Shown: positions 1 to 64,000 of the stretch, piece after piece
How the letters are laid out: each line of letters opens with the position of its first letter
How positions within the stretch are numbered: position 1 is the first letter of the stretch
Assembly: GCA_024231905.1 (NCBI GenBank)
Contig: JAAEQC010000102.1
Coordinates: 234,974-298,973 of the forward strand
Source of the DNA: a bacterium
Lineage (GTDB): Bacteria > Krumholzibacteriota > Krumholzibacteriia > LZORAL124-64-63
Reading direction: 5' to 3'
DNA length: 64,000 bases
The notes under the pieces: model-generated
What the model was told of the DNA's origin: nothing
The model's database searches: none
The model's input: the letters and a program-made list of their open reading frames with translations, nothing else
Made by a program: the position numbers and the translations under genes

Positions 1-917
1 CGGACTCCCCGGCGGGAGCGGACGATGACGAGGCGGCCTCGGTTCTCGATGCGGCCGGCCGGCGGCAAGCACGGCGTCCCATCCCCGAGCCGCCGCTGCT
101 GGGCGAGGTGGACCGGGTGCGCGACGTGGTCCTGGAACAGGGGGTGGACCTGGTGGTCCTGACCCTGCCCTTCGACCAGCTGTCCCTGGTGCGGAAGGTG
201 GCCGCGGACCTGGCCAACCTCAATGTCGACCTGCAGTTCGTGCCGGACCTGTTTTCCCTCCACACCAGCCGCATGCGCCTGGAGGAGATTGCCGGCCTGC
301 CTTTCATCTCCGTGCGGGAGGAGGCCCTGGGCGGGGTCGACCGCGTGGTGAAGCGCACCTTCGACCTGGTGGCCACGGGTCTGGGACTGCTGCTGCTCTC
401 GCCGGCCCTGGCGGTGCTGGCCATGTTGGTGAAACTGTCCTCGCCAGGACCCGTCTTCTATCGCCAGGAGCGCATCGGGCGGGACGGTCACGAGTTCGCC
501 ATGGTCAAGTTCCGCACCATGCGCAGCGATGCCGAGGCGACCAGCGGTCCCGTGTGGACTGCCGAGGCCGACCCGCGTGTAACGGCGGTGGGGCGCGTGC
601 TGCGCCGGTACAGCCTGGACGAATTACCGCAGCTGTGGAACGTGCTGCGGGGGGACATGAGCCTGGTTGGGCCCCGGCCGGAGCGGCGGATCTTCGTGGA
701 GAAGTTCGCCCAGGAGATGCCGCGCTATTTCGAGCGCCACCGGGTACAGTCGGGCCTGACGGGCTGGGCGCAGGTCCACGGGTTGCGGGGCAACACCAGC
801 ATTGCCGAACGCACGTTGTACGACCTGCACTACATCGAGAACTGGTCATTGCTGCTGGACGTGAGGATCCTACTCATGACCATCCACCACGTGCTACGCG
901 GGGAGAACGCCTACTGA
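1..917 (+). CDS. Polyprenyl glycosylphosphotransferase (bacterial sugar transferase, WcaJ/Bac_transf family), 5'-truncated by window edge
   Basis: Frame is open from position 3 to the stop at 915-917. The translation contains a CoA-binding-like linker ([10 protein letters not shown]...), a TM helix ([14 protein letters not shown]), and the catalytic C-terminal domain with [10 protein letters not shown]..., FAMVKFRTM and [22 protein letters not shown]. The stop overlaps the next start (TGATG). Confidence 0.8.
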
Positions 918-1813
918 TGCCGACGCTGCGCGCATTCCTGGAGAACTTGCGTCCGCGCCAGTGGACCAAGAACCTGCTGCTCTTCGCGGGGGTCATCTTC
1001 GGCCAGCGGCTGGGGGAGGCCGGCTGCGTGGCGCGGGCGGCTGTGGGCGCGTTGGTCTTCTGCCTGGCCTCGGGCGCCATCTACGTCTTCAACGACATCG
1101 CCGACCGCGATCTGGACGCCCGGCATCCCTACAAGAAGCTGCGGCCGATCCCGTCGGGCCGTCTGCCCGTGGCCACGGCCGTACGGGCGGGGACGGCGCT
1201 GGTGGCGGTGGTGCTGGCGGCGGCCTTCTTGCTGGGCCCGCGCTTCGGCATGGTGGTGGCGGTCTTCTTCGCCTGGAACTGGCTGTACACTCAAGTGCTC
1301 AAGGGCATACCGATCCTGGACGTGACCGGCATCGGCATGAGCTTCGTGATCCGGGCCGTGGCCGGCGTCCTGGTGCTCGAGCCCACCTGTCCGGACGTGA
1401 CCATCTCGCCCTGGCTGTTGCTCTGCACCCTCTTCCTCAGTTTCTTTCTGGGGTTCGCCAAGCGCCGGGACGAGTTCCTGAAGATCCTGCCCGAAGGCGG
1501 CGATACGCGACCGGTCCTGCGCGGCTACACCGAGGCTATGCTGAACGCCCTGATCGGTATCAGTTTCGGTCTGACCTCCATGGCCTACGCCCTGTACACG
1601 GTCTGGCCCGACACGGTGGCCCACTTCGGCACCCGGGACCTGGTCTACACCCTACCCTTCGTGCTGGCGGGCATGGGCCGCTACCTGTACCTGGTCTACC
1701 ACGAGGGCCGGGGCGGGCGCCCCCACGAGATTCTCCTCAACGACTCGGTCCTGCAGGTGATCGTCCTCGGTTGGATCATCGCCGCGGTCCGCATCATCGG
1801 AGCCACGCCGTGA
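917..1813 (+). CDS. UbiA-family prenyltransferase, decaprenyl-phosphate phosphoribosyltransferase-like (Rv3806c-like)
   Basis: ATG at 917 overlaps the upstream stop. The protein is polytopic, with the UbiA Asp-rich motif NDIADRDLD (NDxxDxxxD) and a second motif KRRDEF. The long ORF 554..1813 begins in the upstream gene, so 917 is taken as the start. Confidence 0.75.
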   Translation: MPTLRAFLENLRPRQWTKNLLLFAGVIFGQRLGEAGCVARAAVGALVFCLASGAIYVFNDIADRDLDARHPYKKLRPIPSGRLPVATAVRAGTALVAVVLAAAFLLGPRFGMVVAVFFAWNWLYTQVLKGIPILDVTGIGMSFVIRAVAGVLVLEPTCPDVTISPWLLLCTLFLSFFLGFAKRRDEFLKILPEGGDTRPVLRGYTEAMLNALIGISFGLTSMAYALYTVWPDTVAHFGTRDLVYTLPFVLAGMGRYLYLVYHEGRGGRPHEILLNDSVLQVIVLGWIIAAVRIIGATP

Positions 1814-2811
1814 ATTCCCTGCGCAGCACAGTCGCCGTCGTCGAAGCCCGTCCCGAAACCGTCGCCGAGGATTATCGGCGCCTGCTGAAGTTGGCGGGCC
1901 TTGCCGCTGCTTCTCCGGACCGGAGGCTGGTGGCCGACGGGGCGCGCCCGGCGGGTTCCCGGGGCATCCCGGTCTCTCCGTCCCGGCAACTGTCGGCTGT
2001 CCTGGCCGGGGGCCAAGGTTGCGGCCCGGTCTTCGCCCTGGACGGATCCGGCCGCCCGGCGGGAACACCCGCCCCCTGGCGCGATGCCCTGGCGGCGGCG
2101 GGGACGGCCCTGGCCGACCCGGCGGCCTGGCAGTTGCGCCGCGCGGACGCGGGCGGATTGCGGGCCCTGACCGAAGCCCTGAAGGACGGACCACAATTGC
2201 CGCGGGACCTGGCCGGCGGACCGGTGCTGGTGACGGCCGGGCTCGGCGTCGGGGGCGGCTGGCCCGTCCTGGCGGGTGTGGAATTGCTGGCCCGCCTGGT
2301 GGCGCCGCCCCGGCTGCGCCGTCGCCGCTGCCGGGCCACCGGGGCGGAGGTAGTGGCGGAGTCCCTGGCTTTGGTGGCCCGTGAATGCCACATTGAGGGC
2401 ACGGTCATCGACGGTGTCCATTGGCACGTGCGCGCTGGCCGCTGGAAGCGCCGGACCCTGTTGGGCAACATCCTGCTGGCCGGCCGTGACCCGGTGGCCG
2501 TGGATGCAGTGGCCTGCCGGCTCGCCGGCGTGGACCCGCAACGGGTGCCCTGGCTCCGGTTCTGCGCCGAGCGCGGCCTGGGCCGGATCGATCCCGGACG
2601 CGTGGACGTGGTGGGTCGCTCGGACCTGCTCGAACCGGGCCTGGAACTGCCGCCGCGGCTGCTGGTGCCGGCGGGGGAGGGCCCCTGGCCAGGCGCCGGC
2701 GAGGGCGGCGGGTGGTGGCAACGGTTGCGGGTCCGGAGCGCCGCGCCGCGGGCTTCCGCCTGGGACGGCCTGGAGGTCGCTTCCGCTGCGGGCCGCAAGG
2801 AGGAACCATGA
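1810..2811 (+). CDS. DUF362 domain-containing protein
   Basis: GTG at 1810 overlaps the UbiA stop (GTGA). The N-terminus VNSLRSTVAVVEARPETVAEDYRRLLKLAGL is typical of DUF362. The stop at 2809-2811 overlaps the ispE ATG (ATGA). The upstream part of ORF 961..2811 is rejected as an alternate-frame overlap of UbiA. Confidence 0.55.
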   Translation: MNSLRSTVAVVEARPETVAEDYRRLLKLAGLAAASPDRRLVADGARPAGSRGIPVSPSRQLSAVLAGGQGCGPVFALDGSGRPAGTPAPWRDALAAAGTALADPAAWQLRRADAGGLRALTEALKDGPQLPRDLAGGPVLVTAGLGVGGGWPVLAGVELLARLVAPPRLRRRRCRATGAEVVAESLALVARECHIEGTVIDGVHWHVRAGRWKRRTLLGNILLAGRDPVAVDAVACRLAGVDPQRVPWLRFCAERGLGRIDPGRVDVVGRSDLLEPGLELPPRLLVPAGEGPWPGAGEGGGWWQRLRVRSAAPRASAWDGLEVASAAGRKEEP

Positions 2812-3746
2812 GCGACAAGAACTTCGTCAAGGGCCGTCGCCCCGCCGGGCGCCGGGTGACCCTGCGGGCCCCGGCCAAGGTGAACCTCCACCTGGAGGTG
2901 CTGCGGCAGCGCCACGACGGCTACCATGATATCGAGACCATCCTTCAGGCGGTGGGTCTTTTCGACCGGGTCACGGTCGAACTGGCCGAGGAGTACCAGG
3001 GCGGGGAGCCGGATCTGGCCCTCACGGTCTCCGGCGCCCGCGGTTCCGTGCCCACCGACGAGACCAACCTGGCCTGGCAAGCGGCCCGGCTTTTCTGCCG
3101 CGAGACGGGAGTTTCGGGCGCCCTGACCATCCACCTGGAGAAGGCGATTCCCGCCGCGGCGGGCCTGGGCGGAGGCAGCAGCGACGCGGCGGCGGTCCTG
3201 GTGGCGTGCGATCGCCTCTTCGGGACGGGACTCGAGGCGGACCGTCTGGAGCGCCTGGGGGCGGAGATCGGCTCGGACGTGCCATTCTTCGTCAAGGGCG
3301 GGACCGCCCTGGGTCGTGGACGCGGCACCATGCTGACCCAGCTGCCGTCGGTACGAACGGGACAATTCCTTATCGTTAAACCCGACTTGCAGTTGCAGAC
3401 TTCGGACGTATACGGCGCCCTGAAAATGGGATTGACAGTGAACAGCGCCACGGCTAACATCCAGGTGATCAGGCCGATGCTGTCCAGGTTCCCGCAGAAG
3501 ACGTGGCCCGGATTCAATCGGTTGGAGGATGTCGTGCTCCCGGCGCAGCCTGCCTTGCAGCGCCTGGTACTGGGATTACGCCAATTGGCACCGGTTGCCA
3601 TGCTGTCGGGGAGCGGAGCGGCGGTATTCGGCGTGTTTCCAGAGGGACGCGACCTCGCCGATCAAGCGGGGGAATTTGAGCAGACGGGGCTGTTCGTCCG
3701 AACAGTCGCGCCGCATCCGGGGGGAGTCGAGGTCCTGCAGGACTGA
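2808..3746 (+). CDS. ispE: 4-(cytidine 5'-diphospho)-2-C-methyl-D-erythritol kinase
   Basis: GHMP-kinase motifs: KVNLHLEV near the N-terminus and PAAAGLGGGSSDAAA as the ATP-binding loop. ATG at 2808 overlaps the upstream stop. Confidence 0.85.
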   Translation: MSDKNFVKGRRPAGRRVTLRAPAKVNLHLEVLRQRHDGYHDIETILQAVGLFDRVTVELAEEYQGGEPDLALTVSGARGSVPTDETNLAWQAARLFCRETGVSGALTIHLEKAIPAAAGLGGGSSDAAAVLVACDRLFGTGLEADRLERLGAEIGSDVPFFVKGGTALGRGRGTMLTQLPSVRTGQFLIVKPDLQLQTSDVYGALKMGLTVNSATANIQVIRPMLSRFPQKTWPGFNRLEDVVLPAQPALQRLVLGLRQLAPVAMLSGSGAAVFGVFPEGRDLADQAGEFEQTGLFVRTVAPHPGGVEVLQD

Positions 3747-3797
3747 GGCGGGCCCCATCGCGGCAGCCGTGTCCGGCTCGCAGCGAGAGGGAGAACC

Positions 3798-4133
3798 TTG
3801 GAACTCACCGAGATCAGGATCACGTTGCGTGACGACAACAAGCTGAAGGGGTTCGCCAGTATCACGCTCGAGAATGCGTTCGTGATCAGGGGACTCAAGA
3901 TCATCGAGGGCGCCTCCGGACTGTTCATCGCCATGCCGAGCCGCAAGCGACGGGACGGGACGTTCCAGGACATCGCCCACCCGATCAACATGGAGACCCG
4001 GGAGTGGATGGAAAGCCAAGTCATCACCGCCTACCGGCGGGAACTCCAGCGGGTCGAGAACGGGGAGATACCCGCCCCGTCCAACTCTCTTCCCGGAGAC
4101 AACGAGGGCTCCGTGATGGAGGAGAGCTACTAG
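3798..4133 (+). CDS. spoVG: Septation protein SpoVG
   Basis: MELTEIRITL...KGFASITLENAFVIRGLKIIEG...FIAMPSRKRRDGTFQDIAHPIN is a canonical SpoVG. TTG start, with a GGGAGAA RBS 7 nt upstream. Confidence 0.9.
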   Translation: MELTEIRITLRDDNKLKGFASITLENAFVIRGLKIIEGASGLFIAMPSRKRRDGTFQDIAHPINMETREWMESQVITAYRRELQRVENGEIPAPSNSLPGDNEGSVMEESY

Positions 4134-4141
4134 AAGTTGTT

Positions 4142-4218
4142 TGGGGCGTAGTCAAGTGGTCTAAGACACAAGGTTTTGGTCCTTGCATCCGCAGGTTCGA
4201 ATCCTGCCGCCCCAGCCA
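4142..4218 (+). tRNA. tRNA-Gln (anticodon TTG)
   Basis: Manual cloverleaf: acceptor tggggcg/cgcccca, 3-bp D stem gtc/gac, anticodon stem caagg/ccttg with loop ttTTGgt, T arm gcagg-ttcgaat-cctgc, discriminator G, encoded CCA. It lies between spoVG and prs, as in many genomes. Confidence 0.85.
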
Positions 4219-4340
4219 CGTTGCCATGAACCCCCAGCCCGGACCAGCCCGCCCCATGACCACCTTCGCCAGCGCAGTCGCTTTCCGTTCGCATGGCCGT
4301 ACGTCTCCTTGTACCACCGTCTCCGCGGAGGATTGACCCG

Positions 4341-5279
4341 ATGTACAATGCACTCGTGGTGATCGCCGGCACTGCCCACCCGACCATGGCCGAGGCCATC
4401 GCCCGGAACCTGGACATGGAACTGCTGGACGTGGAGGCGAGCCGTTTCTCCGACGGCGAGATCCAGATCAAGATCAAGGAGAACATCCGCGGCACAGACG
4501 TCTTCATCGTGCAGCCGACCATGCCGCCGGCGGAGCACATGATGGAGCTGCTGTTGCTGCTGGATGCGGTGCGGCGGGCGTCCTGTCGGCGGGTCACGGC
4601 GGTCATCCCGTACTTCGGTTACGCGCGGCAGGACCGCAAGGACCAGCCCCGGGTTCCCATCGGTGCGCGACTCATGGCCAATCTCATCACCAAGGCCGGC
4701 GCCGACCGCGTGCTGACCATCGACCTGCACGCGGCCCAGATCCAGGGCTTCTTCGACATCCCCCTGGACCACCTCTACTCGGCGCCCGTGCTGCTGAAGC
4801 ACTTCGAGGACCGTCCGCGGGAGAACCTGGCCGTGGTCGCCCCGGACGTGGGTTCCATCAAGATGACGCGCGCCTTCGCCAAGCGCCTGGACGCCAGCCT
4901 GGCCATCATCGACAAGAGGCGGCCCCGTCCCAACGAGGCGGTGGTCATGAACTTCATCGGCGACGTGGCCGGCAAGGACGTCATCATCTTCGACGACATG
5001 ATCGACACCGCCGGCACCTTGACCGATGCGGCCCGCGTCTGCGTCGAGGAACAGGGCGCCAACTCGGTGACCGCCTGCTGCACTCACCCGATTCTCTCGG
5101 GGCGGGCCCTGGAGAGGCTCAACGCCTCGCCCATCCAGGAAGTCGCCGTCAGTAACACGATTCCCTTCGATCGCTTCGACGAATGTCCGAAAATCACAGT
5201 CCTGGACATGGCGCCGCTGCTGGCCGAGGCCATCGAGCGGATCCACCTGGAGAAGACAGTCAGCGAGCTCTTCCGGTAG
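4341..5279 (+). CDS. prs: Ribose-phosphate pyrophosphokinase (PRPP synthetase)
   Basis: MYNALVVIAG...FSDGEIQIKI... is a canonical Prs, with the PRPP-binding loop DDMIDTAGT. GGAGGA RBS 10 nt upstream of ATG 4341. Confidence 0.9.
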   Translation: MYNALVVIAGTAHPTMAEAIARNLDMELLDVEASRFSDGEIQIKIKENIRGTDVFIVQPTMPPAEHMMELLLLLDAVRRASCRRVTAVIPYFGYARQDRKDQPRVPIGARLMANLITKAGADRVLTIDLHAAQIQGFFDIPLDHLYSAPVLLKHFEDRPRENLAVVAPDVGSIKMTRAFAKRLDASLAIIDKRRPRPNEAVVMNFIGDVAGKDVIIFDDMIDTAGTLTDAARVCVEEQGANSVTACCTHPILSGRALERLNASPIQEVAVSNTIPFDRFDECPKITVLDMAPLLAEAIERIHLEKTVSELFR

Positions 5280-5300
5280 CCGTCGCCCGCCCGCCCGCCT

Positions 5301-5329
5301 TGACACGGCGGTGGCCCGGTGCTTATTTG
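5301..5329 (+). promoter_or_regulatory. Putative sigma70-type promoter upstream of rplY (TTGACA-N17-TTATTT)
   Basis: TTGACA at 5301-5306, a 17-nt spacer, and an AT-rich -10-like hexamer at 5324-5329 inside otherwise GC-rich DNA. This is a sequence match only. Confidence 0.3.
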
Positions 5330-5495
5330 AGCCCTCAATTTGCGGAGTCCGCAGGTTCCCGCCCGGAGTAGCTCTCCCGTGTGGCGGCGGTGCCTCGCGC
5401 TCCATCAGGCCGTTGTGCCAGAAGGTTCCTTGCCACGGCGACGTGGCGAGCCCTTGCCCGGGCCGCTGGGCCCCTCGAAAGTGCGGAGGACAGTC

Positions 5496-6251
5496 ATGGG
5501 TCTCGTGAATCTGAACATCCATCCCCGGTCGACCACCGGCAAGAACGCCAATCGCCGCACCCGCGCCGCGGGTCGCGTGCCGGCCATCGTCTACGGCAAG
5601 GACCGTGAGACGGCCATGGTCGAGCTAGACACCCAGTCCTTCACGGTGGCGCTCAGCCACCTGGGTGGCCGCGCAGCCATCTTCAATCTCGAGCAGGAAG
5701 GCGTCGATGAAGAGCACATCGCCCTGATGCGCGAGGTCCAGCGGAACCCGGTGACCGACGAGATCCTCCACGTGGATCTGATGGAGATTCCCCGCGGCGT
5801 CGACGTTACCGTGGCCGTCTCGGTCGAGGTCGTCGGTGAGCCGCCGGCCGCCGTGAAGAACGGCGAGGGCTCGGTGGCCCTGTCCCTGGACGCCATCGAG
5901 ATCAGCTGCCGCCCCAGCCAGCTGCCCGAGTGCATCGAGGTCGACATCAGCGAACTCGAGCTCAACGACAAGATCTTCGTGCGTGACGTGACCACCCCCG
6001 TGGGTGAGATCATCACCGACGAGGACATGCTCGTGCTGAACATCAAGCCGGCAATCATCTACGTCGAGGAAGAGGAAGAGGAAGAGGGCATCGAGGGCGA
6101 AGAGGGTGCCGAGGGCGAGGAAGGTGCCGAGGGTACCGAGGGCGAAGACGGCGACGCCGCCAAGGGCGAGGACAAGGACAAGGACAAGAGCAAGGACAAG
6201 AGCAAGGACAAGAGCAAGGACAAGAGCAAGGACAAGAAGTCCGGCGACTGA
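5496..6251 (+). CDS. rplY: 50S ribosomal protein L25 / general stress protein Ctc, with a long acidic then KDKS-repeat C-terminal tail
   Basis: MGLVNLNIHPRSTTGKNANRRTRAAGRVPAIVYG... is an L25/Ctc fold. GGAGGA RBS 9 nt upstream of ATG 5496. About 60 C-terminal residues are low-complexity (EEEEEEEGIEGEEGAEG..., then KDKSKDKSKDKSKDK). Confidence 0.85.
   Translation: MGLVNLNIHPRSTTGKNANRRTRAAGRVPAIVYGKDRETAMVELDTQSFTVALSHLGGRAAIFNLEQEGVDEEHIALMREVQRNPVTDEILHVDLMEIPRGVDVTVAVSVEVVGEPPAAVKNGEGSVALSLDAIEISCRPSQLPECIEVDISELELNDKIFVRDVTTPVGEIITDEDMLVLNIKPAIIYVEEEEEEEGIEGEEGAEGEEGAEGTEGEDGDAAKGEDKDKDKSKDKSKDKSKDKSKDKKSGD
6171..6239 (+). repeat. In-frame tandem repeat: 12-nt unit AGCAAGGACAAG x4 flanked by GACAAG hexamers, encoding (KDKS)n
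   Basis: Direct perfect tandem copies are visible in the sequence, inside the rplY 3' end. Confidence 0.8.
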
Positions 6252-6336
6252 TCCTCGCACCCATGGCATGCCATCCGGACAGCCGGCCGCGCTCCGTGGC
6301 CGGCTGTCTGCGTAGGTGACGGAGAAGGCGAACGTG

Positions 6337-6993
6337 ATGACGCAGCTGAGGCTCGTGGTTGGACTGGGCAACCCGGGGGCGGAGTACGCCGCCCACCGCC
6401 ACAACGTGGGCTTCGGCGTGGTTGGCGAGGTCGCTCGCCGCCTGGGAGTGGACTTCACGGTCGGCGGCAGCGGGACCTGGGCCGTGGCGGCGGCCGAACC
6501 GCTGGTCCTGGTCAAACCCCTGACGTACATGAACCGCAGCGGCGAGGCGCTGACGGCCTGGGCCCGGGCGGCCGGGGTTCGGCTGGACGCTCGCCCGGAA
6601 ACACCTCCGGCAGATCCCCTGGACGAAGTCCCGCCGCCGGAGCCCGGTTTGCGTCCCCTGGTAGTGTGCGACGACCTGGCTCTGCCTCTGGGTTCGCTCC
6701 GCTTGCGGCCCCGCGGCAGCAGCGGCGGCCAGAACGGTCTGGGCGACATAATCGACGAACTGGGGGGCGAGGAATTCCCGCGCCTGAGACTGGGCATTGC
6801 TCCTCTTGCAGGTGACTTGGACCCGGCCGTATGGCCGGATTTCGTCCTGGAATCCTTCGCCCCGGAGGAACGGGAGGAAGCCGCGGACCTGGTAGTCCGG
6901 GCGGCCGACGCGGTGGAGAACTGGGCGGTCCAGGGCCTCTCCGACACGGTGAATCGCTACAACCGCCGGGTCCGCCGCCCGGCGGAAGACTGA
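6337..6993 (+). CDS. pth: Peptidyl-tRNA hydrolase
   Basis: MTQLRLVVGLGNPGAEYAAHRHNVGF and ...YMNRSGEA... are canonical Pth. GGAGAAGG RBS upstream of ATG 6337 (an alternative GTG lies at 6316). A Pro-rich insertion PETPPADPLDEVPPPEPGLRP is present relative to typical Pth. Confidence 0.85.
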   Translation: MTQLRLVVGLGNPGAEYAAHRHNVGFGVVGEVARRLGVDFTVGGSGTWAVAAAEPLVLVKPLTYMNRSGEALTAWARAAGVRLDARPETPPADPLDEVPPPEPGLRPLVVCDDLALPLGSLRLRPRGSSGGQNGLGDIIDELGGEEFPRLRLGIAPLAGDLDPAVWPDFVLESFAPEEREEAADLVVRAADAVENWAVQGLSDTVNRYNRRVRRPAED

Positions 6994-7002
6994 CGAATCG
7001 CC

Positions 7003-7031
7003 TTGCGCGGCCCCGTCCTGGGCGGTATATT
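7003..7031 (+). promoter_or_regulatory. Putative sigma70-type promoter of the rpsF-rpsR operon (TTGCGC-N17-TATATT)
   Basis: TTGCGC at 7003-7008, a 17-nt spacer, and TATATT at 7026-7031, about 200 nt upstream of rpsF. Confidence 0.35.
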
Positions 7032-7229
7032 GCCCCGTCGCAAGAGGAACGGCCGGCACCGGGCCCCGCGCCCTGTCCGACCGTCTAAAAAAAACGCCAT
7101 AAACCAGCGCAAGCTGGCGGCATACCATCCCTACCCGGGCTGACGCCGCGCACGGTTCCCCGCTCAGCGGAGCGAATCGTGACGACGAATAGGGACCCGG
7201 GTCGTTCTGTCCGGAGGGAGGTGTTACCA

Positions 7230-7586
7230 GTGAAGAAGTACGAACTTACCTTCATCCTCAAGGCCGACCGGTCCGAGGACGACATGGCGGCGCGCGTGGA
7301 GCGCGTCAAGGAGATCCTCGCCGCCCACGAGGGCGAGATCACCCTGGAGAACCACTGGGGCGTGCGTCGTCTCGCCTACGAGATCGATCACGAGTCCAAG
7401 GGCAACTACATGTTCCTGAAGTTCCGGAGCAAGGGTGCGGCCTGCAACGAACTCGACCGGTTCCTGCGTCTCGACGACCAGGTCCTGCGCCACCTCGTGG
7501 TGGTCGACGAGGAGTGGGACGAGCGCAATCGCGCGGCCATGGCCAAGCGCCGGGAGAAACAGTCCGAGAGCGCGGCACGCGACTAG
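7230..7586 (+). CDS. rpsF: 30S ribosomal protein S6
   Basis: KKYELTFILKAD...ENHWGVRRLAYEI is a canonical S6. GTG at 7230 is preceded by GGAGGGAGG; the ORF is also open from ATG 7179, so the start is uncertain. The C-terminus is acidic. Confidence 0.8.
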   Translation: MKKYELTFILKADRSEDDMAARVERVKEILAAHEGEITLENHWGVRRLAYEIDHESKGNYMFLKFRSKGAACNELDRFLRLDDQVLRHLVVVDEEWDERNRAAMAKRREKQSESAARD

Positions 7587-7655
7587 CATCGCAGGAACAT
7601 CGCCGGTGATGCGGCCGCTACGAGCGGCCCCCGGTGGACTCGAAAGGAAGACGAC

Positions 7656-7922
7656 ATGGCCCGCAAGAACATGCGGATCAAGAAGAAGAAGAAGAAGAGG
7701 CGGCACGGTAAACAGAAGGTCTGTTACTTCTCCAAGACCGGCATGATCACCGTGGATTACAAGGACGACGAGTTCCTGCGCCGTTTCGTGACCGAGCGAG
7801 GCAAGATCGCTCCGCGTCGCAACACGGGCACGAGCCCCAAGTACCAACGGCCGCTGGCGGTGGCGATCAAACGAGCACGCCACCTGGCCCTGCTGCCGTT
7901 CGTGAAGGAATACTACCGGTAG
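7656..7922 (+). CDS. rpsR: 30S ribosomal protein S18 (with an N-terminal poly-Lys tract)
   Basis: CYFSK...DYKD...[15 protein letters not shown]...K.QR.LA.AIKRAR is canonical S18. An (AAG)6 run encodes KKKKKK near the N-terminus. Confidence 0.9.
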
Positions 7923-7928
7923 GATGCC

Positions 7929-8936
7929 GTGACCAGGCCCTGGCCCGGATACCTGCCGCCCCTGGTGGCGGCTACGGCGACGCTGGCGATCTGCCTGCTC
8001 TTCGACGTGGTTTCCCGGGCGGCGACCGACTCGGGTGCGGTCGGTCTGGCGGCGGTCGTGCTATTGCCGCTGCCCTTGCTGGTGTCGGTTCTGTGGTGCG
8101 CCGTGGTAGTCGCGGCCCGTCCCCACTGGCTGGTTTTTCCGGCCCTGGGCGGCTGGCTGGCGGCTGGTTTGGTTCTGTCGTCCGGCGAGACGGTGTGGCC
8201 CCTGGCCTCCCACGCGGCGGCCGGCATGGTCGCGGGTTTTGCCCTGGGGGTGCGCTGGCGGCTGGACGCGGCCCTGGGCGGCATCGTCGTCATGCTCCTG
8301 CCGCTGATCCTGTGGAGCGTGCAGGAACTGCCGGTGGGTGAACAGTTGGACATGCTGGAGGCGGAATTGCTGCCCCAGCTGGAAAGCGCCCTGCCGGAAG
8401 CGGCGAATCCGGAACAGCGGCGGCGCGCTCTCGCCACGGAGCGGGAACGGCTGGGCAGCCTGCTCGACCTGGCGGGCCGGATCTACCCGTTCGTCCTGGC
8501 GGCGGGATTGCTCGGCCAGGCCTTGCTGGTGCTGGTGCTGGGCTGGGTGTCGGTGAGGATCTTCGGCTGGCGGTTGCCCCCGTGGCGGCCCCCGCCCTTC
8601 GCCCGCTGGCGTCTGCCTTTCTACCTTGTGTGGCTGTTGGCCGCGGGGGTAGGGCTGATGATCACGCGGCAGCCCACGGCCGCCGCGGTGGGACTGAACC
8701 TGGCACTGCTGGCGGCGACGGTACTGAGCATCCAGGGCATCGCCGTGCAGTTCCACATGACGGCGCGGTTCCTGTCGCCTCTGGGACGCGTGGTTTTCTG
8801 GACACTGGCCGGAGTGTTCGTGGCACCGATGATCATGGCCGGCGGAGTCCTGCTGGGACTGGCCGACCAGTGGTTGGATCTGCGGAACCTGGATCGCCCT
8901 CCGGGTGGCCCGGACAGCGCCGGGGAAAGCAAATAG
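7929..8936 (+). CDS. DUF2232/YybS-like polytopic membrane protein
   Basis: Multi-pass hydrophobic protein located between rpsR and rplI, where yybS sits in Firmicutes-type arrangements. GTG start, 6 nt after the rpsR stop. Confidence 0.5.
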   Translation: MTRPWPGYLPPLVAATATLAICLLFDVVSRAATDSGAVGLAAVVLLPLPLLVSVLWCAVVVAARPHWLVFPALGGWLAAGLVLSSGETVWPLASHAAAGMVAGFALGVRWRLDAALGGIVVMLLPLILWSVQELPVGEQLDMLEAELLPQLESALPEAANPEQRRRALATERERLGSLLDLAGRIYPFVLAAGLLGQALLVLVLGWVSVRIFGWRLPPWRPPPFARWRLPFYLVWLLAAGVGLMITRQPTAAAVGLNLALLAATVLSIQGIAVQFHMTARFLSPLGRVVFWTLAGVFVAPMIMAGGVLLGLADQWLDLRNLDRPPGGPDSAGESK

Positions 8937-9007
8937 TGAGCTGAGAGGGAGCGACGGGCTGCTCCCACCGCCCGCGGGCGGGAACCATAAAAAGGTGGTT
9001 GATCGAG

Positions 9008-9451
9008 ATGGACGTCATCCTGATGCAGAGCGTGGACAACCTGGGCGCCATGGGCGAGACCGTGGCCGTGGCCCGGGGCTACGCACGGAATTACCTGATC
9101 CCCCAGGGGCTGGCCGTGGAGGCCAGCGAGGGCTCCAAGAAGGTCGTCGAGGAGCACATGCGCCTCGAGGCCAAGCGCGACGGCGTGCGCAAGGCCGGCG
9201 CCGAGGTCCTGGCAGCCGGCATGGGCGAGCTCTCCTGCACCATCACCGTGCAGGCGGACGAAGAGGACAAGCTCTTCGGTTCCGTCACCGCCCGGGACAT
9301 CGCCGAGAACCTGAGCACCGACGCCGCGACCATCGAGCACCGCCAGGTGGAACTCGAGGAGCCCATCAAGCAGTTGGGCGTCTACACCGTGGACATCCGC
9401 CTGCACGCCGAGGTGGCCGTCCCGGCCAAGGTCTGGGTCGTCAAGACTTGA
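9008..9451 (+). CDS. rplI: 50S ribosomal protein L9
   Basis: MDVILMQSVDNLG..G..V.VA.GYARNYLIPQGLA is canonical L9. AAAAGGTGG RBS lies upstream; ATG 9008 is preferred over TTG 8999. Confidence 0.9.
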   Translation: MDVILMQSVDNLGAMGETVAVARGYARNYLIPQGLAVEASEGSKKVVEEHMRLEAKRDGVRKAGAEVLAAGMGELSCTITVQADEEDKLFGSVTARDIAENLSTDAATIEHRQVELEEPIKQLGVYTVDIRLHAEVAVPAKVWVVKT

Positions 9452-9464
9452 GCGGGGTGACGTC

Positions 9465-10565
9465 GTGACGTCCCCCACCGATTCTGTGTCCGCCCGTGTG
9501 CCCGGCGTGTGCGTCATCATGGCCGGTGGCCGTGGCACGCGCTTCTGGCCCCTGAGCCGTGCGGCCCTGCCCAAGCAGTTGCTGCCCCTGGCGACCGGGG
9601 CCAGCCTACTGCGGGACACCTACGACCGTGTGGCGCCCCTGGTGGGCCCCGACCGTATCCTCGTGATCACGGGCGCTGCCCTGGCCGACGACGTGCGCCG
9701 CGAGCTACCCGACCTGCCTGCTGCCCACGTCATCGGCGAACCGGTCGGACGCAACACCGCTCCCTGCGCCGTACTCGGTGCGGGCCTGGCCGGCAGGCTG
9801 GCGCCCGGCGAGCCGGTGGCCCTCTTGCCCGCTGACCACCTCATCCCCGAAAGCGAAATCTTCGCCTCCGAACTGGGTGCCGCCCTGGACCGGGCCGCCG
9901 GCCGGGAGACCGTGGTCACCCTGGGTATCCGCCCGGACCGGCCCGAGACGGGCTACGGCTACCTCCTGGCGGGGACCGAGCCCGACGCCGGCGGTTTCCT
10001 GCCGGGGGAGGCCTTCGTGGAGAAGCCGGACCGGGCCACGGCCGAGACCTACCTGGCCGGTGGCCGCCACTACTGGAACGGCGGCATTTTCGTCTGGAAC
10101 GCCTCCTGGTTCGCTGAGCAGGCGGCCGCGCATCTGCCGGCGGTCACCGACCGCATGGCCCCGGCGGTGGCGGCCTTCGGAACCGACGGCTTCCCTGCGG
10201 CGTTGGAGGATGCCTACGCCGACTGCCCGGCCGACTCCCTGGACTACGCGGTCATGGAGAAGCTCGCGGGCTTCGAGGTGCTGCCGGCCGGCTTCGGCTG
10301 GTCGGACCTGGGCAGCTGGGATGCCTGGGGCGATCTGGCGCCGGAGCTCACGGGAGGCAACCGTGGCCGGGCCCCGCTCGTAGCGGTCGACGCCACCGGC
10401 AACGTGGTGCGGACAGACGGAAAACTGGTGGCGCTGGTGGGCGTGGACGACCTGGTCGTGGTCGATACGCCGGACGCGCTGCTGGTCTGCCGCAAGGAGG
10501 ATGCCCAACGCATCAAGGCGGTCATCGAACACCTGGAAAAAGACAAGCGGCAGGATCTGCTCTGA
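9465..10565 (+). CDS. manC: Mannose-1-phosphate guanylyltransferase (GDP-mannose pyrophosphorylase, short form without a PMI domain)
   Basis: VIMAGGRGTRFWPLSRAALPKQLLPL and ...GEPVGRNTAPC... are nucleotidyltransferase motifs typical of ManC. GTG start. Confidence 0.75.
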   Translation: MTSPTDSVSARVPGVCVIMAGGRGTRFWPLSRAALPKQLLPLATGASLLRDTYDRVAPLVGPDRILVITGAALADDVRRELPDLPAAHVIGEPVGRNTAPCAVLGAGLAGRLAPGEPVALLPADHLIPESEIFASELGAALDRAAGRETVVTLGIRPDRPETGYGYLLAGTEPDAGGFLPGEAFVEKPDRATAETYLAGGRHYWNGGIFVWNASWFAEQAAAHLPAVTDRMAPAVAAFGTDGFPAALEDAYADCPADSLDYAVMEKLAGFEVLPAGFGWSDLGSWDAWGDLAPELTGGNRGRAPLVAVDATGNVVRTDGKLVALVGVDDLVVVDTPDALLVCRKEDAQRIKAVIEHLEKDKRQDLL

Positions 10566-10594
10566 GCCGGCCGCGCAACGTGAAGGAGAGATTC

Positions 10595-11815
10595 ATGTCC
10601 CGGATCCGTTCCATCCTCATCATCCTGGTTCTGCTGGCGAGCTCGCTGGCCCTGGTCGCCTGCCAGGGAGGCGGGTCGGACACGTTCGAATGGCAGCCGA
10701 TCTACGGCGACGGCGGTCAGGACGGAACCGAGGTCCTGGCACGGGTCGGAGACTTGGAGATCACCCAGAAGGATCTCGACCTGCGGTACGACGAACTGCC
10801 GACCCAGGCCCGGTCCCGCTACGATGGCGAGGAGGGGCAGCGCCTGCTGTTGCAGGAGATGACCAACGAGACGCTGCTGGTCCTGGGCGCGGTGGAGCAG
10901 GAGCTCTTCAATACGCGCGAGGTCCAGCGCACGCTCATCACCACCCGGCGCACGACTCTCGAGCGCGCCATGCGCGGCCTCCACATCGTCGGCGACAAGC
11001 AGCCCTCCGACGAGGAGGTCAAGGAGTTCTTCAACCTGAACCGTGCCGACTACCAGGTCATGGGACGGGTGAACCTGCGCCACATCGAGTGCCTGACGCG
11101 CGAAGATGCCGAGGCTGCCTACGAGCGCCTGCAGTCCACGGCCTGGGAAGACAACTTCGCCCACGTGTCCAACGACTTCAACGTCAACAAGCAGACGCGC
11201 GAGAACGAAGGTATCCTCGGCTGGGTGAACAAGGGTTCCTACGTGCCTTTCATCCCCGATTCGGTCGAGTTCACGACCAAGGCCTACGACCTGCCCATGG
11301 GTATCAACCCCCCCATCAGCGTCGGGGACCGCTGGCACGTCGTCCAGGTGGAGACTCGGGAAGAGGACCGCTCCATGACCTTCCAGGAGGCGCGGGACAC
11401 GGCGCGCGAGCACATGCGGGCCGGCTGGCAGGACCAGCTGGGCGCCGTGTGGCTGGACGAGGCCCGCGTGCGGACGGGCGTCACTTTCCACGGCCGTTTC
11501 GCCCCGGGTGGCGGCTTGACCGTCGACCAGATCTTCGCCCGTGCCATGCTGGTGCCGGACCACAAGCAGAAGTACGATCTCTTCCTGATGATCACCAAGG
11601 AGTTCCCCGATTCGGACCGGGCCGACGACGCCTATTATTGGGGCGCCCAGGCCGCCATGGACGCCTGGCAGGATCGGGTGATGGCCGTCGGCCTCCTGTC
11701 CGAGCTCGTCCAGAAATATCCGGACAGCGAATTCATTGAAGATGCGCGCTACATCGTCGACAATGCCTACGACGAAGCTGTCTGGAATCCGCCGGTTCCC
11801 GGGGGCGGCGAATAG
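10595..11815 (+). CDS. Parvulin-type peptidyl-prolyl cis-trans isomerase lipoprotein (SurA/PrsA-like)
   Basis: Signal peptide plus lipobox (LALVAC). PpiC rotamase signature GILGWVNKGSYVPFIPDSVEF...GDRWHVVQV. AAGGAGAG RBS before ATG 10595. Confidence 0.75.
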   Translation: MSRIRSILIILVLLASSLALVACQGGGSDTFEWQPIYGDGGQDGTEVLARVGDLEITQKDLDLRYDELPTQARSRYDGEEGQRLLLQEMTNETLLVLGAVEQELFNTREVQRTLITTRRTTLERAMRGLHIVGDKQPSDEEVKEFFNLNRADYQVMGRVNLRHIECLTREDAEAAYERLQSTAWEDNFAHVSNDFNVNKQTRENEGILGWVNKGSYVPFIPDSVEFTTKAYDLPMGINPPISVGDRWHVVQVETREEDRSMTFQEARDTAREHMRAGWQDQLGAVWLDEARVRTGVTFHGRFAPGGGLTVDQIFARAMLVPDHKQKYDLFLMITKEFPDSDRADDAYYWGAQAAMDAWQDRVMAVGLLSELVQKYPDSEFIEDARYIVDNAYDEAVWNPPVPGGGE

Positions 11816-11852
11816 CCCTCCCCCCGGGCGACCGGGACGAGGAGGGTAATCG

Positions 11853-12260
11853 ATGAGGAAGCCATTCTTGATGTGTGCCCTGGCGGTGCTCCTGGCGGCT
11901 CTCCCCTGCGGGAGCGCCGGGGCCGCCGAGGCGGACAGCGTGCGCGTGGACCTGGTCTTCGGCACGGACGTGGACCGCGAGACCCGCGACATCGTCGGCG
12001 AGGCTGTGTTCTTCGCCCCCGACGTGGAGCGGGTCTTCTGCATGACACGGGTGTGGGGTCTGGCGGGCGATACCAGCGTGACCCACGCCTGGTACCACGA
12101 AGGCGAGACCAAGGCCCGGGTGGATCTGCCCGTGTTCGGCGGGCACTGGCGGACTTGGTCGTCCAAGCTCATCCTGCCGGCCTGGACCGGGGCCTGGGAG
12201 GTCAAGGTGCTGGACGCCGACGGCTCGGTGCTCGCTTCCGCATCTTTCGAGATTCGCTGA
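11853..12260 (+). CDS. Small secreted hypothetical protein (signal peptide; possibly DUF2914-like)
   Basis: N-terminal MRKPFLMCALAVLLAALPCGSAGA signal, GGAGGG RBS, 135 aa, compact coding. Confidence 0.5.
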   Translation: MRKPFLMCALAVLLAALPCGSAGAAEADSVRVDLVFGTDVDRETRDIVGEAVFFAPDVERVFCMTRVWGLAGDTSVTHAWYHEGETKARVDLPVFGGHWRTWSSKLILPAWTGAWEVKVLDADGSVLASASFEIR

Positions 12261-12295
12261 ACCGACGGAATTCGTTGAACGAACCGGGAGACCAC

Positions 12296-14167
12296 ATGAC
12301 GAGGCGCGGGACGGGTCCCATGACGCGGTTTCTGCCGGCCATGCTGGCCGGCCTGGCGGTGTTTCTGGCCGCCGGTTGCGGCGGTACGGGCGGGACCGGG
12401 GCAGGGGGATCCACGACCGGCGCGGGACAGGCCGGGCGCCTGCACTCGCGGGTCGAGACCGCCTACTCTCTCCAACGTGACGGCGAGGTCCTCGACCTCA
12501 TCCGCACCCTGGCCGGACGCTATCCCGGCTACTCCCGCTGCGACGAGGTGCTGGTCATGGGCGTGGGCGCCGCCCGGCGCCTGGACGATACGGACGCGGC
12601 CCTGGCCCTGACCGACCGGCTGCTCCAGCGCCATCCCCACAGTTCGCTCGTGGACCCGGCCCTCCTGCAAGGCGCCGAATTGGCCGTGGCCGCCGGCGAC
12701 ACCCTGCGCGCCTGCAGCTTTCTGCTCGCCTACCATGACCGGGCGCCGAACGGCGGGACCGCTCCGCCGCGCCAGACGTCCTTTTTTCACGGCCTGGGCG
12801 CCGACGACTTGGCCGAACTCGGGACGCACCACGCGAACAGCGAACTCGCTCCCTGGCTGGGTTACCTACGGACCCGCGCCCTGCTCGTGCAGGCCCGTTA
12901 CCCGGCGGCTACGGACCAGGTGGCACGGTTGGAGGCTTCGGCGCCGGAGGCGGACTGGACCGTCCGTGCCCGCGCCCTGCTTTCGGCCCCGACCACGGCC
13001 CTGCGGCGTCCCCTGCCCACCGGTGGCGGCGCCGTGAGCGCCGGCCGCATCGGTGTCTTGGCTCCCCTGACCGGCCGCTATGCCCTCCTGGGCAATGCCT
13101 ACGTGGACGCCTGCATGCTGGCGGTGGTGGCGGCCAACGCCGAGGCCGACAGCGTCTTCGAGCTCCAGGTGGAGGACACGGCCGGTGATCCGGTGGTGGC
13201 GGCTCTGGCCGCACGCCGGCTCTGTGCCGAAGGGGGCAGCATCGCCCTGGTGGGGGCCATGCTGAGTTCCACCACCGCCACGGCCGCCGTGGTGGCCGAC
13301 CAGTGGCAGGTGCCGGTGGTCTCGCCCACGGCTACCAACGACCGGGTGTGGGAACTGGGCGGCGGTATCTACCAGCCGAACCTGACCAGCGTCTACGAGA
13401 TCCGGTTGCTGGCGGAACTGCTGGTGCCGGTTTTGCTGAAAGAGCGCGTGGCGATCCTCCATCCGGACGACCCGGAAGGCCGCCGGCACGCGGAGGTCTT
13501 CCGCACGGAGATCGAATCCGTCGGCGGCGAGATCGTCCACGTGGCCGCCTTCGCTCCCCGCTCGACCGATTTCCGGGCGCCGATCCTGGCCGTGCGCGAA
13601 ACGCGGCCGGAGGTCATCTTCGTGCCGGCCTCCGTGGACCAGATGGCCCTGGTAGCGCCCCAGCTCGACTTCTATCGCTGCGGCTCCCTGGTGGTGGGGT
13701 TGAGCGGCTTCAATAGCCCACGCCTGCTGGAACGGGCCGGCACGGTCCTGGAGGGACTCGTCTTCCCGGACGATCTGGCCCTCTTCCCGGCCAGCTGGAC
13801 CGCCGAATTCAACACGGTCTGGGCCGCGGACGAGCACCCGCAGGAGGCCACGGCCTTGGCCCTGAAGGTGTATCAGGCCACGCGTATGCTGCTGGATACC
13901 CTGCAGCGGAGCGGCGCCGCCGAGCGCTCCCAGTTGACGGCCGCCCTGGGCCTGCGCCTGGCCAACCGGGACGTGGACGCAGCGGGCCCGGAATCCTTCG
14001 CCGAGACCGTGCGCCTGGTGCGCAAGGGTGAGATCGCGCGCTTCCCGGCCGAGGTGTACCGAGAGAGCTGGGAACTCACCGAGGGTGCCCTGGCCGATTC
14101 CCTGGCGGCGGCCGCCGCCGATACGGTCGGGTCCGGATACGACGAGGATCTGTTCGAGGAGGAATGA
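12296..14167 (+). CDS. Lipoprotein with an N-terminal helical TPR-like domain and a C-terminal LivK-type periplasmic-binding fold (LpoA-like architecture)
   Basis: Lipobox LAAGC after the signal peptide, a Gly-rich linker, an alpha-helical repeat region, then a Peripla_BP_6-like domain (GRIGVLAPLTGRYA...VVSPTATNDRV...). The start is placed at ATG 12296; the upstream part of ORF 11873.. overlaps the previous gene. Confidence 0.6.
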   Translation: MTRRGTGPMTRFLPAMLAGLAVFLAAGCGGTGGTGAGGSTTGAGQAGRLHSRVETAYSLQRDGEVLDLIRTLAGRYPGYSRCDEVLVMGVGAARRLDDTDAALALTDRLLQRHPHSSLVDPALLQGAELAVAAGDTLRACSFLLAYHDRAPNGGTAPPRQTSFFHGLGADDLAELGTHHANSELAPWLGYLRTRALLVQARYPAATDQVARLEASAPEADWTVRARALLSAPTTALRRPLPTGGGAVSAGRIGVLAPLTGRYALLGNAYVDACMLAVVAANAEADSVFELQVEDTAGDPVVAALAARRLCAEGGSIALVGAMLSSTTATAAVVADQWQVPVVSPTATNDRVWELGGGIYQPNLTSVYEIRLLAELLVPVLLKERVAILHPDDPEGRRHAEVFRTEIESVGGEIVHVAAFAPRSTDFRAPILAVRETRPEVIFVPASVDQMALVAPQLDFYRCGSLVVGLSGFNSPRLLERAGTVLEGLVFPDDLALFPASWTAEFNTVWAADEHPQEATALALKVYQATRMLLDTLQRSGAAERSQLTAALGLRLANRDVDAAGPESFAETVRLVRKGEIARFPAEVYRESWELTEGALADSLAAAAADTVGSGYDEDLFEEE

Positions 14168-14173
14168 CGTCCG

Positions 14174-14890
14174 TCAGCGTTCGTAATAGGGGCTGCGAAA
14201 ATTCCAGGTCATCTCGATCCAACGCCCGGCCCCGGGATCTACTCGCCAGCCGAAAACCCACTGCCCGATGGCTTCCAGAACCGCCTGGCCGAAGACTTCG
14301 CTGCCGGTGGTGTTGGTGATCATGGCTTCCTGCACCTGGCCGTCGGGCCCCACGAAGACCGCCGCCCGCACCACGATGACCGGCTGGCGCCGCTCGAAGT
14401 CGCTGATGCCGAGGGGATACTCCGGTCGCACCTGGTGGAGGATGAACCAATCGGGATTGGACTGCCGGGGCAGGGCGAGTTCCACCTGGGTGCGCTCGGA
14501 GGTTTCGCCCTCGGCGTAGGTCTCCGAGGGATCGGATTCGCGGCTCTCGTCGGCGCGCTCGGGTGTGGGCTCGGTGGCGTCGGGGGATAGGTCCTCGGGC
14601 TCGATCTCCACCTCGGCCGGCGGCGGCGGAGCCTGCAGGGACTGGGGGAGCTGGTGGATCGCGTCGGAGCCGTCCTCGATGGAGATCTCCGGCATGATGC
14701 GCAGCTCGTCCGGGGCGCCGTAGTATTCGAAGCGCTTCTTGATTTCGTTCTCGTCCGGACCGAGCAGCACCAATCCCACCAGGGCCAGGATCGCTACGGC
14801 CACGGCGGCCAGCAGACGCTTGCCCCCGCCGCTCTTGAAGGCGGCCTGGGCCCGGGTGGTGAAGCTGCGGGGGTGCGACGAAGGGTCCAT
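14174..14890 (-). CDS. TonB-family energy transducer-like protein
   Basis: N-terminal TM anchor, Pro/Glu-rich spacer (PPPPAEVEIEPEDLSPD...), and a C-terminal TonB_C-like domain (VIVVRAAVFVGPDGQV...). The start is placed at MDPSS (ATG complement at 14888-14890). Upstream ORF extensions were rejected. Confidence 0.55.
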   Translation of the reverse strand: MDPSSHPRSFTTRAQAAFKSGGGKRLLAAVAVAILALVGLVLLGPDENEIKKRFEYYGAPDELRIMPEISIEDGSDAIHQLPQSLQAPPPPAEVEIEPEDLSPDATEPTPERADESRESDPSETYAEGETSERTQVELALPRQSNPDWFILHQVRPEYPLGISDFERRQPVIVVRAAVFVGPDGQVQEAMITNTTGSEVFGQAVLEAIGQWVFGWRVDPGAGRWIEMTWNFRSPYYER

Positions 14891-14898
14891 GGTTCCGA

Positions 14899-17265
14899 TC
14901 ACCTGCGCCGCGCCGGGCGTTTCCGGATTTCCACGTAGTCCCATGCGCTTCCGCTTCGTTGCAGTCGTCCCATGCTCCAGCCGTGTCCATCGTGGTATTC
15001 GAGGACGTGTCCGTCCCCGCCCAAGGGAAGTCCGGGCTCTCCCCATGAAACTAGGGCTTCGCCGGGACCGGGACCAACCGGCGCCAGGGGATACCAGGGC
15101 AATTGCCCGTCGATGGTGCCCCAGGTGCGGCCAGGATCGCCGCCATTTCGGGCAGTTAGGCGGTCCAGGACCGCGCTCTCGTAGTGCTTCAGGAGATCCG
15201 GAGTGACCGCGCCGACGATGCCGCGTAACAGGGCGCGGGCCTCGGCCGCCTGCCACGCCGGTCCAGCCAGGCGCAGGCCGTCTGACATGGTCGTTGCATG
15301 GGGCAGGTGGACCTCCAGGGCCGGGCAGGACGTGTGGCGCAGGAGATAGGCCCAGGACGGGCCGACGGTGGTCCGCACGCCGGCGGTCCACAGCAGGCTT
15401 AGGGCGCTGTCGGTGGCCGCGGCCCAGGGCTGGCCCATCCGGCTGCCCGGGTGGTGGAAGAGCCGGGCAGTGTCCGGGTGGGCGCTGCGTCCGATGGTGA
15501 GGAAGAAATCGGCTTCCACGCGCTCGGCCAGGGAGATCTTGGCGGTCCCGCCCAGGACTGCGCTCCCGTCCCTGGTCAGGACGGCCGTGGCCCCGAGCCC
15601 CTGGAGCAGGCGGACCAGCTGACGCGCCGTACCCAGATTCACTTCCGCTCCGCGCAGGCCGCCCGGTCCGGTCCGGTCGGCGTCAGCACCGCCGCCCGCC
15701 GGGTCGATCACGAAGGTGAGCCGTTCGAGGGACGGAGCCAGGGCGATCGTGACCGGAGGATCCGTACGGGAACCATCCCCGGCGGGTCCCCGGGCCAGGG
15801 CCTTGCGGCCTGCCGCGGTCCACAGGGCCGTTCCGCCGTCCCGGCGGGGTATGGCCACGCGGCCGGCCGGTGGCGATGGAGGCTGATCGTTCACGAGCCG
15901 GGCCCGCCAGGGCTCCGCCGGGGGCGGCCCGGCCACCGCGGTCCACTGCCAGCCGGCGGGCAGGGCCGCCGTGGCGATCTCGATGCTCACCGCCGTGCTG
16001 TCGGCGGCCAGGAACGCGGGCGCACCGGACAGGTCGTCGGCGGACAGGAGGGCTTCCGGCACGCCGTGGGGGTGCGCGGCCACGGTCGCTCCGCCGGGCC
16101 AGGTGATCCTGCCGGCCGGCGGCGGTGCGCCGGTGGGCGTCAGCCAGCTGACCAGGGCGAGGGATCCGTCCGTGCCGGGACCGTCGAGAGTCACCGTCAT
16201 TTGGAGCACGGTGGCGGCGGCGGGACGTAGCCAGGTGCGCTGTACGGGGGCCGCCCGGCCGGCCAGGTTGCTGCCGCGCAGGACGAGTTCGGCAGCGACG
16301 CCTCCCGCCTGGGGTGGCGCCGTCCACTGGACCGTGCCGCCGTCGAGGGACCGCCGGTGCGCCACCGTCCGGCCATCCAGTTCCAGGGAGAACGAGGCCG
16401 GGTCGCCGGCGGGAGAACCCTCGGCGCCGGCGCCCGGCCGCCGCTCCGGCGCGAATACCCACTTCAGGTCCGATCCGGCAGGCCCCACGGTCAGCGTGTC
16501 CGGCTGGAGCGCCTGCCAGCCCGGATCGCCGGCGGCGAAGTACTCCAGCAGGCCCAGGAAGTAGGCTTCGGCCTCCAGGCGCTGTTTGGCCGCCCGGGAG
16601 AGCAGGTCGGCAACGCCCGGGTGGGAGATCATGGCCGGTTCGCCCAGGACTGCCGGTACGGTGGCGTCCCGCAGCACCCGGAAATTGCCGGGCAGAATCC
16701 GGGCCGGAGCGATCTCCAGGTTCTTGACCAGGTGGCGGTGGATGGCCCGGGCCAGGTCCAGGGACGCTCCGTCCGCGCCCAGGGGGTGGTAGGTCTGGGT
16801 CTCGTTGATGGTGGGGTCGTACGAGGCATTGCTGTTGTGGTGAATCGAAAGAAAGACATCGGGTTGTATGGAGTCGGTGAAGGAAACCCTGAAGGCGAGG
16901 TCGCCGGCCAGAGTCGAGTCGGCCGGGGTCAGGAAGTCCCGATCGGCCGTGCGGGTGAGGTGGACGCCGGCGCCCGCCCACTCGAGCAGGCCGCGCAGGT
17001 GGAGGGCCACGCCCAGGTTCACCTCTGCTTCCGTCAGGCCGTTGGGACCCAGGGCGCCGCGGAAATGGCCGCCGTGGCCGGGATCCAGCACCACGATGCG
17101 CCCCTGGAGGGGGCCGAAGTCGGCGGGGCCGAAGGTCTCGCGCAGAGCTTCGTAACCCGGGGGAGCGCCCGGGGGGAGGTCCGGGGCGGGTGGTCCGCCG
17201 CAGCCGCCGCCCAGGGCGGCGAGGGCCAGGAGGCAGGTGGTGGCGGGGGCCATGCGTCGCGTCAT
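14899..17265 (-). CDS. Lipoprotein N-acetylmuramoyl-L-alanine amidase (Amidase_3) with a second, degenerate Amidase_3-like domain
   Basis: Start MTRRMAPATT... with lipobox LGGGCGG. Domain 1 is intact (RIVVLDPGHGG, FLSIHHNS, LGEPAMISHPG). The C-terminal domain is IDPAGGG / TIGRSAH and lacks the His ligands. The 1545-aa ORF 14899..19536 is truncated here because its upstream portion is antisense to selA. Confidence 0.8.
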   Translation of the reverse strand: MTRRMAPATTCLLALAALGGGCGGPPAPDLPPGAPPGYEALRETFGPADFGPLQGRIVVLDPGHGGHFRGALGPNGLTEAEVNLGVALHLRGLLEWAGAGVHLTRTADRDFLTPADSTLAGDLAFRVSFTDSIQPDVFLSIHHNSNASYDPTINETQTYHPLGADGASLDLARAIHRHLVKNLEIAPARILPGNFRVLRDATVPAVLGEPAMISHPGVADLLSRAAKQRLEAEAYFLGLLEYFAAGDPGWQALQPDTLTVGPAGSDLKWVFAPERRPGAGAEGSPAGDPASFSLELDGRTVAHRRSLDGGTVQWTAPPQAGGVAAELVLRGSNLAGRAAPVQRTWLRPAAATVLQMTVTLDGPGTDGSLALVSWLTPTGAPPPAGRITWPGGATVAAHPHGVPEALLSADDLSGAPAFLAADSTAVSIEIATAALPAGWQWTAVAGPPPAEPWRARLVNDQPPSPPAGRVAIPRRDGGTALWTAAGRKALARGPAGDGSRTDPPVTIALAPSLERLTFVIDPAGGGADADRTGPGGLRGAEVNLGTARQLVRLLQGLGATAVLTRDGSAVLGGTAKISLAERVEADFFLTIGRSAHPDTARLFHHPGSRMGQPWAAATDSALSLLWTAGVRTTVGPSWAYLLRHTSCPALEVHLPHATTMSDGLRLAGPAWQAAEARALLRGIVGAVTPDLLKHYESAVLDRLTARNGGDPGRTWGTIDGQLPWYPLAPVGPGPGEALVSWGEPGLPLGGDGHVLEYHDGHGWSMGRLQRSGSAWDYVEIRKRPARRR

Positions 17266-17496
17266 GTTCCATCCTTTCGCGGCGTTGGGTCGTGGACCGA
17301 TCCTAGCGCAGGTCCGGGCCGCTGGAAACCGTCTTCCGCACAGGGCTCCCGCCCGGGGCTGGTGCCTGGACAACCCGTGTCCCGTCTGGTAACTTGGGCC
17401 CTTCGCGGAGGCTCGGCGACCGGGTGCTCCCTGGCCGCTGCGGCGGCCGTTTGTCGTAGGGGTCTGATCGCTCTGTCCGGCGACTCCGCTCGACCG

Positions 17497-17519
17497 TTCT
17501 GTCCGATCATTCTGTCCGA
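17497..17519 (+). promoter_or_regulatory. Direct repeat TTCTGTCCGA x2 (13-nt spacing; a third TCTGTCCG copy at 17472) upstream of selA
   Basis: Seen directly in the 276-bp divergent intergenic region between the amidase and selA. Function is unknown. Confidence 0.2.
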
Positions 17520-17541
17520 CCACTGGGGGCCAACCGGTTTC

Positions 17542-18966
17542 ATGAACGACCCTTCGTCCCGTCTGCGGGAGATCCCGCAGGTCAGCGCCCTGCTCGAGCA
17601 TCCGCGCCTGGCGGTCCTCCTGGAGGGTCGACGGCGTTCCTGGCTGCAGCGCGTGATCCAGGACGCCCTGTCGGATCTGCGCCGCGAATTGCTGGAGGAC
17701 GGCGGTACGGTCCGGAAGCGCGACGCCCTCGTGGACCAGGTCGTCGCCCGGGTGGAGGACTCCTACCGCGAACTCACGAATCCCGCCTGGACCCGGGTCC
17801 TGAACGGTACCGGCGTGGTGGTCCACACGAACCTGGGCCGGGCGAACCTGGCGCCGGACGCCGTGGCGGCCATGGCGGCAGTGGCCGGCCACAACACGGA
17901 CCTGGAGTACGATCTGGCGGCCGGGGCCCGCGGACACCGGGGTCGTCAGGTGGAGGCCAAGGCGGCCCTGTTGGCCGGGGCCGAGGACGCCCTGGTCATC
18001 AACAACAACGCCGCGGCCGTCTGGCTCGCCGTGCGCTTCACGGCCGGCGGCGGGCGGGTGGTCATCTCCCGGGGGGAGATCGTGGCCATCGGCGGTTCGT
18101 TCCGCATGAATGAGATCCTGGCCGAGGCGGGTTGCGAACTGGTGGAGGTCGGCACCACCAACCGCACGAGCCTGGCCGACTACGCCGCCGAGCTGGACGT
18201 GCCGGGCACCGCGGTCATCAAGGTGCATCGGAGCAATTTCTCGGTGGAAGGTTTCACCGAGGACGTGTCCCTGGCGGATCTGGCGCAGCTGTGCAGTGAG
18301 CGCGGCCGCCCGCTGGTGTACGACGCCGGCAGCGGTGCCCTCTTTCCCATGGCGGAACTGGGCTTGCCCGCCGGCGAGTTGACCCTGGACCAGGACGTGG
18401 CCTGCGGTCCGGACCTGGTGACCTGCAGCGGAGACAAGCTGCTCGGGGGGTGCCAGGCGGGTATCATCCTGGGCCGGGCCGACCTCATCGCGGGTTTGCG
18501 GAAGCACCCCATGCGCCGGGCCTTCCGCGTGGACAAGACGACCCTGGCAGCCCTGGACGCGGTGCTGAGCGCCTACCTGCGCGCGGTGGATCGTCCCCCG
18601 GTGCCGACCCTGGAGCAACTGGGCGCCGACCTGGAGTCGCTCCAGGACCGGGCCGAGAAACTGCTGGCCGGACTCGCCCCTCTGGCGCCCGCCGGTTGGC
18701 GGGGGGAAGTCGTGCCCGGGGTCTCGAGCGTGGGCGGCGGCTCCTTCAGCACCGCCGCCATCGAATCGCGCCTGGTCCTGTGGCAGGCGGAGAAGACGGA
18801 TCTCGAGGACGTTCACAGGCGATTGCGGACGGGTGACCCGGCCCTGGTGGGCCGGATGAACAACGATGGTTTGGCGGTGGACGTGCGGACCCTCGGGGAC
18901 GACGAATTGCCGCTGGTGATCGCGGCCTTCAGCGCAGCCTGGACCCAGGCCGCTAGGTCGGCATAA
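17542..18966 (+). CDS. selA: L-seryl-tRNA(Sec) selenium transferase
   Basis: SelA signature including the PLP-lysine region SGDKLLGG.QAGIILGR and VHRSNFSVEGFT. ATG at 17542. Confidence 0.8.
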   Translation: MNDPSSRLREIPQVSALLEHPRLAVLLEGRRRSWLQRVIQDALSDLRRELLEDGGTVRKRDALVDQVVARVEDSYRELTNPAWTRVLNGTGVVVHTNLGRANLAPDAVAAMAAVAGHNTDLEYDLAAGARGHRGRQVEAKAALLAGAEDALVINNNAAAVWLAVRFTAGGGRVVISRGEIVAIGGSFRMNEILAEAGCELVEVGTTNRTSLADYAAELDVPGTAVIKVHRSNFSVEGFTEDVSLADLAQLCSERGRPLVYDAGSGALFPMAELGLPAGELTLDQDVACGPDLVTCSGDKLLGGCQAGIILGRADLIAGLRKHPMRRAFRVDKTTLAALDAVLSAYLRAVDRPPVPTLEQLGADLESLQDRAEKLLAGLAPLAPAGWRGEVVPGVSSVGGGSFSTAAIESRLVLWQAEKTDLEDVHRRLRTGDPALVGRMNNDGLAVDVRTLGDDELPLVIAAFSAAWTQAARSA

Positions 18967-18990
18967 CGAAGGAAACGGGAGCGACCGCAC

Positions 18991-20619
18991 ATGAATGATC
19001 AACCCCGTGATCTGCCCGTCTTCATCGCCGGCCTGGAGGCTGCGGAGGCGAGTCTGCAGGGTGGCGAGGGATTCTGGCCCGACGTGGAACGCCTCACCGG
19101 CGGCGACCTTGCCCGTAGCCTGGACGACGCCCTGGCCGGGGCAGCCGCGCCCCGCGTGTGGCTCTTCGTGCACGAGCCCGGCCAGCCCCAACTCGGGGTC
19201 GTGGCGGCCCTGACCTACGCCCGCGTCCTCGGCGGACGGGACCAGGCGGCCATCGTGCTCGACGGGGACGACAGCACCACGGTCCTGTCCCGCTGGTCGG
19301 GGCGGGAGGATGCCGAAGGATGGATCGACATGGTGCGTTACGGCACCTCGGTGCTGACCTCCGGGGTCGCGTTGCCCTTCGCCGGGCGGACCGCCTATCT
19401 GCTGGGCGTAGGCTCCTATGCGCCCACGGACATCACCGCCGGCGAGGTGGACGAGTTCCTGGGACGCCTGCGTCGCCAGGCAGACGACGTGCTCATCGTG
19501 TGCCCGGTGCCGGTGGCCGGCCTGTGGGGCAAGCACGCGGACATCACGCTCATGTGCGTGGACCGCCAGGGGCGGTCCGCGGCGCGGATCGCCGAACTGG
19601 GTGACGAAATGGCTGCCGTCGGCGCGGCGCCGGACGGTCTGGTCGCTTATGGCGAGCCCATGGCAGAGCCTGTGATCGAACCCATGGCCGAGACCGAGGA
19701 CGAGTCGGCCGACGCCCCTGCGGAGGAGACCGTACTACCCCCGGTGGACGACCTCTTCGCCGAAGTGGATGCGGTCGTGGACGAGGAACCGGTGGACGAG
19801 CCGGCGGATGAGCCCGGTAACGAAGCGGAGAGCGAAACGGCCGGTACGGTCGCCGCTGCTCTCGACGCCGCCGAACCGGACGAGCCCTCCGACAGCTTCC
19901 AGGTGGAGGCTCCCACCCGGCGCAGCACCTCGGGCGTGTTCTGGCTCGCGGCCGCCGTCTCGGTGGCGCTTATCGCAGTAGTGTCCATCTACTATTTCAA
20001 GTTCGTGCGCACGGGCGACGACGGCCTGGGCGCTTCGCCTCCGGTGGTGGCCGAGGCGCCTTCGACCGTCGTGCCGGCGGGCGGCCAGGCGGAAGAAACC
20101 GGCGTCGTCCAGGATCAGGGGATCCCTGCGACCGCTGATTCCCAGGCCGTGCTTCCGGTCGGGGATGACCAGGGCACGACGGCGACGGAAGGGGAAACCG
20201 AGGTGCCGGTCCAGGAGACGGACTTGCCGCCGGCGGATCCCACGGCGACCGCGGGCACCGATCCGGCAGCCGGCCCGGCCGACACGACTCCGGAACCGGT
20301 TGCCGATTCCCTGGTGGAGGATCCGGTCTCGTCCGGCGATCCATTCACCGAGCCGGTCGGCCGCGACGGCTGGGCCCTGTGGGTGTACTCGTTCCCCGAG
20401 AGCGAAGACGCCGACCGCCAGGTGTCCGTCCTGCAACGACGGGGCGTCACCGCCACCGTGCGCACGGTCGAGATCGCCGACAAGGGACGCTGGCACCGGA
20501 TCTACATGGGCAACTTCGCATCCCGCGCCGACGCCCGCGACGCCATGCCGGCCCTGCTTGAGCGCCTGCGGACCGACTGGGCCCAGCCCGTGCGGTTCTA
20601 CGCCGCGACCGACGACTGA
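18991..20619 (+). CDS. SPOR-domain membrane protein with an N-terminal cytoplasmic domain and a long acidic/Pro-rich linker (cell-division-associated)
   Basis: One TM segment (VFWLAAAVSVALIAVVSIYYF). C-terminal SPOR-like domain (WALWVYSFPESEDADRQVSVLQRRGVTATVRTVEI...RIYMGNFASRADA). The N-terminal roughly 200 aa resembles a P-loop-less ParA/MinD-like fold. Confidence 0.7.
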   Translation: MNDQPRDLPVFIAGLEAAEASLQGGEGFWPDVERLTGGDLARSLDDALAGAAAPRVWLFVHEPGQPQLGVVAALTYARVLGGRDQAAIVLDGDDSTTVLSRWSGREDAEGWIDMVRYGTSVLTSGVALPFAGRTAYLLGVGSYAPTDITAGEVDEFLGRLRRQADDVLIVCPVPVAGLWGKHADITLMCVDRQGRSAARIAELGDEMAAVGAAPDGLVAYGEPMAEPVIEPMAETEDESADAPAEETVLPPVDDLFAEVDAVVDEEPVDEPADEPGNEAESETAGTVAAALDAAEPDEPSDSFQVEAPTRRSTSGVFWLAAAVSVALIAVVSIYYFKFVRTGDDGLGASPPVVAEAPSTVVPAGGQAEETGVVQDQGIPATADSQAVLPVGDDQGTTATEGETEVPVQETDLPPADPTATAGTDPAAGPADTTPEPVADSLVEDPVSSGDPFTEPVGRDGWALWVYSFPESEDADRQVSVLQRRGVTATVRTVEIADKGRWHRIYMGNFASRADARDAMPALLERLRTDWAQPVRFYAATDD

Positions 20620-20690
20620 ACGACCTGGCGCCCGGCGCCTGGACGGACCTGACACGACAGCATCGAATCACGCAGCGGAAGGTTCCTGGT

Positions 20691-23600
20691 TTGCGTCTGA
20701 AATCCATTGAACTGCAGGGCTTCAAGTCCTTCGTCGAGCGCACGCGCCTCGATTTCGACCACGGCATCACCGCCATTCTCGGCCCCAACGGCTGCGGCAA
20801 GTCCAACGTGGTGGACGCCGTGCGCTGGGTCCTGGGCGAGCAGTCGGCCAAGCAGCTCCGCGGCGGCAAGATGGACGACATCATCTTCAAGGGTTCGACC
20901 AAGCGCCGCCCCGTGGGCATGGCCGAGGTCACCCTGGTCTTCGACAACGAGGACCGGGGGCTGCCCATCGAGTTCTCCGAGGTGGCCATCAAGCGACGGG
21001 TCACCCGCGACGGGGGCAGCGACTACTTCCTCAACGGCTCCCCCTGCCGGCTCAAGGATCTGCGCGACCTCTTCTACGACAGCGGCGTGAACAACACGTC
21101 CTACTCGATCATCGAGGAATCGATGATCAAGCAGATCCTCAACGAGAACAACACGGAGCTGCGCAACCTCCTGGAAGAGGGCTCGGGCATCACCAAGTAC
21201 AAGGCCCGGCGCAAGGAGACCCAGCGCAAGCTCGACCGCACCCGCGCCGACCTGACGCGTCTCTACGACATCGTCGAGGAGATCGGGCGGGAGGTGCGCT
21301 CCCTTCAGCGCCAGGTGGGCAAGGCCCGCCGGCACCAGAAGCTCTTCAAGGAGATCCGTGCCCTGGACCTGCTCCTGGCCGGCCGCAGACGCGGCGAACT
21401 GGACCGGGAAGAAACGGCTGCCCGCGAACGCCTCGAGGAATTCCGCACCCAGGCCGAGGCCGGGGTGGGCGAGCTTGCCGAGTTGCAGGCCAATACCGCC
21501 GCCGCCCGTCCCCAGGTGGACGAGCGCGAGGCCGAGAGACGTCAGCTGGAGGAAGCGCTGCAGGCCTTCGAGGAGGAGCTTCAGGAGACCGAGCGCCAGG
21601 TCCTCCTGCTGCAGACGCGCAGCGAGGAACATGCCCGGCGGGTTCAGGACAACGAGAGCTCGGCCGAGGAAACTCTCACGCGACAGCAGGAGCTGGAAGG
21701 CCGCATCCGGCGCCTGGACGAGCATCTGCTTCAGGTGGGCCAGGAAAAGGACGCGGCCGAGCGGCAGTTGGCCGAGCGCAGCGAGAGTCTGCGGGTCCTG
21801 GAGGACCGTCTCGAGCACGACCGGGCCGCCCTGGACGAGGCCACGCGCCTGAACCTGGAAGTCATCGAGAGCGACGCCTCCAGCCGCAGCCAGCTCCGGG
21901 AGCTGCAGGTCAAGCAGGAGAATCGCCGCGAACGCATCTCGATCCTGGAGACCGAACGCGAAGAGTTGCTGCAAGCCGGTCGCGAAGCCGACGAGCAGGC
22001 GACCACCCTGCGCGCCGAACGCGAGGAGTCCCTGGTCCGGCGGCGCGGCATGCTGGAAGCCCTGGCCGGCCACGAGCGCGAGGAGACCGAGCTGGAGGCG
22101 TCGTCGGTGGCGCTCCAGGACGATCTGGCCGGCGCCCGGGCCAAGGCCGAAGCGGCCCGTTCCACCCGCGACCTGCTGCGGGGCCTGCAGGAGGATTACG
22201 AAGGCTACGGCCAGGGTCCACGCGAGATGCTCAAGCGCCATGGCGGCGAGGACCGGATTACCGGCGGCGTGGTCGACCAGATCAACGTTCCCGCCGCGGA
22301 CCGGGTCGCCCTGGAGGCCCTGCTGGCGGACCTGCTGGACGCGGTGGTGGTGGACGGCCCCGATACGGCGTTGCAACTGGTGGACGAGCTCCGCGGCGAA
22401 CGGCTGGGCCAGGCGAGTTTCCTCTGTGGCGATGGTTTCGCCGCCGCCGGCGAGATTCCCGATCTGGCGGCGACCGGCGGCCGGCCGGCGGACGAAGTCA
22501 TCACCGGGCCGGGCGCCCGGTTGCCGGCCCTGCGCCGCCTGCTGGTGGGTACGGTCATCTTCGAAGACGACACAGCCGCGGTGGCCGCCGCCCGCGGCTG
22601 GAACGGCGCCGGCGTGTTGACCTGTGTCAGCCGCGGTGGCCTGCTCGTACGCAGCGACGGCACCATGCGCGGCGGCGCGGCCGACGCCGGAGAGAATGGC
22701 GACAGCGGCCTGCTGGGCCGCAAGGAACAGCTCGAACGGCTGGAGCAGGAGATCTCCGGCCTGGAGCGGCGGGAGACCACCGCCCAGGAGAAGCTGGTGG
22801 CCAACCGTGACCGGCGTGAGACCGTACGCGAGGCCCTCATCGCCGGCCGCGGCGACCTGTCCACCCTGGACGAGGAACTGGGCCGCCAGGAGGTCGTCCT
22901 GGCCCGGGCCGAGCACACCCGCGGCACCGCTGCCCAGCGGGCCGGCCAGATGGAGGAGGAGCGCACGCGCCTGACGGCCGAGGTCCAGACCCTGGCGGTC
23001 GAGGAGGAGACCCTCACGGACGTGCTCTCGGCCAGCGGCCGAGAACGGCAGGACACGACCACCCGCCGGGACGACCTGCGCAAGCAGGTCCAGGAGGCGG
23101 AACTGGTCCGGGACGAGGCGCGGGCCGGCGTGGAGGAACTGCGCCTGACCGAGCAGAAGAAACAGAGCGAGCAGCGGGAGGGCGACGCGGCACTCCAGCA
23201 CCTGCGCGACAACGTGGCCGAGCTCTTCGCCCGCCGGGAACGGCTGGCCGAGGAGAGCGAGATGGCCCGGGAGTCCATCACGGTGCTCGAGGAGGAGCTC
23301 GCGGCCAAGCGCGAGATCCTCGGCAAGGCCATGGAGGAGCGGACCCGGCGCCGGCAGGTGGTGCACGCGGCGGCCGAGGGCATTCACACCCTCCACGACC
23401 AGATGAACGGCTGGAACGATCGCATCCAGCTCATCGAGAAGCAGCGCGGCGGCTTCCGCGACCAGGCCCACGAGATGGAGACCCTGCTGGCGACCCTGGA
23501 CGTGCGCCGTAACAACCTGGAGGAACGGGTCGAGGAGCAGCACAAGGGCAGCTTCCAGGACCTGATCGACTCGGTGAAGGAAGAGGACCTGCCCCGGGAA

Positions 23601-24539
23601 CTGGAGATGGACGAAGGCGTCTTCCAGACCGACCAGGCGGAGAACCTGCTCGAGCTGAAACGCGGCAAGCTGGGCTCCCTCGGTCCCATCAATCACCTGG
23701 CCCTCGAGGAATTCGAGACCAAGAAGGAGCGCCTGGATTTCCTGGAGCAGCAGCGGGACGACGTGGAGAAGGCCCGGGACGACCTGGAAAAGGCCATCAC
23801 CGAGATCAACCGCACCGCCCGCAAGCGCTTCGTCCAGACCTTCGAGGAGGTCAGGAGGAACTACGTGGCGGTCTTCCAGACCCTCTTCAAGGGCGGACGC
23901 GCGGACCTGGAACTCATCCGCACCGACGACCCCCTGGAGAGCCACATCCACGTAAAGGCCCAGCCCACGGGCAAGGTCGTCGACCACGTGTCGCTGCTGT
24001 CGGGCGGCGAGCGCTGCCTGACGGCCCTGTCGCTGCTGTTCGCCGTGTACCTGGTGAAGCCCTCACCCTTCTGCATGCTGGACGAGGCCGACGCGCCCCT
24101 GGACGACGCCAACATCCAGCGCTTCGTCAACATGCTCCGGGAGTTCAGCCGTAACACCCAGTTCCTGGTCATCACCCACAACAAGCTGACCATGGAGACG
24201 GCGAATCACCTGTACGGCGTGACCATGATGGAGCCCGGGTGCTCGTCCATCGTGTCGGTGAGCTTCCACGACGTGGCCGAAACCCAGTCCGATACGGAAC
24301 TGGCCGGGGCCATCGCAGCCCGGCGCCGGAAGATCGACAAGCGGGAGGAGACCCGCGCTCTGGACCTGGCCCTGGAGGTGAAGGAGGAGGTCGTCGAGAC
24401 GGTGGACGCCGACGACCCAGCTGCCGCCGATGACCCCGCCGCTGATGACCCCGCCGACGGTCAGGACGCCGATGCGGACGACACCAGCGCCGACGACGCC
24501 GACCGGGCCACCGCCGGCGAACTGGAGGCCAGCGAATGA
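20691..24539 (+). CDS. smc: Chromosome segregation protein SMC
   Basis: N-terminal Walker A (GPNGCGKSNVVDAVRWVLGEQS), long coiled coils, C-terminal signature LSGGERCLTALSLLFA and Walker B CMLDEADAPLDD. TTG start with a GGAAGG RBS. Acidic D/A-rich tail. Confidence 0.9.
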   Translation: MRLKSIELQGFKSFVERTRLDFDHGITAILGPNGCGKSNVVDAVRWVLGEQSAKQLRGGKMDDIIFKGSTKRRPVGMAEVTLVFDNEDRGLPIEFSEVAIKRRVTRDGGSDYFLNGSPCRLKDLRDLFYDSGVNNTSYSIIEESMIKQILNENNTELRNLLEEGSGITKYKARRKETQRKLDRTRADLTRLYDIVEEIGREVRSLQRQVGKARRHQKLFKEIRALDLLLAGRRRGELDREETAARERLEEFRTQAEAGVGELAELQANTAAARPQVDEREAERRQLEEALQAFEEELQETERQVLLLQTRSEEHARRVQDNESSAEETLTRQQELEGRIRRLDEHLLQVGQEKDAAERQLAERSESLRVLEDRLEHDRAALDEATRLNLEVIESDASSRSQLRELQVKQENRRERISILETEREELLQAGREADEQATTLRAEREESLVRRRGMLEALAGHEREETELEASSVALQDDLAGARAKAEAARSTRDLLRGLQEDYEGYGQGPREMLKRHGGEDRITGGVVDQINVPAADRVALEALLADLLDAVVVDGPDTALQLVDELRGERLGQASFLCGDGFAAAGEIPDLAATGGRPADEVITGPGARLPALRRLLVGTVIFEDDTAAVAAARGWNGAGVLTCVSRGGLLVRSDGTMRGGAADAGENGDSGLLGRKEQLERLEQEISGLERRETTAQEKLVANRDRRETVREALIAGRGDLSTLDEELGRQEVVLARAEHTRGTAAQRAGQMEEERTRLTAEVQTLAVEEETLTDVLSASGRERQDTTTRRDDLRKQVQEAELVRDEARAGVEELRLTEQKKQSEQREGDAALQHLRDNVAELFARRERLAEESEMARESITVLEEELAAKREILGKAMEERTRRRQVVHAAAEGIHTLHDQMNGWNDRIQLIEKQRGGFRDQAHEMETLLATLDVRRNNLEERVEEQHKGSFQDLIDSVKEEDLPRELEMDEGVFQTDQAENLLELKRGKLGSLGPINHLALEEFETKKERLDFLEQQRDDVEKARDDLEKAITEINRTARKRFVQTFEEVRRNYVAVFQTLFKGGRADLELIRTDDPLESHIHVKAQPTGKVVDHVSLLSGGERCLTALSLLFAVYLVKPSPFCMLDEADAPLDDANIQRFVNMLREFSRNTQFLVITHNKLTMETANHLYGVTMMEPGCSSIVSVSFHDVAETQSDTELAGAIAARRRKIDKREETRALDLALEVKEEVVETVDADDPAAADDPAADDPADGQDADADDTSADDADRATAGELEASE

Positions 24540-25576
24540 TCCGCGGCGCCCTGGCGAATCTGCGGCGCGGCCTGAGCCGGACGCGCGAGAGCGTGGTCGG
24601 CAGCCTGCGCGGCATCCTGGGCCGGCGCGTGCGTCTGGACCAGGACACTCTCGACCGCATCGAGGAACTCCTCATCTCCGCGGACATGGGCGTCCAATCG
24701 GCGGTGGCCATTACCGGCAGCATCGAGAAGCGGCTCAAGGAGGAGGGCGGCGAGGCCTCCCTCGAGTCGGTCCTCGAGGTCATCCGCGGCGACGTCACCG
24801 AAATCCTCACCAGCGCCACGCCCCGGGTCCGGCCCCTGACCTGGGACGAGGAGGACGGCGGCCGGAAGAAGAAAAAGAAGAAGAAGGGGAAGCCTGCTCC
24901 GGAGCCGGAGACCGCCGAGGCGACAACCGCCGGTCCCCGGGTGATCTTCGTGGTGGGGGTCAACGGGACGGGCAAGACCACGACCATCGCCAAGCTCGCG
25001 CACCTGTTCAAGGCCGAGGGCGAACAGGTCCTCCTGGCCGCCGGCGACACCTTCCGCGCCGCGGCCGTGGCCCAGCTCAGCGTGTGGGCCGAGCGCGTCG
25101 AAGTGGACTGCGTGCAGCAGGGCCAGGGCGCCGACCCGGCGGCGGTGGTCTTCGACGCCCTGCAGGCGGCGGCGGCCCGCGAGTCCGACGTGGTCATCGT
25201 CGATACGGCCGGCCGCCTCCACACCAGATCCAACCTCATGGACGAACTGGGCAAGGTGGCGCGGGTGATCCGCAAGCAGACCGGGCGCGACCCGGAGACC
25301 TTGTTGGTGGTGGACGCCAACACGGGCCAGAACGGCCTGGCCCAGGCCAAGGTCTTCGCTGAGACCATCCCCGTGGAGGGCCTCGTGCTCACCAAACTCG
25401 ACGGCACGGCCAAGGGCGGCATCGTCGTGGCCATCGCTGAAACCCTGGGCCTGCCCGTGCGCTACGTGGGCACGGGCGAACAGGTGGAGGACCTGGCAAT
25501 CTTCGATCCCCTGACCTTCGTGGACGCCCTCTTCGCCGATTGGACCGATGGTGCCGAAGCGCAAGAGGGGGACTAG
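24536..25576 (+). CDS. ftsY: Signal recognition particle receptor FtsY
   Basis: SRP-GTPase motifs: GVNGTGKTTTIAKLA, DTAGR and TKLDGTAKGG. ATG overlaps the smc stop (ATGA). Contains a KKKKKKK insertion. Confidence 0.9.
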   Translation: MIRGALANLRRGLSRTRESVVGSLRGILGRRVRLDQDTLDRIEELLISADMGVQSAVAITGSIEKRLKEEGGEASLESVLEVIRGDVTEILTSATPRVRPLTWDEEDGGRKKKKKKKGKPAPEPETAEATTAGPRVIFVVGVNGTGKTTTIAKLAHLFKAEGEQVLLAAGDTFRAAAVAQLSVWAERVEVDCVQQGQGADPAAVVFDALQAAAARESDVVIVDTAGRLHTRSNLMDELGKVARVIRKQTGRDPETLLVVDANTGQNGLAQAKVFAETIPVEGLVLTKLDGTAKGGIVVAIAETLGLPVRYVGTGEQVEDLAIFDPLTFVDALFADWTDGAEAQEGD

Positions 25577-26933
25577 GCGCCCCGCAGCCCGACCGGGCCC
25601 GCGGCGGGGTTCCACGCGACCCCGTAATCGCCGCGGCCGCCGCCGCGCTGCCGCCGACCGGGTGCAGGCCCTCCTGTCCAGTTCCCAGGGTCGGTCCGAC
25701 GACTCCCGCGACCACCGACGTCCCGAACAGCGCTGGGCCGGTTTCCGCTCCCTCGACGTGCAACGGGACCGCGAACTCTTCGCCGGCCTGGTGGCCCTGG
25801 ACTTCGACTACCTCCTGGGACTGCGCTTCGCCGCCGGTCCGCGCACCCTCATGGACCTGCTGCCCCAGTCGGTGGTGGGCCGGGCCCAGAACGGCCACGG
25901 CTGGTTCAGCGACGAGTACGGCACGGCCCTCCGCTTTCCCGACGCCACCTTCGAGCGCGTGCTGTCGGTCCTGGAGAAATCCGATCCCAATCTGCGCCCC
26001 GCCGCGGTCCGCAAGCGCCGCACGTCCATGCTCCACAACTTCGGCGCCTGGCTGTTCGAGCGTCTGGAGGCGCCGGAACTGGACCTGGTCTTTGCCGACG
26101 GTCCCCTGCTGGGCGTGGACTTCCTGGCCGACCGGACCTGGGACACGCGGGCCTTCCTGAAGGGCATGGTGCTGGCTGGCCACATGGACGACTGGTCCTT
26201 CCGCGCCACCTCCATGCTCCAGTACAAGCGAACCTTCGGCGGCTTCCCCTACCAGATCGGCGGGGGGGAGATCATGGTGGTGGACCCGGATCGCCTGGCG
26301 CTTCTCGGCCTGGGGGACACGGGGCAGTCGGTCTTCACGGACGACCACCTGCGGCAACTGCGCGACTTGGGCGCCATCGTCGATGACCCCGCCGGCGAAC
26401 ACCGCTTCCCGGACCGGGACCAGGCCTTCTTCCGTCGCCGCCTGGGCGACGGCGTGTGCGACGACATGGCCATGGTCCTGGTGGGGGCGCGCCACGGTCT
26501 GGACGCCATGATGGGCGCCTTCGTCATGGACGCGGCCGACACCTACGACAAGTACCTGCTGGAGATGACCTGGGGCGGCTACGACGGCTGGCTGGCCGGC
26601 GGTATCCAGTCGCGGATCCTCGAGCGGGAGGGCAGCCCCCTGGTGGGCGACGAGGAGATTCTCGATCTCATCCACTTCGCGGCCAAGCGCAACGACCCGC
26701 CCGTTCCCTTCAGTTCGTCCCACCGGCGGCTCATCCAGTACGAAAAGAACGCGACCACGCCCACGTTCCTGAACCACTGGCGTTTCCTGCAGGGGGACCC
26801 CCTGGACGACATCAAGCTCGGTTTCAACCGCGTGCCCGCCCGGGATTTCTACACAGCGGCGCGGGACCGGCTCGCGGCGGTGGGTATCAACGTACCCGTC
26901 CCGACCTACCTGGCGCTCCGCCGCGGGCGTTGA
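25548..26933 (+). CDS. Hypothetical protein with an Arg/Lys-rich N-terminus (start uncertain)
   Basis: 461-codon ORF with coding-like codon usage and no motifs I recognise. ATG 25548 overlaps the ftsY 3' end by 29 nt; in-frame GTGs at 25656 and 25746 are alternative starts. The 3' end is convergent with the histidine kinase gene. Confidence 0.45.
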   Translation: MVPKRKRGTRRPAARPGPRRGSTRPRNRRGRRRAAADRVQALLSSSQGRSDDSRDHRRPEQRWAGFRSLDVQRDRELFAGLVALDFDYLLGLRFAAGPRTLMDLLPQSVVGRAQNGHGWFSDEYGTALRFPDATFERVLSVLEKSDPNLRPAAVRKRRTSMLHNFGAWLFERLEAPELDLVFADGPLLGVDFLADRTWDTRAFLKGMVLAGHMDDWSFRATSMLQYKRTFGGFPYQIGGGEIMVVDPDRLALLGLGDTGQSVFTDDHLRQLRDLGAIVDDPAGEHRFPDRDQAFFRRRLGDGVCDDMAMVLVGARHGLDAMMGAFVMDAADTYDKYLLEMTWGGYDGWLAGGIQSRILEREGSPLVGDEEILDLIHFAAKRNDPPVPFSSSHRRLIQYEKNATTPTFLNHWRFLQGDPLDDIKLGFNRVPARDFYTAARDRLAAVGINVPVPTYLALRRGR

Positions 26934-26939
26934 ATCTTC

Positions 26940-29900
26940 TTAGCTGAGGACATGATCCAGGGTGGCCAGGAGCTGGGCGCCGGTGAAGGGCTTCCGGACC
27001 GCCGCGGCGAAGCCGTGGGCGCCGGGATCGCTCAGGTGCGGTCCGTCGCTGTAGCCGCTGATCACGACGGCGCGCACGTCCGGATCGATGGTGCGCAGGT
27101 GGGCCAGGGTGTCGGCACCGCCCATGCCGCCGGGCACGATCAGGTCCAGGAGCACCGCGTCGAAGGGTTCGCCGCGGTCGCGGGCGCCGGTGAAGGACTC
27201 GACGGCGGTCCGGCCGTCCGCCACGCATTCGCACACATAGCCCCGGTCCACGAGCACACGTTCGATGATCTCGCGTACCCCGGCCTCGTCGTCGAGGACG
27301 AGGATTCGTCCCGACCGGCGGCGGGGCGGACGCGGCGCCGCCGCCACGGGCACGGCCTGGCGTTCGCTGGCCGGGAGCAGGACCGTGAAACGGGCGCCGC
27401 CGCCGGGCGCCTCGTCCACAGTCAGGCGTCCATCGTGACGGTGGATCACCGAATGGGCCACGGCCAGCCCCAAACCCGTGCGGGCGTCCTTGGTGCTGTA
27501 GTAGGGTTCGAAAACGCGCTCCCGGTCCTCCACGGGTACGCCGGGGCCTTCGTCGCCGATCTCGATGGCCAGATCGTCGGCTACGGGTGTTTGCCGGTGG
27601 GTGACGCGCACGGTGACCAAACCGCCGCGGGGCATGGCCTGGCGCGCATTGATCAGGATGTTGCTCAGGACCTGTTCGATCTGTCCTACATCGATCTCCG
27701 TGTGGGGCAGGTCCGCCGGCAGGTGCAGGTCCGCCGAGACGTTGGTACCGCTGAGCACGAGATTCGTAACGCTGCGCACCAGGGCACCCAGGTCGGATAG
27801 TTCCTTCCGGGGGGCGCCGCCGCGGGCGAAAGTGAGGAGTTGGTCCGTGAGGTTGCGCGCCCGGACGGAAGCCTCGTTGATGGCCACCAGGTAGTGCTCG
27901 GCGTCCGGACCGTCACGGTCGTCGGCGGCGAGGGAGGCATTGCCCATGATGATCATCAGCAGGTTGTTGAAGTCGTGGGCGATTCCGCCGGCGAGCAGGC
28001 CCAGGGACTCGAGACGCTGGGCGCGGCGTCTTTCCTCGGCCAGTTCGTTGCGGTCGGTCACGTCGTCGAACACCAGGAAACGAGCGCCGGTCGTCATACC
28101 AGGCGCTTCGTAGGTGGCGGTCCGGACTTCCAGGCAGCGGCGGGCCCCGTTGCCGTCGGCGGACCGGTCGATGACGAGTTCGTGGGGTTGGGGGGAGTCG
28201 TGCTCCGCCGGAACGAATTCGGGGAGGATATCCGGGAGCGAGCGCCCTTCGAGCCGGGTCCGGCCCGTGCCCAGGACCCGTGATGCGCCGGGATTCGCCT
28301 GCAGGATGCACCCGTTGCCGTCCACGACGAGCACGCCGTCGGTGATGCCGTCGAGGACCGCCGTCAAGCGGGCGGACTCGGTCCGGTACCGCAACTCGGA
28401 GGCGCGCAACTCCGCCGTCCGGTCGGCCACCTCGCGGCCGAGCCGTTCGGCGAAACGGCGGTTGGCCACGGCGAAGACGAGCAGGGCCAGCAGGGCGAGC
28501 ACAGCCAGGACCACGCCGGCGACGAACCAGGGGGTCCGCCACACCGGTGGGCGGAGGCGCAGGTCGGGTGAGACCAACACTTCGCTCACGTTGCCCTCCA
28601 CGTCCACCGCCTGCAGGTGCAGCCGGTGCAGGCCCGGCGGCAGGTTGGTGTAGCGGAGGGAATGGTCCGGGATGATCCGGGCCGGGGTCCAAGCGGACTG
28701 CAGGGGTTCGAACCGGGTGCGGAAGCGCAGGTGTTGCTCGTCCCGGAAGGCGTAGGCGGTGAAGCGGAAGACGACCTCGTGGGTGTTGGCGGGCAACTCC
28801 AGGAGGCCGGCGGGGGGGACCTCGCGGCCGTCCACCTCGACGCTCGTGAAACGGACAGGCAGGTCCACGGTCGGCTGCGCGTCGTGGAGGGGATCGAAGA
28901 CCGACACGCCGCGGTCAGTGCCGATCCAGATCCGGCCCGAGGCATCCTCGGCCAGGGCGTCCCGGTTGGTCTCGTTGCCGGCCAAACCGTCCGTGGTCCG
29001 CCAGGCGCGCAGCTTGCCGTCCTGCCAGCAGCGCACGCCGCGATCGGTGCCGAACCAGACACGGCCTGCCCGGTCGGCCAGCATGCCGAAGATCATGTCG
29101 TTGATGCGGGGGGCCGTCTCTGCGACCAGGCTGTCCCCCTCGATCCGGGCCAGTCCTCCGGCGGTTCCCACCCACACGCGGTCGTCCCGTTCGAGGACCG
29201 CGTAGGCCTGGCCGAGACGGGAGGACGACGGACCGCCGTACCATTCCTGCTCGTCGCCGCGTATGCGCAGCACCCCCAACCGGGGGGTGGTCACCCAGAT
29301 GCCTCCCCCGACTGCCGGTTCGATGCGGCGTACCGAGATTTTCTCGACCACGAGTTCGAAGGTGGCCGTGCCGGCCACGATGGCGTCGCGATCGACCCGG
29401 AAAAGGCCCCGCACCGTGCCCACCCAGAGTTTGCCCGCGTCGTCGGCGTGGAGGGCGAAGATGGGTAAGGGGGGAGTGCTCGGATTACCGTGCCAGGTGA
29501 GGCGGCCGTTGTTCTGGTAGCGGGCGATGCCCACGCGCTCGGCGGCCACCCAGTACCCGCCCTCCGGGTCAGGAGCGATATCCATGGTCCGGCACCGTCC
29601 GGTGCCGACATCCGTGTCGATAACCTGCTGGACTTCGTCGCCCACGAAGCGGGTCAGTCCATGGGGGTGGCCCAGCAGAACTCCGCCGTCCGGCAGGGGT
29701 TGCACCGCGCAGACCTCGTCGTCGGGGAAGCCGCTGTCGGCGTCGAAGTTGGTGAAACGGCGGGACACGATCTTGGTGACCCCGCGTAGGCCGGCGATCC
29801 ACACCAGCCCCTCACGATCGACGAGGATGTCGTAGGCGCCGGGGGCGGCGAAGTCCCGGGTGTCCAGGATTTCCCAGCCACGCCGGGGGTGCCGGTAGCG

Positions 29901-30773
29901 AATGCCGTCGGCGTCGCCGAGGTAGATGCCGCCCACGTGATCGGTGGCCACGGTCACCTCGTGGGACAGCTGTTTGACGCGGATCATCTCGTCGCGCTCC
30001 AGCACCTGGCAACCGGTCCGGTCGAGGCGACTCAGCCAGTGCTCGCCGGCCACGAGCACGGCGCCGTCGGTCCCGTCGGGCACCATGCCGTAGGCCGGTC
30101 CCGGCGGCATTCCCGGGACGGCCGCTACCGTCGGCAGAGGGGTTCCGGTCCTGATGCGCAGGAGGCCGGCCGAGGTGGCCACCAGGAAGCCGTCCGCCAG
30201 CGGGTGGGCAGAGTAGATGATGAAGCGTTGCCCGGCCGTAGCGACCAATTGCCAGCGTTCTTCGTCGAAGAGGTACAGGTGGTTGGCCGGAGTCCAGGCC
30301 AGGACCGCGGGAGCACCCTCGGAACCGCCCACGGCGAAACCGCGGGCCGTCCAATCCGCGCCGGATTGCCGGCACGGCGGGAGCAGGCGCCAGGCGCCGT
30401 CCACGCGGACCGAAACGCTGAGCGGGGTCTTGCCGTGCAGAATCCACAGACGCCCGTCCGCGCCCACCTCCACGTCGGCCACTCCCGGCAGCATGGTCGC
30501 GGGTACGGCCTCGGGCAGCCAACGGAATCCGTCATACCGGACCAGTCCATTGCGGGTGGCCATCCAGATGGCGCCGTCGCCGTCCTGGGCGATCCCGCTG
30601 ACGGAGCTGCTGGGCAACCCGTCGGTTTCGTCGTAGGTATGGAAGTGGTAGGATTGCCCGCGGACCGCCCCGGCGACCAGGGTGGCCAAGAGCAGAGTTC
30701 CCAGGAAGGCTGACCTCACGCGACGCGCCCCCGGATTCCTGGCACCCGATGCAGTTGTTTGAGCCGGGTCCAT
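26940..30773 (-). CDS. Hybrid sensor histidine kinase/response regulator with a periplasmic two-component-regulator-propeller (Reg_prop/Y_Y_Y) sensor
   Basis: Signal peptide, roughly 700 aa of beta-propeller repeats (GLPSSSV..I.QD.DG.IW..T..GL..), TM helix, PAS-like region, HisKA (GGIAHDFNNLLMII), HATPase_c (GLGLAVAHSVIHRHDG), and a C-terminal REC domain (ILVLDDE...LLDLIVPGGMGG). Start placed at MDPAQ (30771-30773). Confidence 0.8.
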   Translation of the reverse strand: MDPAQTTASGARNPGARRVRSAFLGTLLLATLVAGAVRGQSYHFHTYDETDGLPSSSVSGIAQDGDGAIWMATRNGLVRYDGFRWLPEAVPATMLPGVADVEVGADGRLWILHGKTPLSVSVRVDGAWRLLPPCRQSGADWTARGFAVGGSEGAPAVLAWTPANHLYLFDEERWQLVATAGQRFIIYSAHPLADGFLVATSAGLLRIRTGTPLPTVAAVPGMPPGPAYGMVPDGTDGAVLVAGEHWLSRLDRTGCQVLERDEMIRVKQLSHEVTVATDHVGGIYLGDADGIRYRHPRRGWEILDTRDFAAPGAYDILVDREGLVWIAGLRGVTKIVSRRFTNFDADSGFPDDEVCAVQPLPDGGVLLGHPHGLTRFVGDEVQQVIDTDVGTGRCRTMDIAPDPEGGYWVAAERVGIARYQNNGRLTWHGNPSTPPLPIFALHADDAGKLWVGTVRGLFRVDRDAIVAGTATFELVVEKISVRRIEPAVGGGIWVTTPRLGVLRIRGDEQEWYGGPSSSRLGQAYAVLERDDRVWVGTAGGLARIEGDSLVAETAPRINDMIFGMLADRAGRVWFGTDRGVRCWQDGKLRAWRTTDGLAGNETNRDALAEDASGRIWIGTDRGVSVFDPLHDAQPTVDLPVRFTSVEVDGREVPPAGLLELPANTHEVVFRFTAYAFRDEQHLRFRTRFEPLQSAWTPARIIPDHSLRYTNLPPGLHRLHLQAVDVEGNVSEVLVSPDLRLRPPVWRTPWFVAGVVLAVLALLALLVFAVANRRFAERLGREVADRTAELRASELRYRTESARLTAVLDGITDGVLVVDGNGCILQANPGASRVLGTGRTRLEGRSLPDILPEFVPAEHDSPQPHELVIDRSADGNGARRCLEVRTATYEAPGMTTGARFLVFDDVTDRNELAEERRRAQRLESLGLLAGGIAHDFNNLLMIIMGNASLAADDRDGPDAEHYLVAINEASVRARNLTDQLLTFARGGAPRKELSDLGALVRSVTNLVLSGTNVSADLHLPADLPHTEIDVGQIEQVLSNILINARQAMPRGGLVTVRVTHRQTPVADDLAIEIGDEGPGVPVEDRERVFEPYYSTKDARTGLGLAVAHSVIHRHDGRLTVDEAPGGGARFTVLLPASERQAVPVAAAPRPPRRRSGRILVLDDEAGVREIIERVLVDRGYVCECVADGRTAVESFTGARDRGEPFDAVLLDLIVPGGMGGADTLAHLRTIDPDVRAVVISGYSDGPHLSDPGAHGFAAAVRKPFTGAQLLATLDHVLS

Positions 30774-30846
30774 TATGCGTGACCGCGGGCCGTGCGGCAA
30801 GACGGTTTCGCGGACCGGCAAGCCGGAATCGGAAGGATGCAAGATC

Positions 30847-31188
30847 ATGTCCAGGATGACGATCCCCGAGTTCCTGAAAGCGAATCCCGAGATCGACCTG
30901 CCCCTGCCGGGCGTGACCGGCTGGCTGCTCCAGGGTGAACGGCAGCAAGCGGTGGTCGTGGAATTCAACGAGACGGTGGAGGTGGCCGAGCACGATCACG
31001 CCGACCAATGGGAGATTGCGTTGTCCGGCCAGGTGGAATTGCATCGGGCGGGCGGCACCGAGGTCTACGAGGCGGGCGAGAACTTCCACATCCCGGCTGG
31101 ACAGCCCCACGGCGCCACGGTCCACGCCGGCTACAAGGCGCTCATCTTCTTTGACGAACCGGATCGATATCAGCCCAAGAAGGGTTGA
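30847..31188 (+). CDS. Cupin domain protein
   Basis: Small beta-barrel cupin motif (EHDHADQWEIALSGQVEL...GENFHIPAGQPHG). GGAAGGA RBS before ATG 30847. Confidence 0.6.
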   Translation: MSRMTIPEFLKANPEIDLPLPGVTGWLLQGERQQAVVVEFNETVEVAEHDHADQWEIALSGQVELHRAGGTEVYEAGENFHIPAGQPHGATVHAGYKALIFFDEPDRYQPKKG

Positions 31189-31219
31189 TAACGGCCATCC
31201 CCGACCCCGGAGGTGGACC

Positions 31220-31624
31220 ATGGCCCGCGTACTGGGTCTCGGCGGCGTATTCTTCAAGGTGGCGGATCCCGAGGCCCTGGGCGCCTGGTATCGCCGGTGG
31301 CTCGACGTGCCGGTCCAAGTGCCCTACGGCGCCAGTTTCCTGCCCATGGGCATGCCTCCCGGCGGTTACCAGATCTGGTCGCCCTTCGCGGCCGACACGG
31401 ACTACTTCGCCCCGTCCGGGAGCGATTTCATGTTCAACCTGGTGGTGGACGATCTGGAAGGCTGCCTGGCCCGGGTGGCCGAGGGTGGGGCGGAGATCCT
31501 GCCCGACCGGCAGGACGGTGACTACGGCCGCTTCGGGTGGTTCCTGGACCCGGCCGGCCACAAGGTCGAGCTGTGGCAGCCGCCGGCCGTATTGCCCTCC
31601 GACGTGGCTCCGGAAGGCTCCTGA
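31220..31624 (+). CDS. VOC/glyoxalase-family protein
   Basis: MARVLGLGGVFFKVADPEALGAWY...GHKVELWQ is a VOC-fold signature. GGAGGTGG RBS. Confidence 0.6.
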   Translation: MARVLGLGGVFFKVADPEALGAWYRRWLDVPVQVPYGASFLPMGMPPGGYQIWSPFAADTDYFAPSGSDFMFNLVVDDLEGCLARVAEGGAEILPDRQDGDYGRFGWFLDPAGHKVELWQPPAVLPSDVAPEGS

Positions 31625-31834
31625 AACGTTTTTAACGACCGTTTTCATCTTTTATGTGTCTCGGTGCCAACGGCTTGATGCAGCACCCGGTCCAAGGGGG
31701 TCCTGCGGGCTGGCGCGGGGGTAGGGCGTTCCGTACCGTTCACGCGGATGACGTGTCGGGTGGAGACGGAGAGAGCCCTGTCACGTCCGCGCCTACCGGG
31801 CGGTGCGGATGCGCCATATGCCCAAGGATTCCTC

Positions 31835-32179
31835 ATGAAGCGTTTTCTGATCCTCCTGTTGATGTTGGCTGCCGGCGACCTCGCGGCCCAGACCCTGCCT
31901 CCCCAGCGATTCGCCTGGACCCGGCCCACCGCGGGCGAGCCGGCGGTGAGTTATGTGGTGCAGACCCGTGAGAACAGTGGCCCCTGGGTCACGGCTGGCG
32001 CCGCGACCGACACCTTCTATGTCTTCGACGACCTGCTGGCCGCCAGTTCCTGGGAGATCCGGGTGGCGGGCGTCGACGGCCAGGGACGCCAGGGCGTCTA
32101 CTCCTTGCCGTCCCTGCCTATCGTGGGCGACGAGGGACCTCCGGGACCGCCGGGCGTGCCCGAACTCCAGACCCCTTAA
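31835..32179 (+). CDS. Small secreted protein with an FN3-like domain and a collagen-like GPPGPPG tail
   Basis: Signal peptide MKRFLILLLMLAAGDLAAQ, FN3-like core (VSYVVQTRENSGPW...SWEIRVAGVDGQG), AAGGA RBS. Confidence 0.5.
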   Translation: MKRFLILLLMLAAGDLAAQTLPPQRFAWTRPTAGEPAVSYVVQTRENSGPWVTAGAATDTFYVFDDLLAASSWEIRVAGVDGQGRQGVYSLPSLPIVGDEGPPGPPGVPELQTP

Positions 32180-32271
32180 GACAGCACGCGTGGGGGCCGT
32201 CCTTGACCGGTACGGCGCCACCGGCTAACTTTGGCGGGACATTCCAACGGGTCCGGCTCGGCCGGACCCGC

Positions 32272-32414
32272 GACCTCAACTTCAGGGCGGGGTGAAATTC
32301 CCCACCGGCGGTGAAAGCCCGCGAGCTACCGCCACCGACGGCCCGGCCGTCCGGCGGATGCTGACCCGGTGAAATTCCGGGGCCGACGGTGAAAGTCCGG
32401 ATGGGAGAAGTTGG
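32272..32414 (+). ncRNA. FMN riboswitch (RFN element) upstream of the rib operon
   Basis: Conserved RFN core TTCAGGGCGGGGTGAAATTCCCCACCGGCGGTGAAAGCCCGCGAGC ... GGTGAAATTCCGGGGCCGACGGTGAAAGTCCGGATGGGAGAAG immediately 5' of ribD. The boundaries are approximate. Confidence 0.8.
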
Positions 32415-32420
32415 CGGTTC

Positions 32421-33644
32421 ATGCCGCGGTGTCCGCATGCCCGTTCGGGTGCGGCGGACCGTTCTTCTCCCTATGACATGCCCTGCCGGGATTCCATGGC
32501 CGACCCGTTCGCCAGCGACACCCGCGACGAAGCCCCCATGGCCGAGGCCCTTGCTCTGGCCCGGGCCACCGCGCGCCGTACGTGGCCCAACCCGCCGGTG
32601 GGCGCGGTGGTCGTGCGCGACGGGGAAGTAGTCGGCCGGGGCGCCCACGCCGGAGCCGGTTCGCCCCATGCCGAACCCTTGGCCCTGGCCGACGCCGGCG
32701 CGGCCGCTCGCGGCGCCACCCTCTACGTCACCCTCGAGCCCTGCAACCACCAGGGGCGCACGCCGCCCTGTGCCGCGGCCGTCTATGAAGCGGGCATAGC
32801 CCGCGTGGTCGTGGCCATGCGGGATCCGAATCCCCAGGTGACCGGCGGCGGTTGCCGTTGGCTGCGGGACCGAGGCCTGGCCGTGGACGTGGGCGTGGGA
32901 GCCGCCGAAGCACTCGAACTGGTGTGGCCTTTCGCCGCCGGCGGAGGATTCCCGCGGCCCTGGATCGAACTCAAGACGGCCACGACCCTGGACGGGCGCT
33001 TCGCCCCGCCGGACACGACCCGGGACGCGGCGGCGCCCTTCTTCCTCACCGGCCCCGACGCACGCCGCGACGTGCACCGGCGCCGGCGCCGGGTGGATGT
33101 GGTGCTGGTGGGCGAGGGCACCGTCCGCGCCGACCGGCCCCGGCTGGATGGCCGTGGCGCCGCCGGCCAGAACGACGTGCCGCAAGCAGAACCGCTGGCC
33201 GCCTACTGCGATACGGACCTCAGCTGGACCGGCGGTTTCGCCCGGGAGACATACCTGGTCCTGGCCGGGGAACAAGCCGCCGCGGATGCCGCCCGGGTGG
33301 CGGCCATCACCGCCGACGGCGGCAAAGTCGTGGCCTGCCGCACCTCCGACGGGCGCCTGGACCTGCCGGACGTGCTACGGAAATTCGCGGCGCGGGACCT
33401 GGTGACGGTCATGGTCGAGGGCGGGCCGCGCCTGGCCGCGTCCTTCCTGGGGGCCGGGCTGGTGGACCGCTGGCTGCGCTACGAGGCGCCGCGGGTCCTG
33501 GGTGCGGGTATCGGCTGGCCGGCGGATCTGGCGCCGGGTGCGGAGGACTTCCACGTCACCCGCATCGAACGCCACGGCGATGACCTTCTGACGATCCTGG
33601 ACCGCCGGGACTTCCGGTCCCTGCTGACGGAGGTGACGGCCTGA
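32421..33644 (+). CDS. ribD: Bifunctional diaminohydroxyphosphoribosylaminopyrimidine deaminase / 5-amino-6-(5-phosphoribosylamino)uracil reductase
   Basis: CMP/dCMP deaminase zinc motifs (HAEPLAL...LEPCNHQGRTPPC) plus a RibD_C reductase domain. ATG 32421 sits 9 nt after GGGAGAAG of the riboswitch 3' end. ATG 32496 (MADPF...) is an alternative start that would remove a 25-aa extension. Confidence 0.8.
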   Translation: MPRCPHARSGAADRSSPYDMPCRDSMADPFASDTRDEAPMAEALALARATARRTWPNPPVGAVVVRDGEVVGRGAHAGAGSPHAEPLALADAGAAARGATLYVTLEPCNHQGRTPPCAAAVYEAGIARVVVAMRDPNPQVTGGGCRWLRDRGLAVDVGVGAAEALELVWPFAAGGGFPRPWIELKTATTLDGRFAPPDTTRDAAAPFFLTGPDARRDVHRRRRRVDVVLVGEGTVRADRPRLDGRGAAGQNDVPQAEPLAAYCDTDLSWTGGFARETYLVLAGEQAAADAARVAAITADGGKVVACRTSDGRLDLPDVLRKFAARDLVTVMVEGGPRLAASFLGAGLVDRWLRYEAPRVLGAGIGWPADLAPGAEDFHVTRIERHGDDLLTILDRRDFRSLLTEVTA

Positions 33645-34342
33645 TGTTTACCGGCATGATCAAGGAGATCGGACGCCTCAGGGGCCTGGTCCCAGCCGGC
33701 GGTGTGGTGCGCGTGGATATCGACGGTCCGCAGACCGCCCGGGCCGCGTCCCTCGGGGACAGCATCGCCGTGGACGGCATCTGCCTCACGGTGACCGCGG
33801 TCCGGGGACGGTCCTTCTCGGCGGAAGCCGCCACCGAAACCCGCCGCCTGACCACCTTGCGCGATTGGCGCCCGGGCCGCCGCCTGCACCTGGAGCCCGC
33901 CCTGCGCGCGGGTGATCCCCTGGACGGCCACCTGGTGCAGGGTCATGTGGACGGCGTGGGCCGCGTGGTCAAGGTGGCCCGCGCGGGCCGCGACCTGCTG
34001 GTGACCGTGGGCCTGGACCGTAAAATGGCCCGCTACCTCACGCCCAAGGGCTCGGTGGCCGTGGACGGCGTGAGCCTCACGGTGGACCAGGGACCCCACA
34101 CCGACCGCTTCACCGTCAACTTCATTCCCCACACCCTGGCCTGGACCCACTTCGACGGCATCCGTTCCGGACGCCGCGTGAACCTGGAGATGGACGTGCT
34201 GGTGAAAGCCGCCCGGGCCGGCGGTTTCGCCGACCTGCCTGCGGTGGACGCCGCGCCGGCGCCGGACGCCGGGACACCCCTCACCCTGGAGCGTCTGCTG
34301 GGGGCGGGCTTCCGCCGCCGCGGCACGAAAGGATCGACATGA
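33644..34342 (+). CDS. ribE: Riboflavin synthase (alpha subunit)
   Basis: MFTGMIKEIG...GDSIAVDGICLTV... and the duplicated lumazine-binding half GSVAVDGVSLTV. ATG overlaps the ribD stop. Confidence 0.9.
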   Translation: MFTGMIKEIGRLRGLVPAGGVVRVDIDGPQTARAASLGDSIAVDGICLTVTAVRGRSFSAEAATETRRLTTLRDWRPGRRLHLEPALRAGDPLDGHLVQGHVDGVGRVVKVARAGRDLLVTVGLDRKMARYLTPKGSVAVDGVSLTVDQGPHTDRFTVNFIPHTLAWTHFDGIRSGRRVNLEMDVLVKAARAGGFADLPAVDAAPAPDAGTPLTLERLLGAGFRRRGTKGST

Positions 34343-35553
34343 GCGAGCAACCCCGCATCGACACCATCGACGAGGCCCTGGACGCTCTGCGCGCCGGGGA
34401 GATCGTCGTCGTCGTGGACGACGAGGACCGGGAAAACGAGGGCGACTTCATCGTCGCCGCCGAGAAGGTCACGCCCCAGATCGTGAACTTCATCGCCAAG
34501 CACGGCCGCGGCCTCATCTGCCTCTCGGCCACGGGCGAGCGTCTGCAGGAACTGGACATCGAGCCCATGGTGGCCCGCAACACCGCCAGTCTGGGCACGG
34601 CCTTCACCGTGAGCATCGACGCCGCCACCGGCGTCACCACGGGCATCTCGGCCGCCGACCGGTCCCGCACGGTCGAGGTCTTCATCGATCCGAAGACCCG
34701 GCCCCGCGACCTCTCCCGGCCCGGTCACATCTTCCCCCTGGAAGCCATGCCCGGCGGCGTGCTCAAGCGGGCCGGCCACACGGAAGCCGTGGTGGACATG
34801 TGCGAGGCCGCCGGCCTGTACCCGGCAGGCCTGCTCTGCGAGATCATGGACGAGGACGGGGAAATGGCGCGGTTGCCCCGCCTCGGGGAAATCGCTCGGG
34901 AGCACGGACTCAAGCTGGTGACCATCGCCGACCTCATCAAGTGGCGCCGCGGCCACGAGCGCCTGGTGGACCGGGAGGCCGAAGTGCCCCTGCCCACGTC
35001 CTTCGGCGAGTTCCGCATGGTGGCCTACTCCACCAAGGTGGACGCGGCCACCCACGTGGCCCTGATCAAGGGCGACATCAGCCCCGACGAGCCCACCCTG
35101 GTGCGCGTCCACAGCGAGTGCATGACCGGCGACCTCTTCCACAGCATGCGCTGCGACTGCGGCCAGCAGATGGAGGCCGCCCTGTCCATAATCGAGGCCG
35201 AGGGCAAGGGTGTCTTCCTGTACATGCGCCAGGAGGGACGCGGCATCGGCCTGGTGAACAAGATGAAGGCCTACGTGCTCCAGGATGAGGGCGCCGACAC
35301 GGTGGAGGCCAACGAGAAGCTGGGCTTCCCGCCGGACCTCAGGGAGTACGGCATCGGCGCGCAGATCCTCAGGGATTTGGGCGTCAAGCGCATGCGCCTG
35401 ATGACGAACAACCCCCGCAAGATCGTGGGGTTGGAGAGCTACAAGCTGGAGATCGTCGACCGGGTGGCGGTCGAGGTCGAACCGAACGTGAAGAACGCCA
35501 GATACCTGCAGACCAAGAAGGCCCGCATGGGGCACCTGCTCGACCACCTCTAG
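34339..35553 (+). CDS. ribBA: Bifunctional 3,4-dihydroxy-2-butanone-4-phosphate synthase / GTP cyclohydrolase II
   Basis: DHBP synthase motifs (DDEDRENEGDF, RGHTEA) and GTP cyclohydrolase II zinc Cys motif (CMTGDLFHSMRCDCG). ATGA overlap with ribE. Confidence 0.9.
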   Translation: MSEQPRIDTIDEALDALRAGEIVVVVDDEDRENEGDFIVAAEKVTPQIVNFIAKHGRGLICLSATGERLQELDIEPMVARNTASLGTAFTVSIDAATGVTTGISAADRSRTVEVFIDPKTRPRDLSRPGHIFPLEAMPGGVLKRAGHTEAVVDMCEAAGLYPAGLLCEIMDEDGEMARLPRLGEIAREHGLKLVTIADLIKWRRGHERLVDREAEVPLPTSFGEFRMVAYSTKVDAATHVALIKGDISPDEPTLVRVHSECMTGDLFHSMRCDCGQQMEAALSIIEAEGKGVFLYMRQEGRGIGLVNKMKAYVLQDEGADTVEANEKLGFPPDLREYGIGAQILRDLGVKRMRLMTNNPRKIVGLESYKLEIVDRVAVEVEPNVKNARYLQTKKARMGHLLDHL

Positions 35554-35565
35554 GAGGAACGTACG

Positions 35566-36039
35566 ATGGGTAAGAAATTCGAGGGCAAGTTCGACGCGCG
35601 GGGCAAGCGGATCGCCGTCGTCGGCAGCCGCTTCAACGACTTCTTCACCAGCGAGCTCATGGACGGGGCCCTGGACTGCCTGGCCCGCCACGGCGTGGAG
35701 GATGACCAGATCGACACGGCCTGGGTCCCCGGCGGTTTCGAGATCCCCATCGCCGCCAAGCGCTTCGTGGCCACCGGCCGTTACGCCGCCGTCATCTGTG
35801 TGGGCTGCATCATCCAGGGCGACACGCCCCACTTCCACTACGTGTCCAGCGAGGTCACCAAGGGCATCGCCCAGGTTTCCCTGGACTCGGACATTCCCGT
35901 GGTGTACGGCATCGTCACCGCTGAGACCCTGGACCAGGCCATCGAACGGTCCGGCACCAAGGCCGGCAACAAGGGCTTCGACGCGGCGCTCACTGCGCTG
36001 GAGATGATCGACCTCTGCGCCGAGATCGACGCGGGCTGA
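35566..36039 (+). CDS. ribH: 6,7-dimethyl-8-ribityllumazine synthase
   Basis: GKRIAVVGSRFNDF...WVPGGFEIP...GCIIQGDTPHFHYV is a canonical lumazine synthase. Confidence 0.9.
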   Translation: MGKKFEGKFDARGKRIAVVGSRFNDFFTSELMDGALDCLARHGVEDDQIDTAWVPGGFEIPIAAKRFVATGRYAAVICVGCIIQGDTPHFHYVSSEVTKGIAQVSLDSDIPVVYGIVTAETLDQAIERSGTKAGNKGFDAALTALEMIDLCAEIDAG

Positions 36040-36062
36040 CGACACCGCCGAGGAGGACAACC

Positions 36063-36593
36063 ATGACCGAGTTCGCGCGTCCGGCGCCGGACGAGTATGC
36101 GCCCTACTTCCAGACCTACCTGGACAAGGTGCCCTCCGGCGTGACCGACATCCTGGGCCACCTGAAGAGCCAGGGGTTGATCTGGCTGAACCTGCTGCGC
36201 ACCCTGGACGATGCCGGAGCCGAGTACCGGTACGCCGAGGGCAAGTGGTCGGTGAAGGAAATGGTCGGGCATCTCATAGACACCGAGCGCACCTTCACCT
36301 TCCGCGCCCTGTGGATCGGCCGTGGGGCGCCCGAGGACCAGCCGGGCATGGACCAGGATCTGTGGGTCGAGAGAGCAGGCTCCCACGACCGGCCCCTGGC
36401 CGCCCTCTGGCGGGAGCAGCACGTGTGCCGCACGGACCACGTCTACCTCTTCCGCAGCCTGGACCAGACGGCGATCGAACGCCGGGGCACGGCCGACAAC
36501 AAGGCCCTCAGCGTGCGCGCCATCCCCTGGGTCATCGCCGGGCACGAGAAGCACCATCTGGACGTGCTGAAGGAGCGGTACGGGCTCGGCTGA
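36063..36593 (+). CDS. DinB/YfiT-family (DinB_2) metal-dependent hydrolase-like protein
   Basis: 176 aa with a DinB_2-type His pattern (MVGHLIDTER...AGHEKHHLDVL). GAGGAGGA RBS before ATG 36063. Confidence 0.6.
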   Translation: MTEFARPAPDEYAPYFQTYLDKVPSGVTDILGHLKSQGLIWLNLLRTLDDAGAEYRYAEGKWSVKEMVGHLIDTERTFTFRALWIGRGAPEDQPGMDQDLWVERAGSHDRPLAALWREQHVCRTDHVYLFRSLDQTAIERRGTADNKALSVRAIPWVIAGHEKHHLDVLKERYGLG

Positions 36594-36624
36594 GCCCGCG
36601 GTTTTTCGTATGGTAGTTCGTAGA

Positions 36625-36648
36625 CCGGCGGCCCATTGCGGCCGCCGG
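36625..36648 (+). terminator. GC-rich hairpin (CCGGCGGCC-cattgc-GGCCGCCGG) downstream of the DinB-family gene; weak intrinsic-terminator or attenuator candidate
   Basis: A perfect 9-bp inverted repeat is visible. Only TT follows, so the rho-independent call is weak. Confidence 0.25.
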
Positions 36649-36767
36649 TTGCCTTCCATCCCCGGGTGGTTTACAATTGTGTCCGGGGTACGGCACTGCC
36701 GTCCCCCTTTGTGCAAACGCGCCGCGCGCACCCCGCGCCGGCCTCGTTCTTTGACAGGAGCATAGAC

Positions 36768-37202
36768 GTGGGCAAACGCAGAAAGGGCCGTGAGATCGTT
36801 CTCCAGTCCCTGTACGCCTCGCTGATCAACGGCGGGCCGCTGAGGGACGTGCTGGACGACCAGCTCCGGCAGCGTGAATCCGCCACCGACACGGTGGAAT
36901 TCGCCCGCGATCTGGCCCTGAAGATCTCCACCCACAAGACGGAACTCGAGACCTGGCTGGGGCAGCTCGTCAGCGGCGGCTGGAGCCCCGAGCGCGTGGG
37001 CATGGTCGAGAAGATCGTCATCACCATGGGGCTGGCGGAACTCCGATACAGCCCGGACGTTCCCTGGCGCGCGGTCATCAACGAAGCCCTCGAACTGGCT
37101 CGCCGTTTCTGCGACGAGGACGCGGTGGGGTTCGTCAACGGCGTCCTGGACAAGGCCGCCGCCCAGACCTACCCCGAGATCCGCGGCAAGGAGACCACGT
37201 GA
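36768..37202 (+). CDS. nusB: Transcription antitermination factor NusB
   Basis: GKRRKGREIVLQSLYA... is a NusB fold. GTG at 36768 with an AGGAG RBS 7 nt upstream. Sits downstream of ribH, as is common. Confidence 0.85.
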   Translation: MGKRRKGREIVLQSLYASLINGGPLRDVLDDQLRQRESATDTVEFARDLALKISTHKTELETWLGQLVSGGWSPERVGMVEKIVITMGLAELRYSPDVPWRAVINEALELARRFCDEDAVGFVNGVLDKAAAQTYPEIRGKETT

Positions 37203-37987
37203 GGGCCTCGACCCCCGGGCACTGGCAGCGCTTCTGGGAGCAGGCCGACGGCCTGGAACTGGAGGACGTCTACGGGACCGACGGCCGCATGGTACGCGAG
37301 GTCCTGAATCTGGGCGACCCGGCGGGCAAGCGCATCCTCGAGGTGGGGGCGGGCACGGGCCGCGACGCGGTGACCCTGGCCGCAGCCGGGGCCGAGGTCC
37401 TGACCCTGGACTACGTGGCCGGTTCGCTCCACCTGACCGCCAAGGCCGCCGCGGGCGCCGGCGTCACCGTGGCCACGGTCTGCGGCGACGCCCTGGATTC
37501 GCCTTTCGCCGACGGCACCTTCGACGTGGTCTTCCACCAGGGGCTCCTGGAACATTTTCGGGACACGACACCCTTGCTGACGGACAACGCCCGCCTGCTG
37601 GCGGCCGGTGGCCACCTCATCGTGGACGTACCCCAGACCTTCCACTACTACACCGTGGGCAAGAAGCTGCTCATCGCTCTGGACCGCTGGTTCGCCGGCT
37701 GGGAGACCCAGTTCACCATGGCCCAACTCGAGCAGCTGGCCGAGGCGCGCGGTCTGGAAGTCGTCCGCAGCTACGGCGACTGGATGGTGCCGGGCCTCTG
37801 GTACCGCGCCCTGCGCAAGCTCCTGCTGACCCGCCTGGGCTGGAAGCTGCCCATGCACCCGGAACCCGTGCCCGCCCTGGCGCGCCTGGGTGAACGGTGG
37901 CGCCGGTTGTTCGCCACCAAGAGACTCTCGCTGTACACCATGCCGACCATCGGGGTGGTGGCTCGCAAACCGGAGGCGAAGTCCTGA
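37199..37987 (+). CDS. Class I SAM-dependent methyltransferase
   Basis: SAM-binding motif I ILEVGAGTGRD and an acidic loop. GTG overlaps the nusB stop (GTGA). Confidence 0.7.
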   Translation: MRASTPGHWQRFWEQADGLELEDVYGTDGRMVREVLNLGDPAGKRILEVGAGTGRDAVTLAAAGAEVLTLDYVAGSLHLTAKAAAGAGVTVATVCGDALDSPFADGTFDVVFHQGLLEHFRDTTPLLTDNARLLAAGGHLIVDVPQTFHYYTVGKKLLIALDRWFAGWETQFTMAQLEQLAEARGLEVVRSYGDWMVPGLWYRALRKLLLTRLGWKLPMHPEPVPALARLGERWRRLFATKRLSLYTMPTIGVVARKPEAKS

Positions 37988-39108
37988 GACTGCTGGCCCT
38001 CAACTGGCGGGACATCAACGACCCCCTCGGCGGCGGGGCCGAGTTGCACCTGCACAAGATCCTCGCGGGGGCTGTCCAGGCGGGCTGGCACGTGGACCAG
38101 GTCTGCTGCACCTACGAAGGGGCGGAAGCGGCCGAGACGGTGGATGGGATCCACATCCACCGCCGGGGCCACTGGTCCGTGGCCAACTTCGTTCTGCCCG
38201 GGGTGGTGCGCGGCCTGCTCAAGGAGCACCGCTACGACCTGCTCCTGGAGGACATCAACAAGCTGCCCTTCTACACCCCCCTGTACAGTGGCGGCGTGCC
38301 CGTGCTGGCGGTGGTCCCGCACCTCTTCGGCACCACCGTGTACCGGGAGGCCAACGCGGTGCTGGCGTCCTACGTCTGGCTGGCCGAGCAGCTCATTCCA
38401 CCGGTCTACCGGAACGTGGACTTCGAGGTCATCAGTCCCTCCACCCGGGACGACCTGATCGCCCGCGGCCTGGACGGCGATCGCATCCGCACCGTCTACT
38501 GCGGCCTGGAGCACGAACGTTTCGCACTGGCGGACCCGCCGCCGCGTTCGGCGACGCCCCTCGTGGTTTGCTGGAGCCGCCTGCGCCGCTACAAGAGCAC
38601 CGACGTGGCCATCCGGGCCTTCGCGCGCATCCACCGGGAACTGGCCGACGCCCGTATGCTGGTCATGGGACGGGGGCCGGACGAGGAACGTTTGCGCAAG
38701 CTGGTGACCAAGCTCGGCCTGGACGACGTGGTGGACTTCCATGGCTTCATGCCCTGGGAAGAGCTCGTGGGCCATCTGCACCGGGCCCACGTCTTCCTCA
38801 ACCCGAGTCCCAAGGAGGGCTGGGGCCTGACCGTGGTCGAAGCCAACGCCTGCGGTCTGCCCGTGGTGGCCAGCGACCGGCCGGGGCTGAAGGACTCGGT
38901 GCGCGACGGGGAGACCGGCGACCTGGTGCCCTACGCCGACGACGCAGCCTTCGCCGCCAAGGCCCTCGAACTGCTGCGCGATCCGGAGCTGTGGCGGCGC
39001 CGCAGCGAGGCAGCCCGCGCCTGGGCCCGCACCTTCAGCTGGGAGCGTTGTGCCCAGGAATCCCTGGAGATCTTCGACCAGGTGGCAACCCGGGGGGCGC
39101 AGTCGTGA
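37897..39108 (+). CDS. Glycosyltransferase family 4 (retaining, GT-B)
   Basis: C-terminal EX7E-type motif (EGWGLTVVEANACGLPVVASD...GETG). The only canonical in-frame start is GTG 37897, which overlaps the methyltransferase 3' end by 91 nt, so the start is uncertain. Confidence 0.7.
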   Translation: MAPVVRHQETLAVHHADHRGGGSQTGGEVLRLLALNWRDINDPLGGGAELHLHKILAGAVQAGWHVDQVCCTYEGAEAAETVDGIHIHRRGHWSVANFVLPGVVRGLLKEHRYDLLLEDINKLPFYTPLYSGGVPVLAVVPHLFGTTVYREANAVLASYVWLAEQLIPPVYRNVDFEVISPSTRDDLIARGLDGDRIRTVYCGLEHERFALADPPPRSATPLVVCWSRLRRYKSTDVAIRAFARIHRELADARMLVMGRGPDEERLRKLVTKLGLDDVVDFHGFMPWEELVGHLHRAHVFLNPSPKEGWGLTVVEANACGLPVVASDRPGLKDSVRDGETGDLVPYADDAAFAAKALELLRDPELWRRRSEAARAWARTFSWERCAQESLEIFDQVATRGAQS

Positions 39109-40100
39109 AGCGGATCCTGGGCTTCCTGGCCAAGAGCGTGGTGAGCGGCGGTCTCATCTGGTACCTGCTCGCGCAAAGGCTCTCCCTCGACGACGTCACC
39201 GACGCGGTGGCCTCTCCCCGCTGGGGTTGGCTGGTGGCAGCCATGGTGGTCTACGGCCTGTCGGCCTTCGGGGGCGCCCTGCAGTGGTCCTGGCTGCTGC
39301 GGACGGCGGGGATCCGCGCCGCCGGCAGCGAGATCCGCCGTCTCTACTTCATCGGGCTCTTCATCAATAATTTCCTGCCGGCCAACGTGGGCGGGGACGC
39401 CTGGAAGATTGTCGATCTGGGCCGCCAGGAACAGCGCTCCTTGGGGGTCTTCTGCGCCACGCTCCTGGACCGCCTGCTCGGGTTGACGGCCCTGACCCTG
39501 CTGGCGGTGCTGGTCCTGCTGGGCGCCAGCGGCATCGGCGTACCCTTGCCGCGGACCGCCCTGTGGCTCGTGGCGGCATTGGGATTGTTGGGGGGCGGAC
39601 TGGCATTCCTGCTGTCCCGGCGTCTGGGACGCCTGTTGCCGGCCACCGCCCTGCGCTTCGGCTGGCAGAAGGGCGCGGCACGGCTGGCCCGGATCACGGG
39701 CGAATTCTCCCGCTATCGGGAGCGGGTCGCCTGGCTGAACGGCATCCTGGCCTTCAGCGTCGGCGTCCAGTTCATGCGCATGGCCACCCACGTGCTGGTG
39801 GCCTGGGGACTGGGTTTCGAACTGACCTTCGAGCAGGTGGTGCAGCTCTTCGTGCTGGTCCCGTTGCTGGCCATCAGCCTCACCCTGCCCATCGCCATCA
39901 ACGGCATCGGCCTGCGCGAATCCGTGTCGGCGAACCTGCTCACCTGGGCGGGCCTGGCCGCGCCCCAGGCCGTGGCCATGGAAGTGGCCGCCTTCCTGGT
40001 CCAGGTGATCTTCAGCCTGCAGGGCGGCGTGTTGCTCTGGCTGGGCCGGTGGCGTCGTCGAGACCCCGTAGCAGAGGAGTCGCGGAACTCCGCCGGGTGA
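39105..40100 (+). CDS. Flippase-like / lysylphosphatidylglycerol-synthase-TM-region-like membrane protein (UPF0104)
   Basis: Polytopic, roughly 8 TM helices, with motif FINNFLPANVGGDAWKI. GTG overlaps the GT4 stop (GTGA). The upstream part of ORF 37890..40100 is rejected as an alternate-frame run-on. Confidence 0.6.
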   Translation: MKRILGFLAKSVVSGGLIWYLLAQRLSLDDVTDAVASPRWGWLVAAMVVYGLSAFGGALQWSWLLRTAGIRAAGSEIRRLYFIGLFINNFLPANVGGDAWKIVDLGRQEQRSLGVFCATLLDRLLGLTALTLLAVLVLLGASGIGVPLPRTALWLVAALGLLGGGLAFLLSRRLGRLLPATALRFGWQKGAARLARITGEFSRYRERVAWLNGILAFSVGVQFMRMATHVLVAWGLGFELTFEQVVQLFVLVPLLAISLTLPIAINGIGLRESVSANLLTWAGLAAPQAVAMEVAAFLVQVIFSLQGGVLLWLGRWRRRDPVAEESRNSAG

Positions 40101-40181
40101 TTGTTGTTGCCCGGGAGGCCGTGTGTTAGCTTGGGCCGGTCCGAGGCCCTTTGGAGTCATCAGAGAGACGATCCGGGTACC

Positions 40182-42932
40182 ATGGAACCGCTGTTGAACC
40201 GGCTGCGCCGGCCCCACATCCTCATCGCCGCCGGCGTCTTCGCCCTCACCTTGGGCGTGTACGTCACCACTCTCGGACCCACCATGGAGTTCTGGGACTG
40301 TGGCGAATTCATCACCACCAGCCACATCGTCGGCATCCCGCACCAGCCGGGTACGCCCATGTACGTGCTCATGGGGCGCGTCTTCGACGTGATCTTCGGC
40401 AGTCCACAGATCGACGAACCCGCCTTCCGCACCGCCTGGGCCCTGAACTTCATGTCGGCCTTCTTCAGCGCGTTGGCGGTGACCTTCGTCTTCCTGCTCA
40501 TCCGCGACCTGGCCCGGCGGGCCGACCCGGACGTCAAGTGGCTGCCCGAACTGGGCGGCGTGGTGGGCGCCCTTTTTCTGGCCTTCAGCCAGACCTACTG
40601 GAACAACGCCATCGAGGCGGAGGTGTACGGCCTGTCGGCCTTCATGCTGGCGGTGCTCTCCTGGCTGGCCGTGCGCTGGTACGACCACCGAGACCACGAT
40701 TCCAGCAACCACCTGCTCTTCCTTATGATCTACTTGCTGGGCCTGGGCGTGGGCTTCCACCTGGGCAGCGTGCTGGTCTATCCCGGCGTCTTCCTCATGG
40801 TGCTGCTGGCCAGCCGCCGCCAGTTGCCGGTCCTGGACCTCTTCCTCATGAGCGCCGGCCTGTTCGTTTTCCTGCTCTCGACCACGACCCGGGACAACGG
40901 CCTGGTCCTGCTGCTGCTCCTGGCGTACGCGGTGGTCGTGGGCGTGCGCGCCATGCAGGGCCATCGCTTCGCCCTGGTGGGCAGCGCCCTGTTCTTCGTG
41001 GGTCTGACCGTGCACGTCATGATGCTCGTGCGCGCTGGCGCCAACCCGGAGCCCCTGATCAACCAGACCGATCCGGACAACTTCGCCGCTCTCATGACCG
41101 TGATCCGGCGCGAGCAGTACCCGCCCCTGAACCCTTTCCAGCGGCAGGCGGACCTGGGCTGGCAGTACGGCTACTACTACGGCTTCCTGTTCAAGCAATT
41201 CTACTTCCTGGGCCCGGGCCACGGCCTGCTGACCGTGGTGACGACGGTGCTGGGTCCCATCTTCCTGGCCCTGGTGGGGCTCTTCCACGGGGTGCGGCGT
41301 CTCTTCCCGCTGGTGCTGATCCCCCTGGCCGGCTACCTCTTCAACGGCGAGATCCTCACCCTCTACCTGAATTTCACAGACCACGAAGTGCGCGAGCGCG
41401 ACTACTTCTATTTCGCGGCTTTCCTGTTCATGGCGGTCTTCATCGGACTGGGTGCCGCGGCGCTCATGCGCTACGCCCAGGGCGGGGAGGGCAAGAGCGC
41501 GGACCAGGTTGAGCGGGACGACGCCGACTGGCGCCGGGTGGTGCGCGCGACTCCCAGGTGGTCCGTATGGCTGGTTGCCGGAGTGCTGTTGGTAGCGGCG
41601 TTGCTACCCATAGCGCCGGGTAGCGTCAAGTACTGGGAGCACGACCGCTCCGAGAACCATCTGGCCTACGACTACGCCTGGAACATCCTGGCCGGGCTGG
41701 ACGAGAACGCCATCATCTTCACCAACGGGGACAACGACACCTTCCCCATCTGGTATCTGCAGATGGTGGAGAAATTCCGTACGGACGTGACGGTGGTGAA
41801 CCTCTCCCTGGTGAACCTGCCCTGGTACATCAAACAGCTCCGCTACCATCACGGCCTCGAGTTTTCCCGCACGGACGAAGAGGTGGACCGCCTGCGCCAC
41901 CGCATGTTCGAGGACCCGGAAACCGGGCAACGCGAACTGGTCATGATCAAGGACTACGTCGTACACGACATCATCACCACCAACCTGAGCCAGGTCGGAC
42001 GGCCCCTCTTCTTCGCTGTGACCATCCCGCAGGACAACATGAAGCGCTACTTCGCCAACCTGCGCATGGAGGGCATGGCCTACCGGCTGGTGCGGGAGAC
42101 CGCCCCGGACAACCTGCCCACCACCAACGCCGATAAGGTCATGGAGAACATGCTGGGCGTGTACCGGCTGGATTCGGTGCAGTCCGGCGATTCCGAAGAG
42201 CGCCAGCGCCGCTACGCCGCCATGGCCGGCCGTGCCTCCGACGACGGCACGATCATTCTGGGCCGGCCGGGCAAGCGGCTGAGCGCCGCGGACATGGCCG
42301 ACCTGGCCGCCGGTCTGGGCCAGCGCCGCCGGGACACCTTCCGCAGCATCAACGCCCGCCACCTGCTGGGCAACTATCCCACGGCATTCAACCGGGCGGG
42401 CTTCGACTTCATCCAGCAGTCCGAGCTGGTGGCCGAGACCGACTCGGTGGCCTACCGGGAATTGCTGGCCAAGGCGGCGACGGCCTTCGAGGCGAGTCTG
42501 GCCTTGGAGCCGTTCAACGACCACGCCATGGACTTCTACCCCCTGTTGCTGGTGCAGCTCTATCGGGACGACGACGCCCGCGACTTCCTGATCTCCCTGC
42601 GCGGCAACGTGGACGAGGCGCTGGAGGAGCAGATCATCTTCCGCACCTTCCAGGGACTGATCCAGGGCGGGTTGTCGCCCATCGCCCTGGGCTGGGCCCG
42701 CCAGTGGCGGCAGGACGATCCCGGGCGGGGTTTCTATTACATGCTCGAGTTCCGTCTCTACGAAGCCATGGACGAGCTGGCGGCCGCCAGTGCTATCGCC
42801 GACGAGTGGGCGACCGTGGACGGCGCACGCAACGCAGAGATGGACCGGTCCCTGGCCGAGATGCAGCAGCGGGCTCGGGCGCGGGATCTGGAGAACGTAC
42901 CGGCAACCGGCGGAGGCACTGATGGACAGTAG
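40182..42932 (+). CDS. DUF2723-family GT-C fold membrane glycosyltransferase (protein-O-mannosyltransferase-like / TMEM260-like) with a C-terminal helical repeat domain
   Basis: N-terminal polytopic region with the conserved FWDCGEFITTSHIVGIPHQPGTPMY segment and about 11 TM helices, followed by a large soluble C-terminal domain. Start placed at MEPLL (40182). Confidence 0.65.
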   Translation: MEPLLNRLRRPHILIAAGVFALTLGVYVTTLGPTMEFWDCGEFITTSHIVGIPHQPGTPMYVLMGRVFDVIFGSPQIDEPAFRTAWALNFMSAFFSALAVTFVFLLIRDLARRADPDVKWLPELGGVVGALFLAFSQTYWNNAIEAEVYGLSAFMLAVLSWLAVRWYDHRDHDSSNHLLFLMIYLLGLGVGFHLGSVLVYPGVFLMVLLASRRQLPVLDLFLMSAGLFVFLLSTTTRDNGLVLLLLLAYAVVVGVRAMQGHRFALVGSALFFVGLTVHVMMLVRAGANPEPLINQTDPDNFAALMTVIRREQYPPLNPFQRQADLGWQYGYYYGFLFKQFYFLGPGHGLLTVVTTVLGPIFLALVGLFHGVRRLFPLVLIPLAGYLFNGEILTLYLNFTDHEVRERDYFYFAAFLFMAVFIGLGAAALMRYAQGGEGKSADQVERDDADWRRVVRATPRWSVWLVAGVLLVAALLPIAPGSVKYWEHDRSENHLAYDYAWNILAGLDENAIIFTNGDNDTFPIWYLQMVEKFRTDVTVVNLSLVNLPWYIKQLRYHHGLEFSRTDEEVDRLRHRMFEDPETGQRELVMIKDYVVHDIITTNLSQVGRPLFFAVTIPQDNMKRYFANLRMEGMAYRLVRETAPDNLPTTNADKVMENMLGVYRLDSVQSGDSEERQRRYAAMAGRASDDGTIILGRPGKRLSAADMADLAAGLGQRRRDTFRSINARHLLGNYPTAFNRAGFDFIQQSELVAETDSVAYRELLAKAATAFEASLALEPFNDHAMDFYPLLLVQLYRDDDARDFLISLRGNVDEALEEQIIFRTFQGLIQGGLSPIALGWARQWRQDDPGRGFYYMLEFRLYEAMDELAAASAIADEWATVDGARNAEMDRSLAEMQQRARARDLENVPATGGGTDGQ

Positions 42933-43968
42933 GGAACGGACGGAGATCGTCGCTGGGCTGCCCGACACGGTGCGGCGGATCCTGGCCCCGGGGACGCCGG
43001 TGGTGGTCACCGGTTGCGCCGGCTTCATCGGCAGTTCCCTGACCGAGGTCCTGCTGGAGGCGGGTTGTGCGGTCACGGGGGTCGACTGCCTCACCGACTA
43101 CTACGACCCGGCCCAGAAACTCGAGCACATGGCCGGTTTCGCCGACCATCCGGACTTTACCTTCGTGCGCAAGGACCTGAACGACCTGGATGCCGAGGAA
43201 CTCCTGCGCGGCAAACGCGCCGTCTTCCACCTGGCCGCCCAGGCCGGGGTGCGCGCCAGCTGGGGCCGGACCTTCGACGACTACGTGGCCTTCAACATCA
43301 CCGCCACCCAGCGCCTGCTCGAGGCCTGCAAGGCACCGGATGTGGCCGCCGACCTGGTGCGCTTCGTCTACTCGAGCAGCAGCTCCGTCTACGGCGATCA
43401 GCCGGAATTGCCGGTCACGGAGAAGGCGCTGCCCCAGCCGCGCTCCCCCTACGGCGTGACCAAGATGGCCGCCGAGCACCTGAGCGTGCTCTACGCCATG
43501 AACTACGGCGTGCCCACCAGCAGCCTGCGCTACTTCACGGTCTACGGTCCCCGCCAGAGGCCGGACATGGCCTTCCGCAAGTACATCGAGGCGGCCCTGG
43601 ACGGCCGCGTCTTCCAGGTGTACGGCGACGGTGGCCAGACCCGCGACTTCACCTACGTGGGCGACGCCGTGCGCTCCAACCTCCTGGCCGTGGCCTGCGA
43701 CGAGCCTTGGGGGGTCTTCAACACCGGCGGCGGCAGCCGGGTGGCCTTCGGCGAAACCCTGGACCTGCTGCAGGAGATCCTGCGCGAGCGCGTGCCGGGT
43801 CTGGAAGCTACCGTCGAATACACCGAGACCGCCCGTGGCGACGTCCGCGACACCTTCGCCGACCGGGCCCACGTGGAAGCGGCCATCGGCTACAAGCCCA
43901 CCGTGGGTATGGCCGAGGGTCTGGCCCGCGAAGTGGACTGGGCCATGGCCAGGAGGCGTCAGGCATGA
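42922..43968 (+). CDS. NAD-dependent nucleotide-sugar epimerase/dehydratase (SDR family)
   Basis: Rossmann motif VVVTGCAGFIGSSL and catalytic YGVTK (YxxxK). Overlaps the upstream stop by 11 nt. Confidence 0.8.
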   Translation: MDSRERTEIVAGLPDTVRRILAPGTPVVVTGCAGFIGSSLTEVLLEAGCAVTGVDCLTDYYDPAQKLEHMAGFADHPDFTFVRKDLNDLDAEELLRGKRAVFHLAAQAGVRASWGRTFDDYVAFNITATQRLLEACKAPDVAADLVRFVYSSSSSVYGDQPELPVTEKALPQPRSPYGVTKMAAEHLSVLYAMNYGVPTSSLRYFTVYGPRQRPDMAFRKYIEAALDGRVFQVYGDGGQTRDFTYVGDAVRSNLLAVACDEPWGVFNTGGGSRVAFGETLDLLQEILRERVPGLEATVEYTETARGDVRDTFADRAHVEAAIGYKPTVGMAEGLAREVDWAMARRRQA

Positions 43969-44915
43969 GCGAGGGCGCAGGAAACACCGTACGCAGCGAC
44001 ATCGCCGTGGTGGTGCCCGCCTTCGACGAAGCCGAGTCCCTGCCCGAACTGGTGGAGCGCATCGCCGCGGCCATCGACGCCATGGGCCGGACCTGGGAGG
44101 TGTGGATCGTCGACGACGGTTCCGCTGACGGGACCTTCGCCGTGGTGGAGCGCTTGGCCCAGGATCGTCCGCAGGTCCACGGCCTCAGCTTCGGTCGCAA
44201 CTTCGGCAAGGCGGCGGCCCTGGCCGCGGGCTTCGAGGCCGCGTCGGCTGAACTCGTCGTCACCATGGACGCCGACCTCCAGGACGACCCGGCGGAGATC
44301 CCCCACCTGGTGGCCAAGCTGGAGGAGGGCTGGGACCTGGTCTCCGGCTGGAAGCAGGACCGCCAGGACAGTTTCATCAAGAACAACACCAGCAAGATCT
44401 TCAACTGGTTCACCAGCCGCATGTGCGGGCTCAAGCTCCACGACTTCAACTGCGGCCTGAAGATCTATCGCCGCCAGGTGACTGAACGGGTCAAGCTGTA
44501 CGGCGAGATGCACCGCTACGTGCCGGCCCTGGCCCACCTGGACGGCTTCCGGGTAGCCGAACTGCCGGTGAGGCACGCGGCCCGCAAGTACGGCTCCACC
44601 AAGTACGGCATGGCCCGCTTCATTAACGGTTTCCTGGATCTGCTGACGGTGTATTTCCTGCACGCGCGCCGCACCTCGCCCCTGCATTTCTTCGGGCGCG
44701 GAGGCATGACCTTCCTGGGTGCCGGCGGGGCGATCAGTCTCTATTTCCTGGCCTGGTGGCTCATGGGCCACGGCCTGCGCGTGCGTCCGGTCCTCGTGCT
44801 CGGACTGGTGTTCATCATCGTGGGTTTCCAGTTCATCAGCCTGGGCCTCATCGCCGAACTGGTGGTATCCGGGCGCCATCCCGAAACCGCCTACCGCATA
44901 GCCCGGCGTGTCTGA
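43965..44915 (+). CDS. GT2 polyprenol-phosphate glycosyltransferase (GtrB/ArnC/CsbB-like, membrane-anchored)
   Basis: VVVPAFDEAESL...VDDGSADGT...DADLQDDP are DXD motifs. Two C-terminal TM helices. ATGA overlap with the epimerase; AGGAGG RBS. Confidence 0.8.
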   Translation: MSEGAGNTVRSDIAVVVPAFDEAESLPELVERIAAAIDAMGRTWEVWIVDDGSADGTFAVVERLAQDRPQVHGLSFGRNFGKAAALAAGFEAASAELVVTMDADLQDDPAEIPHLVAKLEEGWDLVSGWKQDRQDSFIKNNTSKIFNWFTSRMCGLKLHDFNCGLKIYRRQVTERVKLYGEMHRYVPALAHLDGFRVAELPVRHAARKYGSTKYGMARFINGFLDLLTVYFLHARRTSPLHFFGRGGMTFLGAGGAISLYFLAWWLMGHGLRVRPVLVLGLVFIIVGFQFISLGLIAELVVSGRHPETAYRIARRV

Positions 44916-45840
44916 ACGGCGCTGCATCCCCGACCGCCGCCAGGGTTTGCCCCCCCTGGTGGCCCTGGTCGTCAACTGGAATGGACGCGACGTCCTGCCC
45001 GAATGCCTGGCCTCCCTCCAGGACGGAGGCTATCCCGGTCTCAGGGTGCTGGTGGTGGACAACGGCTCCGTCGACGACTCGGTGGCCTGGACCCGCGAAC
45101 ACCACCCGGAATGCGAGATTCTCGAGACCGGCCGCAACCTGCGCTGGGCCGGCGGCAACAACGCGGGACTCCGTTACCTGGCTGATGGGGGATACGAGGG
45201 CCACGTCCTGCTCCTGAACAATGACACGGTAGTCCCCGAGGGTAGCCTGCGGCGCCTGGTGGTGGCCCTGGACGCCAACGAGGAGGCCTGGGCGGCCACA
45301 CCACGCATCTGCTACGCCCACGACCCGGCCAGGGCCTGGTACGACGGCGGCACTGTGGGCCGGTGGAGCGGCTGGGTGCGCCATGCGGGGATCCGCAAAT
45401 TGACGGGCAAGCTGCGCATGGAAGAACGCTACGTGGACTGGGGGACCGGCTGCGCCCTGCTGCTGTCCCCGGGGGCCCTGGACGCAGTGGGCGAGTTGGA
45501 CGAGGAGTTCCACTTCTACGGCGAGGACACGGACTACTCCCTGCGCATCACCGCGGCCGGGGGCCGCATCCTGCACGTGCCGCGCTCCCTGGTCCTGCAC
45601 AAGGTGAGCGCCTCGGTGGGCGGGACCACTCCCCTGAAGCTGTGGCTGCGTAGCCGCAGCCATTTGCGCCTGCTGCGCAAGCACTGGCCCGCGCGCAGTT
45701 GGCCCGTGCTGATTCCCCTGCAGGTGGGCTACCTGGCGGGCCACGCGGGCTGGCAATTGTGGCACGGCCGGCCCGAGGCGGCCTGGGCTGTGTGGCAGGG
45801 GGTCCTGGACGAATTGAGGGGCCGGCCCTACGTGGGCTGA
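44908..45840 (+). CDS. Glycosyltransferase family 2
   Basis: LVALVVNWNGRDVL...VVDNGSVDDS...FYGEDTDYSLR is a GT2 rhamnosyltransferase-like fold. GTG start overlaps the upstream stop. Confidence 0.7.
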   Translation: MSERRCIPDRRQGLPPLVALVVNWNGRDVLPECLASLQDGGYPGLRVLVVDNGSVDDSVAWTREHHPECEILETGRNLRWAGGNNAGLRYLADGGYEGHVLLLNNDTVVPEGSLRRLVVALDANEEAWAATPRICYAHDPARAWYDGGTVGRWSGWVRHAGIRKLTGKLRMEERYVDWGTGCALLLSPGALDAVGELDEEFHFYGEDTDYSLRITAAGGRILHVPRSLVLHKVSASVGGTTPLKLWLRSRSHLRLLRKHWPARSWPVLIPLQVGYLAGHAGWQLWHGRPEAAWAVWQGVLDELRGRPYVG

Positions 45841-45895
45841 GGTTTACAGGTGCGCGCCGTCAGTGGTATCATGGTAGCTGAACAACGACAATGAC

Positions 45896-48532
45896 TTGAG
45901 CGCAATGGCGGCGCCTTCCGGGCGGCGTCCGTCGCGCCGTTGCGGATTCTGCCCGGGGGTGGATCCGGAACTTGCCCGCCGGGAGATCTCTTTGGCCAAA
46001 CGCCGCACGGACCAGGAGCGCAGCACCGCCGCGAAACCGGCGGTGCCAGCGTCCCAGTCGCCCAGGCTCCGTACCTGGCTCCTGGTGACGGGCGCCCTCC
46101 TGCTGACCCTGCTCCTGCTCTATCCCGGGGCCGCGTTCCGCGGCGAGATCTTTGGCAGCAGCGACGCGGCCAACTCCGACGCCTTCCGCCTGGCCGGCGA
46201 CCGGTCCCTGGCCGAGGGCTCATACCCCTTGTGGAATCCCTACCTCTTCGCGGGCATGCCCACCTTCGGCTCCCTGTCCTACGTACGATTCCTGTATCCG
46301 CCTTCCATCCTGCTGATGCTCCTGCAGGAAAGCCTGGGATTCCCGCCGTTGACCTGGCTGCTGGCCCACCTGCTCTTTGGCGGCCTGGGCATGGCCTGGT
46401 TCCTGTCCCGCTGGCGGTTGCCGGTGGCTACCCTCGTTCTGGGCGGCGTACTGTGGCTGTTGCTGCCCAAGGTCGTGGCTTGGGGCGTCCACGGTCACGG
46501 CACCAAACTCGGCGCTGCCATGTACCTGCCCTGGATCGTGGGCTGGGCCTGGCGGGTCCTGGACGGTGGCGGCGCCCGGGCGGTGGGCATGACGGGGCTC
46601 CTGCTGGGCCTGCAACTGCTACGGGGCCACGTGCAAATCACCTACTACACCCTGCTGCTGGTGGGGTGGCTGGCCGTGTGGAACGGCCTGTGGCCCCTGG
46701 AGGCGGCGGTCCGCGCCAGGATGGCCGTCCGCTGGCGGCGCTGCGCCATGCTGGGGGGCGGTCTGGCTCTGGGCTTCCTGGTGGGCGCCCTGCTGCTGGT
46801 GCCCGTCCACGGCTACGCGGACCTGTCCATCCGCGGCCAGGATACCTCCGGCGGCGGGGGTGTGGGCATGGACTACGCCACGGGCTGGTCCCTGGCCCCG
46901 GCGGAACTGGGCACCTTCGTGCTGCCGGCGGCGGCGGGCTTCGGGCAGGCCACCTACATGGGCCTCATGCCGTTCACCGACTACCCCAACTATCTTGGCA
47001 TCCTGTTGCTCGCATTGGCGGCCGCCGGTTGGTGGCGCGGCGACCGCAGCCTGACCGTGGCCCTGGCCGTGGCGGCGCTGCTGGCGGTGTTCGTTTCCTT
47101 CGGACGGTACGGCTTCGGTTTCTATGAACTGCTCTACCGCCTGTTGCCCTACTTCAACAAGTTCCGCATCCCGTCGATGATCCTGGTGCTCACGGGATTC
47201 GTGGCCATCGTGCTGGCGGCGCGCGGGGTCGCGGCCTGGCGCGAGGGGACGACGCCCTGGAACCGTCCAGTGGTGCTGCCGGCGGTCCTGGGCCTGGCGG
47301 GGGTGGCCCTGCTCCTGGCGGGAGCTGCGGAATTGGCCAAGGGGACCTACGCCTCCGGTCTGGAGTCCCTGGCCGCCAGGGCTGGCCGTACGGCGGTCCC
47401 GGTGCTTCTGGACACGGCGTGGGATCTGCACAAGGCCAGCCTGGTACGCATCGGCCTGATTCTCATGGCCGCCGCCTCGGCCTTGTTCTACTCCACGCGC
47501 TCGGAGGCCTTCCGCCGCGGCGGTCTGGCCTGGGTGCTGCTCGGATTGCTGGCGGTGGATCTGGCGGGCGTCGATCGCCTCGTGATCCACCCGGAAAAGG
47601 GACTGTCCACGGTGGTCGCCGACGGCTCCGGCGGCGGGCGCCTGGTATCCGCGACCAAGCTCACGGGGCTGCCGACGCGCCAGTCCGCTGAGAGTTCCCC
47701 CTTGGCCCGGACCCTGCTCGCCGAGACGGGCCACGACCGCGTGTGGCCCCTGGGACGGCAGAGCGGCATGAACACCTGGATGGCCGACGGCGTGCATTCC
47801 CTGGGCGGCTACCACCCGGCCAAGCTTGCGGGCTACGAGCAGATCCGCCGCCGCCTCTTCGGCGCCGAGCCCGCCGGCCGCCTGGCCAACTGGCTGGGGG
47901 CACGCGTGGTGGCCTGGGAGGGGACCCTCTCCCCGGCGGACCTGGACTTTCTGGACGCCACGGGCCTGGACCTGGAACGCGCCTCCCGCGGCGACGGCCG
48001 CACAGCCTTGCACCGCAACCGCGCCGCCCTGCCGCGGGCGCGTCTCGTGACCGCCTGGCGCAGGGCATCCGCGTTGCCGGAAGGGGACGCCCTGGAGCCG
48101 TTCCTGGACGCGATCCAGGCCGGCCGCCTGGACGTGACATCCACCGTGACCCTGGACCGGGAGCCCGTGCCGGCCCCCGGCGAGACCGCGAATCCCTTGC
48201 CGGCGGTGGAGTTCCTGACCGACGGCCTCAACGAGGTCGTCCTGGAAACGACGGCCCCGGTCCCGGCCCTGCTCTTGCTTGCGGACATGATGGCTCCTGG
48301 TTGGCGCGTCGAGGTGGACGGCCGCCCGGCCGAGCTGCTGACGGCCGACCTGGTGCTGCGGGCGGTGGCCCTGGAGGCCGGCCGCCACACGGTGCGCTTC
48401 CATTACAGCGACCCGTCGGTGCGGACGGGCCTCCTGCTCAGTCTGACCGGACTCCTGGGAGTCGCGGTCCTGATCCTGTTCCCCTTCCTGCGCCGCCGGC
48501 TGGCGGCGTCCCCGGGTGGCGACCATGAGTGA
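45896..48532 (+). CDS. YfhO-family GT-C membrane glycosyltransferase
   Basis: About 13 TM helices followed by a large extracytoplasmic C-terminal domain, consistent with YfhO. TTG 45896; ATG 45905 is an alternative start. Confidence 0.65.
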   Translation: MSAMAAPSGRRPSRRCGFCPGVDPELARREISLAKRRTDQERSTAAKPAVPASQSPRLRTWLLVTGALLLTLLLLYPGAAFRGEIFGSSDAANSDAFRLAGDRSLAEGSYPLWNPYLFAGMPTFGSLSYVRFLYPPSILLMLLQESLGFPPLTWLLAHLLFGGLGMAWFLSRWRLPVATLVLGGVLWLLLPKVVAWGVHGHGTKLGAAMYLPWIVGWAWRVLDGGGARAVGMTGLLLGLQLLRGHVQITYYTLLLVGWLAVWNGLWPLEAAVRARMAVRWRRCAMLGGGLALGFLVGALLLVPVHGYADLSIRGQDTSGGGGVGMDYATGWSLAPAELGTFVLPAAAGFGQATYMGLMPFTDYPNYLGILLLALAAAGWWRGDRSLTVALAVAALLAVFVSFGRYGFGFYELLYRLLPYFNKFRIPSMILVLTGFVAIVLAARGVAAWREGTTPWNRPVVLPAVLGLAGVALLLAGAAELAKGTYASGLESLAARAGRTAVPVLLDTAWDLHKASLVRIGLILMAAASALFYSTRSEAFRRGGLAWVLLGLLAVDLAGVDRLVIHPEKGLSTVVADGSGGGRLVSATKLTGLPTRQSAESSPLARTLLAETGHDRVWPLGRQSGMNTWMADGVHSLGGYHPAKLAGYEQIRRRLFGAEPAGRLANWLGARVVAWEGTLSPADLDFLDATGLDLERASRGDGRTALHRNRAALPRARLVTAWRRASALPEGDALEPFLDAIQAGRLDVTSTVTLDREPVPAPGETANPLPAVEFLTDGLNEVVLETTAPVPALLLLADMMAPGWRVEVDGRPAELLTADLVLRAVALEAGRHTVRFHYSDPSVRTGLLLSLTGLLGVAVLILFPFLRRRLAASPGGDHE

Positions 48533-49250
48533 GCGTGTGGTGAACAAGGCCGTGGTGATCGTTCCGACCTACAACGAGGCGGAGAACGTGGGCCGCCTGC
48601 TGCCGGCCATCCTCGAGCGGGACGAGCGGCTGTCGGTGCTCGTGGTGGACGACAACTCCCCGGACGGCACGGCGGACGTGGTCAAGGCCCTGCCCGGGTT
48701 CGGCGACCGGATCATGATCCTCGAACGGCCCTGCAAGGCGGGCCTGGGCGCCGCCTACATCGCCGGCTTCCAGTGGGTGCTGGCCAATACGGAGGCCGAC
48801 GCCGTCTTCGAGATGGACGCGGACTTCAGCCACGCCCCCGACGCCCTGGACGAGTTTCTGGTGGAGATCGAAACCCACGACCTGGTCCTGGGCAGCCGCT
48901 ATCTGGGCGGCATCACCGTGGTGAACTGGCCCCTGTCCCGCCTCTTCCTCTCGGTGGGTGCGAACCTCTACGCCCGCGTCGTCACCGGCATGCCCATCCG
49001 CGATTGCACCGGCGGCTTCAAATGTTTCCGCCGCACGACCCTCGAACAACTCCCCCTGGGGGAGATCAAGAGCGACGGCTATTCCTTCCAGATCGAACTC
49101 AATTACCACTGCTGGCGCCGGGGGCTGACCATCAAGGAGATCCCCATCATCTTCACGGACCGTGTGGTGGGCGTCTCCAAGATGTCGCGCCGCATCATCG
49201 CCGAGGCCATGTGGATGGTGTGGGCCCTGCGCCTGAGGCGAATCCCTTGA
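48525..49250 (+). CDS. Polyprenol-monophosphomannose synthase-like GT2 (Ppm1/DPM1-like, soluble)
   Basis: VVIVPTYNEAENV...VVDDNSPDGT...EMDADFSHAP...GSRY is a DPM1-like catalytic domain without a TM anchor. Overlaps the YfhO stop by 8 nt. Confidence 0.8.
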   Translation: MSERVVNKAVVIVPTYNEAENVGRLLPAILERDERLSVLVVDDNSPDGTADVVKALPGFGDRIMILERPCKAGLGAAYIAGFQWVLANTEADAVFEMDADFSHAPDALDEFLVEIETHDLVLGSRYLGGITVVNWPLSRLFLSVGANLYARVVTGMPIRDCTGGFKCFRRTTLEQLPLGEIKSDGYSFQIELNYHCWRRGLTIKEIPIIFTDRVVGVSKMSRRIIAEAMWMVWALRLRRIP

Positions 49251-49270
49251 CCGGGGGCAACCTGTTTCCG

Positions 49271-51382
49271 GTGAAGCTGGCCGTGGTCATCGTCCACTAC
49301 AACACGAGCGACGACCTGGCCCGCTGTCTGGAATCCCTGAACGCCTACGGGCCGCCGGACGACTTCCGGATCGTGGTGGTGGACAACGCCTCCCGCGACG
49401 AGGGCCTGGCCGAGGTGCACCGCCGCTTCCCCGACTGTGAGTGGATCTTCAACGCGGACAACCAGGGCTACTCCCGCGGCTGCAACCGGGGCCTCGCCGC
49501 AGTGGAGGCCGAGTACTACCTGCTGCTCAACCCGGACGTGGTGGTCAAGCCCGGGGCCCTGGCCCGCCTGCTGGAATTCGCCGACGCCCACCCGCGGGCG
49601 GGCATCATCGGTCCCCAGTTGTTGAACGAGGACGGCACCATCCAGCATTCGTGCCGGCGCTTCTACACCTTCTGGACCCTGGTCCTGCGCCGCACCTTCC
49701 TGGGCAGGCTCTTCCCGGACAGCCGGCCGGTCCGGCGCCATCTCATGCAGGACTTCGACCACCGCTCGGCCCGTCCGGTGGACTGGCTCCTGGGCGGCTG
49801 CCTGCTTGTGCGCCGCAGCGCCGTCGATCGTACCGGCCCCATGGACGAGCGTTTCTTCCTCTACTTCGAGGACGTGGACTGGTGCTACCGCATGTGGCGC
49901 GCGGGCTGCGAGGTTCTCTACACCCCCGACGCGCGCTTCGTCCACCGACACAGGCGTTCCAGCGCCCAGGGCGCCACGAGCCGTTCCTTCTGGTTGCATC
50001 TGGGCTCCCTCATCTCCTTCTACGAGAAGTGGGGCGCGCTGGTGTGGCTGTTCAAGAAGTGGCGGGATCCCCTGCTGCTGTTCGTCATGTGGCTGCTGGA
50101 CATGACCGGCCTGGCGGCAGCCTTCGGACTGGCCTACGGGCTGCGAAATCTGGGGCACGACCTCTTCCCCGAGCAACTCTACCCCTTCGCCGAGTACCGG
50201 CCCCTGCTCCTGTTCGGGCTACTGCTGGCGACCCTCACCTTCGTCCTGGCGGGACGCTACCGCGGCGAGCATCTGCGCCGGCGGCGATCCGTGGTTGAAC
50301 ACCTGCAACAGACGGGCATCGTGGCGGTGCTCATGCTGGCCAGCACGTACCTGGGACACCTGGAGGTGGTCAGCCGGGCGGTGCTCCTGATGTTCGTGCC
50401 GCTGCTGGTGGTTTTCACGGCCCTGGGGGACGGTCTGGTGCGGCGCGTGCTGCGGCGGCTGGAACGCGGACACCTCTCCCTGGAACGCACGCTGCTGGTG
50501 GGACCGGCAGCGGTCTGGCGCACCTGGCTCGACCGGGCCGGGGACCTGGCGGCCCAGGGGGTCGACGTGGCCGGCTTCGTGGACGATCCGGGCGCCCTGG
50601 AATCGTTGCCGCCCCTGGCGGGTGGCACGGTGCCCTGGCTGGGCCGCCCGGCCGAGGCCGCGGACGTGGCCGAGCGGTACCGCATATCCCAGGTAGTGTT
50701 CCGGGATCTGCCGCCGCCGGGCGATCCCCTGTGGACGGCCGTGGGTGCCCTGCGCCGCATGCGAGTCCGCCTGCGCTGGCAGGGGGACGGCGTGTGGCTC
50801 CTGGCGGCTGCCACGCGCATGGAAGTCTTCGGAGGCGGGCTGAGCGCAGTTCAGGGCCAGGCGGGACGGCGAGCGGCCGGAGCCCTGGGGCGCCGTTTGT
50901 GCGGCGCGGTGGCGGGACTGCTGCTGGGCGTGGCGGCAGCGCTGCCCTGGGCCTGGTTGCGGCTGGTGGATGTTCGGCAAGGGCGTGCGCGGATCGACCG
51001 TGTGACCGCCTGGGACCGCTGGCGCGGGGGCACGCCCCTGGTACTCGCCTTGGCCACCGACGGCCAGGTGAAAGGTCTGGTCTGGCAGTGGCCGCTGGCC
51101 TGGTCCCTCCTGACCGGACGGGTGGCCATGTGGGGCGAACAAGCCCGGGCGGACGGGCCGCCGCCTCCGCCGCCGACCACCGGGGACCTCATGGATTTCT
51201 GGCGCGCCGAACCGGCGCCGCCGGGTTTGACGGGCGCCTGGGCGGCAGCCGGGGGAGGCGGCCGGCTGCGGGCGATCTGCGCTCGCCTGTGGCGCGATCC
51301 GGGCGGATTCGGTAACGTCGCGGAAACAGTACGAGCTAGGGAAGTCGTCGAGAAGGACCCTCCGGGCACCGAGGTGGAATGA
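49271..51382 (+). CDS. Fusion protein: N-terminal GT2 glycosyltransferase plus C-terminal multi-TM and CoA-binding-like module resembling the non-catalytic N-terminal half of WcaJ-type sugar transferases
   Basis: GT2 motifs (VVIVHYNTSDD, VVVDNASRDEG, FYFEDVDWCYR). Then 4-5 TM helices and LLVGPAAVWRTWLDRAGDLAAQGVDVAGFVDD...RISQVVF. No Bac_transf catalytic domain. GTG 49271; TTG 49247 is an alternative start. Confidence 0.65.
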   Translation: MKLAVVIVHYNTSDDLARCLESLNAYGPPDDFRIVVVDNASRDEGLAEVHRRFPDCEWIFNADNQGYSRGCNRGLAAVEAEYYLLLNPDVVVKPGALARLLEFADAHPRAGIIGPQLLNEDGTIQHSCRRFYTFWTLVLRRTFLGRLFPDSRPVRRHLMQDFDHRSARPVDWLLGGCLLVRRSAVDRTGPMDERFFLYFEDVDWCYRMWRAGCEVLYTPDARFVHRHRRSSAQGATSRSFWLHLGSLISFYEKWGALVWLFKKWRDPLLLFVMWLLDMTGLAAAFGLAYGLRNLGHDLFPEQLYPFAEYRPLLLFGLLLATLTFVLAGRYRGEHLRRRRSVVEHLQQTGIVAVLMLASTYLGHLEVVSRAVLLMFVPLLVVFTALGDGLVRRVLRRLERGHLSLERTLLVGPAAVWRTWLDRAGDLAAQGVDVAGFVDDPGALESLPPLAGGTVPWLGRPAEAADVAERYRISQVVFRDLPPPGDPLWTAVGALRRMRVRLRWQGDGVWLLAAATRMEVFGGGLSAVQGQAGRRAAGALGRRLCGAVAGLLLGVAAALPWAWLRLVDVRQGRARIDRVTAWDRWRGGTPLVLALATDGQVKGLVWQWPLAWSLLTGRVAMWGEQARADGPPPPPPTTGDLMDFWRAEPAPPGLTGAWAAAGGGGRLRAICARLWRDPGGFGNVAETVRAREVVEKDPPGTEVE

Positions 51383-53787
51383 GCATGCGGCACACAGGAA
51401 GCGGAAGACTCATGACGGCCTGCGCCCTGGCGTTGCTGGCGGTGGCGGCCGCCACGGCGGCAGCGGCGCCCGTATTCGAGCCCCTGACCCGGGCCCGCGA
51501 AGTAAGCACCCTGCTCGAACTGGACGGAAAGGTCTTCGGGGGCACGGGCGACGGCGGCGTGTTCGTATGGGACGCCGACGATCCCGGGCAGTTCGAACGC
51601 TGGACCGCCGGCACCCAACTGGGCAGCGCCCGGGTAGTGGATCTGGCCTGGACCGGACGCTACCTGTGGGTCGCCACCGACGACGGCGGCCTGACCCGGG
51701 TGGAGGACCCGGCCTCGGACGCACCGTCTTTCCGGCAGATCGGCTCGACCATGTCCACCTTCGCCACCACCGCCGTGGCCGGTCTATTGCGGGGCGACCA
51801 GGAACGGGTCTGGTACGGTCTGGGTGACGGCGGTCTGGGGGAGATCACCGACGGCTTCGACGGTTCGGTTTATACCACCAGCGACGGTCTGGTCAGCGAC
51901 ACGATCCGGGCGCTCCACATCCACGACGGTGAACTGTGGATCGGAACGCCCGCCGGCATCTCCCGTTTCGCCGACGGGGTCTTCCACGACGCCACCGCCG
52001 GCCTGGCCGGCCTGAACACCCGCGTCTTCGTCACCGACACCGCCGGCGATCTCTTCGCCGCCGGCAGCGGCGGTGTCCATCGCTGGGACTCCTCCGGGGA
52101 GGCCTGGGTATCCCTGGGCGGTATCGGCCGTACAGTGGTCGGCCTGGCGGTGGTGGCCGACGATCTCTACGCGCTGGGCGCCTACGCCGGCGGAACGGCG
52201 ACCCTGCACCGGTGGAACGGCACCGGATTCGACGACCTGGCTCTGCCCGAGCCCCGGACCCTGGCCACCGGCGGCGGCACGGCGGTCTGGCTGGGCGGCC
52301 GGATCGACGAACCCGGCATGCAGGTGAACCGTTCGGGACTGGCCTTCTACGCACGTCTGGACGCGGGCGGCGCGACCACGGTCTGGCAGCCGGCCCTGAC
52401 CCTGCCCGCCAACTGCGCGGGGGTGACTTTCGGCGCCGACGGCCGCCCGTGGCTCGGCTCCCGCTGGGGCGAGGCCTTCTCCGGTCGCCGGGATGACGGT
52501 ACCTGGGAAAACATCTACGAGATAGCCACGGTGGCCAACGACTCCTCCGGTCTCATCAACCAGATCGCACCCATTCTGGCCATGGCCACCGGCGCCGATG
52601 GCGTGGTCTGGGTGCCCCAGACCGGCTCCGGCGTGCTACGCCACGATCCGGCCACGGGCCGAACCGACCAGATCCGCCCCTTCAACAGCGGCCTGTCAGG
52701 GAATTCGCTGATCGGCGCCGTGGGGCATCCGGACGGCCCGGTTCTTTTCCTGCACGACTGGCTGGACACGGACGACAAGGTGGACGTGCTGGTGGACCCG
52801 GTCCACTGGCGCAATCCGGCGAACTGGCTCAGCCTGCCCCTGGGATCGGGCGGCCTGGGCGACGGTCCCAACGTATGGGACGCCCACGTGGCGCGGCGCG
52901 ACCAGATCTGGTTCGCTGTGGAGGGCACGGGTCTGGTGCGCTGGGACGTCAACGGCCTGAGCGCCGGACCCGACGATCCGCTGACCTGGCTCGATCAGTC
53001 CGACGACCACTGGACCGCACCCGTGAACGACTTCCCGAATACCTTCCTCGACCCGACCCAGGCGCGAGGCATCGACGACGGCCCAGGCGGTTCCCTGTGG
53101 GTGGGCGGCAACGGCGTGGTGCGCTTCCGCTACGACGGCGGCCTGATCACCACCCTGGACGACCTGGGCACGGCCGCCGGCGACGAGGGCGGCCTGAGCA
53201 ACAGCCGCGTGTACGACGTGGCCACCGACCGCCACGGGTACCTGTGGGTGGCGAACGCCTCGGGTCTGGACCGGGTCCGGCTCGGAGCGGGCGACCCTGT
53301 GGTGGACTCGTGGTTCGACGCCCTGACCTATGCCACGGACGGCGGCATCAACGGCCGCTACCTGTCCACCGCCATCGCCGACATGCCTGGCTCGAACTAC
53401 GACTTCGCGCGCCTGGCCCTGGATTCCGACCGCGGGCGCCTCCTGCACAGCGGCGACCGGGGTGTGTCCCTGGTCGACGTGGGCGGGCCGGTGGGTGCGG
53501 CGAGCGGCTCCGCATCGGCGCAACTCTATCCGAATCCCTGGCGCCCGGAACTGGGCGACGGTCTGCTCAGGATCGGCGGTCTGGGCGTGGAACCGGGGGA
53601 GACGGTCGAGGTGGGCATCTACACCGTCGAAGGCCAGCTGGTCTACCAGGATCCGACAGTGGCGCCGGACACGGGCTTCTGGCGAGGCGTCAACCGGGTG
53701 GGCAACCCGGTGGCGACGGGCCTGTACGTGGTGAAGGTGTCCTGGCGCGGAGAACACCTGATGCGGACCCTGGCGGTGGTCAGGTGA
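51379..53787 (+). CDS. Secreted beta-propeller (Reg_prop-like repeat) protein with a C-terminal T9SS-type / FlgD-Ig-like sorting domain
   Basis: Signal peptide (LALLAVAAATAAAAP). Repeated GG..R.D..G.LW.G. propeller-blade motifs. C-terminal roughly 90 aa LYPNPWRPELGDG...GLYVVKVSWRGEHLMRTLAVVR matches the Por/T9SS C-terminal-domain pattern. ATGA overlap upstream. Confidence 0.65.
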   Translation: MSMRHTGSGRLMTACALALLAVAAATAAAAPVFEPLTRAREVSTLLELDGKVFGGTGDGGVFVWDADDPGQFERWTAGTQLGSARVVDLAWTGRYLWVATDDGGLTRVEDPASDAPSFRQIGSTMSTFATTAVAGLLRGDQERVWYGLGDGGLGEITDGFDGSVYTTSDGLVSDTIRALHIHDGELWIGTPAGISRFADGVFHDATAGLAGLNTRVFVTDTAGDLFAAGSGGVHRWDSSGEAWVSLGGIGRTVVGLAVVADDLYALGAYAGGTATLHRWNGTGFDDLALPEPRTLATGGGTAVWLGGRIDEPGMQVNRSGLAFYARLDAGGATTVWQPALTLPANCAGVTFGADGRPWLGSRWGEAFSGRRDDGTWENIYEIATVANDSSGLINQIAPILAMATGADGVVWVPQTGSGVLRHDPATGRTDQIRPFNSGLSGNSLIGAVGHPDGPVLFLHDWLDTDDKVDVLVDPVHWRNPANWLSLPLGSGGLGDGPNVWDAHVARRDQIWFAVEGTGLVRWDVNGLSAGPDDPLTWLDQSDDHWTAPVNDFPNTFLDPTQARGIDDGPGGSLWVGGNGVVRFRYDGGLITTLDDLGTAAGDEGGLSNSRVYDVATDRHGYLWVANASGLDRVRLGAGDPVVDSWFDALTYATDGGINGRYLSTAIADMPGSNYDFARLALDSDRGRLLHSGDRGVSLVDVGGPVGAASGSASAQLYPNPWRPELGDGLLRIGGLGVEPGETVEVGIYTVEGQLVYQDPTVAPDTGFWRGVNRVGNPVATGLYVVKVSWRGEHLMRTLAVVR

Positions 53788-55226
53788 TGCCCCCGTCCCG
53801 CCTGCTCGTGGTCGGGGCGGGAGTGGCCGGCCAGACCCTGGTGCGCGAGATCCTGCGGGACCGCTTGCCCGCCGAACCGGTGGCTTTCCTGGACGACGAC
53901 GAAAGCCTGGCCGGACAGACCGTCTGCGGGTTGCCGGTGCTGGGCACCTCCGAGGACCTGGAGCGCGTGGCCAGCGAAGTGGACGCCCAGGAGGTCCTGC
54001 TGGCGATTCCCTCGTCGGGCGGACGCCTCGTTCGGCGCCTGGTCATCCTCTGCAAGCGTGCCGGACTGCCCTTCCGCATCGTGCCCGGCCTACGCGACAT
54101 CATTCTCGGCGACGTGAGCTTCGCCCAGGTGAGCCACGTGGAGCCGGAGCATCTGCTTGGCCGGGAGTCTGTGGACTTCAAGGACGAGGAGGCCAGCCGG
54201 GTGGTGGCTGGAAGGCGGGTCCTGGTGACCGGCGCCGGCGGTTCCATCGGCTCCGAACTGTGTCGGCACCTGCTGGACCTCGAACCGGCGGAGCTGATCC
54301 TGCTGGGCCGGGGGGAGAACAGCCTCTTCGACATCGGCACCGAGTTGGAGTCGCAGCGCGGCGAAACGCGCTTGCAGACGGTCATCGCCGACGTGCGGGA
54401 CCGGGCGCGGCTGAGGGTTCTCGCCGGCCGCCTGCAACCGGATCTCATCCTGCACGCGGCCGCCCACAAGCACGTTCCCTTCATGGAGGACAACCCGGAG
54501 GAGGCGGTGGCCGTCAATGTGGGGGGCACGGCCAACCTCATCGAGTTCGCCAGGACCGTGGGGGCAGAGCGCTTCGTGCTGATCAGCACCGACAAGGCGG
54601 TCATGCCCTCGAGCATCATGGGCGCCACCAAGAAGCTCGCCGAACAACTGGTGCGGCAGGCGGCGGCCGATGGCGATGGCACGCGCTTCATGACCGTGCG
54701 CTTCGGCAACGTCCTGGGCAGCCGCGGTTCGGTGGTCCCCTTCTTCATGAAGCGGATCGCCGCGGGTCAGCCCCTGCCCATCACCGACCCCCAGATGACC
54801 CGCTACTTCATGACCATCAAGGAGGCGGCGCTGCTGGTCATCGAGGCCATGGTGCTGGGGGAACGGGGTGCCACCTACATCCTGGAGATGGGCAACGCGG
54901 TCTCGATTCTGGAGCTCGCCCGGAACCTGCTCGTGCTGTCGGGCTACGATCCGGCGGGCGGCGACGACGGCCCCGGCATCGAGATCACCGGTCTCCGGCC
55001 CGGAGAACGCCTGCACGAAGTGCTCCACGAACCCGACGAGCAACTCCTGCCCAGCGAGAATCCCCTGATCCGGCGCGCGGTGGCCGGCGACACGGATCCG
55101 GCCCGGGTGGCCGCGGCCGTGGACGACCTGCTGGCCCTGGCCGTGGCCGGGGATACGGGCGGACTACGCCGCCTACTGGCCGATCTCACCGGGCGCGCCG
55201 TCCTCGTGGCGCCGCCACTCGAGTAG
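53787..55226 (+). CDS. Polysaccharide biosynthesis protein CapD / UDP-GlcNAc 4,6-dehydratase (PglF/WbpM-like, soluble form)
   Basis: Two Rossmann-like regions (LLVVGAGVAGQ, VLVTGAGGSIGSEL) and a catalytic region (FVLISTDKAV...MGATKKLAE). Start at ATG 53787 or GTG 53784, overlapping the upstream stop. Confidence 0.8.
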   Translation: MPPSRLLVVGAGVAGQTLVREILRDRLPAEPVAFLDDDESLAGQTVCGLPVLGTSEDLERVASEVDAQEVLLAIPSSGGRLVRRLVILCKRAGLPFRIVPGLRDIILGDVSFAQVSHVEPEHLLGRESVDFKDEEASRVVAGRRVLVTGAGGSIGSELCRHLLDLEPAELILLGRGENSLFDIGTELESQRGETRLQTVIADVRDRARLRVLAGRLQPDLILHAAAHKHVPFMEDNPEEAVAVNVGGTANLIEFARTVGAERFVLISTDKAVMPSSIMGATKKLAEQLVRQAAADGDGTRFMTVRFGNVLGSRGSVVPFFMKRIAAGQPLPITDPQMTRYFMTIKEAALLVIEAMVLGERGATYILEMGNAVSILELARNLLVLSGYDPAGGDDGPGIEITGLRPGERLHEVLHEPDEQLLPSENPLIRRAVAGDTDPARVAAAVDDLLALAVAGDTGGLRRLLADLTGRAVLVAPPLE

Positions 55227-55236
55227 GGGCGCGGCG

Positions 55237-56301
55237 GTGGAGGTCGGCATCCAGGCGACAACGCCCGCGGATTGGCCCGCCCTGGTGGCGGCCGATCCGG
55301 CGGCCGACTACTTCCATACCGCTGCCTGGAGTTCCATCGTCGCCCGTCACGTGCCCGGCGCCCGCGCCCTGTGGATCACCGTGCGCGACGCCGGCGAACT
55401 CGTGGGCGGCCTGGCTGCCGTTGCCCTGGGCGGTACGGTGCGACGCTGCCACTCGGGAGCCTTCGGTTGTGCCGGCGGACCCCTGGTGGCCGACGGCGAC
55501 GCCCGCCGCGGCCCGGTCATCGCCGGCCATCTCCTGGACGAACTGGTCGGTCGGCGGGGCGGTCTCCTGGCATCGGTCGGCGTCTCCCTCAATCCGGACC
55601 ACGAAGAACGCTGGGGCGGACGCCTCGCTGCCGACGCCCGTTTCCGGCGGGTCGACACTCCCGCGGCCGTGGTCTCCCTGGACGGCGGACCTGACGCCGT
55701 CGCCGCCCGCATGCGCAAGAGCAAGCGCAACGAACGCAACCGCGGCCTGCGGCGCGGTGCCGAATTCCTGGTGACCCGGGACCCGGATCACCTGGCGGCC
55801 TACCATCGCATCCACGTGCAGGCAGCCGGCGCCTGGGGCCAACCGGCGGTCCCTTTGGCCATGCTGCAGGACCTGCTCGACCAGGGGGCGGGCCCCGAGG
55901 GGGGCGAAGCCTACTTCGTAGCCGTGCGCTGCGAGGGACGGATCGTGGGCGGGCACCTGAACTTCCACCTGGGCGGGTCGGTCACCGCCTGGCATGGCGT
56001 CACCGATCCGGTCCTGGCCCGCACCCACTTCCCGTCCACCGTGGCCGTGTGGGGGGACGCGGTGGAGGCCTGCCGCCGCGGTGCGACCAGCCTGGATCTG
56101 GGGGGCAGCGGCGGCATCCCCTCCCTGGAGTCCTTCAAGCGGGGCTTCGGCGCCGAACGCCGGGAGCGTGGCTGGTACGTGGCGGAAACGGCGCCGCTGC
56201 GGCTGCTGCGGAGCCTGCGCGGCCTGGTCCGGCGCAAGGAAGGCAACGGGCGACGCTGGCACGACGGCGCCACCGGCGCGTCCGGTGGAGGTACGCCGTG
56301 A
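55237..56301 (+). CDS. FemAB-like / GNAT-fold (Acetyltransf_6) acyl- or aminoacyl-transferase
   Basis: Duplicated GNAT-like halves (YFHTAAWSSIV...; VTAWHGVTDP...LDLGGSG...SLESFKRGFGA), as in FemAB-family proteins. GTG start. Confidence 0.55.
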   Translation: MEVGIQATTPADWPALVAADPAADYFHTAAWSSIVARHVPGARALWITVRDAGELVGGLAAVALGGTVRRCHSGAFGCAGGPLVADGDARRGPVIAGHLLDELVGRRGGLLASVGVSLNPDHEERWGGRLAADARFRRVDTPAAVVSLDGGPDAVAARMRKSKRNERNRGLRRGAEFLVTRDPDHLAAYHRIHVQAAGAWGQPAVPLAMLQDLLDQGAGPEGGEAYFVAVRCEGRIVGGHLNFHLGGSVTAWHGVTDPVLARTHFPSTVAVWGDAVEACRRGATSLDLGGSGGIPSLESFKRGFGAERRERGWYVAETAPLRLLRSLRGLVRRKEGNGRRWHDGATGASGGGTP

Positions 56302-57611
56302 GACTCCTGGCCGCGGGCGCCCGCATCCTGTCCGGCCGCGTGGCCCAGATCCTGGCCAACGCCGCAGTGGTTTTCTGGGTGGCCAAGACCCTGGGACCCA
56401 CGGGGCAGGGCCACTACAGTCTCACCGTGGCCGTGGCCCAGCTCGCGGCTGCCCTCCTGGCCGGCGGCATGGGCCTGGCGGCGGTGCCACCCCTGCGCCG
56501 GGACCGCATCCCGGCGGCCCGCATGGTCTCGGTCCAGGCCGGCTGGGCCGGCGCTACGGGGCTGGTGCTGCTGGGCGTGGCCGCCCTGGCCGGCGGTGGG
56601 GCGGTGGGCGCCTTCTTCGCCCGGCATCTGGGCTGGTCGCCGGGGCTGGCCTTCGCCGTGGCCATCGGCGCCACCGGATTGCTCACCTTCGAGATCTTCT
56701 CCTACGACCTGCTGGCCCGTGGCAGGCTGGTCATCGGTTCGGCCATCAACGGCTGGCGCGCCGCCGGCCACCTGGTGATCGTCGGCACCGCGGGCCTGGC
56801 CGGGATGCTCGGCTTCGCCCAGGCGGTGGGGGCCTTCGCCCTGGCCCAGTGTGCGGGCGCGGCGGTCCTGGTGGGGGTCGTCCTGCGGGAGATCCGCCGG
56901 CCTTGGCCCCGGCCCGGCGCCAAGCCCGGTCCGCCCGCGCCCCTGCGCGACAAGGAGCTCCCGGCGGACCTGGCGTCCTACTCCCGCCTGCGGTTGGTCC
57001 TGTTCAACCTTCAGCGGGGTTGGCTGGGACAGCTCTCGGCCGTGGCCTACTTTCTGCTGCTGCGCCTGGACCAGGGACTGCTGGCCCGCTACCACGGTGC
57101 AGCGGAGGTGGGGGTGTACTCGGTGGCGGTGCATCTGGGCGAGATGCTGTGGTTGTTGCCCGGGGCCATGACGCCTCTGCTGGTCCATACCTCGGCGGCC
57201 GACGCCGGCGATCCGGACCGTAACCGCACGGCCGTGCGGGCCGTGGGCATCGGCATGGTCGTGACCCTGGCCGCGGCGGTACCCCTGGCCCTGGTGGCGG
57301 GTCCCCTGCTGTCCCTGTTGGCCGGCGGCGCCTATGCCGGCGCGGTTCCGGCCCTGCGGGCCCTGCTGCCCGGCATCGTGGCCTTCGCCCCGGGGGCGGT
57401 CCTGGCCGGCGACTTCATCGGTCGCGGTAAACCCCATTGGAACACCCAGGCCAGCCTGTTGACCGTGGTGGTGAACCTGGCAGCGGGCCTGTGGCTCATC
57501 CCCGAGCACGGGGCCGTGGGCGCGGCCTGGTCCAGCACGGTGGCCTATGCCTGCGGGTCGGCTCTGATGCTGATTCGCTTCCGGCAAGCGATCCGCCGCG
57601 ACCAGGCCTGA
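56298..57611 (+). CDS. MOP-superfamily polysaccharide flippase (Wzx-like)
   Basis: About 12-14 TM helices with Wzx-like topology. GTG overlaps the upstream stop (GTGA). Confidence 0.65.
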   Translation: MRLLAAGARILSGRVAQILANAAVVFWVAKTLGPTGQGHYSLTVAVAQLAAALLAGGMGLAAVPPLRRDRIPAARMVSVQAGWAGATGLVLLGVAALAGGGAVGAFFARHLGWSPGLAFAVAIGATGLLTFEIFSYDLLARGRLVIGSAINGWRAAGHLVIVGTAGLAGMLGFAQAVGAFALAQCAGAAVLVGVVLREIRRPWPRPGAKPGPPAPLRDKELPADLASYSRLRLVLFNLQRGWLGQLSAVAYFLLLRLDQGLLARYHGAAEVGVYSVAVHLGEMLWLLPGAMTPLLVHTSAADAGDPDRNRTAVRAVGIGMVVTLAAAVPLALVAGPLLSLLAGGAYAGAVPALRALLPGIVAFAPGAVLAGDFIGRGKPHWNTQASLLTVVVNLAAGLWLIPEHGAVGAAWSSTVAYACGSALMLIRFRQAIRRDQA

Positions 57612-57653
57612 TAGGCCTCTAATTCCCCTTTTTCGCACCTGCCTGTTTTTTTT
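57604..57653 (+). terminator. Palindromic hairpin AGGCCT-gat-AGGCCT followed 27 nt later by a T8 run; weak terminator candidate after the glycosylation operon
   Basis: The inverted repeat and the T tract are seen directly. Their geometry is non-canonical, so confidence is low. Confidence 0.2.
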
Positions 57654-57674
57654 CGACTTTCCTGGAAAAGGAGG

Positions 57675-57703
57675 TTGACACTCCTGTGGTGGCGTCCTAC
57701 AGT
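57675..57703 (+). promoter_or_regulatory. P_mra-like sigma70 promoter (TTGACA-N17-TACAGT), followed by GTGG-containing direct repeats that are candidate MraZ boxes
   Basis: Perfect -35 at 57675-57680, a 17-nt spacer, and a -10-like TACAGT at 57698-57703, about 125 nt upstream of mraZ. GTGG motifs at 57717, 57737 and 57746. Confidence 0.5.
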
Positions 57704-57827
57704 GCGGAGGTGATCAGTGGGGAAAAAGGGTTAGATGTGGTGAAAGTGGCGGGAGGCCGAAGGAGCGGCATAAAACTCAAAGGATTGAGCGTAACTCCCG
57801 CCACTAAAACCACTTGAACGGATTGAG

Positions 57828-58304
57828 ATGACCGACCAAACCCACAGCACGGACCAGGGCGCGGCCTTCACCTTTCATGGCTCCTACACGCGAGCGGTGG
57901 ATGTGAAAGGCCGTTTCAACCTGCCCTTCCGGTTCCGGCACCAGGGCGCCGACGACGAGAAATACGTGGTCTCCAAGGGACCTGACGGCAATCTGGCCGT
58001 CCATCCCCACAGCGCCTGGATTGCCGCCTACAACCGGATGATGAATGGTGCGCCCGGACCCGAGCTGCGGAGGAACCTGCGGCGCATGAGCCGGGACAGC
58101 TCCCCGGTCCAGCCCGACGCCCAGGGGCGGATCGCTGTGCCGGCGGAACTGCTGGCGGGCGTGGGGATCGGTCGCAAGGTGACCGTCATCGGAGTCGGCG
58201 CCTACATGGAACTCTGGGATCCGGAAGCCCTCGATACGGGCGACGCCGTGGCCGGCGAACCGGATACCGCGTTCAACGACCTCTTCTTCGGGGGAGGGAG
58301 CTGA
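57828..58304 (+). CDS. mraZ: Transcriptional regulator MraZ
   Basis: Duplicated MraZ halves (VDVKGRFNLP...; AQGRIAVPAELL...), first gene of the dcw cluster. Confidence 0.85.
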   Translation: MTDQTHSTDQGAAFTFHGSYTRAVDVKGRFNLPFRFRHQGADDEKYVVSKGPDGNLAVHPHSAWIAAYNRMMNGAPGPELRRNLRRMSRDSSPVQPDAQGRIAVPAELLAGVGIGRKVTVIGVGAYMELWDPEALDTGDAVAGEPDTAFNDLFFGGGS

Positions 58305-58450
58305 CGCACCACGATGTCCGGCGGCAAGGATGCCAAGCCGGGATCGGCCGGGCGGTGAACGCTGATGGAGCGGCGACCGCCCGGCCCGGGCAAACCAACG
58401 AGCAACGACATCCGCCCACGGAAGGGCGACACTTGGGAAGGAGCCCGCAA

Positions 58451-58864
58451 ATGCCGAGAGAGACGACCCGTCAGGCCGCGAGGCAGGAGGCCGCACGCAG
58501 CACGATGGAGATTCAGGTCCAGCACCAGGAACGGACTGTGCGGGTCTCTCTCTCGGGAATCCTCGATCGCGAAGGGGTCGCCGCACTGGCCGCCCGGGTG
58601 GCTCCCGGGCTGGCCGGCCGCGGTTGTCACGTCGTGCTCGATGGAACGGGCTTGACCCACATGGACTACCGTGCTACCCGCCCGTTCATAACCTGGCACC
58701 GCCGCCTGCGCACCTACGGCCACGAACTCTTCCTGCAGGGCTGGAGTGATTACCTCAAAGCCATCCTGGTCATGGAAGACTGGGACGTGGCTCCAGGCGA
58801 TCCGCCGGCCGGCTTGCCCACCCTCCGTCACCTGGGGAGCATCGCCGCCGTACGGATGCCATGA
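58451..58864 (+). CDS. STAS-domain protein (anti-sigma-factor-antagonist-like) inserted between mraZ and rsmH
   Basis: MEIQVQHQERTVRVSLSGILDREGVAALAARV...VVLDGTGLTHMDYRATRPFITW is a SpoIIAA-like STAS fold. GGAAGGA RBS 9 nt before ATG 58451; the stop overlaps the rsmH ATG (ATGA). The ORF is open from 58355, so the start is uncertain. Confidence 0.5.
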   Translation: MPRETTRQAARQEAARSTMEIQVQHQERTVRVSLSGILDREGVAALAARVAPGLAGRGCHVVLDGTGLTHMDYRATRPFITWHRRLRTYGHELFLQGWSDYLKAILVMEDWDVAPGDPPAGLPTLRHLGSIAAVRMP

Positions 58865-59781
58865 CCTCCGCGCCCCACGTCCCGGTGCTGCTGGAGGAGA
58901 CCATCGAGCTGCTCCAGCCCCGACCGGGCCGGCGCTACGTGGACGGTACTTTCGGATTCGGCGGCCACGCGACCGCCCTGCTGGACGCCGGAGCCGAGGT
59001 CCTGGGTCTCGACCTGGACGACCGGGCCCTGGCCACCTGCCGCGATCTGGCCGCCGCACGGCCGGAATGTCACTGCCACTACGGATCCTTCCGCGACCTG
59101 TCCGGGGCGCTGGCCGCCTGCGGCTGGCGCCGGGTGGACGGTGTCCTGCTCGATCTGGGCGTGAACTCCCTCCAGCTGGACGATCCGGAACTGGGCTTCA
59201 GCTATCGGGCCGACGGTCCCCTGGATCTACGATTCGACCGGGAGCAGGGGCGGCCCGCCGCCGCCCTGGTGGCCGAACTCGACGAGACGGCTCTGGCGGA
59301 CATCTTCTGGAAATGGGGCGAGGAAAGGGCCAGTCGGCGGTTGGCCAGGGCCGTGGTCCGGGCGCGGGCGGAGGAGCCAGTGGACACCACCGGCCGCCTG
59401 GCCGCGGTGATCACGGACACCCTGCCCCGGGGTGTGAAGCCCATGCCGACCCTGAGCCGGGTTTTCCAGGCCCTGCGCATCGCCGTCAACGAGGAACTGG
59501 AAGCGCTGGACGAGGCCGTCGAGAGTCTGCCTGGAGTGCTGAACGCCGGCGGGCGCTTCGTCGTCATCGCCTACCACTCCCTGGAGGACCGCCTGGTCAA
59601 GCGCTTCATCGACCGCGAGCGGAAGGACTGCCTGTGTCCGACCGAGCTTCCGGTGTGCGCCTGCAAACACGCCCGGAGCCTGCGCCGCCTGACCCGGGGC
59701 GCGGTGAAGGCCGGTCCCGACGAGGCCGCCCGCAATCCCCGTTCCCGCAGCGCGCGGCTGCGCGCCGCGGAACGTCTTTGA
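58861..59781 (+). CDS. rsmH: 16S rRNA (cytosine1402-N4)-methyltransferase
   Basis: HVPVLLEE...YVDGTFGFGGH...DLGVNSLQLDDPELGFS...ALRIAVNEEL is a canonical RsmH/MraW. Confidence 0.9.
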   Translation: MTSAPHVPVLLEETIELLQPRPGRRYVDGTFGFGGHATALLDAGAEVLGLDLDDRALATCRDLAAARPECHCHYGSFRDLSGALAACGWRRVDGVLLDLGVNSLQLDDPELGFSYRADGPLDLRFDREQGRPAAALVAELDETALADIFWKWGEERASRRLARAVVRARAEEPVDTTGRLAAVITDTLPRGVKPMPTLSRVFQALRIAVNEELEALDEAVESLPGVLNAGGRFVVIAYHSLEDRLVKRFIDRERKDCLCPTELPVCACKHARSLRRLTRGAVKAGPDEAARNPRSRSARLRAAERL

Positions 59782-59802
59782 CCGATTGCCCGAGGAGGGA
59801 CG

Positions 59803-60318
59803 ATGCACCGCCAAGACGCCAACGGCTGGACCATGGGTCCGGCGAACGTCCAGCGGGTAGGGGCCGCCATGGCCCACCGCCGCGGATTGCGCCACAGCCG
59901 CATCCTGCGCTGGCTGCTGGGAGGCAGCGCCCTGGCTTCGTCGCTGGCCGTGGCCCTGGTGGTGACCGTGCAGGTGACGGATCTGCGCGAGTCCGTGGCC
60001 ATCCTCACCGACCGCCAGGCCTGCCTGGCCGCTCGCAATGCGGGGCTCCAGGCCGACTGGGCCTGCTCCACTCGGCCAGAGGTGGTGCGTGAGCGCGCCT
60101 CGCGCGAGCTGGGCCTGATCGTACCCGCCGAACCGGAATTCGTACTCGTGGCCCGCCGTAGCGTCCCGGAAGCCGGACCGCGCCTGTGGCGGCGGGTCCT
60201 GGAAGGGTTAGGCGGCGGCACGTCGGCCCATGCGGCCACGGCGGTAGCTACGCCCCTGCGCACCGGCATGATCTCCGTCCTGCCCCTGGCCGCTCCGCGG
60301 GCCGGGAGCGGATCGTGA
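59803..60318 (+). CDS. ftsL: Cell division protein FtsL-like (single TM)
   Basis: Position between rsmH and ftsI, one TM helix (LASSLAVALVVTVQV), GGAGGGA RBS. There is essentially no sequence conservation, as is usual for FtsL. Confidence 0.55.
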   Translation: MHRQDANGWTMGPANVQRVGAAMAHRRGLRHSRILRWLLGGSALASSLAVALVVTVQVTDLRESVAILTDRQACLAARNAGLQADWACSTRPEVVRERASRELGLIVPAEPEFVLVARRSVPEAGPRLWRRVLEGLGGGTSAHAATAVATPLRTGMISVLPLAAPRAGSGS

Positions 60319-62423
60319 CGGCCGACGGCGGACGTTGGCGCTTCGCGGTCCTGCGGCTCGGCGTGGCGGTGCTGGCGGTGGTCCTGGCCGTGCGCGTGCT
60401 GCATATCCAGGTCTTCCGTCACGACGAATTCCACGCCATCGGACAGGGACAATGGTGGCAGGAAAGCGCCATTCCCGCCGTCCGCGGTGACCTGCTCGAC
60501 CGCCGGGGCCGGCCCCAGGCCATCTCGGTGATCACCTGGAGCGTGGGGGTGGCGGGCTCGTTGGTGGAGGACGCCGGTGAACTGGCCAGCACCCTCGGAC
60601 CGATCCTCGACTGCGACACGGGCCGCCTCGAACGGCGCCTGGTCCAGGCCGGTGACGCCCACGTGGTCCTGGACCGCGAAGTGGTACTCACCCGGGAACA
60701 GAAAACCACCCTGCGGCGCTTCAAGGCCGTGACCGTGGACACGGTGCGCTCGCGGGTCTACCCGGCCAACGGCGTGGGCGCGTCCTACATCGGTTTCTGC
60801 CGGCAGGGACCGGACACGACCATCTCTACCGGACTGGAACACAGCCTGCGCCACGTGCTGGCCGGCAAGCCGGGACGGTCCCAGGCAGTGGCCACGGCAA
60901 TTCCGGGCCGGGACCTGGGCCACGTGGTGGTCCGCGAGGCCGTCCATGGCCACGACGTGGTGCTCACCCTGGACGGGGAACTGCAGGCCATCGCCGAGCG
61001 CCGCCTGGCCGAAGCGGTGGAACGGTACGGGGCCAAAGGCGGCTCGGTGCTCGTCATGACACCCACCGGCGGCGACGTGCTCGCCGCCGCCAGCTGGCCG
61101 CTGGTGGCCGACCGGGACGCGCGCCAGGAGGACGGGGCGGTCTGGCAGAATCGCAACTTCAACTGGATGTTCGAGCCGGGCTCGGTGGCGAAGATCTTCA
61201 CCACCGCCTCGCTGCTCAGACACGCCGCCATCGACACGGGCTCGATCTTCGACTGCAGCGACCCCTGGATCGACGGCGTGAAGATCACCAATGACGGCGA
61301 TCACCAGTACGGCGACCTGGCCCTGCTGCCGGCTTTTGCCAAGTCCAGCAACATCTACTTCGCACGGGCCGTGGCCAACCTGGGAACCGAGGAATTCCAC
61401 CGGGACCTGCTGGACTTCGGCTTCGGCCAGCTCACGGGGGCGCCCTATCCAGGCCAACCCCGGGGTCTGTTGCGGGAGCCGTCCCGGTGGTCGGGACGCT
61501 CCAAGCCCACCCTGGCCATCGGCCAGGAACTGGCGGTCACGCCGCTGCAGTTGGGGTTGGCCGTGTGCGCCGTGGCCAACGGCGGCACGCTCTATGCGCC
61601 GCGCCTGGTACGCGAGATGCGCGACCCGGTTACCGGTCGGCTCGAACGGTGTCCCGAAGTGGCCTTGCGGCGGGTCATGGCCGAACCCCTGGCCGCCCTG
61701 CTCAGGCAGGCCATGGGCCGCGTCGTGGAGCAGGGGACCGGCATCGGCACGCGCCTGGACTGGATCGACATCGGCGGCAAGACCGGCACGGCCCAGAAGA
61801 GCTGCGACGGCCGGGGCTACACCCGGGGCGCCTACGTATCGAGCTTCGCGGCCATCGTGCCCTGGCAGGATCCGCGGCTGGTGGTGCTGACGGTGCTCGA
61901 CGAACCCCGTGGCGTCCACCATTACGCGGCCGAGAGCACCGTGCCCCTGTGCCGGGACATCCTGGAGGACGTGCGCCGCAGCACCGACTGGCTCACCGAC
62001 GCCCCCGGCGGCCGCACCATCATCAGGACCGACGACAGGTGGGCCCGGGCGGGCCGAGTGCCCGATGTGCTGCATCTCTCGTCGGCCCGGGCGGTCCAGC
62101 GGTTGGCCGCCGCCGGGCTGGCGGCCACCGGCGCCGAGCGCGAAGGAGTGGTCGTGGACCAGGTTCCGGCGGCGGGCACCCGTTGCTCCGAGGGCTCGTC
62201 CGTGGAGCTCGTGGTGGCCGGCCGTTCCGACCCGGGTACGGGCAACGCCCTGTGCCCCGACTTTTCCGGACTCAGCAACCGCCAGGTTCGCGGTCTCGCC
62301 GCGCGCCTGGGTATCCCGGTACGCATCGCGGGTGCCGGTTATGTCAAGAACCAGACCCCGCGCCCGGGGACCGTCCTGGACCGGGCTCCGGTGATCCTGC
62401 GGATGGAAGCGCCATGGCGGTGA
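60315..62423 (+). CDS. ftsI: Peptidoglycan D,D-transpeptidase FtsI (class B PBP) with a C-terminal PASTA domain
   Basis: N-terminal TM helix, dimerisation domain, transpeptidase motifs SVAK (SxxK), SSN and KTGTA, and a C-terminal PASTA-like segment (VPDVLHLSSARAVQRLAAAGL...VVDQVPAAG). GTG overlaps the ftsL stop. Confidence 0.85.
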   Translation: MTADGGRWRFAVLRLGVAVLAVVLAVRVLHIQVFRHDEFHAIGQGQWWQESAIPAVRGDLLDRRGRPQAISVITWSVGVAGSLVEDAGELASTLGPILDCDTGRLERRLVQAGDAHVVLDREVVLTREQKTTLRRFKAVTVDTVRSRVYPANGVGASYIGFCRQGPDTTISTGLEHSLRHVLAGKPGRSQAVATAIPGRDLGHVVVREAVHGHDVVLTLDGELQAIAERRLAEAVERYGAKGGSVLVMTPTGGDVLAAASWPLVADRDARQEDGAVWQNRNFNWMFEPGSVAKIFTTASLLRHAAIDTGSIFDCSDPWIDGVKITNDGDHQYGDLALLPAFAKSSNIYFARAVANLGTEEFHRDLLDFGFGQLTGAPYPGQPRGLLREPSRWSGRSKPTLAIGQELAVTPLQLGLAVCAVANGGTLYAPRLVREMRDPVTGRLERCPEVALRRVMAEPLAALLRQAMGRVVEQGTGIGTRLDWIDIGGKTGTAQKSCDGRGYTRGAYVSSFAAIVPWQDPRLVVLTVLDEPRGVHHYAAESTVPLCRDILEDVRRSTDWLTDAPGGRTIIRTDDRWARAGRVPDVLHLSSARAVQRLAAAGLAATGAEREGVVVDQVPAAGTRCSEGSSVELVVAGRSDPGTGNALCPDFSGLSNRQVRGLAARLGIPVRIAGAGYVKNQTPRPGTVLDRAPVILRMEAPWR

Positions 62424-63907
62424 GCCTCGCCGACCTGGCCGCCGTGTTTCCCGGGGCGAAGCTCCTGGGCGACGGCAAGGAGATCGTGACGGCGGTGACC
62501 GCCGATTCGCGGGAGGCCGGTCCCGGCGTACTCTTCGTGGCCGTGCGCGGCACCGGCGGCGACGGCCACGGTTTCCTGGACGCCGCCGTGGCTGCTGGAT
62601 GCGCCGCGGTGGCGGTCATGGACCCGCAGGCGGCGGACGGAATCCAGGACCGGGTGAACTGTCTGCTCCTGGACGATACGCGGCCGGCACCGGCTCTGGC
62701 GGCCCGCCGGCTCCACGGGGAGCCCGATACGAAACTGCGCACGGCGGCCGTGACCGGCACCAACGGCAAGACCACCGTGTCCTACCTTCTGCAGGCCATG
62801 CTGGGCATCCTGGACGGTCCTTGTGGTTTGCTGGGGACAATTCGTTACGACGACGGCGAGGTATGCGAGACCGCGCCGTTGACCACCCCGGGCGGGCCTG
62901 TCCTGCACGCCTGGCTCGCCCGGATGGTGGATACCGGCTGCCGCAGCGTGGCCATGGAACTGTCGTCCCACGCCCTGGCTCAGGACCGGGCCGCGGGGCT
63001 CGGCCTGGACGTGGCGATCATGACCAATCTGGGGCGGGACCACCTGGACTACCACGCCACTGCGGACGGATACCTGGCCGCCAAGGCGCGCATCCTGGAA
63101 CTGCTGCGGCCGGGCGGCGTCCTGGTGTTGAACGCCGCGGACCCGGTTCTGTCGACCCTGGCGACCGGCGACCACCCAGTTGTGCGGTTCGCTGCGGAGC
63201 GCGCTGCCGGTCCGGTGGACCTGCAGGTGACGGACGCCCGGCTAGGGCTGACGGGGACTCGTCTGGAACTGGATTGGCGCGACACGGCTTTGGAACTGGA
63301 CAGCCCCCTGGTGGGCCGCTTCAACGTGGAGAACCTGACGGCGGCCCTGGCGGCGGGGCTCGCCCTGGGCCACGACGCGGAGGCCTGTCTGCAGGCTTTG
63401 TCGCGACTGGACCAGGTGCCCGGGCGGCTGGAACGTTTCGACCTGCCGCGGGGCGGTCTGGCGGTGGTGGACTACGCCCACACCCATGACGCTCTGGGTG
63501 CGGTTCTCGCCGCCTGCGACGAATTGACCGACGGCGTCCTGTTGGCCGTCTTCGGCTGCGGCGGCGATCGGGACCGGGGCAAGCGGCCCCTCATGGGCCA
63601 GGTGGCCGCCCTCGGCGCCGATCGCGTGTGGATCACCAACGATAATCCCCGCGGGGAGGATCCGGAGGTCATCGCCGCCGCCGTTCTGGCCGGGCACGAT
63701 GGTGTGGCCTCGCCGCGCTCGACCGGTTGCCGCGTGGTGCTGGACCGGCCCGCGGCCATCGGTCAGGCCCTGGCTGCCGCGGGAAACGGCGACCTCGTGG
63801 TCGTCGCCGGCAAGGGACATGAGGACTATCAACTCGTAGGCGACGAGGTGCTCCACCTGGACGACCGCGAGATCATCCGCCATTGGATCGAGGAGAACGC
63901 CCCGTGA
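62414..63907 (+). CDS. murE: UDP-N-acetylmuramoyl-L-alanyl-D-glutamate--2,6-diaminopimelate ligase
   Basis: Mur ligase motifs: TGTNGKTTV, DNPR and GKGHEDYQ. Overlaps the ftsI stop by 10 nt. Confidence 0.9.
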   Translation: MAVSLADLAAVFPGAKLLGDGKEIVTAVTADSREAGPGVLFVAVRGTGGDGHGFLDAAVAAGCAAVAVMDPQAADGIQDRVNCLLLDDTRPAPALAARRLHGEPDTKLRTAAVTGTNGKTTVSYLLQAMLGILDGPCGLLGTIRYDDGEVCETAPLTTPGGPVLHAWLARMVDTGCRSVAMELSSHALAQDRAAGLGLDVAIMTNLGRDHLDYHATADGYLAAKARILELLRPGGVLVLNAADPVLSTLATGDHPVVRFAAERAAGPVDLQVTDARLGLTGTRLELDWRDTALELDSPLVGRFNVENLTAALAAGLALGHDAEACLQALSRLDQVPGRLERFDLPRGGLAVVDYAHTHDALGAVLAACDELTDGVLLAVFGCGGDRDRGKRPLMGQVAALGADRVWITNDNPRGEDPEVIAAAVLAGHDGVASPRSTGCRVVLDRPAAIGQALAAAGNGDLVVVAGKGHEDYQLVGDEVLHLDDREIIRHWIEENAP

Positions 63908-64000
63908 GCGCCGCCAGCTATCCGGCAGCCACCGCCGCGGTCGACATCCTCGGCGCCGGCCTGGACTGCACGGTCCTGGCCGCAGCCGGGGATCGCCTCG
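63904..64000 (+). CDS. murF: UDP-N-acetylmuramoyl-tripeptide--D-alanyl-D-alanine ligase, 5' fragment (3'-truncated by window edge)
   Basis: GTG at 63904 overlaps the murE stop (GTGA). The assignment rests on conserved dcw order; only 32 codons are visible. Confidence 0.4.
   Translation, partial: MSAASYPAATAAVDILGAGLDCTVLAAAGDRL

Follow-up and report, generated by a model that had tools for sequence, protein, structure and literature searches.

A syntenic gene run between nusB and mraZ of Krumholzibacteriota as a probable composite envelope-glycan assembly system

About 20 kb of the window (the whole 64-kb stretch of DNA analysed here, part of a Candidatus Krumholzibacteriota MAG), between nusB and mraZ, carry a run of glycosylation-type genes, which raises the question of whether they constitute one system and on which acceptor it would act. 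The original prediction saw 14 same-strand ORFs forming a single super-operon with a candidate protein or surface target. All 14 were confirmed on the + strand, which also carries nusB and the two promoter-like elements described below, at the predicted coordinates, with the starts of the YfhO-like and propeller genes later revised. Pfam/NCBIfam HMM searches backed every domain call, several with weak or sub-threshold scores.

Gene order and promoter-like elements

The cluster's conserved upstream neighbour, nusB (36636..37202; Pfam NusB 4e-25; 33/33 main-clade loci), overlaps the first gene of the run by 4 nt through its stop codon. The upstream flank comprises an FMN riboswitch, ribD, ribE, ribBA, ribH, DinB and nusB, the downstream flank mraZ, mraW and ftsI, and a gene of the GDP-mannose pyrophosphorylase type lies upstream as predicted, at about 9315-10565. 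Because the + strand carries almost every gene of the window, co-directionality alone has little weight; the real evidence that the gene run exceeds chance is synteny. All 54 related loci of the main clade share the nusB-to-mraZ order. With presence counted only over main-clade loci long enough to include the gene in question, each gene was found throughout, except those for the LPG_synthase_TM protein (33/34) and CapD (15/30). Across the phylum the enzymes share 50-80% identity, and the locus is placed among core housekeeping genes; unlike hypervariable O-antigen loci, it is phylum-wide and collinear. Krumholzibacteriota are an uncultured phylum.

Two phylum-conserved promoter-like elements fall in the two gaps that the prediction had flagged, each before a GT-C gene. 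P1 (40104..40134; TTGTTG-N17-TAGCTT, TG upstream) lies in the 81-nt gap before the GT117 gene. Sites of this type number two on the + strand of the window, against 0.37 expected, the other (32203) preceding the FMN riboswitch, and if the last base is left free, this looser pattern precedes GT117 in 37 of 45 loci. P2 (45843..45872), a sigma-70-type element with an extended -10 (TTTACA-N18-TATCAT, TG before it), is a 10/12 match with TG and the window's only instance of the motif; its conserved form, TGGACA-N17-TGATATCAT, is present in at least 29 of 50 main-clade loci. Because these elements occupy the gaps, the supposed single super-operon is better divided into at least three putative transcription units, although read-through is possible. 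Units 2 and 3 are each led by a GT-C gene behind its conserved promoter-like element and each contain one polyprenyl-P-sugar-synthase-type GT2. Two GT-C enzymes, each with such a GT2, are present as predicted, but which GT2 serves which GT-C is ambiguous: the promoter-defined units match the pairing originally proposed, whereas family precedent and the gene arrangement in Marinimicrobia instead pair the ArnC/CsbB-like GT2 with YfhO.

Gene products of the putative units

Unit 1 begins with a class I SAM-dependent methyltransferase (MT; 37199..37987; Methyltransf_11 6.7e-18; 34/34 loci, median identity 71%), followed by a generic BshA/MshA/PimB-like GT4 glycosyltransferase (37897..39108; Glycos_transf_1 1.3e-38; 34/34 loci), whose best PDB matches are 2jjm/3mbo, MshA and PimB'. 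With the GT4 start at 37897 the two genes overlap by 91 nt, and conservation from residue ~12 favours that start. The third product is an MprF-type flippase-like membrane protein (LPG_synthase_TM; 39105..40100; PF03706 2.1e-30; TIGR00374 flippase-like domain) with about eight TM helices judged by hydropathy.

The first gene of unit 2 (40182..42932) encodes a DUF2723 protein of 916 aa (PF11028 2.4e-45) that matches human TMEM260 (9rql) at 2.7e-14, and at 3.6e-22 by profile. It is a true GT117/TMEM260 homologue; its three catalytic residues, D39/H54/D517, are invariant in 25 orthologs and align with TMEM260 D52/H67/D441. The profile match ends past the Rossmann-like domain, and in the C-terminal 317 aa neither a TPR nor any other domain for peptide recognition could be detected. 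Next to it is an SDR nucleotide-sugar epimerase (42922..43968; SDR epimerase Pfam 4e-49), with best matches to PDB 6zl6 (7e-68), named only "Epimerase domain-containing protein", which we take to be the Bacillus cereus UDP-GlcA 4-epimerase, and to 6kv9 (2e-60), named only "MoeE5" and presumably also a UDP-GlcA 4-epimerase; the protein is therefore most like UDP-glucuronate 4-epimerases and predicted to form UDP-GalA. The following GT2 (43965..44915) is a polyprenyl-phosphate sugar synthase of the ArnC/GtrB/CsbB/PgfS type (ArnC 9bhc 2e-59; GtrB sll0501 5e-29; NCBIfam ArnC 5e-59, PgfS 1e-37), with two C-terminal hydrophobic helices by hydropathy, and the unit closes with a soluble rhamnosyltransferase/GlfT1/MftF-like GT2 (44908..45840; Glycos_transf_2 1e-15; TIGR01556 9e-11).

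Unit 3 opens with a YfhO-like protein of 846 aa (45992..48532). The deposited product and ortholog alignments place its start at 45992, as opposed to 45896 in the prediction, so that the preceding gap grows from 55 to 151 nt. The Pfam YfhO score (25.6 bits) is below the 28.5 cutoff and covers only the C-terminal 50 aa; in the predicted model, the GT-C fold is clear. The adjacent GT2 without TM helices (48525..49250) is a DPM1/Ppm1-like polyprenyl-phosphate hexose synthase catalytic domain (P. furiosus DPMS 5mlz 2.5e-23), which also matches the AglJ, PpgS and Dol-P-hexose transferase families and is the most conserved protein of the locus (median identity 78%). It is followed by a fusion (49271..51382) in which GT2 and CoA_binding_3-like domains, recognized by Pfam and read before as a WcaJ-N-type fusion, are joined by four to five TM helices and by a phosphoglycosyltransferase (PGT) domain that had been overlooked. 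The C-terminal profile aligns with that of a true PGT at 3-917 of the window (hhalign; 97.5%, E 5e-12), yet the positions of the Asp-Glu dyad carry neither residue in any of 48 fusion orthologs, all of which (48/48) retain two scaffold glycines, and the PGT domain is predicted from this pattern to be catalytically dead.

Behind the dead-PGT gene, at a position kept in about 46/46 loci (a Latescibacterota chromosome among them), lies the gene for a secreted protein with a signal peptide, two Reg_prop beta-propellers and a PorZ-type T9SS C-terminal domain (51412..53787; start revised from 51379 on the basis of the deposited 791-aa product). This protein is structurally homologous over its full length to PorZ, which delivers anionic LPS in the T9SS. 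Its CTD is scored higher by the PorZ model than by the generic T9SS CTD model, the reverse of what is seen for ordinary CTD proteins of a related locus; against the PorZ equivalog, the protein reaches 42.9 bits, below the threshold of 260. Fold and CTD scoring thus recast the supposed secreted substrate as a PorZ-like pathway component. The remaining genes encode a CapD/PglF/PseB-like UDP-HexNAc 4,6-dehydratase (53787..55226; Polysacc_synt_2 2e-101; PseB 1e-54), variable in occurrence and, by hydropathy, without the usual N-terminal TM domain; a FemAB/VimA-type (Acetyltransf_6) acyl- or aminoacyl-transferase (55237..56301; PF13480 8e-17), whose only NCBIfam match is TIGR03019 (2.5e-7) and which matches a PDB aminoacyl-tRNA-dependent peptide synthase at 1.6e-6; and a MOP-superfamily, Wzx-like flippase of 437 aa (56298..57611; sub-threshold MurJ, Polysacc_synt and Polysacc_synt_3 matches of about 1e-4; 27/27 main-clade loci), the last gene ahead of the mraZ promoter region.

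Candidate functions of the locus

We suggest that the locus is probably a composite housekeeping system for envelope-glycan assembly in Krumholzibacteriota, with at least three promoter-defined units and made up of known enzyme types in a combination for which, as the original prediction had supposed, no description was found in the literature searched. In the order of steps that we infer, a glycan would be assembled on undecaprenyl carriers and then receive two periplasmic GT-C additions from lipid-P-sugars. CsbB/YfhO offers a precedent for a lipid-P-sugar and a GT-C decorating envelope polymers (PMC5836110, PMC8035078), as does RgtE/RgtD (PMC7663294). In unit 1, counted from nusB, the cytoplasmic glycosyltransferase and methyltransferase would be coupled to the MprF-type flippase-like protein. 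In unit 2, the SDR would convert UDP-GlcA to UDP-GalA, the ArnC/GtrB-type GT2 would charge undecaprenyl phosphate with a sugar, and the GT117 GT-C would pass the flipped lipid-P-sugar to an acceptor at the periplasmic face. In unit 3, the DPM1-like GT2 would supply the YfhO-like GT-C with a second polyprenyl-P-hexose, whose precursor is probably GDP-mannose. An Und-PP-linked oligosaccharide could be made in parallel, its first sugar of the 4-amino-4,6-dideoxy-HexNAc type, produced by the CapD/PglF-like dehydratase together with an aminotransferase whose gene lies elsewhere in the genome, and N-acylated or aminoacylated by the Fem/VimA-like enzyme. The GT2 fused to the dead PGT scaffold would lengthen the chain and the Wzx-like protein would flip it, while the PorZ-like double propeller, leaving via its T9SS-type C-terminal domain, may act at the cell surface by binding or delivering the completed glycan, itself probably anionic. 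Pfam/NCBIfam domain calls gave no initiating PGT, Wzy, WaaL/PglL-type ligase or GtrA-type flippase within the locus; with neither an initiating PGT nor a final ligase or transferase there, lipid, LPS-like anchor and protein are all candidates for the final carrier, protein thus being a possible target.

A system dedicated to protein O-glycosylation, in which GT117, like human TMEM260, serves as an O-mannosyl- or O-glycosyl-transferase for Ser/Thr of periplasmic or surface proteins, the YfhO-like protein acts like S. mutans PgfM1/PgfM2 and the other genes elaborate the O-glycan, is conceivable but doubtful. Only one GT117 has been characterised, a protein O-mannosyltransferase, and its donor-site (D52/H67) and base (D441) residues have the invariant counterparts noted above; a DPM1-like synthase is encoded, as is a GDP-Man pyrophosphorylase. 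Proteins are the substrates of the Pgf system (PMC5856776), which consists of the GT2 PgfS, the epimerase PgfE and two GT-Cs of the YfhO type, and PgfS is among the matches of the ArnC-like GT2. In the sister phylum Bacteroidota, general O-glycosylation, whose O-OTase and core-glycan machinery are undiscovered, is said to resemble eukaryotic O-mannosylation (PMC12871550). However, a catalytic base could activate the hydroxyl of a sugar just as it does that of Thr, teichoic acids are likewise glycosylated by YfhO-family enzymes (PMC5836110), and the locus encodes no Ser/Thr-rich candidate substrate, the propeller protein being PorZ-like rather than substrate-like. Without a detectable TPR acceptor-binding domain in GT117, the protein acceptor originally proposed is not supported. 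It is rather unlikely, too, that the locus makes and delivers an attachment glycolipid of the T9SS type, a counterpart of P. gingivalis A-LPS; here the Fem/VimA-like enzyme would aminoacylate the linking sugar and the PorZ-like protein would present an anionic, GalA-containing glycan to a PorU-like sortase anchoring CTD proteins at the surface. The CTD scoring, the Wzx-like flippase and the predicted UDP-GalA-forming epimerase fit this, as do the peptide-synthase match and TIGR03019, a family that VimA, which adds Ser/Gly to the T9SS linking sugar, also matches (PMC7468200). CTD proteins passing TIGR04183 occur in a related lineage, and T9SS is reported from several non-Bacteroidota FCB phyla (PMC11285876). 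Against it stand the missed PorZ equivalog threshold, a related locus (L003) without a PorZ-like gene at the equivalent position, and a chemistry that differs from the Wbp/Vim route in using a 4,6-dehydratase, not WbpA/B/E/D, with no VimE-type deacetylase; a double Reg_prop propeller with a CTD could also be ordinary T9SS cargo or a sensor-derived protein.

Modification of LPS seems improbable. The epimerase, an ArnC/RgtE-like Und-P-GalA synthase and a GT-C would add GalA (and a hexose) to lipid A or the core in the manner of Rhizobium Rgt or enterobacterial Arn, and a conserved core or O-chain would come from the remaining genes. ArnC is the GT2's strongest match, the epimerase is nearest to UDP-GlcA 4-epimerases, RgtE and RgtD/RgtF are a bactoprenyl-P-GalA synthase and GalA transferases acting on lipid A (PMC7663294), and phylum-wide conservation suits a core-type rather than a serotype-specific structure. 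Yet the GT-Cs are GT117 and YfhO-like, not ArnT/Rgt (PMT_2/GT83), no lpx, waa or waaL gene lies in the locus or the 64-kb window, and the PorZ-like protein and Fem-like enzyme are left unexplained. Peptidoglycan synthesis by the last two genes, in which a FemX-like enzyme would furnish lipid II with a branch amino acid alongside a MurJ-like flippase, is very improbable, even though these genes immediately precede mraZ (dcw cluster), the Fem-like protein matches aminoacyl-tRNA-dependent peptide synthases and MurJ (1.2e-4) is the flippase's weak best Pfam match. Wzx-type matches of the 437-aa flippase are equally weak, the closest curated family of the Fem-like protein is the PEP-CTERM/VimA-type TIGR03019, not FemX, and in deep lineages its gene follows nucleotide-sugar enzymes, a dehydratase and an aminotransferase (CapD-DegT), away from the dcw cluster.

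The composite envelope-glycan system that we favour may itself be modular. CapD-DegT-Fem-like, the classic 4-amino-sugar route, is kept as a block in those deep lineages; DegT is absent from the locus of this genome and CapD from half of the related loci, so the amino-sugar branch could be dispensable, or its genes could lie at another site. In the Latescibacterota locus L081, unit 1 and GT117 are not adjacent to the remaining genes, and Marinimicrobia keep only the ArnC-like GT2, GT2, Wzx and YfhO. The modules have partly separate histories, and the units may therefore serve different products.

Layout, predicted transcription units and conservation of the locus

All 14 ORFs originally proposed for the locus (37199-57611, + strand) were found at the predicted coordinates, and the domain calls were reproduced by Pfam and NCBIfam searches. 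Of the predicted gene starts, the long one for GT4 at 37897 is backed by conservation among orthologs that begins near residue 12. It implies an apparent out-of-frame 91-nt overlap (37897-37987) between the 3' end of the SAM methyltransferase gene (MT) and the 5' end of the GT4 gene; the alternative in-frame start codons at 38044 and 38092 would entail loss of conserved N-terminal residues. Two other starts had to be revised, namely that of the YfhO-like gene to 45992, based on the deposited 846-aa product and ortholog alignment, and that of the gene for the propeller protein to 51412, based on the deposited 791-aa product. The junctions are tight, with distances of -4 nt (nusB/MT), -91 nt (MT/GT4), -4 nt (GT4/flippase-like LPG_synthase_TM gene), +81 nt (flippase-like/GT117, the DUF2723 gene), -11 nt (GT117/SDR), -4 nt (SDR/ArnC-like GT2), -8 nt (ArnC-like GT2/GT2), +151 nt (GT2/YfhO), -8 nt (YfhO/DPM-like GT2), +20 nt (DPM-like GT2/fusion), +29 nt (fusion/propeller), -1 nt (propeller/CapD), +10 nt (CapD/Fem-like), -4 nt (Fem-like/flippase) and +216 nt (flippase/mraZ).

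The locus is set among core housekeeping genes on both sides. Farther upstream lie a true PGT gene at the 5' edge, an ispE-like kinase gene, spoVG, prs, ribosomal protein genes, pth, selA, smc and ftsY; nearer upstream are an FMN riboswitch (32274-32416, + strand, 114.5 bits), ribD-ribE-ribBA-ribH, DinB and nusB, and downstream follow mraZ, mraW and a PASTA-containing ftsI. A GDP-mannose-pyrophosphorylase-type gene is present upstream at about 9315-10565, as predicted. Two PASTA domains are found in the FtsI-type PBP of the dcw cluster (60162-62423, + strand), an unusual feature for a lineage presumed to be diderm. A long ORF (16231-18966, + strand) encodes a SelA (selenocysteine synthase) domain, so that the organism probably uses selenoproteins, while a tRNA-Ser called by ARAGORN (22856-22944, - strand) is probably a false positive, being located inside smc and absent from the Rfam output. 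The only large minus-strand gene (26940-30995) codes for a hybrid of sensor kinase and response regulator that contains PAS, HisKA, HATPase and receiver domains. Its sensor domain is a Reg_prop double propeller of the same type as in the PorZ-like protein described below.

The original prediction had treated the locus as one single-strand super-operon. However, both gaps flagged therein contain phylum-conserved promoter-like elements. The first, P1 (40104-40134, + strand), reads TTGTTG-N17-TAGCTT with a TG upstream and was recognized using as a template the promoter-like site just upstream of the FMN riboswitch that precedes ribD (TTGACC-N17-TAACTT, 32203-32233). These are the only two + strand matches to the pattern in the window, compared to 0.37 expected per strand, and a looser version with the last base free occurs upstream of GT117 in 37 of 45 loci. 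The second, P2 (45843-45872, + strand), is TTTACA-N18-TATCAT preceded by TG, matching 10 of 12 positions in a consensus scan; its motif has a single match in the whole window and recurs as TGGACA-N17-TGATATCAT in at least 29 of 50 main-clade loci. Given the conservation of P1 and P2 in both gaps, the sequence predicts at least three units instead of one, i.e. nusB-MT-GT4-flippase-like, GT117-SDR-ArnC-like GT2-GT2, and YfhO-like through the MOP flippase, with read-through between units being possible. Another sigma-70-like site lies upstream of mraZ. In addition, a terminator-like hairpin with a T-run is located between DinB and nusB (36581-36598, + strand), so that the rib operon transcript may end there and nusB and the first unit may start separately.

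The window has a G+C content of about 70%. Its DUF2723, YfhO-like and propeller proteins are 100% identical to those of a metagenome-assembled bacterium in NCBI, and close relatives bear the labels Candidatus Krumholzibacteriota or Krumholzibacteriia. Nearly every gene lies on the + strand; this whole-window strand bias renders co-directionality uninformative, and we used synteny as clustering evidence instead. A scan of 185,579 species-representative genomes, with the YfhO-like protein as anchor and 10-kb flanks, yielded 80 loci, on which, together with three others, the 14 proteins and flanks were placed by tblastn. The expected neighbourhood recurred in related genomes: all 54 of 54 loci of the main clade (YfhO identity of at least 43%) are collinear. 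Among the main-clade loci that extend far enough to cover a given gene, only LPG_synthase_TM (33/34) and CapD (15/30) fall short of 100% presence, and median identities range from 40% (propeller) to 78% (DPM-like GT2). Gene order is unchanged in deep Krumholzibacteriia lineages, in which the YfhO-like proteins are about 31-37% identical. A Latescibacterota chromosome (locus L081) retains the ArnC-like GT2, GT4, YfhO, DPM-like GT2, dead-PGT fusion, propeller, CapD and a DegT gene; the MT-GT4-flippase-GT117-SDR part was not found near the rest in this locus. Marinimicrobia retain only the ArnC-like GT2, GT2, a Wzx-type flippase and YfhO. In one of them (L069, 6611-12340), the ArnC-like GT2, GT2, Wzx-type flippase (Polysacc_synt_3/MatE) and YfhO-like GT-C form a compact four-gene module, and such a module may represent the ancestral core of the third unit. 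As order and content are fixed phylum-wide, we rejected a variable O-antigen, capsule or other serotype-variable polysaccharide locus, and the conservation pattern looks like that of a core envelope function. Many of the loci with the Krumholzibacteriota-type cluster appear under the labels "Fibrobacteraceae", "Gemmatimonadales", "Gemmatimonas sp.", "Latescibacterota" and even "archaeon" (L006, L014, L022, L026, L039, L072 and others), probably due to binning or taxonomy-assignment artefacts.

GT-C enzymes and predicted sugar donors

Domain searches upheld the DUF2723 protein as a GT-C enzyme (PF11028, 154.9 bits vs. a cutoff of 24.2, E 2.4e-45), and NCBI lists some of its orthologs as "glycosyltransferase family 117 protein". 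It matches human TMEM260 (PDB 9rql) with an E value of 2.7e-14 as a single sequence and of 3.6e-22 as a 25-sequence profile. The match comprises two segments, an N-terminal GT-C module and a Rossmann-like luminal domain, which are common to both proteins, with residues 484-560 of GT117 aligning with residues 408-485 of 9rql. According to cryo-EM, D52 and H67 of TMEM260 are donor-site residues and D441 is the catalytic base (bioRxiv 10.64898/2026.03.17.711096). GT117 has D39, H54 and D517 at the corresponding positions, without variation among 25 orthologs; D517 resides within an invariant GDND motif. The proteins differ in length (916 aa vs. 729 residues of the human chain in the PDB). An acceptor-binding TPR domain as in TMEM260 was not detectable in the bacterial protein: Pfam gave no hit of any kind at E<=10 for the last 317 aa, a longer ortholog gave sub-threshold TPR hits only, and the TMEM260 profile match ends at the Rossmann-like domain, not reaching the TPR region. 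No bacterial function for GT117/DUF2723 was found in the literature searched. A bacterial GT117 that retains every catalytic residue and is encoded in a conserved operon next to sugar-donor genes thus provides a testable hypothesis regarding donor and pathway. Since the neighbouring genes encode a UDP-GlcA-epimerase-like SDR and an ArnC-like GT2, the donor may not be mannose.

The second GT-C protein had been assigned to the YfhO family. This assignment stands with respect to the GT-C fold, in which the Asp that follows the first predicted helix is invariant, but the PF09586 match of the protein itself scores 25.6-25.7 bits vs. 28.5 and covers the last 50 residues only. All 20 of 20 orthologs hit PF09586 at E<0.01 (best 1e-7), and the NCBI record names the product "YfhO family protein". 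Sequence searches of the PDB with this protein gave no hits, and a fold search was used instead.

The SDR best matches 6zl6 (7e-68), which we take to be the Bacillus cereus UDP-GlcA 4-epimerase, and MoeE5 (2e-60), presumably of the same activity; based on these hits, its product is likely UDP-GalA. The GT2 encoded after it is ArnC-like (2e-59), GtrB-like and PgfS-like and bears two C-terminal hydrophobic helices. The small GT2 encoded after YfhO matches the catalytic domain of the Pyrococcus Dol-P-Man synthase (2.5e-23), has polyprenyl-P-sugar synthases (PpgS, Dol-P-hexose transferase) among its strongest NCBIfam matches and, like DPM1/Ppm1, lacks a TM helix. The original prediction had seen two synthase plus GT-C pairs here. 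Indeed, the ArnC-like GT2 falls into the same promoter-defined unit as GT117, and the DPM-like GT2 into that of YfhO, in agreement with that proposal. However, the ArnC/CsbB-type GT2 is encoded two genes upstream of YfhO, a linkage persisting even in Marinimicrobia, and the gene arrangement in the latter, together with the precedents CsbB/YfhO, PgfS/PgfM and DPM1/TMEM260, suggests the opposite pairing. The pairing is therefore ambiguous.

The fusion protein, the amino-sugar branch and the propeller protein

The protein described initially as a GT2 fused to a WcaJ-N-type module indeed comprises a GT2, 4-5 TM helices and a CoA_binding_3-like domain; in addition, it carries a degenerate PGT domain at residues ~523-703. 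PF02397 (Bac_transf) gave no Pfam hit in the fusion product, but a C-terminal profile built from 48 orthologs aligned with the true PGT encoded at 3-917 with an hhalign probability of 97.5% (E 5e-12). The domain retains PGxTGxW- and SLVGPRP-like motifs, while KFRTM is absent among the 48 orthologs. Two scaffold glycines in a 14-residue stretch are present in 48/48 orthologs and PGxTG is largely kept, yet the catalytic Asp-Glu dyad is found in 0/48, with W/V/R/F/N in the Asp column and Q/N/K in the Glu column; this pattern led us to reject an alignment artefact. As the dyad is replaced in every ortholog, the domain cannot initiate synthesis. Instead, the attached GT2 and the TM-less CapD-like dehydratase may use it as a membrane scaffold or as a module that binds the lipid carrier. 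With the catalytic dyad of its PGT domain lost throughout the 48 orthologs, the GT2 fusion clearly exemplifies a pseudo-enzyme scaffold in glycan assembly. A candidate for the initiating enzyme of the locus, which has only this dead PGT domain, is the true PGT 36 kb upstream, whose 3' part (3-917, + strand; cut by the window edge) encodes a Bac_transf domain (5.9e-70) with intact SLDELPQ and KFRTM motifs.

The CapD/PglF/PseB-like dehydratase (PF02719, 339.5 bits vs. 20.2, 2e-101) has no predicted TM helices, unlike PglF/WbpM. In deep lineages, the dehydratase gene is followed by a DegT aminotransferase gene (1e-113 to 4e-122) and then by the Acetyltransf_6/FemAB-like gene. Such a DegT/PglE-type gene lies between CapD and the Fem-like gene in L058 (19261-20469) and L081 (19467-20678); none was found in the locus of the window. 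Together with the absence of CapD from half of the main-clade loci, this pattern suggests that the amino-sugar branch is subject to presence/absence polymorphism. The Fem-like protein (PF13480, 62.1 vs. 22 bits) has TIGR03019 as its only NCBIfam hit (30.1 vs. 260 bits) and aminoacyl-tRNA-dependent peptide synthases as its only PDB relatives. VimA, which adds Ser or Gly to the T9SS linking sugar, also matches TIGR03019 (Veith et al., PMC7468200). Based on the dehydratase-DegT-Fem-like block and this family likeness, the branch would likely yield an N-acyl or N-aminoacyl 4-amino-4,6-dideoxy-HexNAc. The MOP flippase has about 9-12 hydrophobic helices and only sub-threshold scores (MurJ, 21.2/27.4 bits; Polysacc_synt, 21.2/28.2 bits; Polysacc_synt_3, 20.4/23 bits).

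The propeller protein has the architecture of PorZ, with a signal peptide, two beta-propellers (Reg_prop) and a PorZ-type CTD of ~86 residues starting YPNPWRPE. By sequence, the protein matches propellers of Bacteroides hybrid two-component sensors, while its C-terminal 118 residues match PorZ (5m11, 2e-7; NCBIfam PorZ model, 2e-11). The PorZ equivalog NF052228 scores 42.9 vs. a cutoff of 260 bits, with the match restricted to residues 681-788. In a Foldseek search of the whole PDB with an AlphaFold model (pLDDT 85.8), the best hit was PorZ (E 2e-26, TM 0.60/0.63). As PorZ aligns over the full length, whereas TM-scores for the sensors are no higher than about 0.33, and as the protein has a signal peptide and a CTD but no kinase domains, we rejected the idea that it is a mere sensor-kinase fragment. 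On its own, the CTD reaches 32.6 bits with the PorZ model and 19.2 bits with that of the generic T9SS type A domain. The order of scores is reversed for four ordinary CTD proteins encoded consecutively at 14201-22510 (- strand) in L074, an outgroup locus with a YfhO-like gene; these pass the T9SS type A sorting-domain model TIGR04183 with 30-33 bits.

With a CTD HMM, such a gene was located immediately downstream of the dead-PGT gene in essentially all of the 46 sufficiently long loci; six apparent misses were judged from coordinates to be ORF-boundary or contig-end artefacts, and only L003 lacks a PorZ-like gene at this position. This fixed position, together with the PorZ-like fold of the model, argues for a conserved component rather than an occasional passenger or an obvious substrate, in contrast to the secreted substrate originally proposed. 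A PorZ-like protein within a glycan operon, beside a VimA-type enzyme, provides a genetic link of glycan synthesis to T9SS-style attachment outside Bacteroidota.

Relation to known systems and possible roles

Every building block of the locus is of a known kind. As anticipated, the combination was not found in the literature searched, and the joint occurrence of GT117, a YfhO-like GT-C, a dead-PGT fusion, a PorZ-like and a VimA-like protein at a fixed position between nusB and dcw throughout a candidate phylum, with conserved promoter-like elements inside, appears to be undescribed. The GtrA/GtrB/GtrC, CsbB/GtcA/YfhO, ArnC/ArnEF/ArnT and RgtE/RgtA-D,F systems combine two elements, a polyprenyl-P-sugar-forming cytoplasmic GT2 that has C-terminal TM helices and a GT-C enzyme that passes the sugar on outside the cytoplasm; the locus has each of them twice. 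However, no GtrA-family flippase gene lies within the locus, nor does it have another small flippase of the GtcA/ArnEF type; one of its GT-Cs belongs to GT117, a family with no characterised bacterial member, and the pairs sit in a phylum-conserved 14-gene locus with an Und-PP-glycan branch.

The Pgf system of S. mutans (PgfS, PgfM1, PgfE, PgfM2) likewise unites two large GT-Cs with a sugar-lipid synthase of the GT2 type and an epimerase for nucleotide sugars, and is part of the core genome (PMC5856776; bioRxiv 10.1101/2022.10.10.511621). A GT2 of the locus matches PgfS at 1e-37, but Pgf consists of four genes in a Gram-positive host and both of its GT-Cs are YfhO-like, whereas the locus has GT117 as one, a YfhO-like protein matching PgfM1/M2 at only ~1e-3 over 60 residues, and ten further linked genes.

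With the A-LPS/Wbp-Vim pathway and PorZ of P. gingivalis, the locus shares a double propeller of PorZ type whose CTD is non-generic, a candidate VimA-family transferase (TIGR03019-like) predicted to act on an amino sugar, a putative flippase of Wzx type and GT4/GT2 enzymes. An anionic glycan is known in P. gingivalis but only predicted for the locus, which lacks Wbp enzymes and the VimE deacetylase and whose propeller protein falls far below the PorZ equivalog cutoff. In P. gingivalis, the glycan genes are dispersed and porZ is not known to lie in a glycan operon.

The Campylobacter/Neisseria pgl systems combine PglF dehydratase, PglE aminotransferase, PglD acyltransferase, PglC PGT, GTs, a flippase and a GT-C or PglL transferase. 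They resemble the deep-lineage block of dehydratase, DegT aminotransferase and N-acyltransferase as well as the GT2/GT4 enzymes, the flippase and the GT-Cs, whose fold is similar to STT3/PglB. However, the acyltransferase of the locus is Fem/VimA-like and not a PglD-type left-handed beta-helix, its PGT domain is dead, DegT is missing from the locus of the window and there is no STT3- or PglL-family member. The locus also bears a likeness to LM/LAM assembly. Like the actinobacterial Ppm1/Pmt and lipomannan/LAM pathways, it has GT-C transferases, a GT4 potentially able to form a glycolipid primer and a DPM1-like polyprenyl-P-mannose synthase that carries no TM domain itself, but it lacks PMT/GT39 or GT87 members, and its GT4 is not specifically PimA/PimB-like; the generic PDB hits of the latter (BshA, MshA, PimB', PimA, WaaB, PglA) neither support nor reject a role in primer synthesis. 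The source organism is of the FCB lineage and presumably a diderm.

Based on sequences and predicted structures from uncultured organisms, on which all our conclusions rest, the most economical reading of the locus is a composite envelope-glycan assembly system. A more specific and rather doubtful idea is that it makes and delivers a glycolipid that covalently anchors CTD (T9SS-type) proteins in Krumholzibacteriota and Latescibacterota. In such a scheme, the Fem/VimA-like enzyme would aminoacylate a 4-amino sugar, giving a free amine as the "linking sugar", the two GT-C enzymes would add GalA and a hexose in the periplasm, and the propeller protein, as a genuine PorZ orthologue inside the operon, would pass the glycan to a PorU-like sortase. 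The pair of PorZ-like and VimA-like proteins speaks for this idea, whereas the curated PorZ threshold is not reached. Literature searches pairing T9SS with these phyla listed no study of T9SS or envelope glycans in Krumholzibacteriota, and a paper in which the phylum is mentioned makes no reference to T9SS. If true, this would be the first dedicated, phylum-conserved T9SS attachment-glycan operon outside Bacteroidota.

Apart from a composite envelope-glycan system, a dedicated protein O-glycosylation system is possible, since protein O-mannosylation is the only known GT117 activity. Moreover, for general protein O-glycosylation in Bacteroidota, both the transferase and the machinery for the core glycan "remain undiscovered", and that pathway has been likened to eukaryotic O-mannosylation (PMC12871550), which makes the GT117 and YfhO-like enzymes of FCB bacteria candidates. 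An Rgt/Arn-like modification of LPS would explain the GT117-SDR-ArnC-like GT2-GT2 unit but leaves the rest of the locus unexplained. Finally, the last two genes, encoding the Fem-like protein and the flippase, could act on peptidoglycan, but their context in deep lineages renders such a role unlikely.

Follow-up and report, generated by a model that had tools for sequence, protein, structure and literature searches.

The locus and its coupled genes

Three overlapping genes in the genome of an uncultured bacterium of the FCB group raise the question of whether an epimerase-like protein, a membrane-anchored glycosyltransferase and a large membrane transferase form a single glycosylation pathway and, if so, which sugar would be moved and onto which acceptor. 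Our preferred reading, to which we give a probability of roughly 45%, is that they constitute the core of a periplasmic, lipid-carrier-dependent pathway, in which UDP-galacturonate (UDP-GalA) would be made, loaded on a lipid carrier and transferred by the product of gene 1 to protein Ser/Thr residues. Within the window (the whole stretch of 64,000 nucleotides that was analysed), the features that bear on this question are the following:

37897-39108, + strand: GT4 glycosyltransferase (Pfam Glycos_transf_1, E 1e-38)
39105-40100, + strand: candidate flippase, a stand-alone MprF-type flippase-like (PplT/UPF0104) membrane protein with 7 hydrophobic segments
40182-42932, + strand: gene 1, 916-aa GT117 (TMEM260-like/DUF2723) GT-C glycosyltransferase, subfamily 'type I'
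42922-43968, + strand: gene 2, 348-aa extended SDR, UDP-glucuronate 4-epimerase-like (predicted UDP-GlcA <-> UDP-GalA)
43965-44915, + strand: gene 3, 316-aa membrane-anchored GT2, ArnC/GtrB-like polyprenol-phosphate sugar synthase (predicted)
44908-45840, + strand: GT2b, a soluble GT2 starting with GTG at 44908, final gene of the coupled run opened by gene 1
45843-45872, + strand: sigma-70-like promoter motif (TTTACA-18-TATCAT, extended -10)
45992-48532, + strand: YfhO-family GT-C of 846 aa (module B); the identical protein is named 'YfhO family protein' at NCBI
48516-49250, + strand: GT2c, a soluble DPMS-like GT2 (module B) matching the Pyrococcus Dol-P-Man synthase

Gene 1 runs from the ATG at 40182 to a stop ending at 42932 and shares 11 nt with gene 2 (ATG at 42922), which is in turn joined to gene 3 through an ATGA at 43965-43968, so that the coordinates given in a preliminary description of these three translationally coupled genes proved exact to the base. 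Third-position GC reaches 0.87-0.90 in all three frames, the value to be expected for real genes in a genome of ~70% GC. Gene 3 overlaps GT2b by 8 nt, and the coupling thus extends past the three genes, and upstream the GT4 gene is GTGA-coupled to the flippase-like gene, which ends 81 nt before gene 1. All of them are set within a conserved cluster of ~10 genes, whose further products include three cytoplasmic GT2s, a Wzx/MurJ-like protein and a GT2 that carries a fused WbaP-like region at its N-terminus. The module originally described (here module A) does not stand alone, as it lacks a flippase of its own and is part of this larger cluster. In the 55-nt gap ahead of the YfhO-like gene, the promoter-like motif (10/12 matching positions) is one of 2 such sites in 18 kb, where 0.9 would be expected, and it may be a possible, if weak, sign of a boundary between two transcription units, modules A and B.

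A bacterial member of the TMEM260 family

Gene 1 matches the Pfam family PF11028 (TMEM260-like/DUF2723) over aa 39-211 with an E value of 2.4e-45 (154.9 bits versus a cut-off of 24.2), and the human TMEM260 structure 9RQL both directly (E 2.7e-14) and with a profile (5.8e-22). The protein shows a GT-C fold with an 11-helix transmembrane (TM) core (aa 1-478), while its C-terminal half comprises a periplasmic alpha/beta, Rossmann-like domain (~485-660) followed by a TPR-like helical domain (~720-910). An N-in topology brings loop 1, the motif at 397-408 and the C-terminal domains to the periplasmic side. Human TMEM260, the protein O-mannosyltransferase of the ER for the IPT domains of plexins, cMET and RON (CAZy GT117), belongs to the same Pfam family and has the same plan of an 11-TM GT-C core, a Rossmann-like and then a TPR domain, although the similarity between both proteins is low and confined to two aligned stretches, the bacterial one being about 200 aa longer.

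The functional residues of TMEM260 have been described (PMC10214176; bioRxiv 10.64898/2026.03.17.711096), and all the alignable ones are invariant. In this regard, D52, E55, H67 and D441 of the human enzyme align with D39, E42, H54 and D517 of gene 1, which do not vary among 44 homologues nor among 82; of these residues, D52 and H67 form part of the sugar-recognition motif of TMEM260 in its first extracytoplasmic loop. The equivalent of the catalytic base D441 falls in the Rossmann-like domain, with the TPR domain after it, whereas the first periplasmic loop, where the preliminary description would have expected a catalytic Asp or Glu, holds the invariant D39 and E42. R310 and Y313 we take to be the counterparts of TMEM260 R264 and Y267, as judged from their spacing in the TMEM260 sequence rather than from a tool alignment. 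Altogether, the Pfam match, the fold and the conserved residues make gene 1 almost certainly a GT-C of the TMEM260 family, very much the PMT-like GT-C that had been proposed for the DUF2723 gene. A literature search found no study of bacterial members of the TMEM260/DUF2723 family, the one paper in it to mention DUF2723 dealing with the human enzyme.

Proposed making and loading of the donor sugar

Gene 3 carries a Glycos_transf_2 domain (E 1.5e-30) and has the build of the polyprenol-phosphate sugar synthases (GtrB/ArnC/DPMS), in which a GT-A domain bearing a DXD motif is joined to juxtamembrane and C-terminal TM helices. Its resemblance to ArnC (9BHC, E 2e-59) covers the full length of the protein, with aa 12-300 aligned to ArnC 9-295, including the DAD motif ('DADLQ') and the C-terminal TM region, where a hydrophobic segment is found at 278-296. 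Other matches are the PgfS model (E 1e-37) and GtrB 5EKE (E 5e-29). Judged by these features, gene 3 is very probably a polyprenol-P-sugar synthase, in line with the membrane-anchored GtrB/ArnC-like GT2 first described. The ArnC/ArnE-F/ArnT pathway, which adds aminoarabinose to lipid A, is nonetheless a different one: gene 3 scores 199.9 bits on the NCBIfam equivalog NF007986 for ArnC, an undecaprenyl-phosphate Ara4FN transferase, which misses the cut-off of 529, the window contains neither arnT nor the formyltransferase, aminotransferase and deformylase genes arnA, arnB and arnD, and no flippase of the GtrA or ArnE/F type is found among the annotated cluster genes. Moreover, the GT-C domain of ArnT belongs to GT83, whereas gene 1 is a GT117 with a large Rossmann-like plus TPR domain. 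The sugar specificity of ArnC-like enzymes is unreadable from sequence, and the sugar of gene 3 is taken from the adjacent gene.

This neighbour, gene 2, falls in the Pfam Epimerase/GDP_Man_Dehyd families (E 1e-49 to 1e-52), and its best solved relatives are the UGAepi of Bacillus cereus (6ZL6, E 7e-68) and MoeE5 (6KV9, E 2e-60). In the alignment with 6ZL6, the STSS stretch becomes SSSS, the equivalents of Y149 and K153 of the S/T-Y-K catalytic set and those of T178 and R185 are kept, and the 17-residue block LRYFTVYGPRQRPDMAF is identical. In the B. cereus enzyme, R185 holds the carboxylate of UDP-GalA, for which there is also a Ser/Thr network (PMC12338863), and when 13 syntenic SDRs were checked, 11 retained this signature of network and Arg. 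The 6ZL6 match and the conserved residues sharpen what had been described as an SDR epimerase to a UDP-GlcA 4-epimerase-like protein, and gene 2 would probably have this activity. It is rather improbable that the logic of the module holds with a sugar other than galacturonate, either because the SDR acts on UDP-Glc/Gal or UDP-GlcNAc/GalNAc or because the sugar of gene 3 is unrelated to the product of the SDR. Such a reading could draw on the weaker matches of gene 2 to WbgU/WbpP (~1e-42) and GalE (~1e-37), on its failure to reach any NCBIfam equivalog cut-off (the best models being generic SDR ones, below their cut-offs), on the absence of a UDP-glucose 6-dehydrogenase (Ugd) gene within the 64-kb window, and on the Pgf system, an analogue in which the 4-epimerase PgfE has been linked to HexNAc glycosylation. 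However, UDP-GlcA 4-epimerases score 25 orders of magnitude better, and both the identical block and the conserved carboxylate signature argue for the uronate.

Which synthase serves which transferase

Homology alone would predict a mannose-type donor for gene 1, since TMEM260 uses Dol-P-Man (PMC10214176; bioRxiv 10.64898/2026.03.17.711096) and the cluster holds a DPMS-like GT2. This protein, GT2c, resembles the Pyrococcus Dol-P-Man synthase (5MLZ, E 2.5e-23) throughout the catalytic domain and has no TM segment; its gene shares 17 nt with the YfhO-like gene, which it always follows directly. The YfhO-like protein is a second GT-C, with an AF2 model (pLDDT 83.3) that shows a beta-rich periplasmic domain and for which Foldseek retrieves AftD, ArnT, PglB and Emb at a probability of 1.00. 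A cross-pairing can then be conceived, in which gene 1 would use polyprenol-P-mannose or -glucose from GT2c and the SDR and ArnC-like pair would serve the YfhO-like GT-C, the adjacency in module A being incidental. In 12 loci, indeed, no carrier-sugar synthase other than a GT2c-like enzyme is encoded near DUF2723, and an ArnC-like gene is present in 7/7 YfhO-like loci of the DUF2723-selected set. Moreover, the Pgf operon, whose PgfS is similar to gene 3, offers a precedent for an epimerase and a GtrB-like GT2 working with a YfhO-type GT-C.

We consider this cross-pairing very unlikely. Beside an invariant R-x-R-D-Y, the DUF2723 proteins show two motif types, NF...EV (type I, which includes gene 1) and NQ...QP (type II), the latter forming a single bipartition in a tree from which the motif columns had been left out. 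All the loci with only GT2c are type II, whereas 17 of the 30 loci of type I, but none of the 42 of type II, have an ArnC-like neighbour (Fisher p 9e-9, a value that overstates the support, as the loci are not phylogenetically independent). DUF2723, SDR and ArnC follow one another in this order, without exception and nearly edge to edge (junctions of -14 to +23 nt, and one of +84), in 37 related loci, all from MAGs or metagenomes and phylogenetically non-independent, an arrangement that goes far beyond chance; the gene that the SDR-ArnC pair borders on in these complete loci is always DUF2723, not the YfhO-like gene. ArnC-like genes also adjoin DUF2723 without any YfhO-like GT-C in five loci (L010, L018, L019, L061 and L071), although two of these (L010 and L061) have both synthases and only one GT-C, which speaks against so clean a pairing. 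For its part, the YfhO-like gene is adjacent to GT2c in all loci, and L152 and L153 carry this pair without DUF2723, SDR or ArnC within 8.7 kb upstream. Comparative genomics thus separates module B (45992-49250) from the system of genes 1-3, the position of GT2b being conserved between the ArnC-like and the YfhO-like genes.

The pairing originally proposed, with genes 2 and 3 serving gene 1, is therefore favoured by synteny and by the subfamily motif despite the second GT-C and synthase downstream, and it seems fairly likely from the gene arrangement that gene 3 would feed gene 1. On the other side, the residues that contact the sugar do not differ between the two DUF2723 subfamilies and so do not discriminate between donors, and the type-I-specific E402 of gene 1 is acidic, which is not what one would first expect to bind an anionic uronate.

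Flippase and acceptor

The best candidate to flip the lipid-linked sugar is the putative MprF-type flippase-like protein encoded upstream of gene 1, which matches PF03706 (E 2e-30) and TIGR00374 ('flippase-like domain') and for which gpgSDF and PplT offer precedents. Of 80 genome loci, about 27 have its gene next to a DUF2723 or ArnC-like gene, and so do almost all of the complete metagenome loci. The GT4 gene, which adjoins DUF2723 in about 32 of those 80 loci from many phyla, is its most constant neighbour in the FCB phyla, and both accompany DUF2723 more constantly than the SDR and the GT2 do. GT4 matches the GlcNAc-PG synthase model weakly (E 1e-11) and may act in the synthesis of a glycolipid or of the acceptor.

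The constant presence of GT4 and the flippase-like gene speaks no less for a lipid or glycan as acceptor than for a protein. With the same donor route, gene 1 could then act either on a membrane glycolipid that GT4 would synthesise and the MprF-type protein would flip, or on a glycan that the other cytoplasmic glycosyltransferases of the cluster would build and the Wzx-like protein export, in a scheme resembling PIM-to-lipomannan synthesis, the addition of GalA/Ara4N to lipid A or the decoration of O-antigens and teichoic acids. No carrier-sugar synthase accompanies DUF2723 across the FCB phyla as constantly as these two genes do, fusions of PplT domains with GT-A or GT-B domains are common, and the additional GT2s, the WbaP-like fusion and the Wzx/MurJ-like protein of the cluster would suit a glycan. 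Pairs of a GT4 synthase and a UPF0104 protein are also known as glycolipid synthase/flippase systems, such as gpgSDF of P. aeruginosa and hexSDF of C. difficile, although here there is no deacetylase and the pair is joined in a cluster with GT-C enzymes. A non-protein acceptor is nevertheless the less likely option, as the periplasmic half of gene 1 follows the TMEM260 plan, with its catalytic Asp and a TPR domain, and in TMEM260 this Rossmann-like and TPR half grips an extended peptide (bioRxiv 10.64898/2026.03.17.711096). TPR domains usually bind peptides, whereas the glycan-type YfhO-like GT-C of the cluster has instead a beta-sandwich-rich periplasmic domain like that of AftD. This shared plan is what favours a protein acceptor, whose chances we put at about even.

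Proposed pathway and its relatives

In the pathway that we prefer, gene 2 would convert UDP-glucuronate into UDP-galacturonate in the cytoplasm, as suggested by homology and active-site conservation, and gene 3, anchored by its C-terminal TM helices, would transfer the sugar to undecaprenyl (polyprenyl) phosphate at the inner leaflet. Once flipped, most plausibly by the MprF-type protein, the donor would be bound in the TM core of gene 1 through D39, H54, R310/Y313 and R404/R406, and the sugar transferred, by an inverting mechanism, to a hydroxyl that D517 of the periplasmic Rossmann-like domain would activate, a chemistry borrowed from TMEM260. The acceptor, the weakest link, would most likely be a Ser/Thr in an extended segment of an exported protein. 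The activity, the GalA sugar and the type of acceptor (protein or glycolipid) are what we infer here. The logic of such a pathway is familiar from the three-component schemes of periplasmic glycosylation, but our literature search yielded no work on this enzyme family in bacteria.

With respect to TMEM260, the predicted carrier of gene 1 is of the undecaprenyl type instead of dolichol, and its donor would come from an ArnC-like enzyme and a UDP-GlcA epimerase instead of a DPM synthase. The best functional analogue is the Rgt system of Rhizobium and Mesorhizobium, where UDP-GalA is converted into polyprenyl-P-GalA by the bactoprenyl-P-GalA synthase RgtE and used by periplasmic GT-C enzymes (RgtA-D, RgtF), with LpsL as the UDP-GlcA 4-epimerase. 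The Rgt transferases, however, resemble ArnT and have lipid A and the LPS core as their acceptors, and the genes are scattered in rhizobia but translationally coupled with a GT117 here. The Pgf operon of S. mutans (PgfS GT-A, PgfE 4-epimerase and the YfhO-type GT-Cs PgfM1/PgfM2) combines, as in our locus, an epimerase, a GtrB/ArnC-like GT2 and a GT-C, and performs the extracytoplasmic O-glycosylation of Ser/Thr-rich protein segments. It differs in its Gram-positive host, in its GalNAc sugar, the epimerase here being UGAepi-like, and in its transferases, which are of the YfhO family and not GT117. Finally, the GtrA/GtrB/GtrC and CsbB/GtcA/YfhO systems share the common architecture of synthase, flippase and GT-C, with a small GtrA/GtcA flippase in place of the MprF-type candidate and a GT-C of another family.

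Gene content and translational coupling

The base composition of the window is ~70% GC, and third-codon-position GC was therefore used to choose the real frames. In this way, the three plus-strand genes of the preliminary description were found at exactly the positions claimed for them, with an overlap of 11 nt between genes 1 and 2 and of ATGA type between genes 2 and 3, and Pfam returned the DUF2723, epimerase and GT2 families that had been proposed.

Genes of the three-gene module
40182 (ATG)-42932 (stop), + strand: gene 1, 916 aa, Pfam TMEM260-like/DUF2723 (E 2.4e-45)
42922 (ATG)-43968, + strand: gene 2, 348 aa, Pfam NAD-dependent epimerase/dehydratase
43965 (ATG)-44915, + strand: gene 3, 316 aa, Pfam GT2

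The coupled run extends past the triad, as gene 3 overlaps the next GT2 gene (GT2b) by 8 nt. Upstream of gene 1, a GT4 gene and an MprF-type flippase-like gene are joined by a GTGA overlap, and the latter ends 81 nt before gene 1. Throughout, functions are assigned from sequence, predicted structure and synteny.

A bacterial relative of TMEM260

Human TMEM260, recognised as a glycosyltransferase only since 2023, causes a severe congenital syndrome when lost. It is also the only solved relative of gene 1 detected by sequence (9RQL; E 2.7e-14, profile 5.8e-22). The AlphaFold model of gene 1, built from 44 homologues, is confident (pLDDT 85.7, pTM 0.83) and comprises 11 hydrophobic TM segments, an alpha/beta domain at ~485-660 and an all-helical repeat domain at ~720-910. 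A Pfam search of the C-terminal halves gave no match. TMEM260 itself is a protein O-mannosyltransferase for which D52 is essential (PMC10214176), and a cryo-EM preprint of 2026 divides it into an 11-TM GT-C 'wrist', a Rossmann-like 'palm' and TPR 'fingers', with the donor bound by D52, H67, R264, Y267 and R355 and with D441 as the catalytic base (bioRxiv 10.64898/2026.03.17.711096). In HMMER alignments, D52, E55, H67 and D441 of TMEM260 correspond to D39, E42, H54 and D517 of gene 1, all of them invariant in 44 close and in 82 broad homologues. R310-x-x-Y313 and R404/R406 are likewise invariant, and by spacing and position, not by tool alignment, they are plausibly the counterparts of R264/Y267 and R355. 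The preliminary description would have abandoned its GT-C interpretation had the first periplasmic loop carried no acidic residue; D39 and E42 lie there, both acidic and invariant, so that the interpretation survives that test.

Bacterial relatives of TMEM260 are widespread and number hundreds of sequences throughout the FCB superphylum. One NCBI record labels a relative 'glycosyltransferase family 117 protein', and in the searchable literature DUF2723 was mentioned only in the human TMEM260 study, no study of a bacterial GT117 member being found.

Predicted synthesis of the donor

The best solved relatives of gene 2 are the UDP-glucuronate 4-epimerase of Bacillus cereus (6ZL6, E 7e-68) and MoeE5 (E 2e-60), with far weaker matches for WbgU/WbpP (about 1e-42) and GalE (about 1e-37). 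In the alignment with 6ZL6, the catalytic Ser/Tyr/Lys, T178 and R185 are conserved, as is the Ser/Thr cluster (STSS replaced by SSSS), and the segment LRYFTVYGPRQRPDMAF is identical in both proteins. In UDP-glucuronate 4-epimerase, a Ser/Thr network and R185 hold the carboxylates of substrate and product, and mutagenesis disrupting this stabilisation turns the epimerase into a decarboxylase (PMC12338863). Given this 6ZL6-like active site, and a signature kept in 11 of the 13 syntenic SDRs checked, gene 2 is predicted, with reasonable rather than high confidence, to interconvert UDP-GlcA and UDP-GalA. A UDP-glucose dehydrogenase was not found within the 64-kb window.

Gene 3 aligns end-to-end with ArnC 9BHC (residues 12-300 to 9-295, E 2e-59), DAD motif and C-terminal membrane region included, and matches GtrB at E 5e-29. 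It is best described as a putative membrane-anchored polyprenol-phosphate sugar synthase. Identity with ArnC itself was rejected, as the score of 200 bits lies far below the equivalog cut-off of 529 and the window contains no arnA, arnB, arnD or arnT.

The surrounding cluster holds a second module

The triad lies within a glycosylation cluster that spans ~37.2-57.6 kb and is bounded by rib/nusB genes and by mraZ/mraW/PBP genes. Its order is methyltransferase, GT4, flippase-like gene, genes 1-3, GT2b, YfhO-family gene, GT2c, GT2 fusion, beta-propeller gene, FemAB-like acyltransferase and Wzx/MurJ-like gene; neither a GtrA nor an ArnE-F flippase was found in the window.

Further genes of the glycosylation cluster
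37199-37987: SAM-dependent methyltransferase, overlapping the nusB stop (ATGA type) and running into the GT4 start
37897-39108: GT4
39105-40100: flippase-like protein, MprF-type (PplT/UPF0104)
44908-45840: GT2b
45992-48532: YfhO-family GT-C, 846 aa, with a beta-rich periplasmic domain and a C-terminal TM helix; overlaps GT2c by 17 nt
48516-49250: GT2c, DPMS-like, matching Pyrococcus Dol-P-Man synthase (E 2.5e-23), without TM segment
~49268-51382: GT2 fusion, a GT2 with an N-terminal TM and CoA_binding_3 region of WbaP/WcaJ type (TIGR03025 positions 2-240 of 445)
51379-53787: beta-propeller protein, 802 aa, with Reg_prop repeats and a C-terminal match to the PorZ/T9SS model (E 2e-11)

The AF2 model of the YfhO-like protein (pLDDT 83.3) matches AftD, ArnT, PglB and Emb in Foldseek at probability 1.00, so by its predicted fold this protein is a genuine GT-C. 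Its gene is adjacent to GT2c in >55 related loci and the pair also occurs without the DUF2723 module, forming a second, separable glycosylation module. With two carrier-sugar synthases and two GT-C proteins in a single cluster, the pairing assumed in the preliminary description needed testing.

The methyltransferase gene raises two possibilities, a transcript shared by nusB and the cluster or methylation of the sugar. A scan for promoters and terminators gave a single suggestive site, a weakly supported sigma-70-like promoter (10 of 12 matches to a consensus that may not suit this phylum) within the 55-nt gap that precedes the YfhO-like gene. The GT2-fusion gene directly follows GT2c in most loci, and the catalytic C-terminal half of TIGR03025 is apparently unmatched in it. 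The PorZ/T9SS-like region of the beta-propeller protein suggests that the organism possesses a type IX secretion system. After it, ~1.4 kb (53790-55236) carry long ORFs on both strands, a clear GC3 signal only for 53643-54089 on the minus strand, and no Pfam match.

Synteny and the pairing of synthases with transferases

Two sets of loci were compared. The first, 80 genome loci selected by DUF2723 and searched iteratively with HMMs of the window proteins, covers Krumholzi-, Eisen-, Latesci- and Zixibacteria, KSB1, Calditrichota, Marinimicrobia, Cloacimonadota, Chlorobi, Bacteroidota, Ignavibacteria, Gemmatimonadota and Fibrobacterota; the second comprises 80 loci from metagenomes, chosen through the YfhO-like protein. 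In the genomes, the most constant neighbours of DUF2723 are GT4, present at about 32 loci, and the flippase-like gene, at about 27. The SDR-ArnC pair lies directly 3' of DUF2723 in about 12 loci and an ArnC-like gene without the SDR in about 6 more. Around 31 fully visible metagenome contigs share an invariant order: GT4, flippase-like, DUF2723, SDR, ArnC, (GT4), GT2b, YfhO, GT2c, GT2-fusion. In the 37 complete triads all junctions but one fall between -14 and +23 nt, the exception being +84; these distances are biased small because the nearest possible start codon was taken.

A crossed pairing, in which GT117 would draw its donor from the DPMS-like synthase and the YfhO-like enzyme from the ArnC-like one, has a precedent in the Pgf operon but is disfavoured by the synteny. 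The YfhO-like gene, present in only 7 of the 80 genome loci, directly precedes GT2c wherever the downstream sequence is visible, and both are always adjacent in the metagenome loci, also where ArnC is missing: in two of these (L152, L153) the 8.7 kb upstream of the pair are free of DUF2723, SDR and ArnC. Conversely, three loci (L018, L019, L071) hold an ArnC-like gene with DUF2723 and lack both YfhO and GT2c. In 12 genome loci GT2c occurs together with DUF2723 without ArnC-like or YfhO-like genes; a hidden large GT-C as its partner was considered and rejected, since nothing beyond small ORFs or 9-10-TM proteins of about 450 aa turned up there.

In one locus (L050, 9896-12419) DUF2723 is split into two ORFs of 489 and 396 aa within an otherwise intact cluster, which a frameshift, a pseudogene or misassembly would explain.

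Two subfamilies of DUF2723 proteins

An alignment of 82 DUF2723 proteins revealed a signature where the tenth TM segment begins on the periplasmic side, beside an invariant R-x-R-D-Y. ArnC-associated proteins (type I), even four distant members among them, carry N-F-x-x-x-E-V, with F398, E402 and V403, plus A499, and those of the GT2c-only loci (type II) carry N-Q-x-x-P-Q-P plus S499. ArnC-like neighbours occur at 17 of 30 type-I loci and at none of 42 type-II loci (Fisher p 9e-9), an association that also speaks against the crossed pairing and is indicative only, since the loci are phylogenetically non-independent. Type II, which occurs in Bacteroidota, Chlorobi, KSB1 and others, forms one bipartition in a neighbour-joining tree computed without the motif columns. 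Both types are present within Ignavibacteria, Latescibacterota and Gemmatimonadota, and the split therefore looks paralogous rather than simply taxonomic.

The sugar-contacting residues are invariant in both subfamilies and thus uninformative on the donor. The subfamily motif, by its inferred position, would sit where R355 of TMEM260 contacts the donor sugar, which fits different donors for types I and II. As the two subfamilies keep company with different carrier-sugar synthases, residues 398-403 emerge as candidate determinants of donor specificity.

Four loci of KSB1-like and related bacteria (L011, L016, L026, L070) contain two tandem type-II paralogues followed by the flippase-like gene, a duplication that suggests two acceptors or linkages. 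At eight type-II loci (L015, L016, L017, L025, L030, L033, L052, L070), a ~300-aa, weakly SDR-like ORF (HMM score 29-44) consistently precedes GT2c.

A proposed pathway and its acceptor

Altogether, the analysis favours genes 1-3 acting as one pathway. The UDP-GlcA 4-epimerase encoded by gene 2 would supply UDP-GalA to the ArnC-like product of gene 3, which would form polyprenyl-P-GalA; this lipid would then be flipped across the membrane and used by the type-I GT117 enzyme. By analogy, the upstream MprF-type protein would most likely be the flippase of the module, as PplT/UPF0104 proteins pair with or fuse to glycosyltransferases and, in gpgSDF and hexSDF, have been proposed to flip glycolipids. 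Of all steps, the acceptor is the most uncertain: an extended peptide is favoured by the Rossmann plus TPR half, which resembles that of TMEM260 and has the conserved catalytic Asp, and a lipid or glycan by the constant GT4 and flippase-like neighbours and the many cytoplasmic glycosyltransferases. The fullest version of the proposal, to which we give a probability of roughly one in five, would make type-I GT117 proteins protein O-galacturonosyl (hexuronosyl) transferases, kin of the metazoan TMEM260 O-mannosylation system, attaching an acidic sugar from a polyprenol-phosphate donor with the help of an MprF-type flippase, type II using a DPMS-made mannose-type donor.

The logic of the module is that of the three-component systems ArnC/ArnT, GtrABC, CsbB/GtcA/YfhO, Pgf and RgtE/RgtD/F (the latter for GalA); new here are the transferase family GT117, its coupling to a UGAepi-like enzyme and the MprF-type candidate flippase. 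The operon is compact and testable, and since donor synthesis is genetically linked to transfer, the donor sugar of a bacterial GT117 becomes predictable. A protein acceptor would mean a new bacterial O-glycosylation system, and a lipid or glycan acceptor an envelope glycoconjugate common to many uncultured phyla. A concrete candidate cargo for stand-alone MprF-type flippases would follow.

Other genes of the window

At 16357-18966, a SelA (selenocysteine synthase) domain is confined to residues 481-846 of an 869-aa ORF, which has either a long N-terminal extension or an over-called start codon. Among the very few minus-strand genes, 26940-30968 encodes a 1342-aa hybrid sensor kinase with Reg_prop propeller repeats, PAS, HisKA/HATPase and a receiver domain.

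Follow-up and report, generated by a model that had tools for sequence, protein, structure and literature searches.

The DNA examined here (the window, 64,000 nt of the genome of an uncultured Krumholzibacteriota bacterium, ~70% GC overall) carries two adjoining genes on the plus strand that a preliminary description had paired as a YfhO-family GT-C glycosyltransferase and a polyprenol-phosphate-mannose synthase. ORF1 (45992..48532) starts with TTG and encodes an 846-residue YfhO-like GT-C membrane glycosyltransferase. ORF2 (48525..49250) starts with ATG and encodes a 241-residue glycosyltransferase of family GT2, predicted to be a polyprenyl-phosphate mannose (hexose) synthase of the DPM1/Ppm1 type. 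The ORF2 ATG at 48525 lies over the ORF1 TGA ending at 48532, and the 8-nt overlap that had been described (48525..48532, plus strand) reads ATGAGTGA, consistent with translational coupling of the two genes. The ORF1 start had been placed at 45896, which is merely the first TTG of the longest open reading frame; both an NCBI protein of identical sequence and the N-terminus shared by 40 homologs (consensus 'MAK...') place the true start at the TTG at 45992. The corrected start leaves a gap of 151 nt between the preceding GT2 gene and ORF1, and this gap contains a plus-strand promoter-like match (TTTACA-18 nt-TATCAT with TG before the -10; 45843..45872). A sigma-70-like search of 19.8 kb gave this match and one other, before mraZ (shuffled sequences gave 1.0 +/- 1.0); the match is a hint only of a promoter 5' of ORF1, as the consensus may not be that of the host phylum.

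Both ORFs look like genuine genes. Their third-position GC is 0.89 (ORF1) and 0.91 (ORF2), homologs of the two proteins number in the hundreds (E = 0 or about 1e-125), and each protein has an identical database entry, P0001 (846 aa) being annotated 'YfhO family protein' and P0121 (241 aa) 'polyprenol monophosphomannose synthase'. The NCBI annotation already names the two proteins as the preliminary description did.

The predicted structure of ORF1 (pLDDT 87.9, pTM 0.87) has a membrane domain with the GT-C fold, as found by structure comparison of the model; the GT-C assignment, which had been staked on structure prediction, therefore stands. The N-terminal multi-helix membrane domain extends to residue ~532 and is followed by a periplasmic domain of roughly 270 residues (~539-805; alpha/beta plus beta-sandwich) and a final transmembrane helix (808-837). 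Bacillus subtilis YfhO has a matching architecture, in which a large extracytoplasmic region separates the last two of its 13 transmembrane helices. Asp58, located 15 residues past transmembrane helix 1 (26-43), does not vary among 43 sequences at 22-57% identity and supplies the acidic residue expected of the GT-C superfamily in the first periplasmic loop; since the N-terminus is Lys/Arg-rich, this loop should indeed be periplasmic. The mycobacterial arabinofuranosyltransferase AftD has merely 13-15% identity to ORF1, is much larger (about 1,300-1,400 residues) and uses decaprenyl-phosphate-arabinose as its donor. PglB and STT3, whose donors are diphosphate-linked oligosaccharides, resemble the ORF1 structure almost as well as AftD does.

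The Pfam YfhO model (PF09586) gave 25.6-25.7 bits on ORF1, under the gathering threshold of 28.5, and aligned only residues 768-817, against the last 50 model positions. The N-terminal 540 residues had no Pfam match even at E <= 10, and the NCBIfam PgfM1/PgfM2 models reached about 18 bits, at the C-terminus only. The 'YfhO-family' label, which Pfam's own model does not bear out on ORF1 itself, is thus right solely by transitive homology. PF09586 matches 38 of the 43 members of the ORF1 family, and one relative (L110) passes it with 56.2 bits over model positions 76-385, covering the membrane domain; hhalign aligned L110 to the ORF1 family profile over 739 columns (probability 100%, E 1.3e-61). 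Through such full-length relatives, sequence comparison places ORF1 in the YfhO superfamily.

ORF2 matches the Pfam GT2 model (PF00535) with 93.6 bits, and its closest solved relative is the dolichyl-phosphate-mannose synthase of Pyrococcus furiosus (PfDPMS, 5mlz; E 2.5e-23, vs about 1e-6 for ArnC and no match for GtrB in the same structure-sequence comparison). Foldseek likewise ranked 5mlz first for the ORF2 model, at 29% identity, with ArnC and GtrB at 17-23%. Aligned to PfDPMS, ORF2 conserves every donor, metal, acceptor-phosphate and A-loop residue that was checked (Y10, E12, D39, R63, G68, L69, D89, D91, H94, R117, R131, S135, R202 and K208, PfDPMS numbering). The lipid-phosphate triad R117/R131/S135, reportedly conserved in bona fide synthases, and the A-loop residues R202/K208 are identical in ORF2 and invariant in 32 close homologs. 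These residues and the sequence and fold matches support the earlier assignment of ORF2 to the Ppm1/DPM1 type.

No transmembrane segment was found in ORF2 (top 19-residue Kyte-Doolittle average 1.24). The alignment reaches PfDPMS residue 223, shortly before the membrane domain of that enzyme starts at 230, and the ORF2 model ends with an amphipathic interface helix at about 222-237, the second of two (the first at about 137-154), as in human-type (type II) DPM1, which has no transmembrane helix and stops after the second interface helix. In PfDPMS two such helices keep the catalytic domain at the membrane, and a truncated PfDPMS without the membrane domain retains both activity and membrane localization. 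The term 'soluble' used earlier is thus apt for the lack of transmembrane segments but not for the interface helices, which ORF2 keeps. Taken together, the alignments identify ORF2 as a predicted polyprenyl-phosphate hexose synthase of the DPM1 type that lacks a membrane domain.

The hexose itself is probably mannose, judging from sequence similarity. Those for recognition of the axial 2-hydroxyl and of guanine (D89, L69, G68 and D39) are all present, with F177 replaced by Tyr. As a lead only, a human DPM1 sequence has 38% identity to ORF2 and shares the DADxSH and GY-FQ motifs. A mannose-1-phosphate guanylyltransferase-like gene (9315..10565, plus strand; NTP_transferase and ManC_GMP_beta-helix domains), about 36 kb upstream, is a possible source of GDP-mannose. 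That ORF2 instead loads another hexose, such as glucose or a modified hexose, by the same mechanism from a GDP- or UDP-linked donor seems unlikely to us. It would fit the replacement of the PfDPMS metal ligand Gln93 by Ser (MDADFSH in ORF2 aligns with 89-DADLQH-94) and the behavior of PfDPMS, which keeps roughly one-quarter activity on GDP-glucose. No NCBIfam equivalog model reached its cutoff on ORF2; the nearest, all far below it, are for other sugars (AglJ, 56.1 bits vs 325; PpgS; a haloarchaeal hexose transferase).

ORF1 and ORF2 are part of a 14-gene operon. The upstream plus-strand genes encode a membrane protein resembling the MprF flippase domain (LPG_synthase_TM, 39105..40100; PF03706, 106.7 bits), which is a candidate flippase; a 943-residue TMEM260-like (DUF2723) GT-C (40101..42932; PF11028, 154.9 bits; human TMEM260, 9rql, E 2.5e-14); a short-chain dehydrogenase/reductase (SDR; 42925..43968, start approximate) nearest to UDP-glucuronic acid 4-epimerases (6zl6, E 7e-68; MoeE5, 6kv9, E 8e-60); a polyprenyl-phosphate glycosyltransferase of the ArnC/GtrB type, anchored in the membrane by a C-terminal hydrophobic segment (43965..44915; ArnC structures, E 2e-59; GtrB, 5e-29; Pfam); and, directly 5' of ORF1, a cytoplasmic GT2 of the rhamnosyltransferase/GlfT1-like kind with no transmembrane segment (44908..45840). 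The database labels of the SDR matches read only 'Epimerase domain-containing protein' (6zl6) and 'MoeE5' (6kv9); we take the first to be the Bacillus cereus UDP-glucuronate 4-epimerase and the second to be an epimerase of the same kind. Downstream, also on the plus strand, lie a fusion of a GT2 to the N-terminal half (membrane and CoA-binding-like) of a polyprenyl glycosylphosphotransferase (49271..51382, start read from the translation), a secreted beta-propeller protein (51379..53787) bearing both a signal peptide and a C-terminal domain for type IX secretion, and, at the operon end just before mraZ, a Wzx/MurJ-like flippase (56298..57630, end approximate). The last was found by tblastn at 58% identity, with an L001 gene bearing MurJ and Polysacc_synt hits as query. 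No GtrA-family flippase gene was seen in the operon, and no gene for an anchor like DPM2, DPM3 or Ppm2 was evident.

The tight coupling of YfhO-like to DPM1-like genes reaches well past the source genome. In 80 related loci, mostly from Krumholzibacteriota genomes, the DPM1-like gene directly follows the YfhO-like gene wherever the sequence continues; the commonest overlaps, from a rough start-site heuristic, are 8 nt (20 loci), 4 nt (11) and 1 nt (4). The GT2-glycosylphosphotransferase fusion gene always comes next, and in Eisenbacteria it is itself fused to the beta-propeller protein gene. Among distant metagenome loci with a DPM1-like gene, 13 of 38 have a YfhO-like gene immediately upstream, and these 13 belong to two deep branches of the YfhO-like family. 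Many members of the family lack a DPM1-like neighbor, namely those of Marinimicrobia and of loci L086, L087, L168, L170 and L171.

The preliminary description had considered the gene pair a second, independent lipid-linked monosaccharide pathway. The operon does hold two distinct lipid-phosphate-sugar synthases, ORF2 and the ArnC-like protein, the latter adjoining the epimerase-like SDR and the TMEM260-like GT-C, but the two modules need not be independent of each other. Given this second GT-C and second synthase, which synthase serves which GT-C is a matter that we infer, and gene order need not follow substrate flow. The pairs could be crossed, with the ORF2 product going to the TMEM260-like GT-C, as from DPM1 to TMEM260 in animals, and the ArnC-like product to the YfhO-like GT-C, as from CsbB or GtrB to YfhO in Firmicutes. 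Human TMEM260 is a protein O-mannosyltransferase, and its donor is dolichyl-phosphate mannose. In metagenome loci L103, L138 and L160 a TMEM260-like gene is 1-4 kb away from a DPM1-like gene, and in L149 the two adjoin; an ArnC-like gene is also found upstream in several DPM1-linked metagenome loci; and in the Marinimicrobia clusters the YfhO-like gene is accompanied by an ArnC-like gene (46% identity) and by no DPM1-like gene. All Krumholzibacteriota loci examined, in contrast, have YfhO abutting or overlapping DPM1, and TMEM260 abutting or overlapping the epimerase and ArnC-like genes. The operon is inherited there as a block, so adjacency within that phylum does not reveal which proteins work together. 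The Eisenbacteria keep YfhO followed by DPM1 (57% identity) and lack TMEM260-like and ArnC-like genes in the 10 kb upstream. YfhO-like neighbors of DPM1-like genes (13/38) also outnumber TMEM260-like ones (about 4 of 80 metagenome loci). We consider the crossed pairing distinctly improbable.

We lean, with modest confidence, toward a direct route from ORF2 to ORF1. ORF2, as a peripheral-membrane GT2 co-translated with ORF1 via the 8-nt overlap, would transfer mannose from GDP-mannose to polyprenyl (undecaprenyl) phosphate on the cytoplasmic side of the inner membrane. The mannose-lipid would then be flipped, with the LPG_synthase_TM protein, the Wzx/MurJ-like protein or the GT-C itself as candidates, and ORF1, rather than the TMEM260-like GT-C, would use its Asp58 loop and ~270-residue periplasmic domain to place a single mannose on a periplasmic acceptor. 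The acceptor would most likely be the glycan that the 14 operon genes build, or else an envelope protein or a secreted one. Transfer of a single sugar from a polyprenyl-monophosphate donor is suggested by analogy with the Firmicutes precedents of a synthase with a YfhO-family GT-C (CsbB-YfhO, PgfS-PgfM1 and GtrB-PgtC2) and would fit a habit of the YfhO-like family, whose members lie near polyprenyl-monophosphate-sugar pathways (the ArnC-like gene in Marinimicrobia; a decaprenyl-phosphate-arabinose-type pathway and GtrA beside the L170 member).

The analysis shows the two folds, the kept catalytic residues, the membrane topology and the conserved linkage; the sugar, the flipping step, the acceptor and the use of the ORF2 product by ORF1 are proposed. 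Counting against this mechanism are the sequence-based assignment of the sugar, the PglB/STT3 likeness, the second GT-C, the members without a DPM1-like neighbor, the block inheritance of the operon in Krumholzibacteriota and the lack of a GtrA-type flippase.

Alternatively, ORF1 may act on a whole glycan, as an O-oligosaccharyltransferase, ligase or polymerase for an undecaprenyl-diphosphate-linked glycan that the GT2, GT4, PglF-like, acetyltransferase and Wzx-like gene products of the operon would build for proteins or another acceptor; the ORF2 mannose-lipid would then serve another enzyme, such as the TMEM260-like GT-C. The operon does have a full glycan-assembly set with a Wzx/MurJ-like flippase, and the YfhO-like gene of Marinimicrobia overlaps the end of a Wzx gene. 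The stand-alone family member P0381 adjoins methyl-cycle-type genes, reminiscent of the Bacteroidales yfhO locus. Bacteroidota and Krumholzibacteriota are related as members of the FCB group. The NCBI taxonomy gives no superphylum for the relation of Bacteroidota to the source phylum. According to the prediction of a 2026 preprint, the O-oligosaccharyltransferase missing from the general protein glycosylation system of Bacteroidota is the YfhO of that phylum (bioRxiv 10.64898/2026.07.27.740950). Like ORF1, that protein is of the PF09586 type, has about 12 transmembrane helices and comes from a diderm lineage, and profile methods detect an N-terminal GT-C module in it; it differs in being encoded by stand-alone genes beside methyl-cycle genes with no DPM1-like coupling, and it is likened to ORF1 by its published description. 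The role proposed for it is itself a prediction. The experimentally studied YfhO-family enzymes all use a single sugar linked to a monophosphate. Moreover, YfhO-to-DPM1 coupling survives in lineages without the remainder of the operon, the L170 member sits beside an arabinose-lipid pathway, and the phosphoglycosyltransferase-like domain of the operon appears degenerate. Transfer of a whole glycan by ORF1 thus strikes us as improbable.

We regard ORF1-ORF2 as a variant within a known class of multi-component glycosylation systems. The gene pair is genuine and conserved over a wide range of genomes, and its function is predicted. CsbB-YfhO(-GtcA), which glycosylates teichoic acids with GlcNAc in B. 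subtilis, Staphylococcus aureus and Listeria monocytogenes, likewise couples, within one operon, a GT2 that makes a lipid-phosphate sugar to a YfhO-family GT-C. That GT-C has many transmembrane helices, the last of them preceded by a large extracytoplasmic domain, and transfers the sugar on the extracytoplasmic side (as predicted here). Unlike that system, the GT-C gene comes first here, a GtrA/GtcA gene is missing, the Pfam YfhO model detects merely the ORF1 C-terminus, and ORF2 is of the DPM1 type without membrane helices, whereas CsbB/GtrB-type synthases have two C-terminal helices. The Krumholzibacteriota host is presumably diderm and devoid of teichoic acids, and must therefore offer a different acceptor. 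The family is not limited to teichoic acids, since streptococcal PgfS-PgfM1 and GtrB-PgtC2 carry out protein O-glycosylation at Ser/Thr-rich disordered regions. The YfhO-family GT-Cs PgfM1 and PgtC2 transfer a single sugar from undecaprenyl phosphate to extracytoplasmic proteins, as proposed for ORF1; those systems differ in their sugar (GalNAc or glucose) and their membrane-anchored GtrB-type synthases.

On the synthase side, ORF2 shares with PfDPMS, human DPM1 and actinobacterial Ppm1 the GT2 catalytic domain, the DAD motif, the Arg/Arg/Ser lipid-phosphate triad, the A-loop Arg/Lys and the two interface helices, and, like human DPM1 (which works with DPM2 and DPM3), it has no transmembrane helix. 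In actinomycetes, polyprenyl-phosphate-mannose feeds extracytoplasmic GT-C enzymes (PMC5982138). ORF2, whose activity is predicted, differs from known DPM synthases in that its partner GT-C is of the YfhO type, not PMT, PimE or Mpt. A bolder proposal, to which we give little credence, is that the two proteins form one complex in which ORF1 anchors ORF2 (the role of DPM3 or Ppm2) and perhaps flips the mannose-lipid, and which could also be the protein O-mannosylation/O-glycosylation enzyme of Krumholzibacteriota, Eisenbacteria and related phyla. The GT-C-then-synthase order, kept with overlaps of 8, 4 or 1 nt across deep divergence, would fit such a complex, as would an ORF2 without its own anchor in an operon without a GtrA flippase. 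Synthesis, translocation and transfer would then be channeled in a single machine, with a bearing on the O-glycosylation transferase still sought in Bacteroidota.

A YfhO-mannosyltransferase pairing has been drawn before. The legend of a figure of the exopolymer cluster of Pontiella (Kiritimatiellae) has 'yfhO' and, directly after it, 'upmt, undecaprenyl-phosphate mannosyltransferase (GT2)', gmd and gtrA being close by; in that legend the pairing is one of annotation only, in another phylum, and it is likened to ORF1-ORF2 by gene names.

The YfhO-like GT-C gene (ORF1, 45992..48532, plus strand) and the DPM1/Ppm1-type GT2 gene (ORF2, 48525..49250, plus strand) lie in a window of ~70% G+C, so that open reading frames alone are weak evidence for genes. 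In a third-position GC screen, just two plus-strand frames stand out here, the stop-to-stop frames 45878-48532 (GC3 0.89; ORF1) and 48474-49250 (GC3 0.91; ORF2). The ORF1 product is 100% identical to an 846-aa database protein (P0001, 'MAG: YfhO family protein [bacterium]') and the ORF2 product to one of 241 aa (P0121, 'MAG: polyprenol monophosphomannose synthase [bacterium]'). The GC3 values together with the identical database proteins rule out a high-GC artefact for either gene. Both names proposed in the preliminary description are already in the NCBI public annotation, and the names of homologs point to Candidatus Krumholzibacteriota. The start of ORF1 had been placed at 45896, where the longest ORF merely has its first start codon; the length of P0001 and the 'MAK...' N-terminal consensus of 40 homologs move it to TTG 45992. 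The described 8-nt overlap is borne out, the ORF2 ATG at 48525 overlapping the ORF1 TGA (48530-48532) in ATGAGTGA. No Rfam match was found in or near the pair. The sole two sigma-70-like promoter matches in 19.8 kb both fall in sizeable intergenic gaps, before ORF1 (45843-45872, plus strand) and before mraZ (57675-57703, plus strand); this placement is suggestive, but two matches against 1.0 ± 1.0 expected are not significant, and the match at 45843 is a hint only.

ORF2 is a GT2 enzyme (PF00535, 93.6 bits). Its nearest solved relative by sequence is the dolichyl-phosphate mannose synthase of Pyrococcus furiosus (PfDPMS; 5mlz, E 2.5e-23, residues 8-234); the match to ArnC is at ~1e-6, and GtrB gave no match by sequence. 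PfDPMS, ArnC and GtrB, the three solved polyprenyl-phosphate GT2 enzymes, are also, in that order, the best structural matches of the ORF2 model (pLDDT 80.2). Comparison of the 5mlz alignment with the published PfDPMS structure paper (PfDPMS numbering) indicates that ORF2 retains the nucleotide and guanine contacts (Y10, D39, G68 and L69; R63 lies behind the loop), the DAD motif (D89 and D91) and the H94 that follows it, acceptor-loop residues R202 and K208 with E12, and the lipid-phosphate triad R117/R131/S135, which according to that paper is conserved in bona fide synthases. Two positions are substituted, Gln93 by Ser and Phe177 by Tyr. Human DPM1, which we take as a lead only, is 38% identical to ORF2 and has the same two substitutions.

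The claim that ORF2 is a mannose synthase is thus upheld as to the DPM1-type signature; mannose itself as the donor sugar is well supported but not proven, because no curated NCBIfam equivalog was reached. A sugar other than mannose appears improbable. Some 36 kb upstream of the pair, among ribosomal-protein genes, lies a ManC-like (mannose-1-phosphate guanylyltransferase-like) gene of the GDP-mannose pyrophosphorylase type, with NTP_transferase and ManC beta-helix matches (9315-10565, plus strand). The description of ORF2 as soluble needs qualification: no transmembrane segment was found in it, but its model ends in an amphipathic helix (222-237) matching the second interface helix, and a PfDPMS truncation lacking the membrane domain is fully active and 80% membrane-bound, so 'peripheral' is the better word.

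The sequence of ORF1 has no match among all PDB chains at E ≤ 10. Its match to PF09586 (YfhO) scores 25.6 bits, below the 28.5 threshold, and is limited to the last ~50 residues; the NCBIfam models PgfM1 and PgfM2 also contact the C-terminus only. The AlphaFold2 model (40 homologs; mean pLDDT 87.9, pTM 0.87) begins with a helical membrane domain that extends to about residue 532; residues 539-805 form an alpha/beta plus beta-sandwich domain, and a last transmembrane helix follows (residues 808-837). This architecture is like that of B. subtilis YfhO, for which 13 helices are predicted, the last of them preceded by a loop of 389 residues. Across 43 family members of 22-57% identity, 24 columns are invariant, including that of Asp58. 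This residue is in the loop that follows transmembrane helix 1, which is where the catalytic acidic residue of GT-C enzymes sits. The N-terminus and the C-terminal tail are Lys/Arg-rich, placing the Asp58 loop and the 270-residue domain in the periplasm.

The family to which ORF1 belongs is very large, and its catalytic membrane domain is poorly covered by Pfam. In a profile search, 51,686 cluster representatives match with E ≤ 0.001, and 3,299 when the limit is set to E ≤ 1e-30. PF09586 matches 38 of the 43 aligned members; in ten diverse members it covers the C-terminal 55-135 residues only and passes threshold in half (5/10). Three of the 43 also match GT-C_AftD and two PTPS_related, both GT-C families. 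A Pfam scan at E ≤ 10 with the N-terminal 540-560 residues alone of five members returned no family, GT-C or other. The link to the YfhO membrane domain was therefore made transitively, through distant ORF1 relatives found beside DPM1-like genes in metagenomes. At two such loci (L110 and L122) the protein matches the membrane domain of PF09586 above threshold (56.2 bits, model positions 76-385, and 33.2 bits, positions 96-379), and the ORF1 family profile aligns with L110 over 739 columns (probability 100%, E 1.3e-61). The 'YfhO-family GT-C' label is thus upheld by full-length homology and architecture, though not by the Pfam score, and we file ORF1 as a divergent YfhO-superfamily GT-C, poorly covered by the Pfam model.

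The pair lies within a long plus-strand gene run from nusB (36624-37202) to mraZ (57795-58304), between which stands a 14-gene envelope-glycan operon present in essentially every Krumholzibacteriota genome sampled. Its genes, all on the plus strand, encode in order a methyltransferase, a GT4, an LPG_synthase_TM protein, a TMEM260-like (DUF2723) GT-C (40101-42932), an SDR most like UDP-glucuronate 4-epimerases (PDB 6zl6, E 7e-68), an ArnC-like synthase anchored through its C-terminus (43965-44915; match to ArnC, E 2e-59), a cytoplasmic GT2, ORF1, ORF2, a fusion of a GT2 with the N-terminal half of a phosphoglycosyltransferase (49271-51382), a secreted propeller protein carrying a C-terminal domain for type IX secretion (51379-53787), a PglF-like dehydratase, a FemAB/GNAT-like protein and a Wzx/MurJ-like flippase. 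Two different lipid-phosphate-sugar synthases and two different GT-Cs are present, in agreement with the earlier proposal of a second lipid-sugar pathway in the operon. The lipid-sugar module other than the pair (40101-44915, plus strand) comprises the TMEM260-like GT-C, the epimerase-like SDR and the ArnC-like synthase, and it resembles the Rhizobium Rgt scheme for a galacturonic-acid-lipid. If its donor were a uronic acid, this bacterial TMEM260 homolog would merit interest by itself.

In the fusion at 49271-51382, the GT2 is joined to that half of an EPS phosphoglycosyltransferase which comprises the membrane and CoA-binding-like regions; the catalytic part, Bac_transf, is unmatched and looks degenerate, and a normal Bac_transf gene lies at 3-917. 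The beta-propeller protein has a signal peptide and matches only the C-terminal end of the PorZ model. The gene before it is always the GT2/phosphoglycosyltransferase-like one, and Eisenbacteria have both as a single fused protein (1,387 aa; genomic locus L084, 13119-17282). Ahead of nusB, an FMN riboswitch (Rfam RF00050, 114.5 bits; 32274-32416, plus strand) heads a plus-strand riboflavin gene run of ribD-like (32373-33644), ribBA-like (34024-35553) and lumazine synthase (35554-36039) genes.

On the reading we lean towards, with moderate confidence and from sequence, ORF2 would make polyprenyl-phosphate-mannose at the cytoplasmic face, a putative flippase would move the mannose-lipid across the membrane, and ORF1 would transfer the mannose in the periplasm onto the operon's glycan or a protein. 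The operon gene order is repeated in two long contigs. In a locus scan of one-genome-per-species collections (80 loci, mostly Krumholzibacteriota), the DPM1-like gene directly follows the YfhO-like gene in all loci continuing past the latter; its identity to ORF2 stays at 61-83%, also at loci where that of the YfhO-like GT-C is down to 32%. At most junctions, by a rough start-site heuristic, the two genes overlap by 8 nt (20 loci), 4 nt (11) or 1 nt (4) or lie ≤8 nt apart. The genome scan used a close alignment (A1), a diverse one (A2) having no sufficiently conserved stretch, and its returns come mostly from the same phylum. Within Krumholzibacteriota the entire operon is inherited as a block, TMEM260-like gene included, so adjacency there is uninformative on which enzymes are working partners. 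An apparent loss of the TMEM260-like gene in five Krumholzibacteriota loci was a split-alignment artefact, the gene being present in all five.

Contexts outside the phylum are more informative on the pairing. An Eisenbacteria contig has the order YfhO-like (31% identity), DPM1-like (57%), GT2/phosphoglycosyltransferase-propeller fusion and PglF-like, with no TMEM260-like or ArnC-like gene found within 10 kb upstream. In a metagenome search begun from the DPM1-like protein, 38 loci extend far enough upstream to be scored; in 13 of them a YfhO-like gene of the same strand ends ≤400 nt before the DPM1-like gene, and eight further loci on short incomplete contigs show the same arrangement. The DPM1-linked GT-Cs form two deep groups with unlinked clades between them in a rough neighbour-joining tree. 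DPM1-like genes are sometimes found near TMEM260-like GT-Cs with TPR domains (L103, L138, L149 and L160), which suggests that the mannose-lipid may serve more than one GT-C here. We consider it quite unlikely that the pairing is crossed, with the DPM1-like synthase serving the TMEM260-like GT-C and the ArnC-like synthase the YfhO-like one.

Fold similarity of ORF1 (18.2 to AftD and 17.7 to PglB) does not tell users of monophosphate donors from users of diphosphate donors. Transfer of a whole diphosphate-linked glycan by ORF1 has in its favour a preprint of July 2026 (bioRxiv 10.64898/2026.07.27.740950), in which Bacteroidota YfhO is predicted to be the missing O-oligosaccharyltransferase, and also a Marinimicrobia YfhO-like gene adjoining, and following, a Wzx flippase gene, in a cluster with an ArnC-like gene (46% identity) and no DPM1-like gene. 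We judge it unlikely. At L170, from a JGI metagenome sample, a YfhO-like GT-C and a GT4 stand beside decaprenyl-phosphate phosphoribosyltransferase, DprE1, a DprE2-like SDR, a HAD phosphatase and GtrA (1771-9481); all these neighbours but GtrA make up a complete decaprenyl-phosphate-arabinose-type donor pathway. The YfhO-like family thus keeps company with donor pathways for monophosphate-linked sugars of three kinds, in keeping with a GT-C that transfers single sugars and takes different donors in different lineages. Elsewhere the YfhO-like gene follows CDP-alcohol phosphatidyltransferase and sulfatase genes (L086 and L087) or stands alone, as for P0381 (L168 and L169, 1236-6160), which adjoins IF-2B/MtnA-like and amidohydrolase genes; this setting recalls Bacteroidales yfhO, reported beside mtnN-luxS or sahH (bioRxiv 10.64898/2026.07.27.740950).

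We infer all functions of ORF1 and ORF2 from sequence, and the host is uncultured; the logic of the pair follows a known scheme. Most of what is known about systems of lipid-sugar synthase, flippase and GT-C comes from Firmicutes, Actinobacteria and Proteobacteria. The system proposed here would operate in the manner of two established types, the multi-component transmembrane glycosylation systems described in a review on Gram-positive bacteria and the actinobacterial Ppm1 and GT-C pathways (PMC5982138), but differs from both in combining a YfhO-type GT-C with an anchorless DPM1-type synthase, in having no GtrA gene, in its presumably diderm host and in being part of a phylum-wide core operon. 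No discussion of a YfhO-type GT-C paired with a DPM1-type synthase was found in the literature; a figure legend for the Pontiella exopolymer cluster lists 'yfhO', then 'undecaprenyl-phosphate mannosyltransferase (GT2)'. In the present operon, devoted to envelope glycans, the genes for a YfhO-type GT-C and a eukaryote-like DPM1-type synthase are hard-wired together. If functional, this pairing would extend the YfhO family to mannose donors and diderm envelopes, provide a bacterial example of a mannose-lipid synthase without its own anchor, and offer a comparative handle on the role of YfhO in a wider group including Bacteroidota, where suspicion now falls on YfhO as the missing transferase of protein O-glycosylation. 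That synthase and GT-C form a physical complex with a part in the O-glycosylation of proteins in these phyla strikes us as very unlikely.

Two further associations were observed. A histidine-kinase-like gene (~390-416 aa, HATPase_c) directly follows the YfhO-like gene at five loci (L083, L085, L086, L170 and L171), which fall on four separate branches of the rough YfhO-family tree. At three metagenome loci (L129, 12-1952; L132, 3736-6045; L135, 3861-6053), membrane proteins of 650-770 aa are encoded ~1 kb upstream of DPM1-like genes; they match the photosystem I PsaA/PsaB model above threshold (32-35 bits) and may be type I reaction-centre-like.
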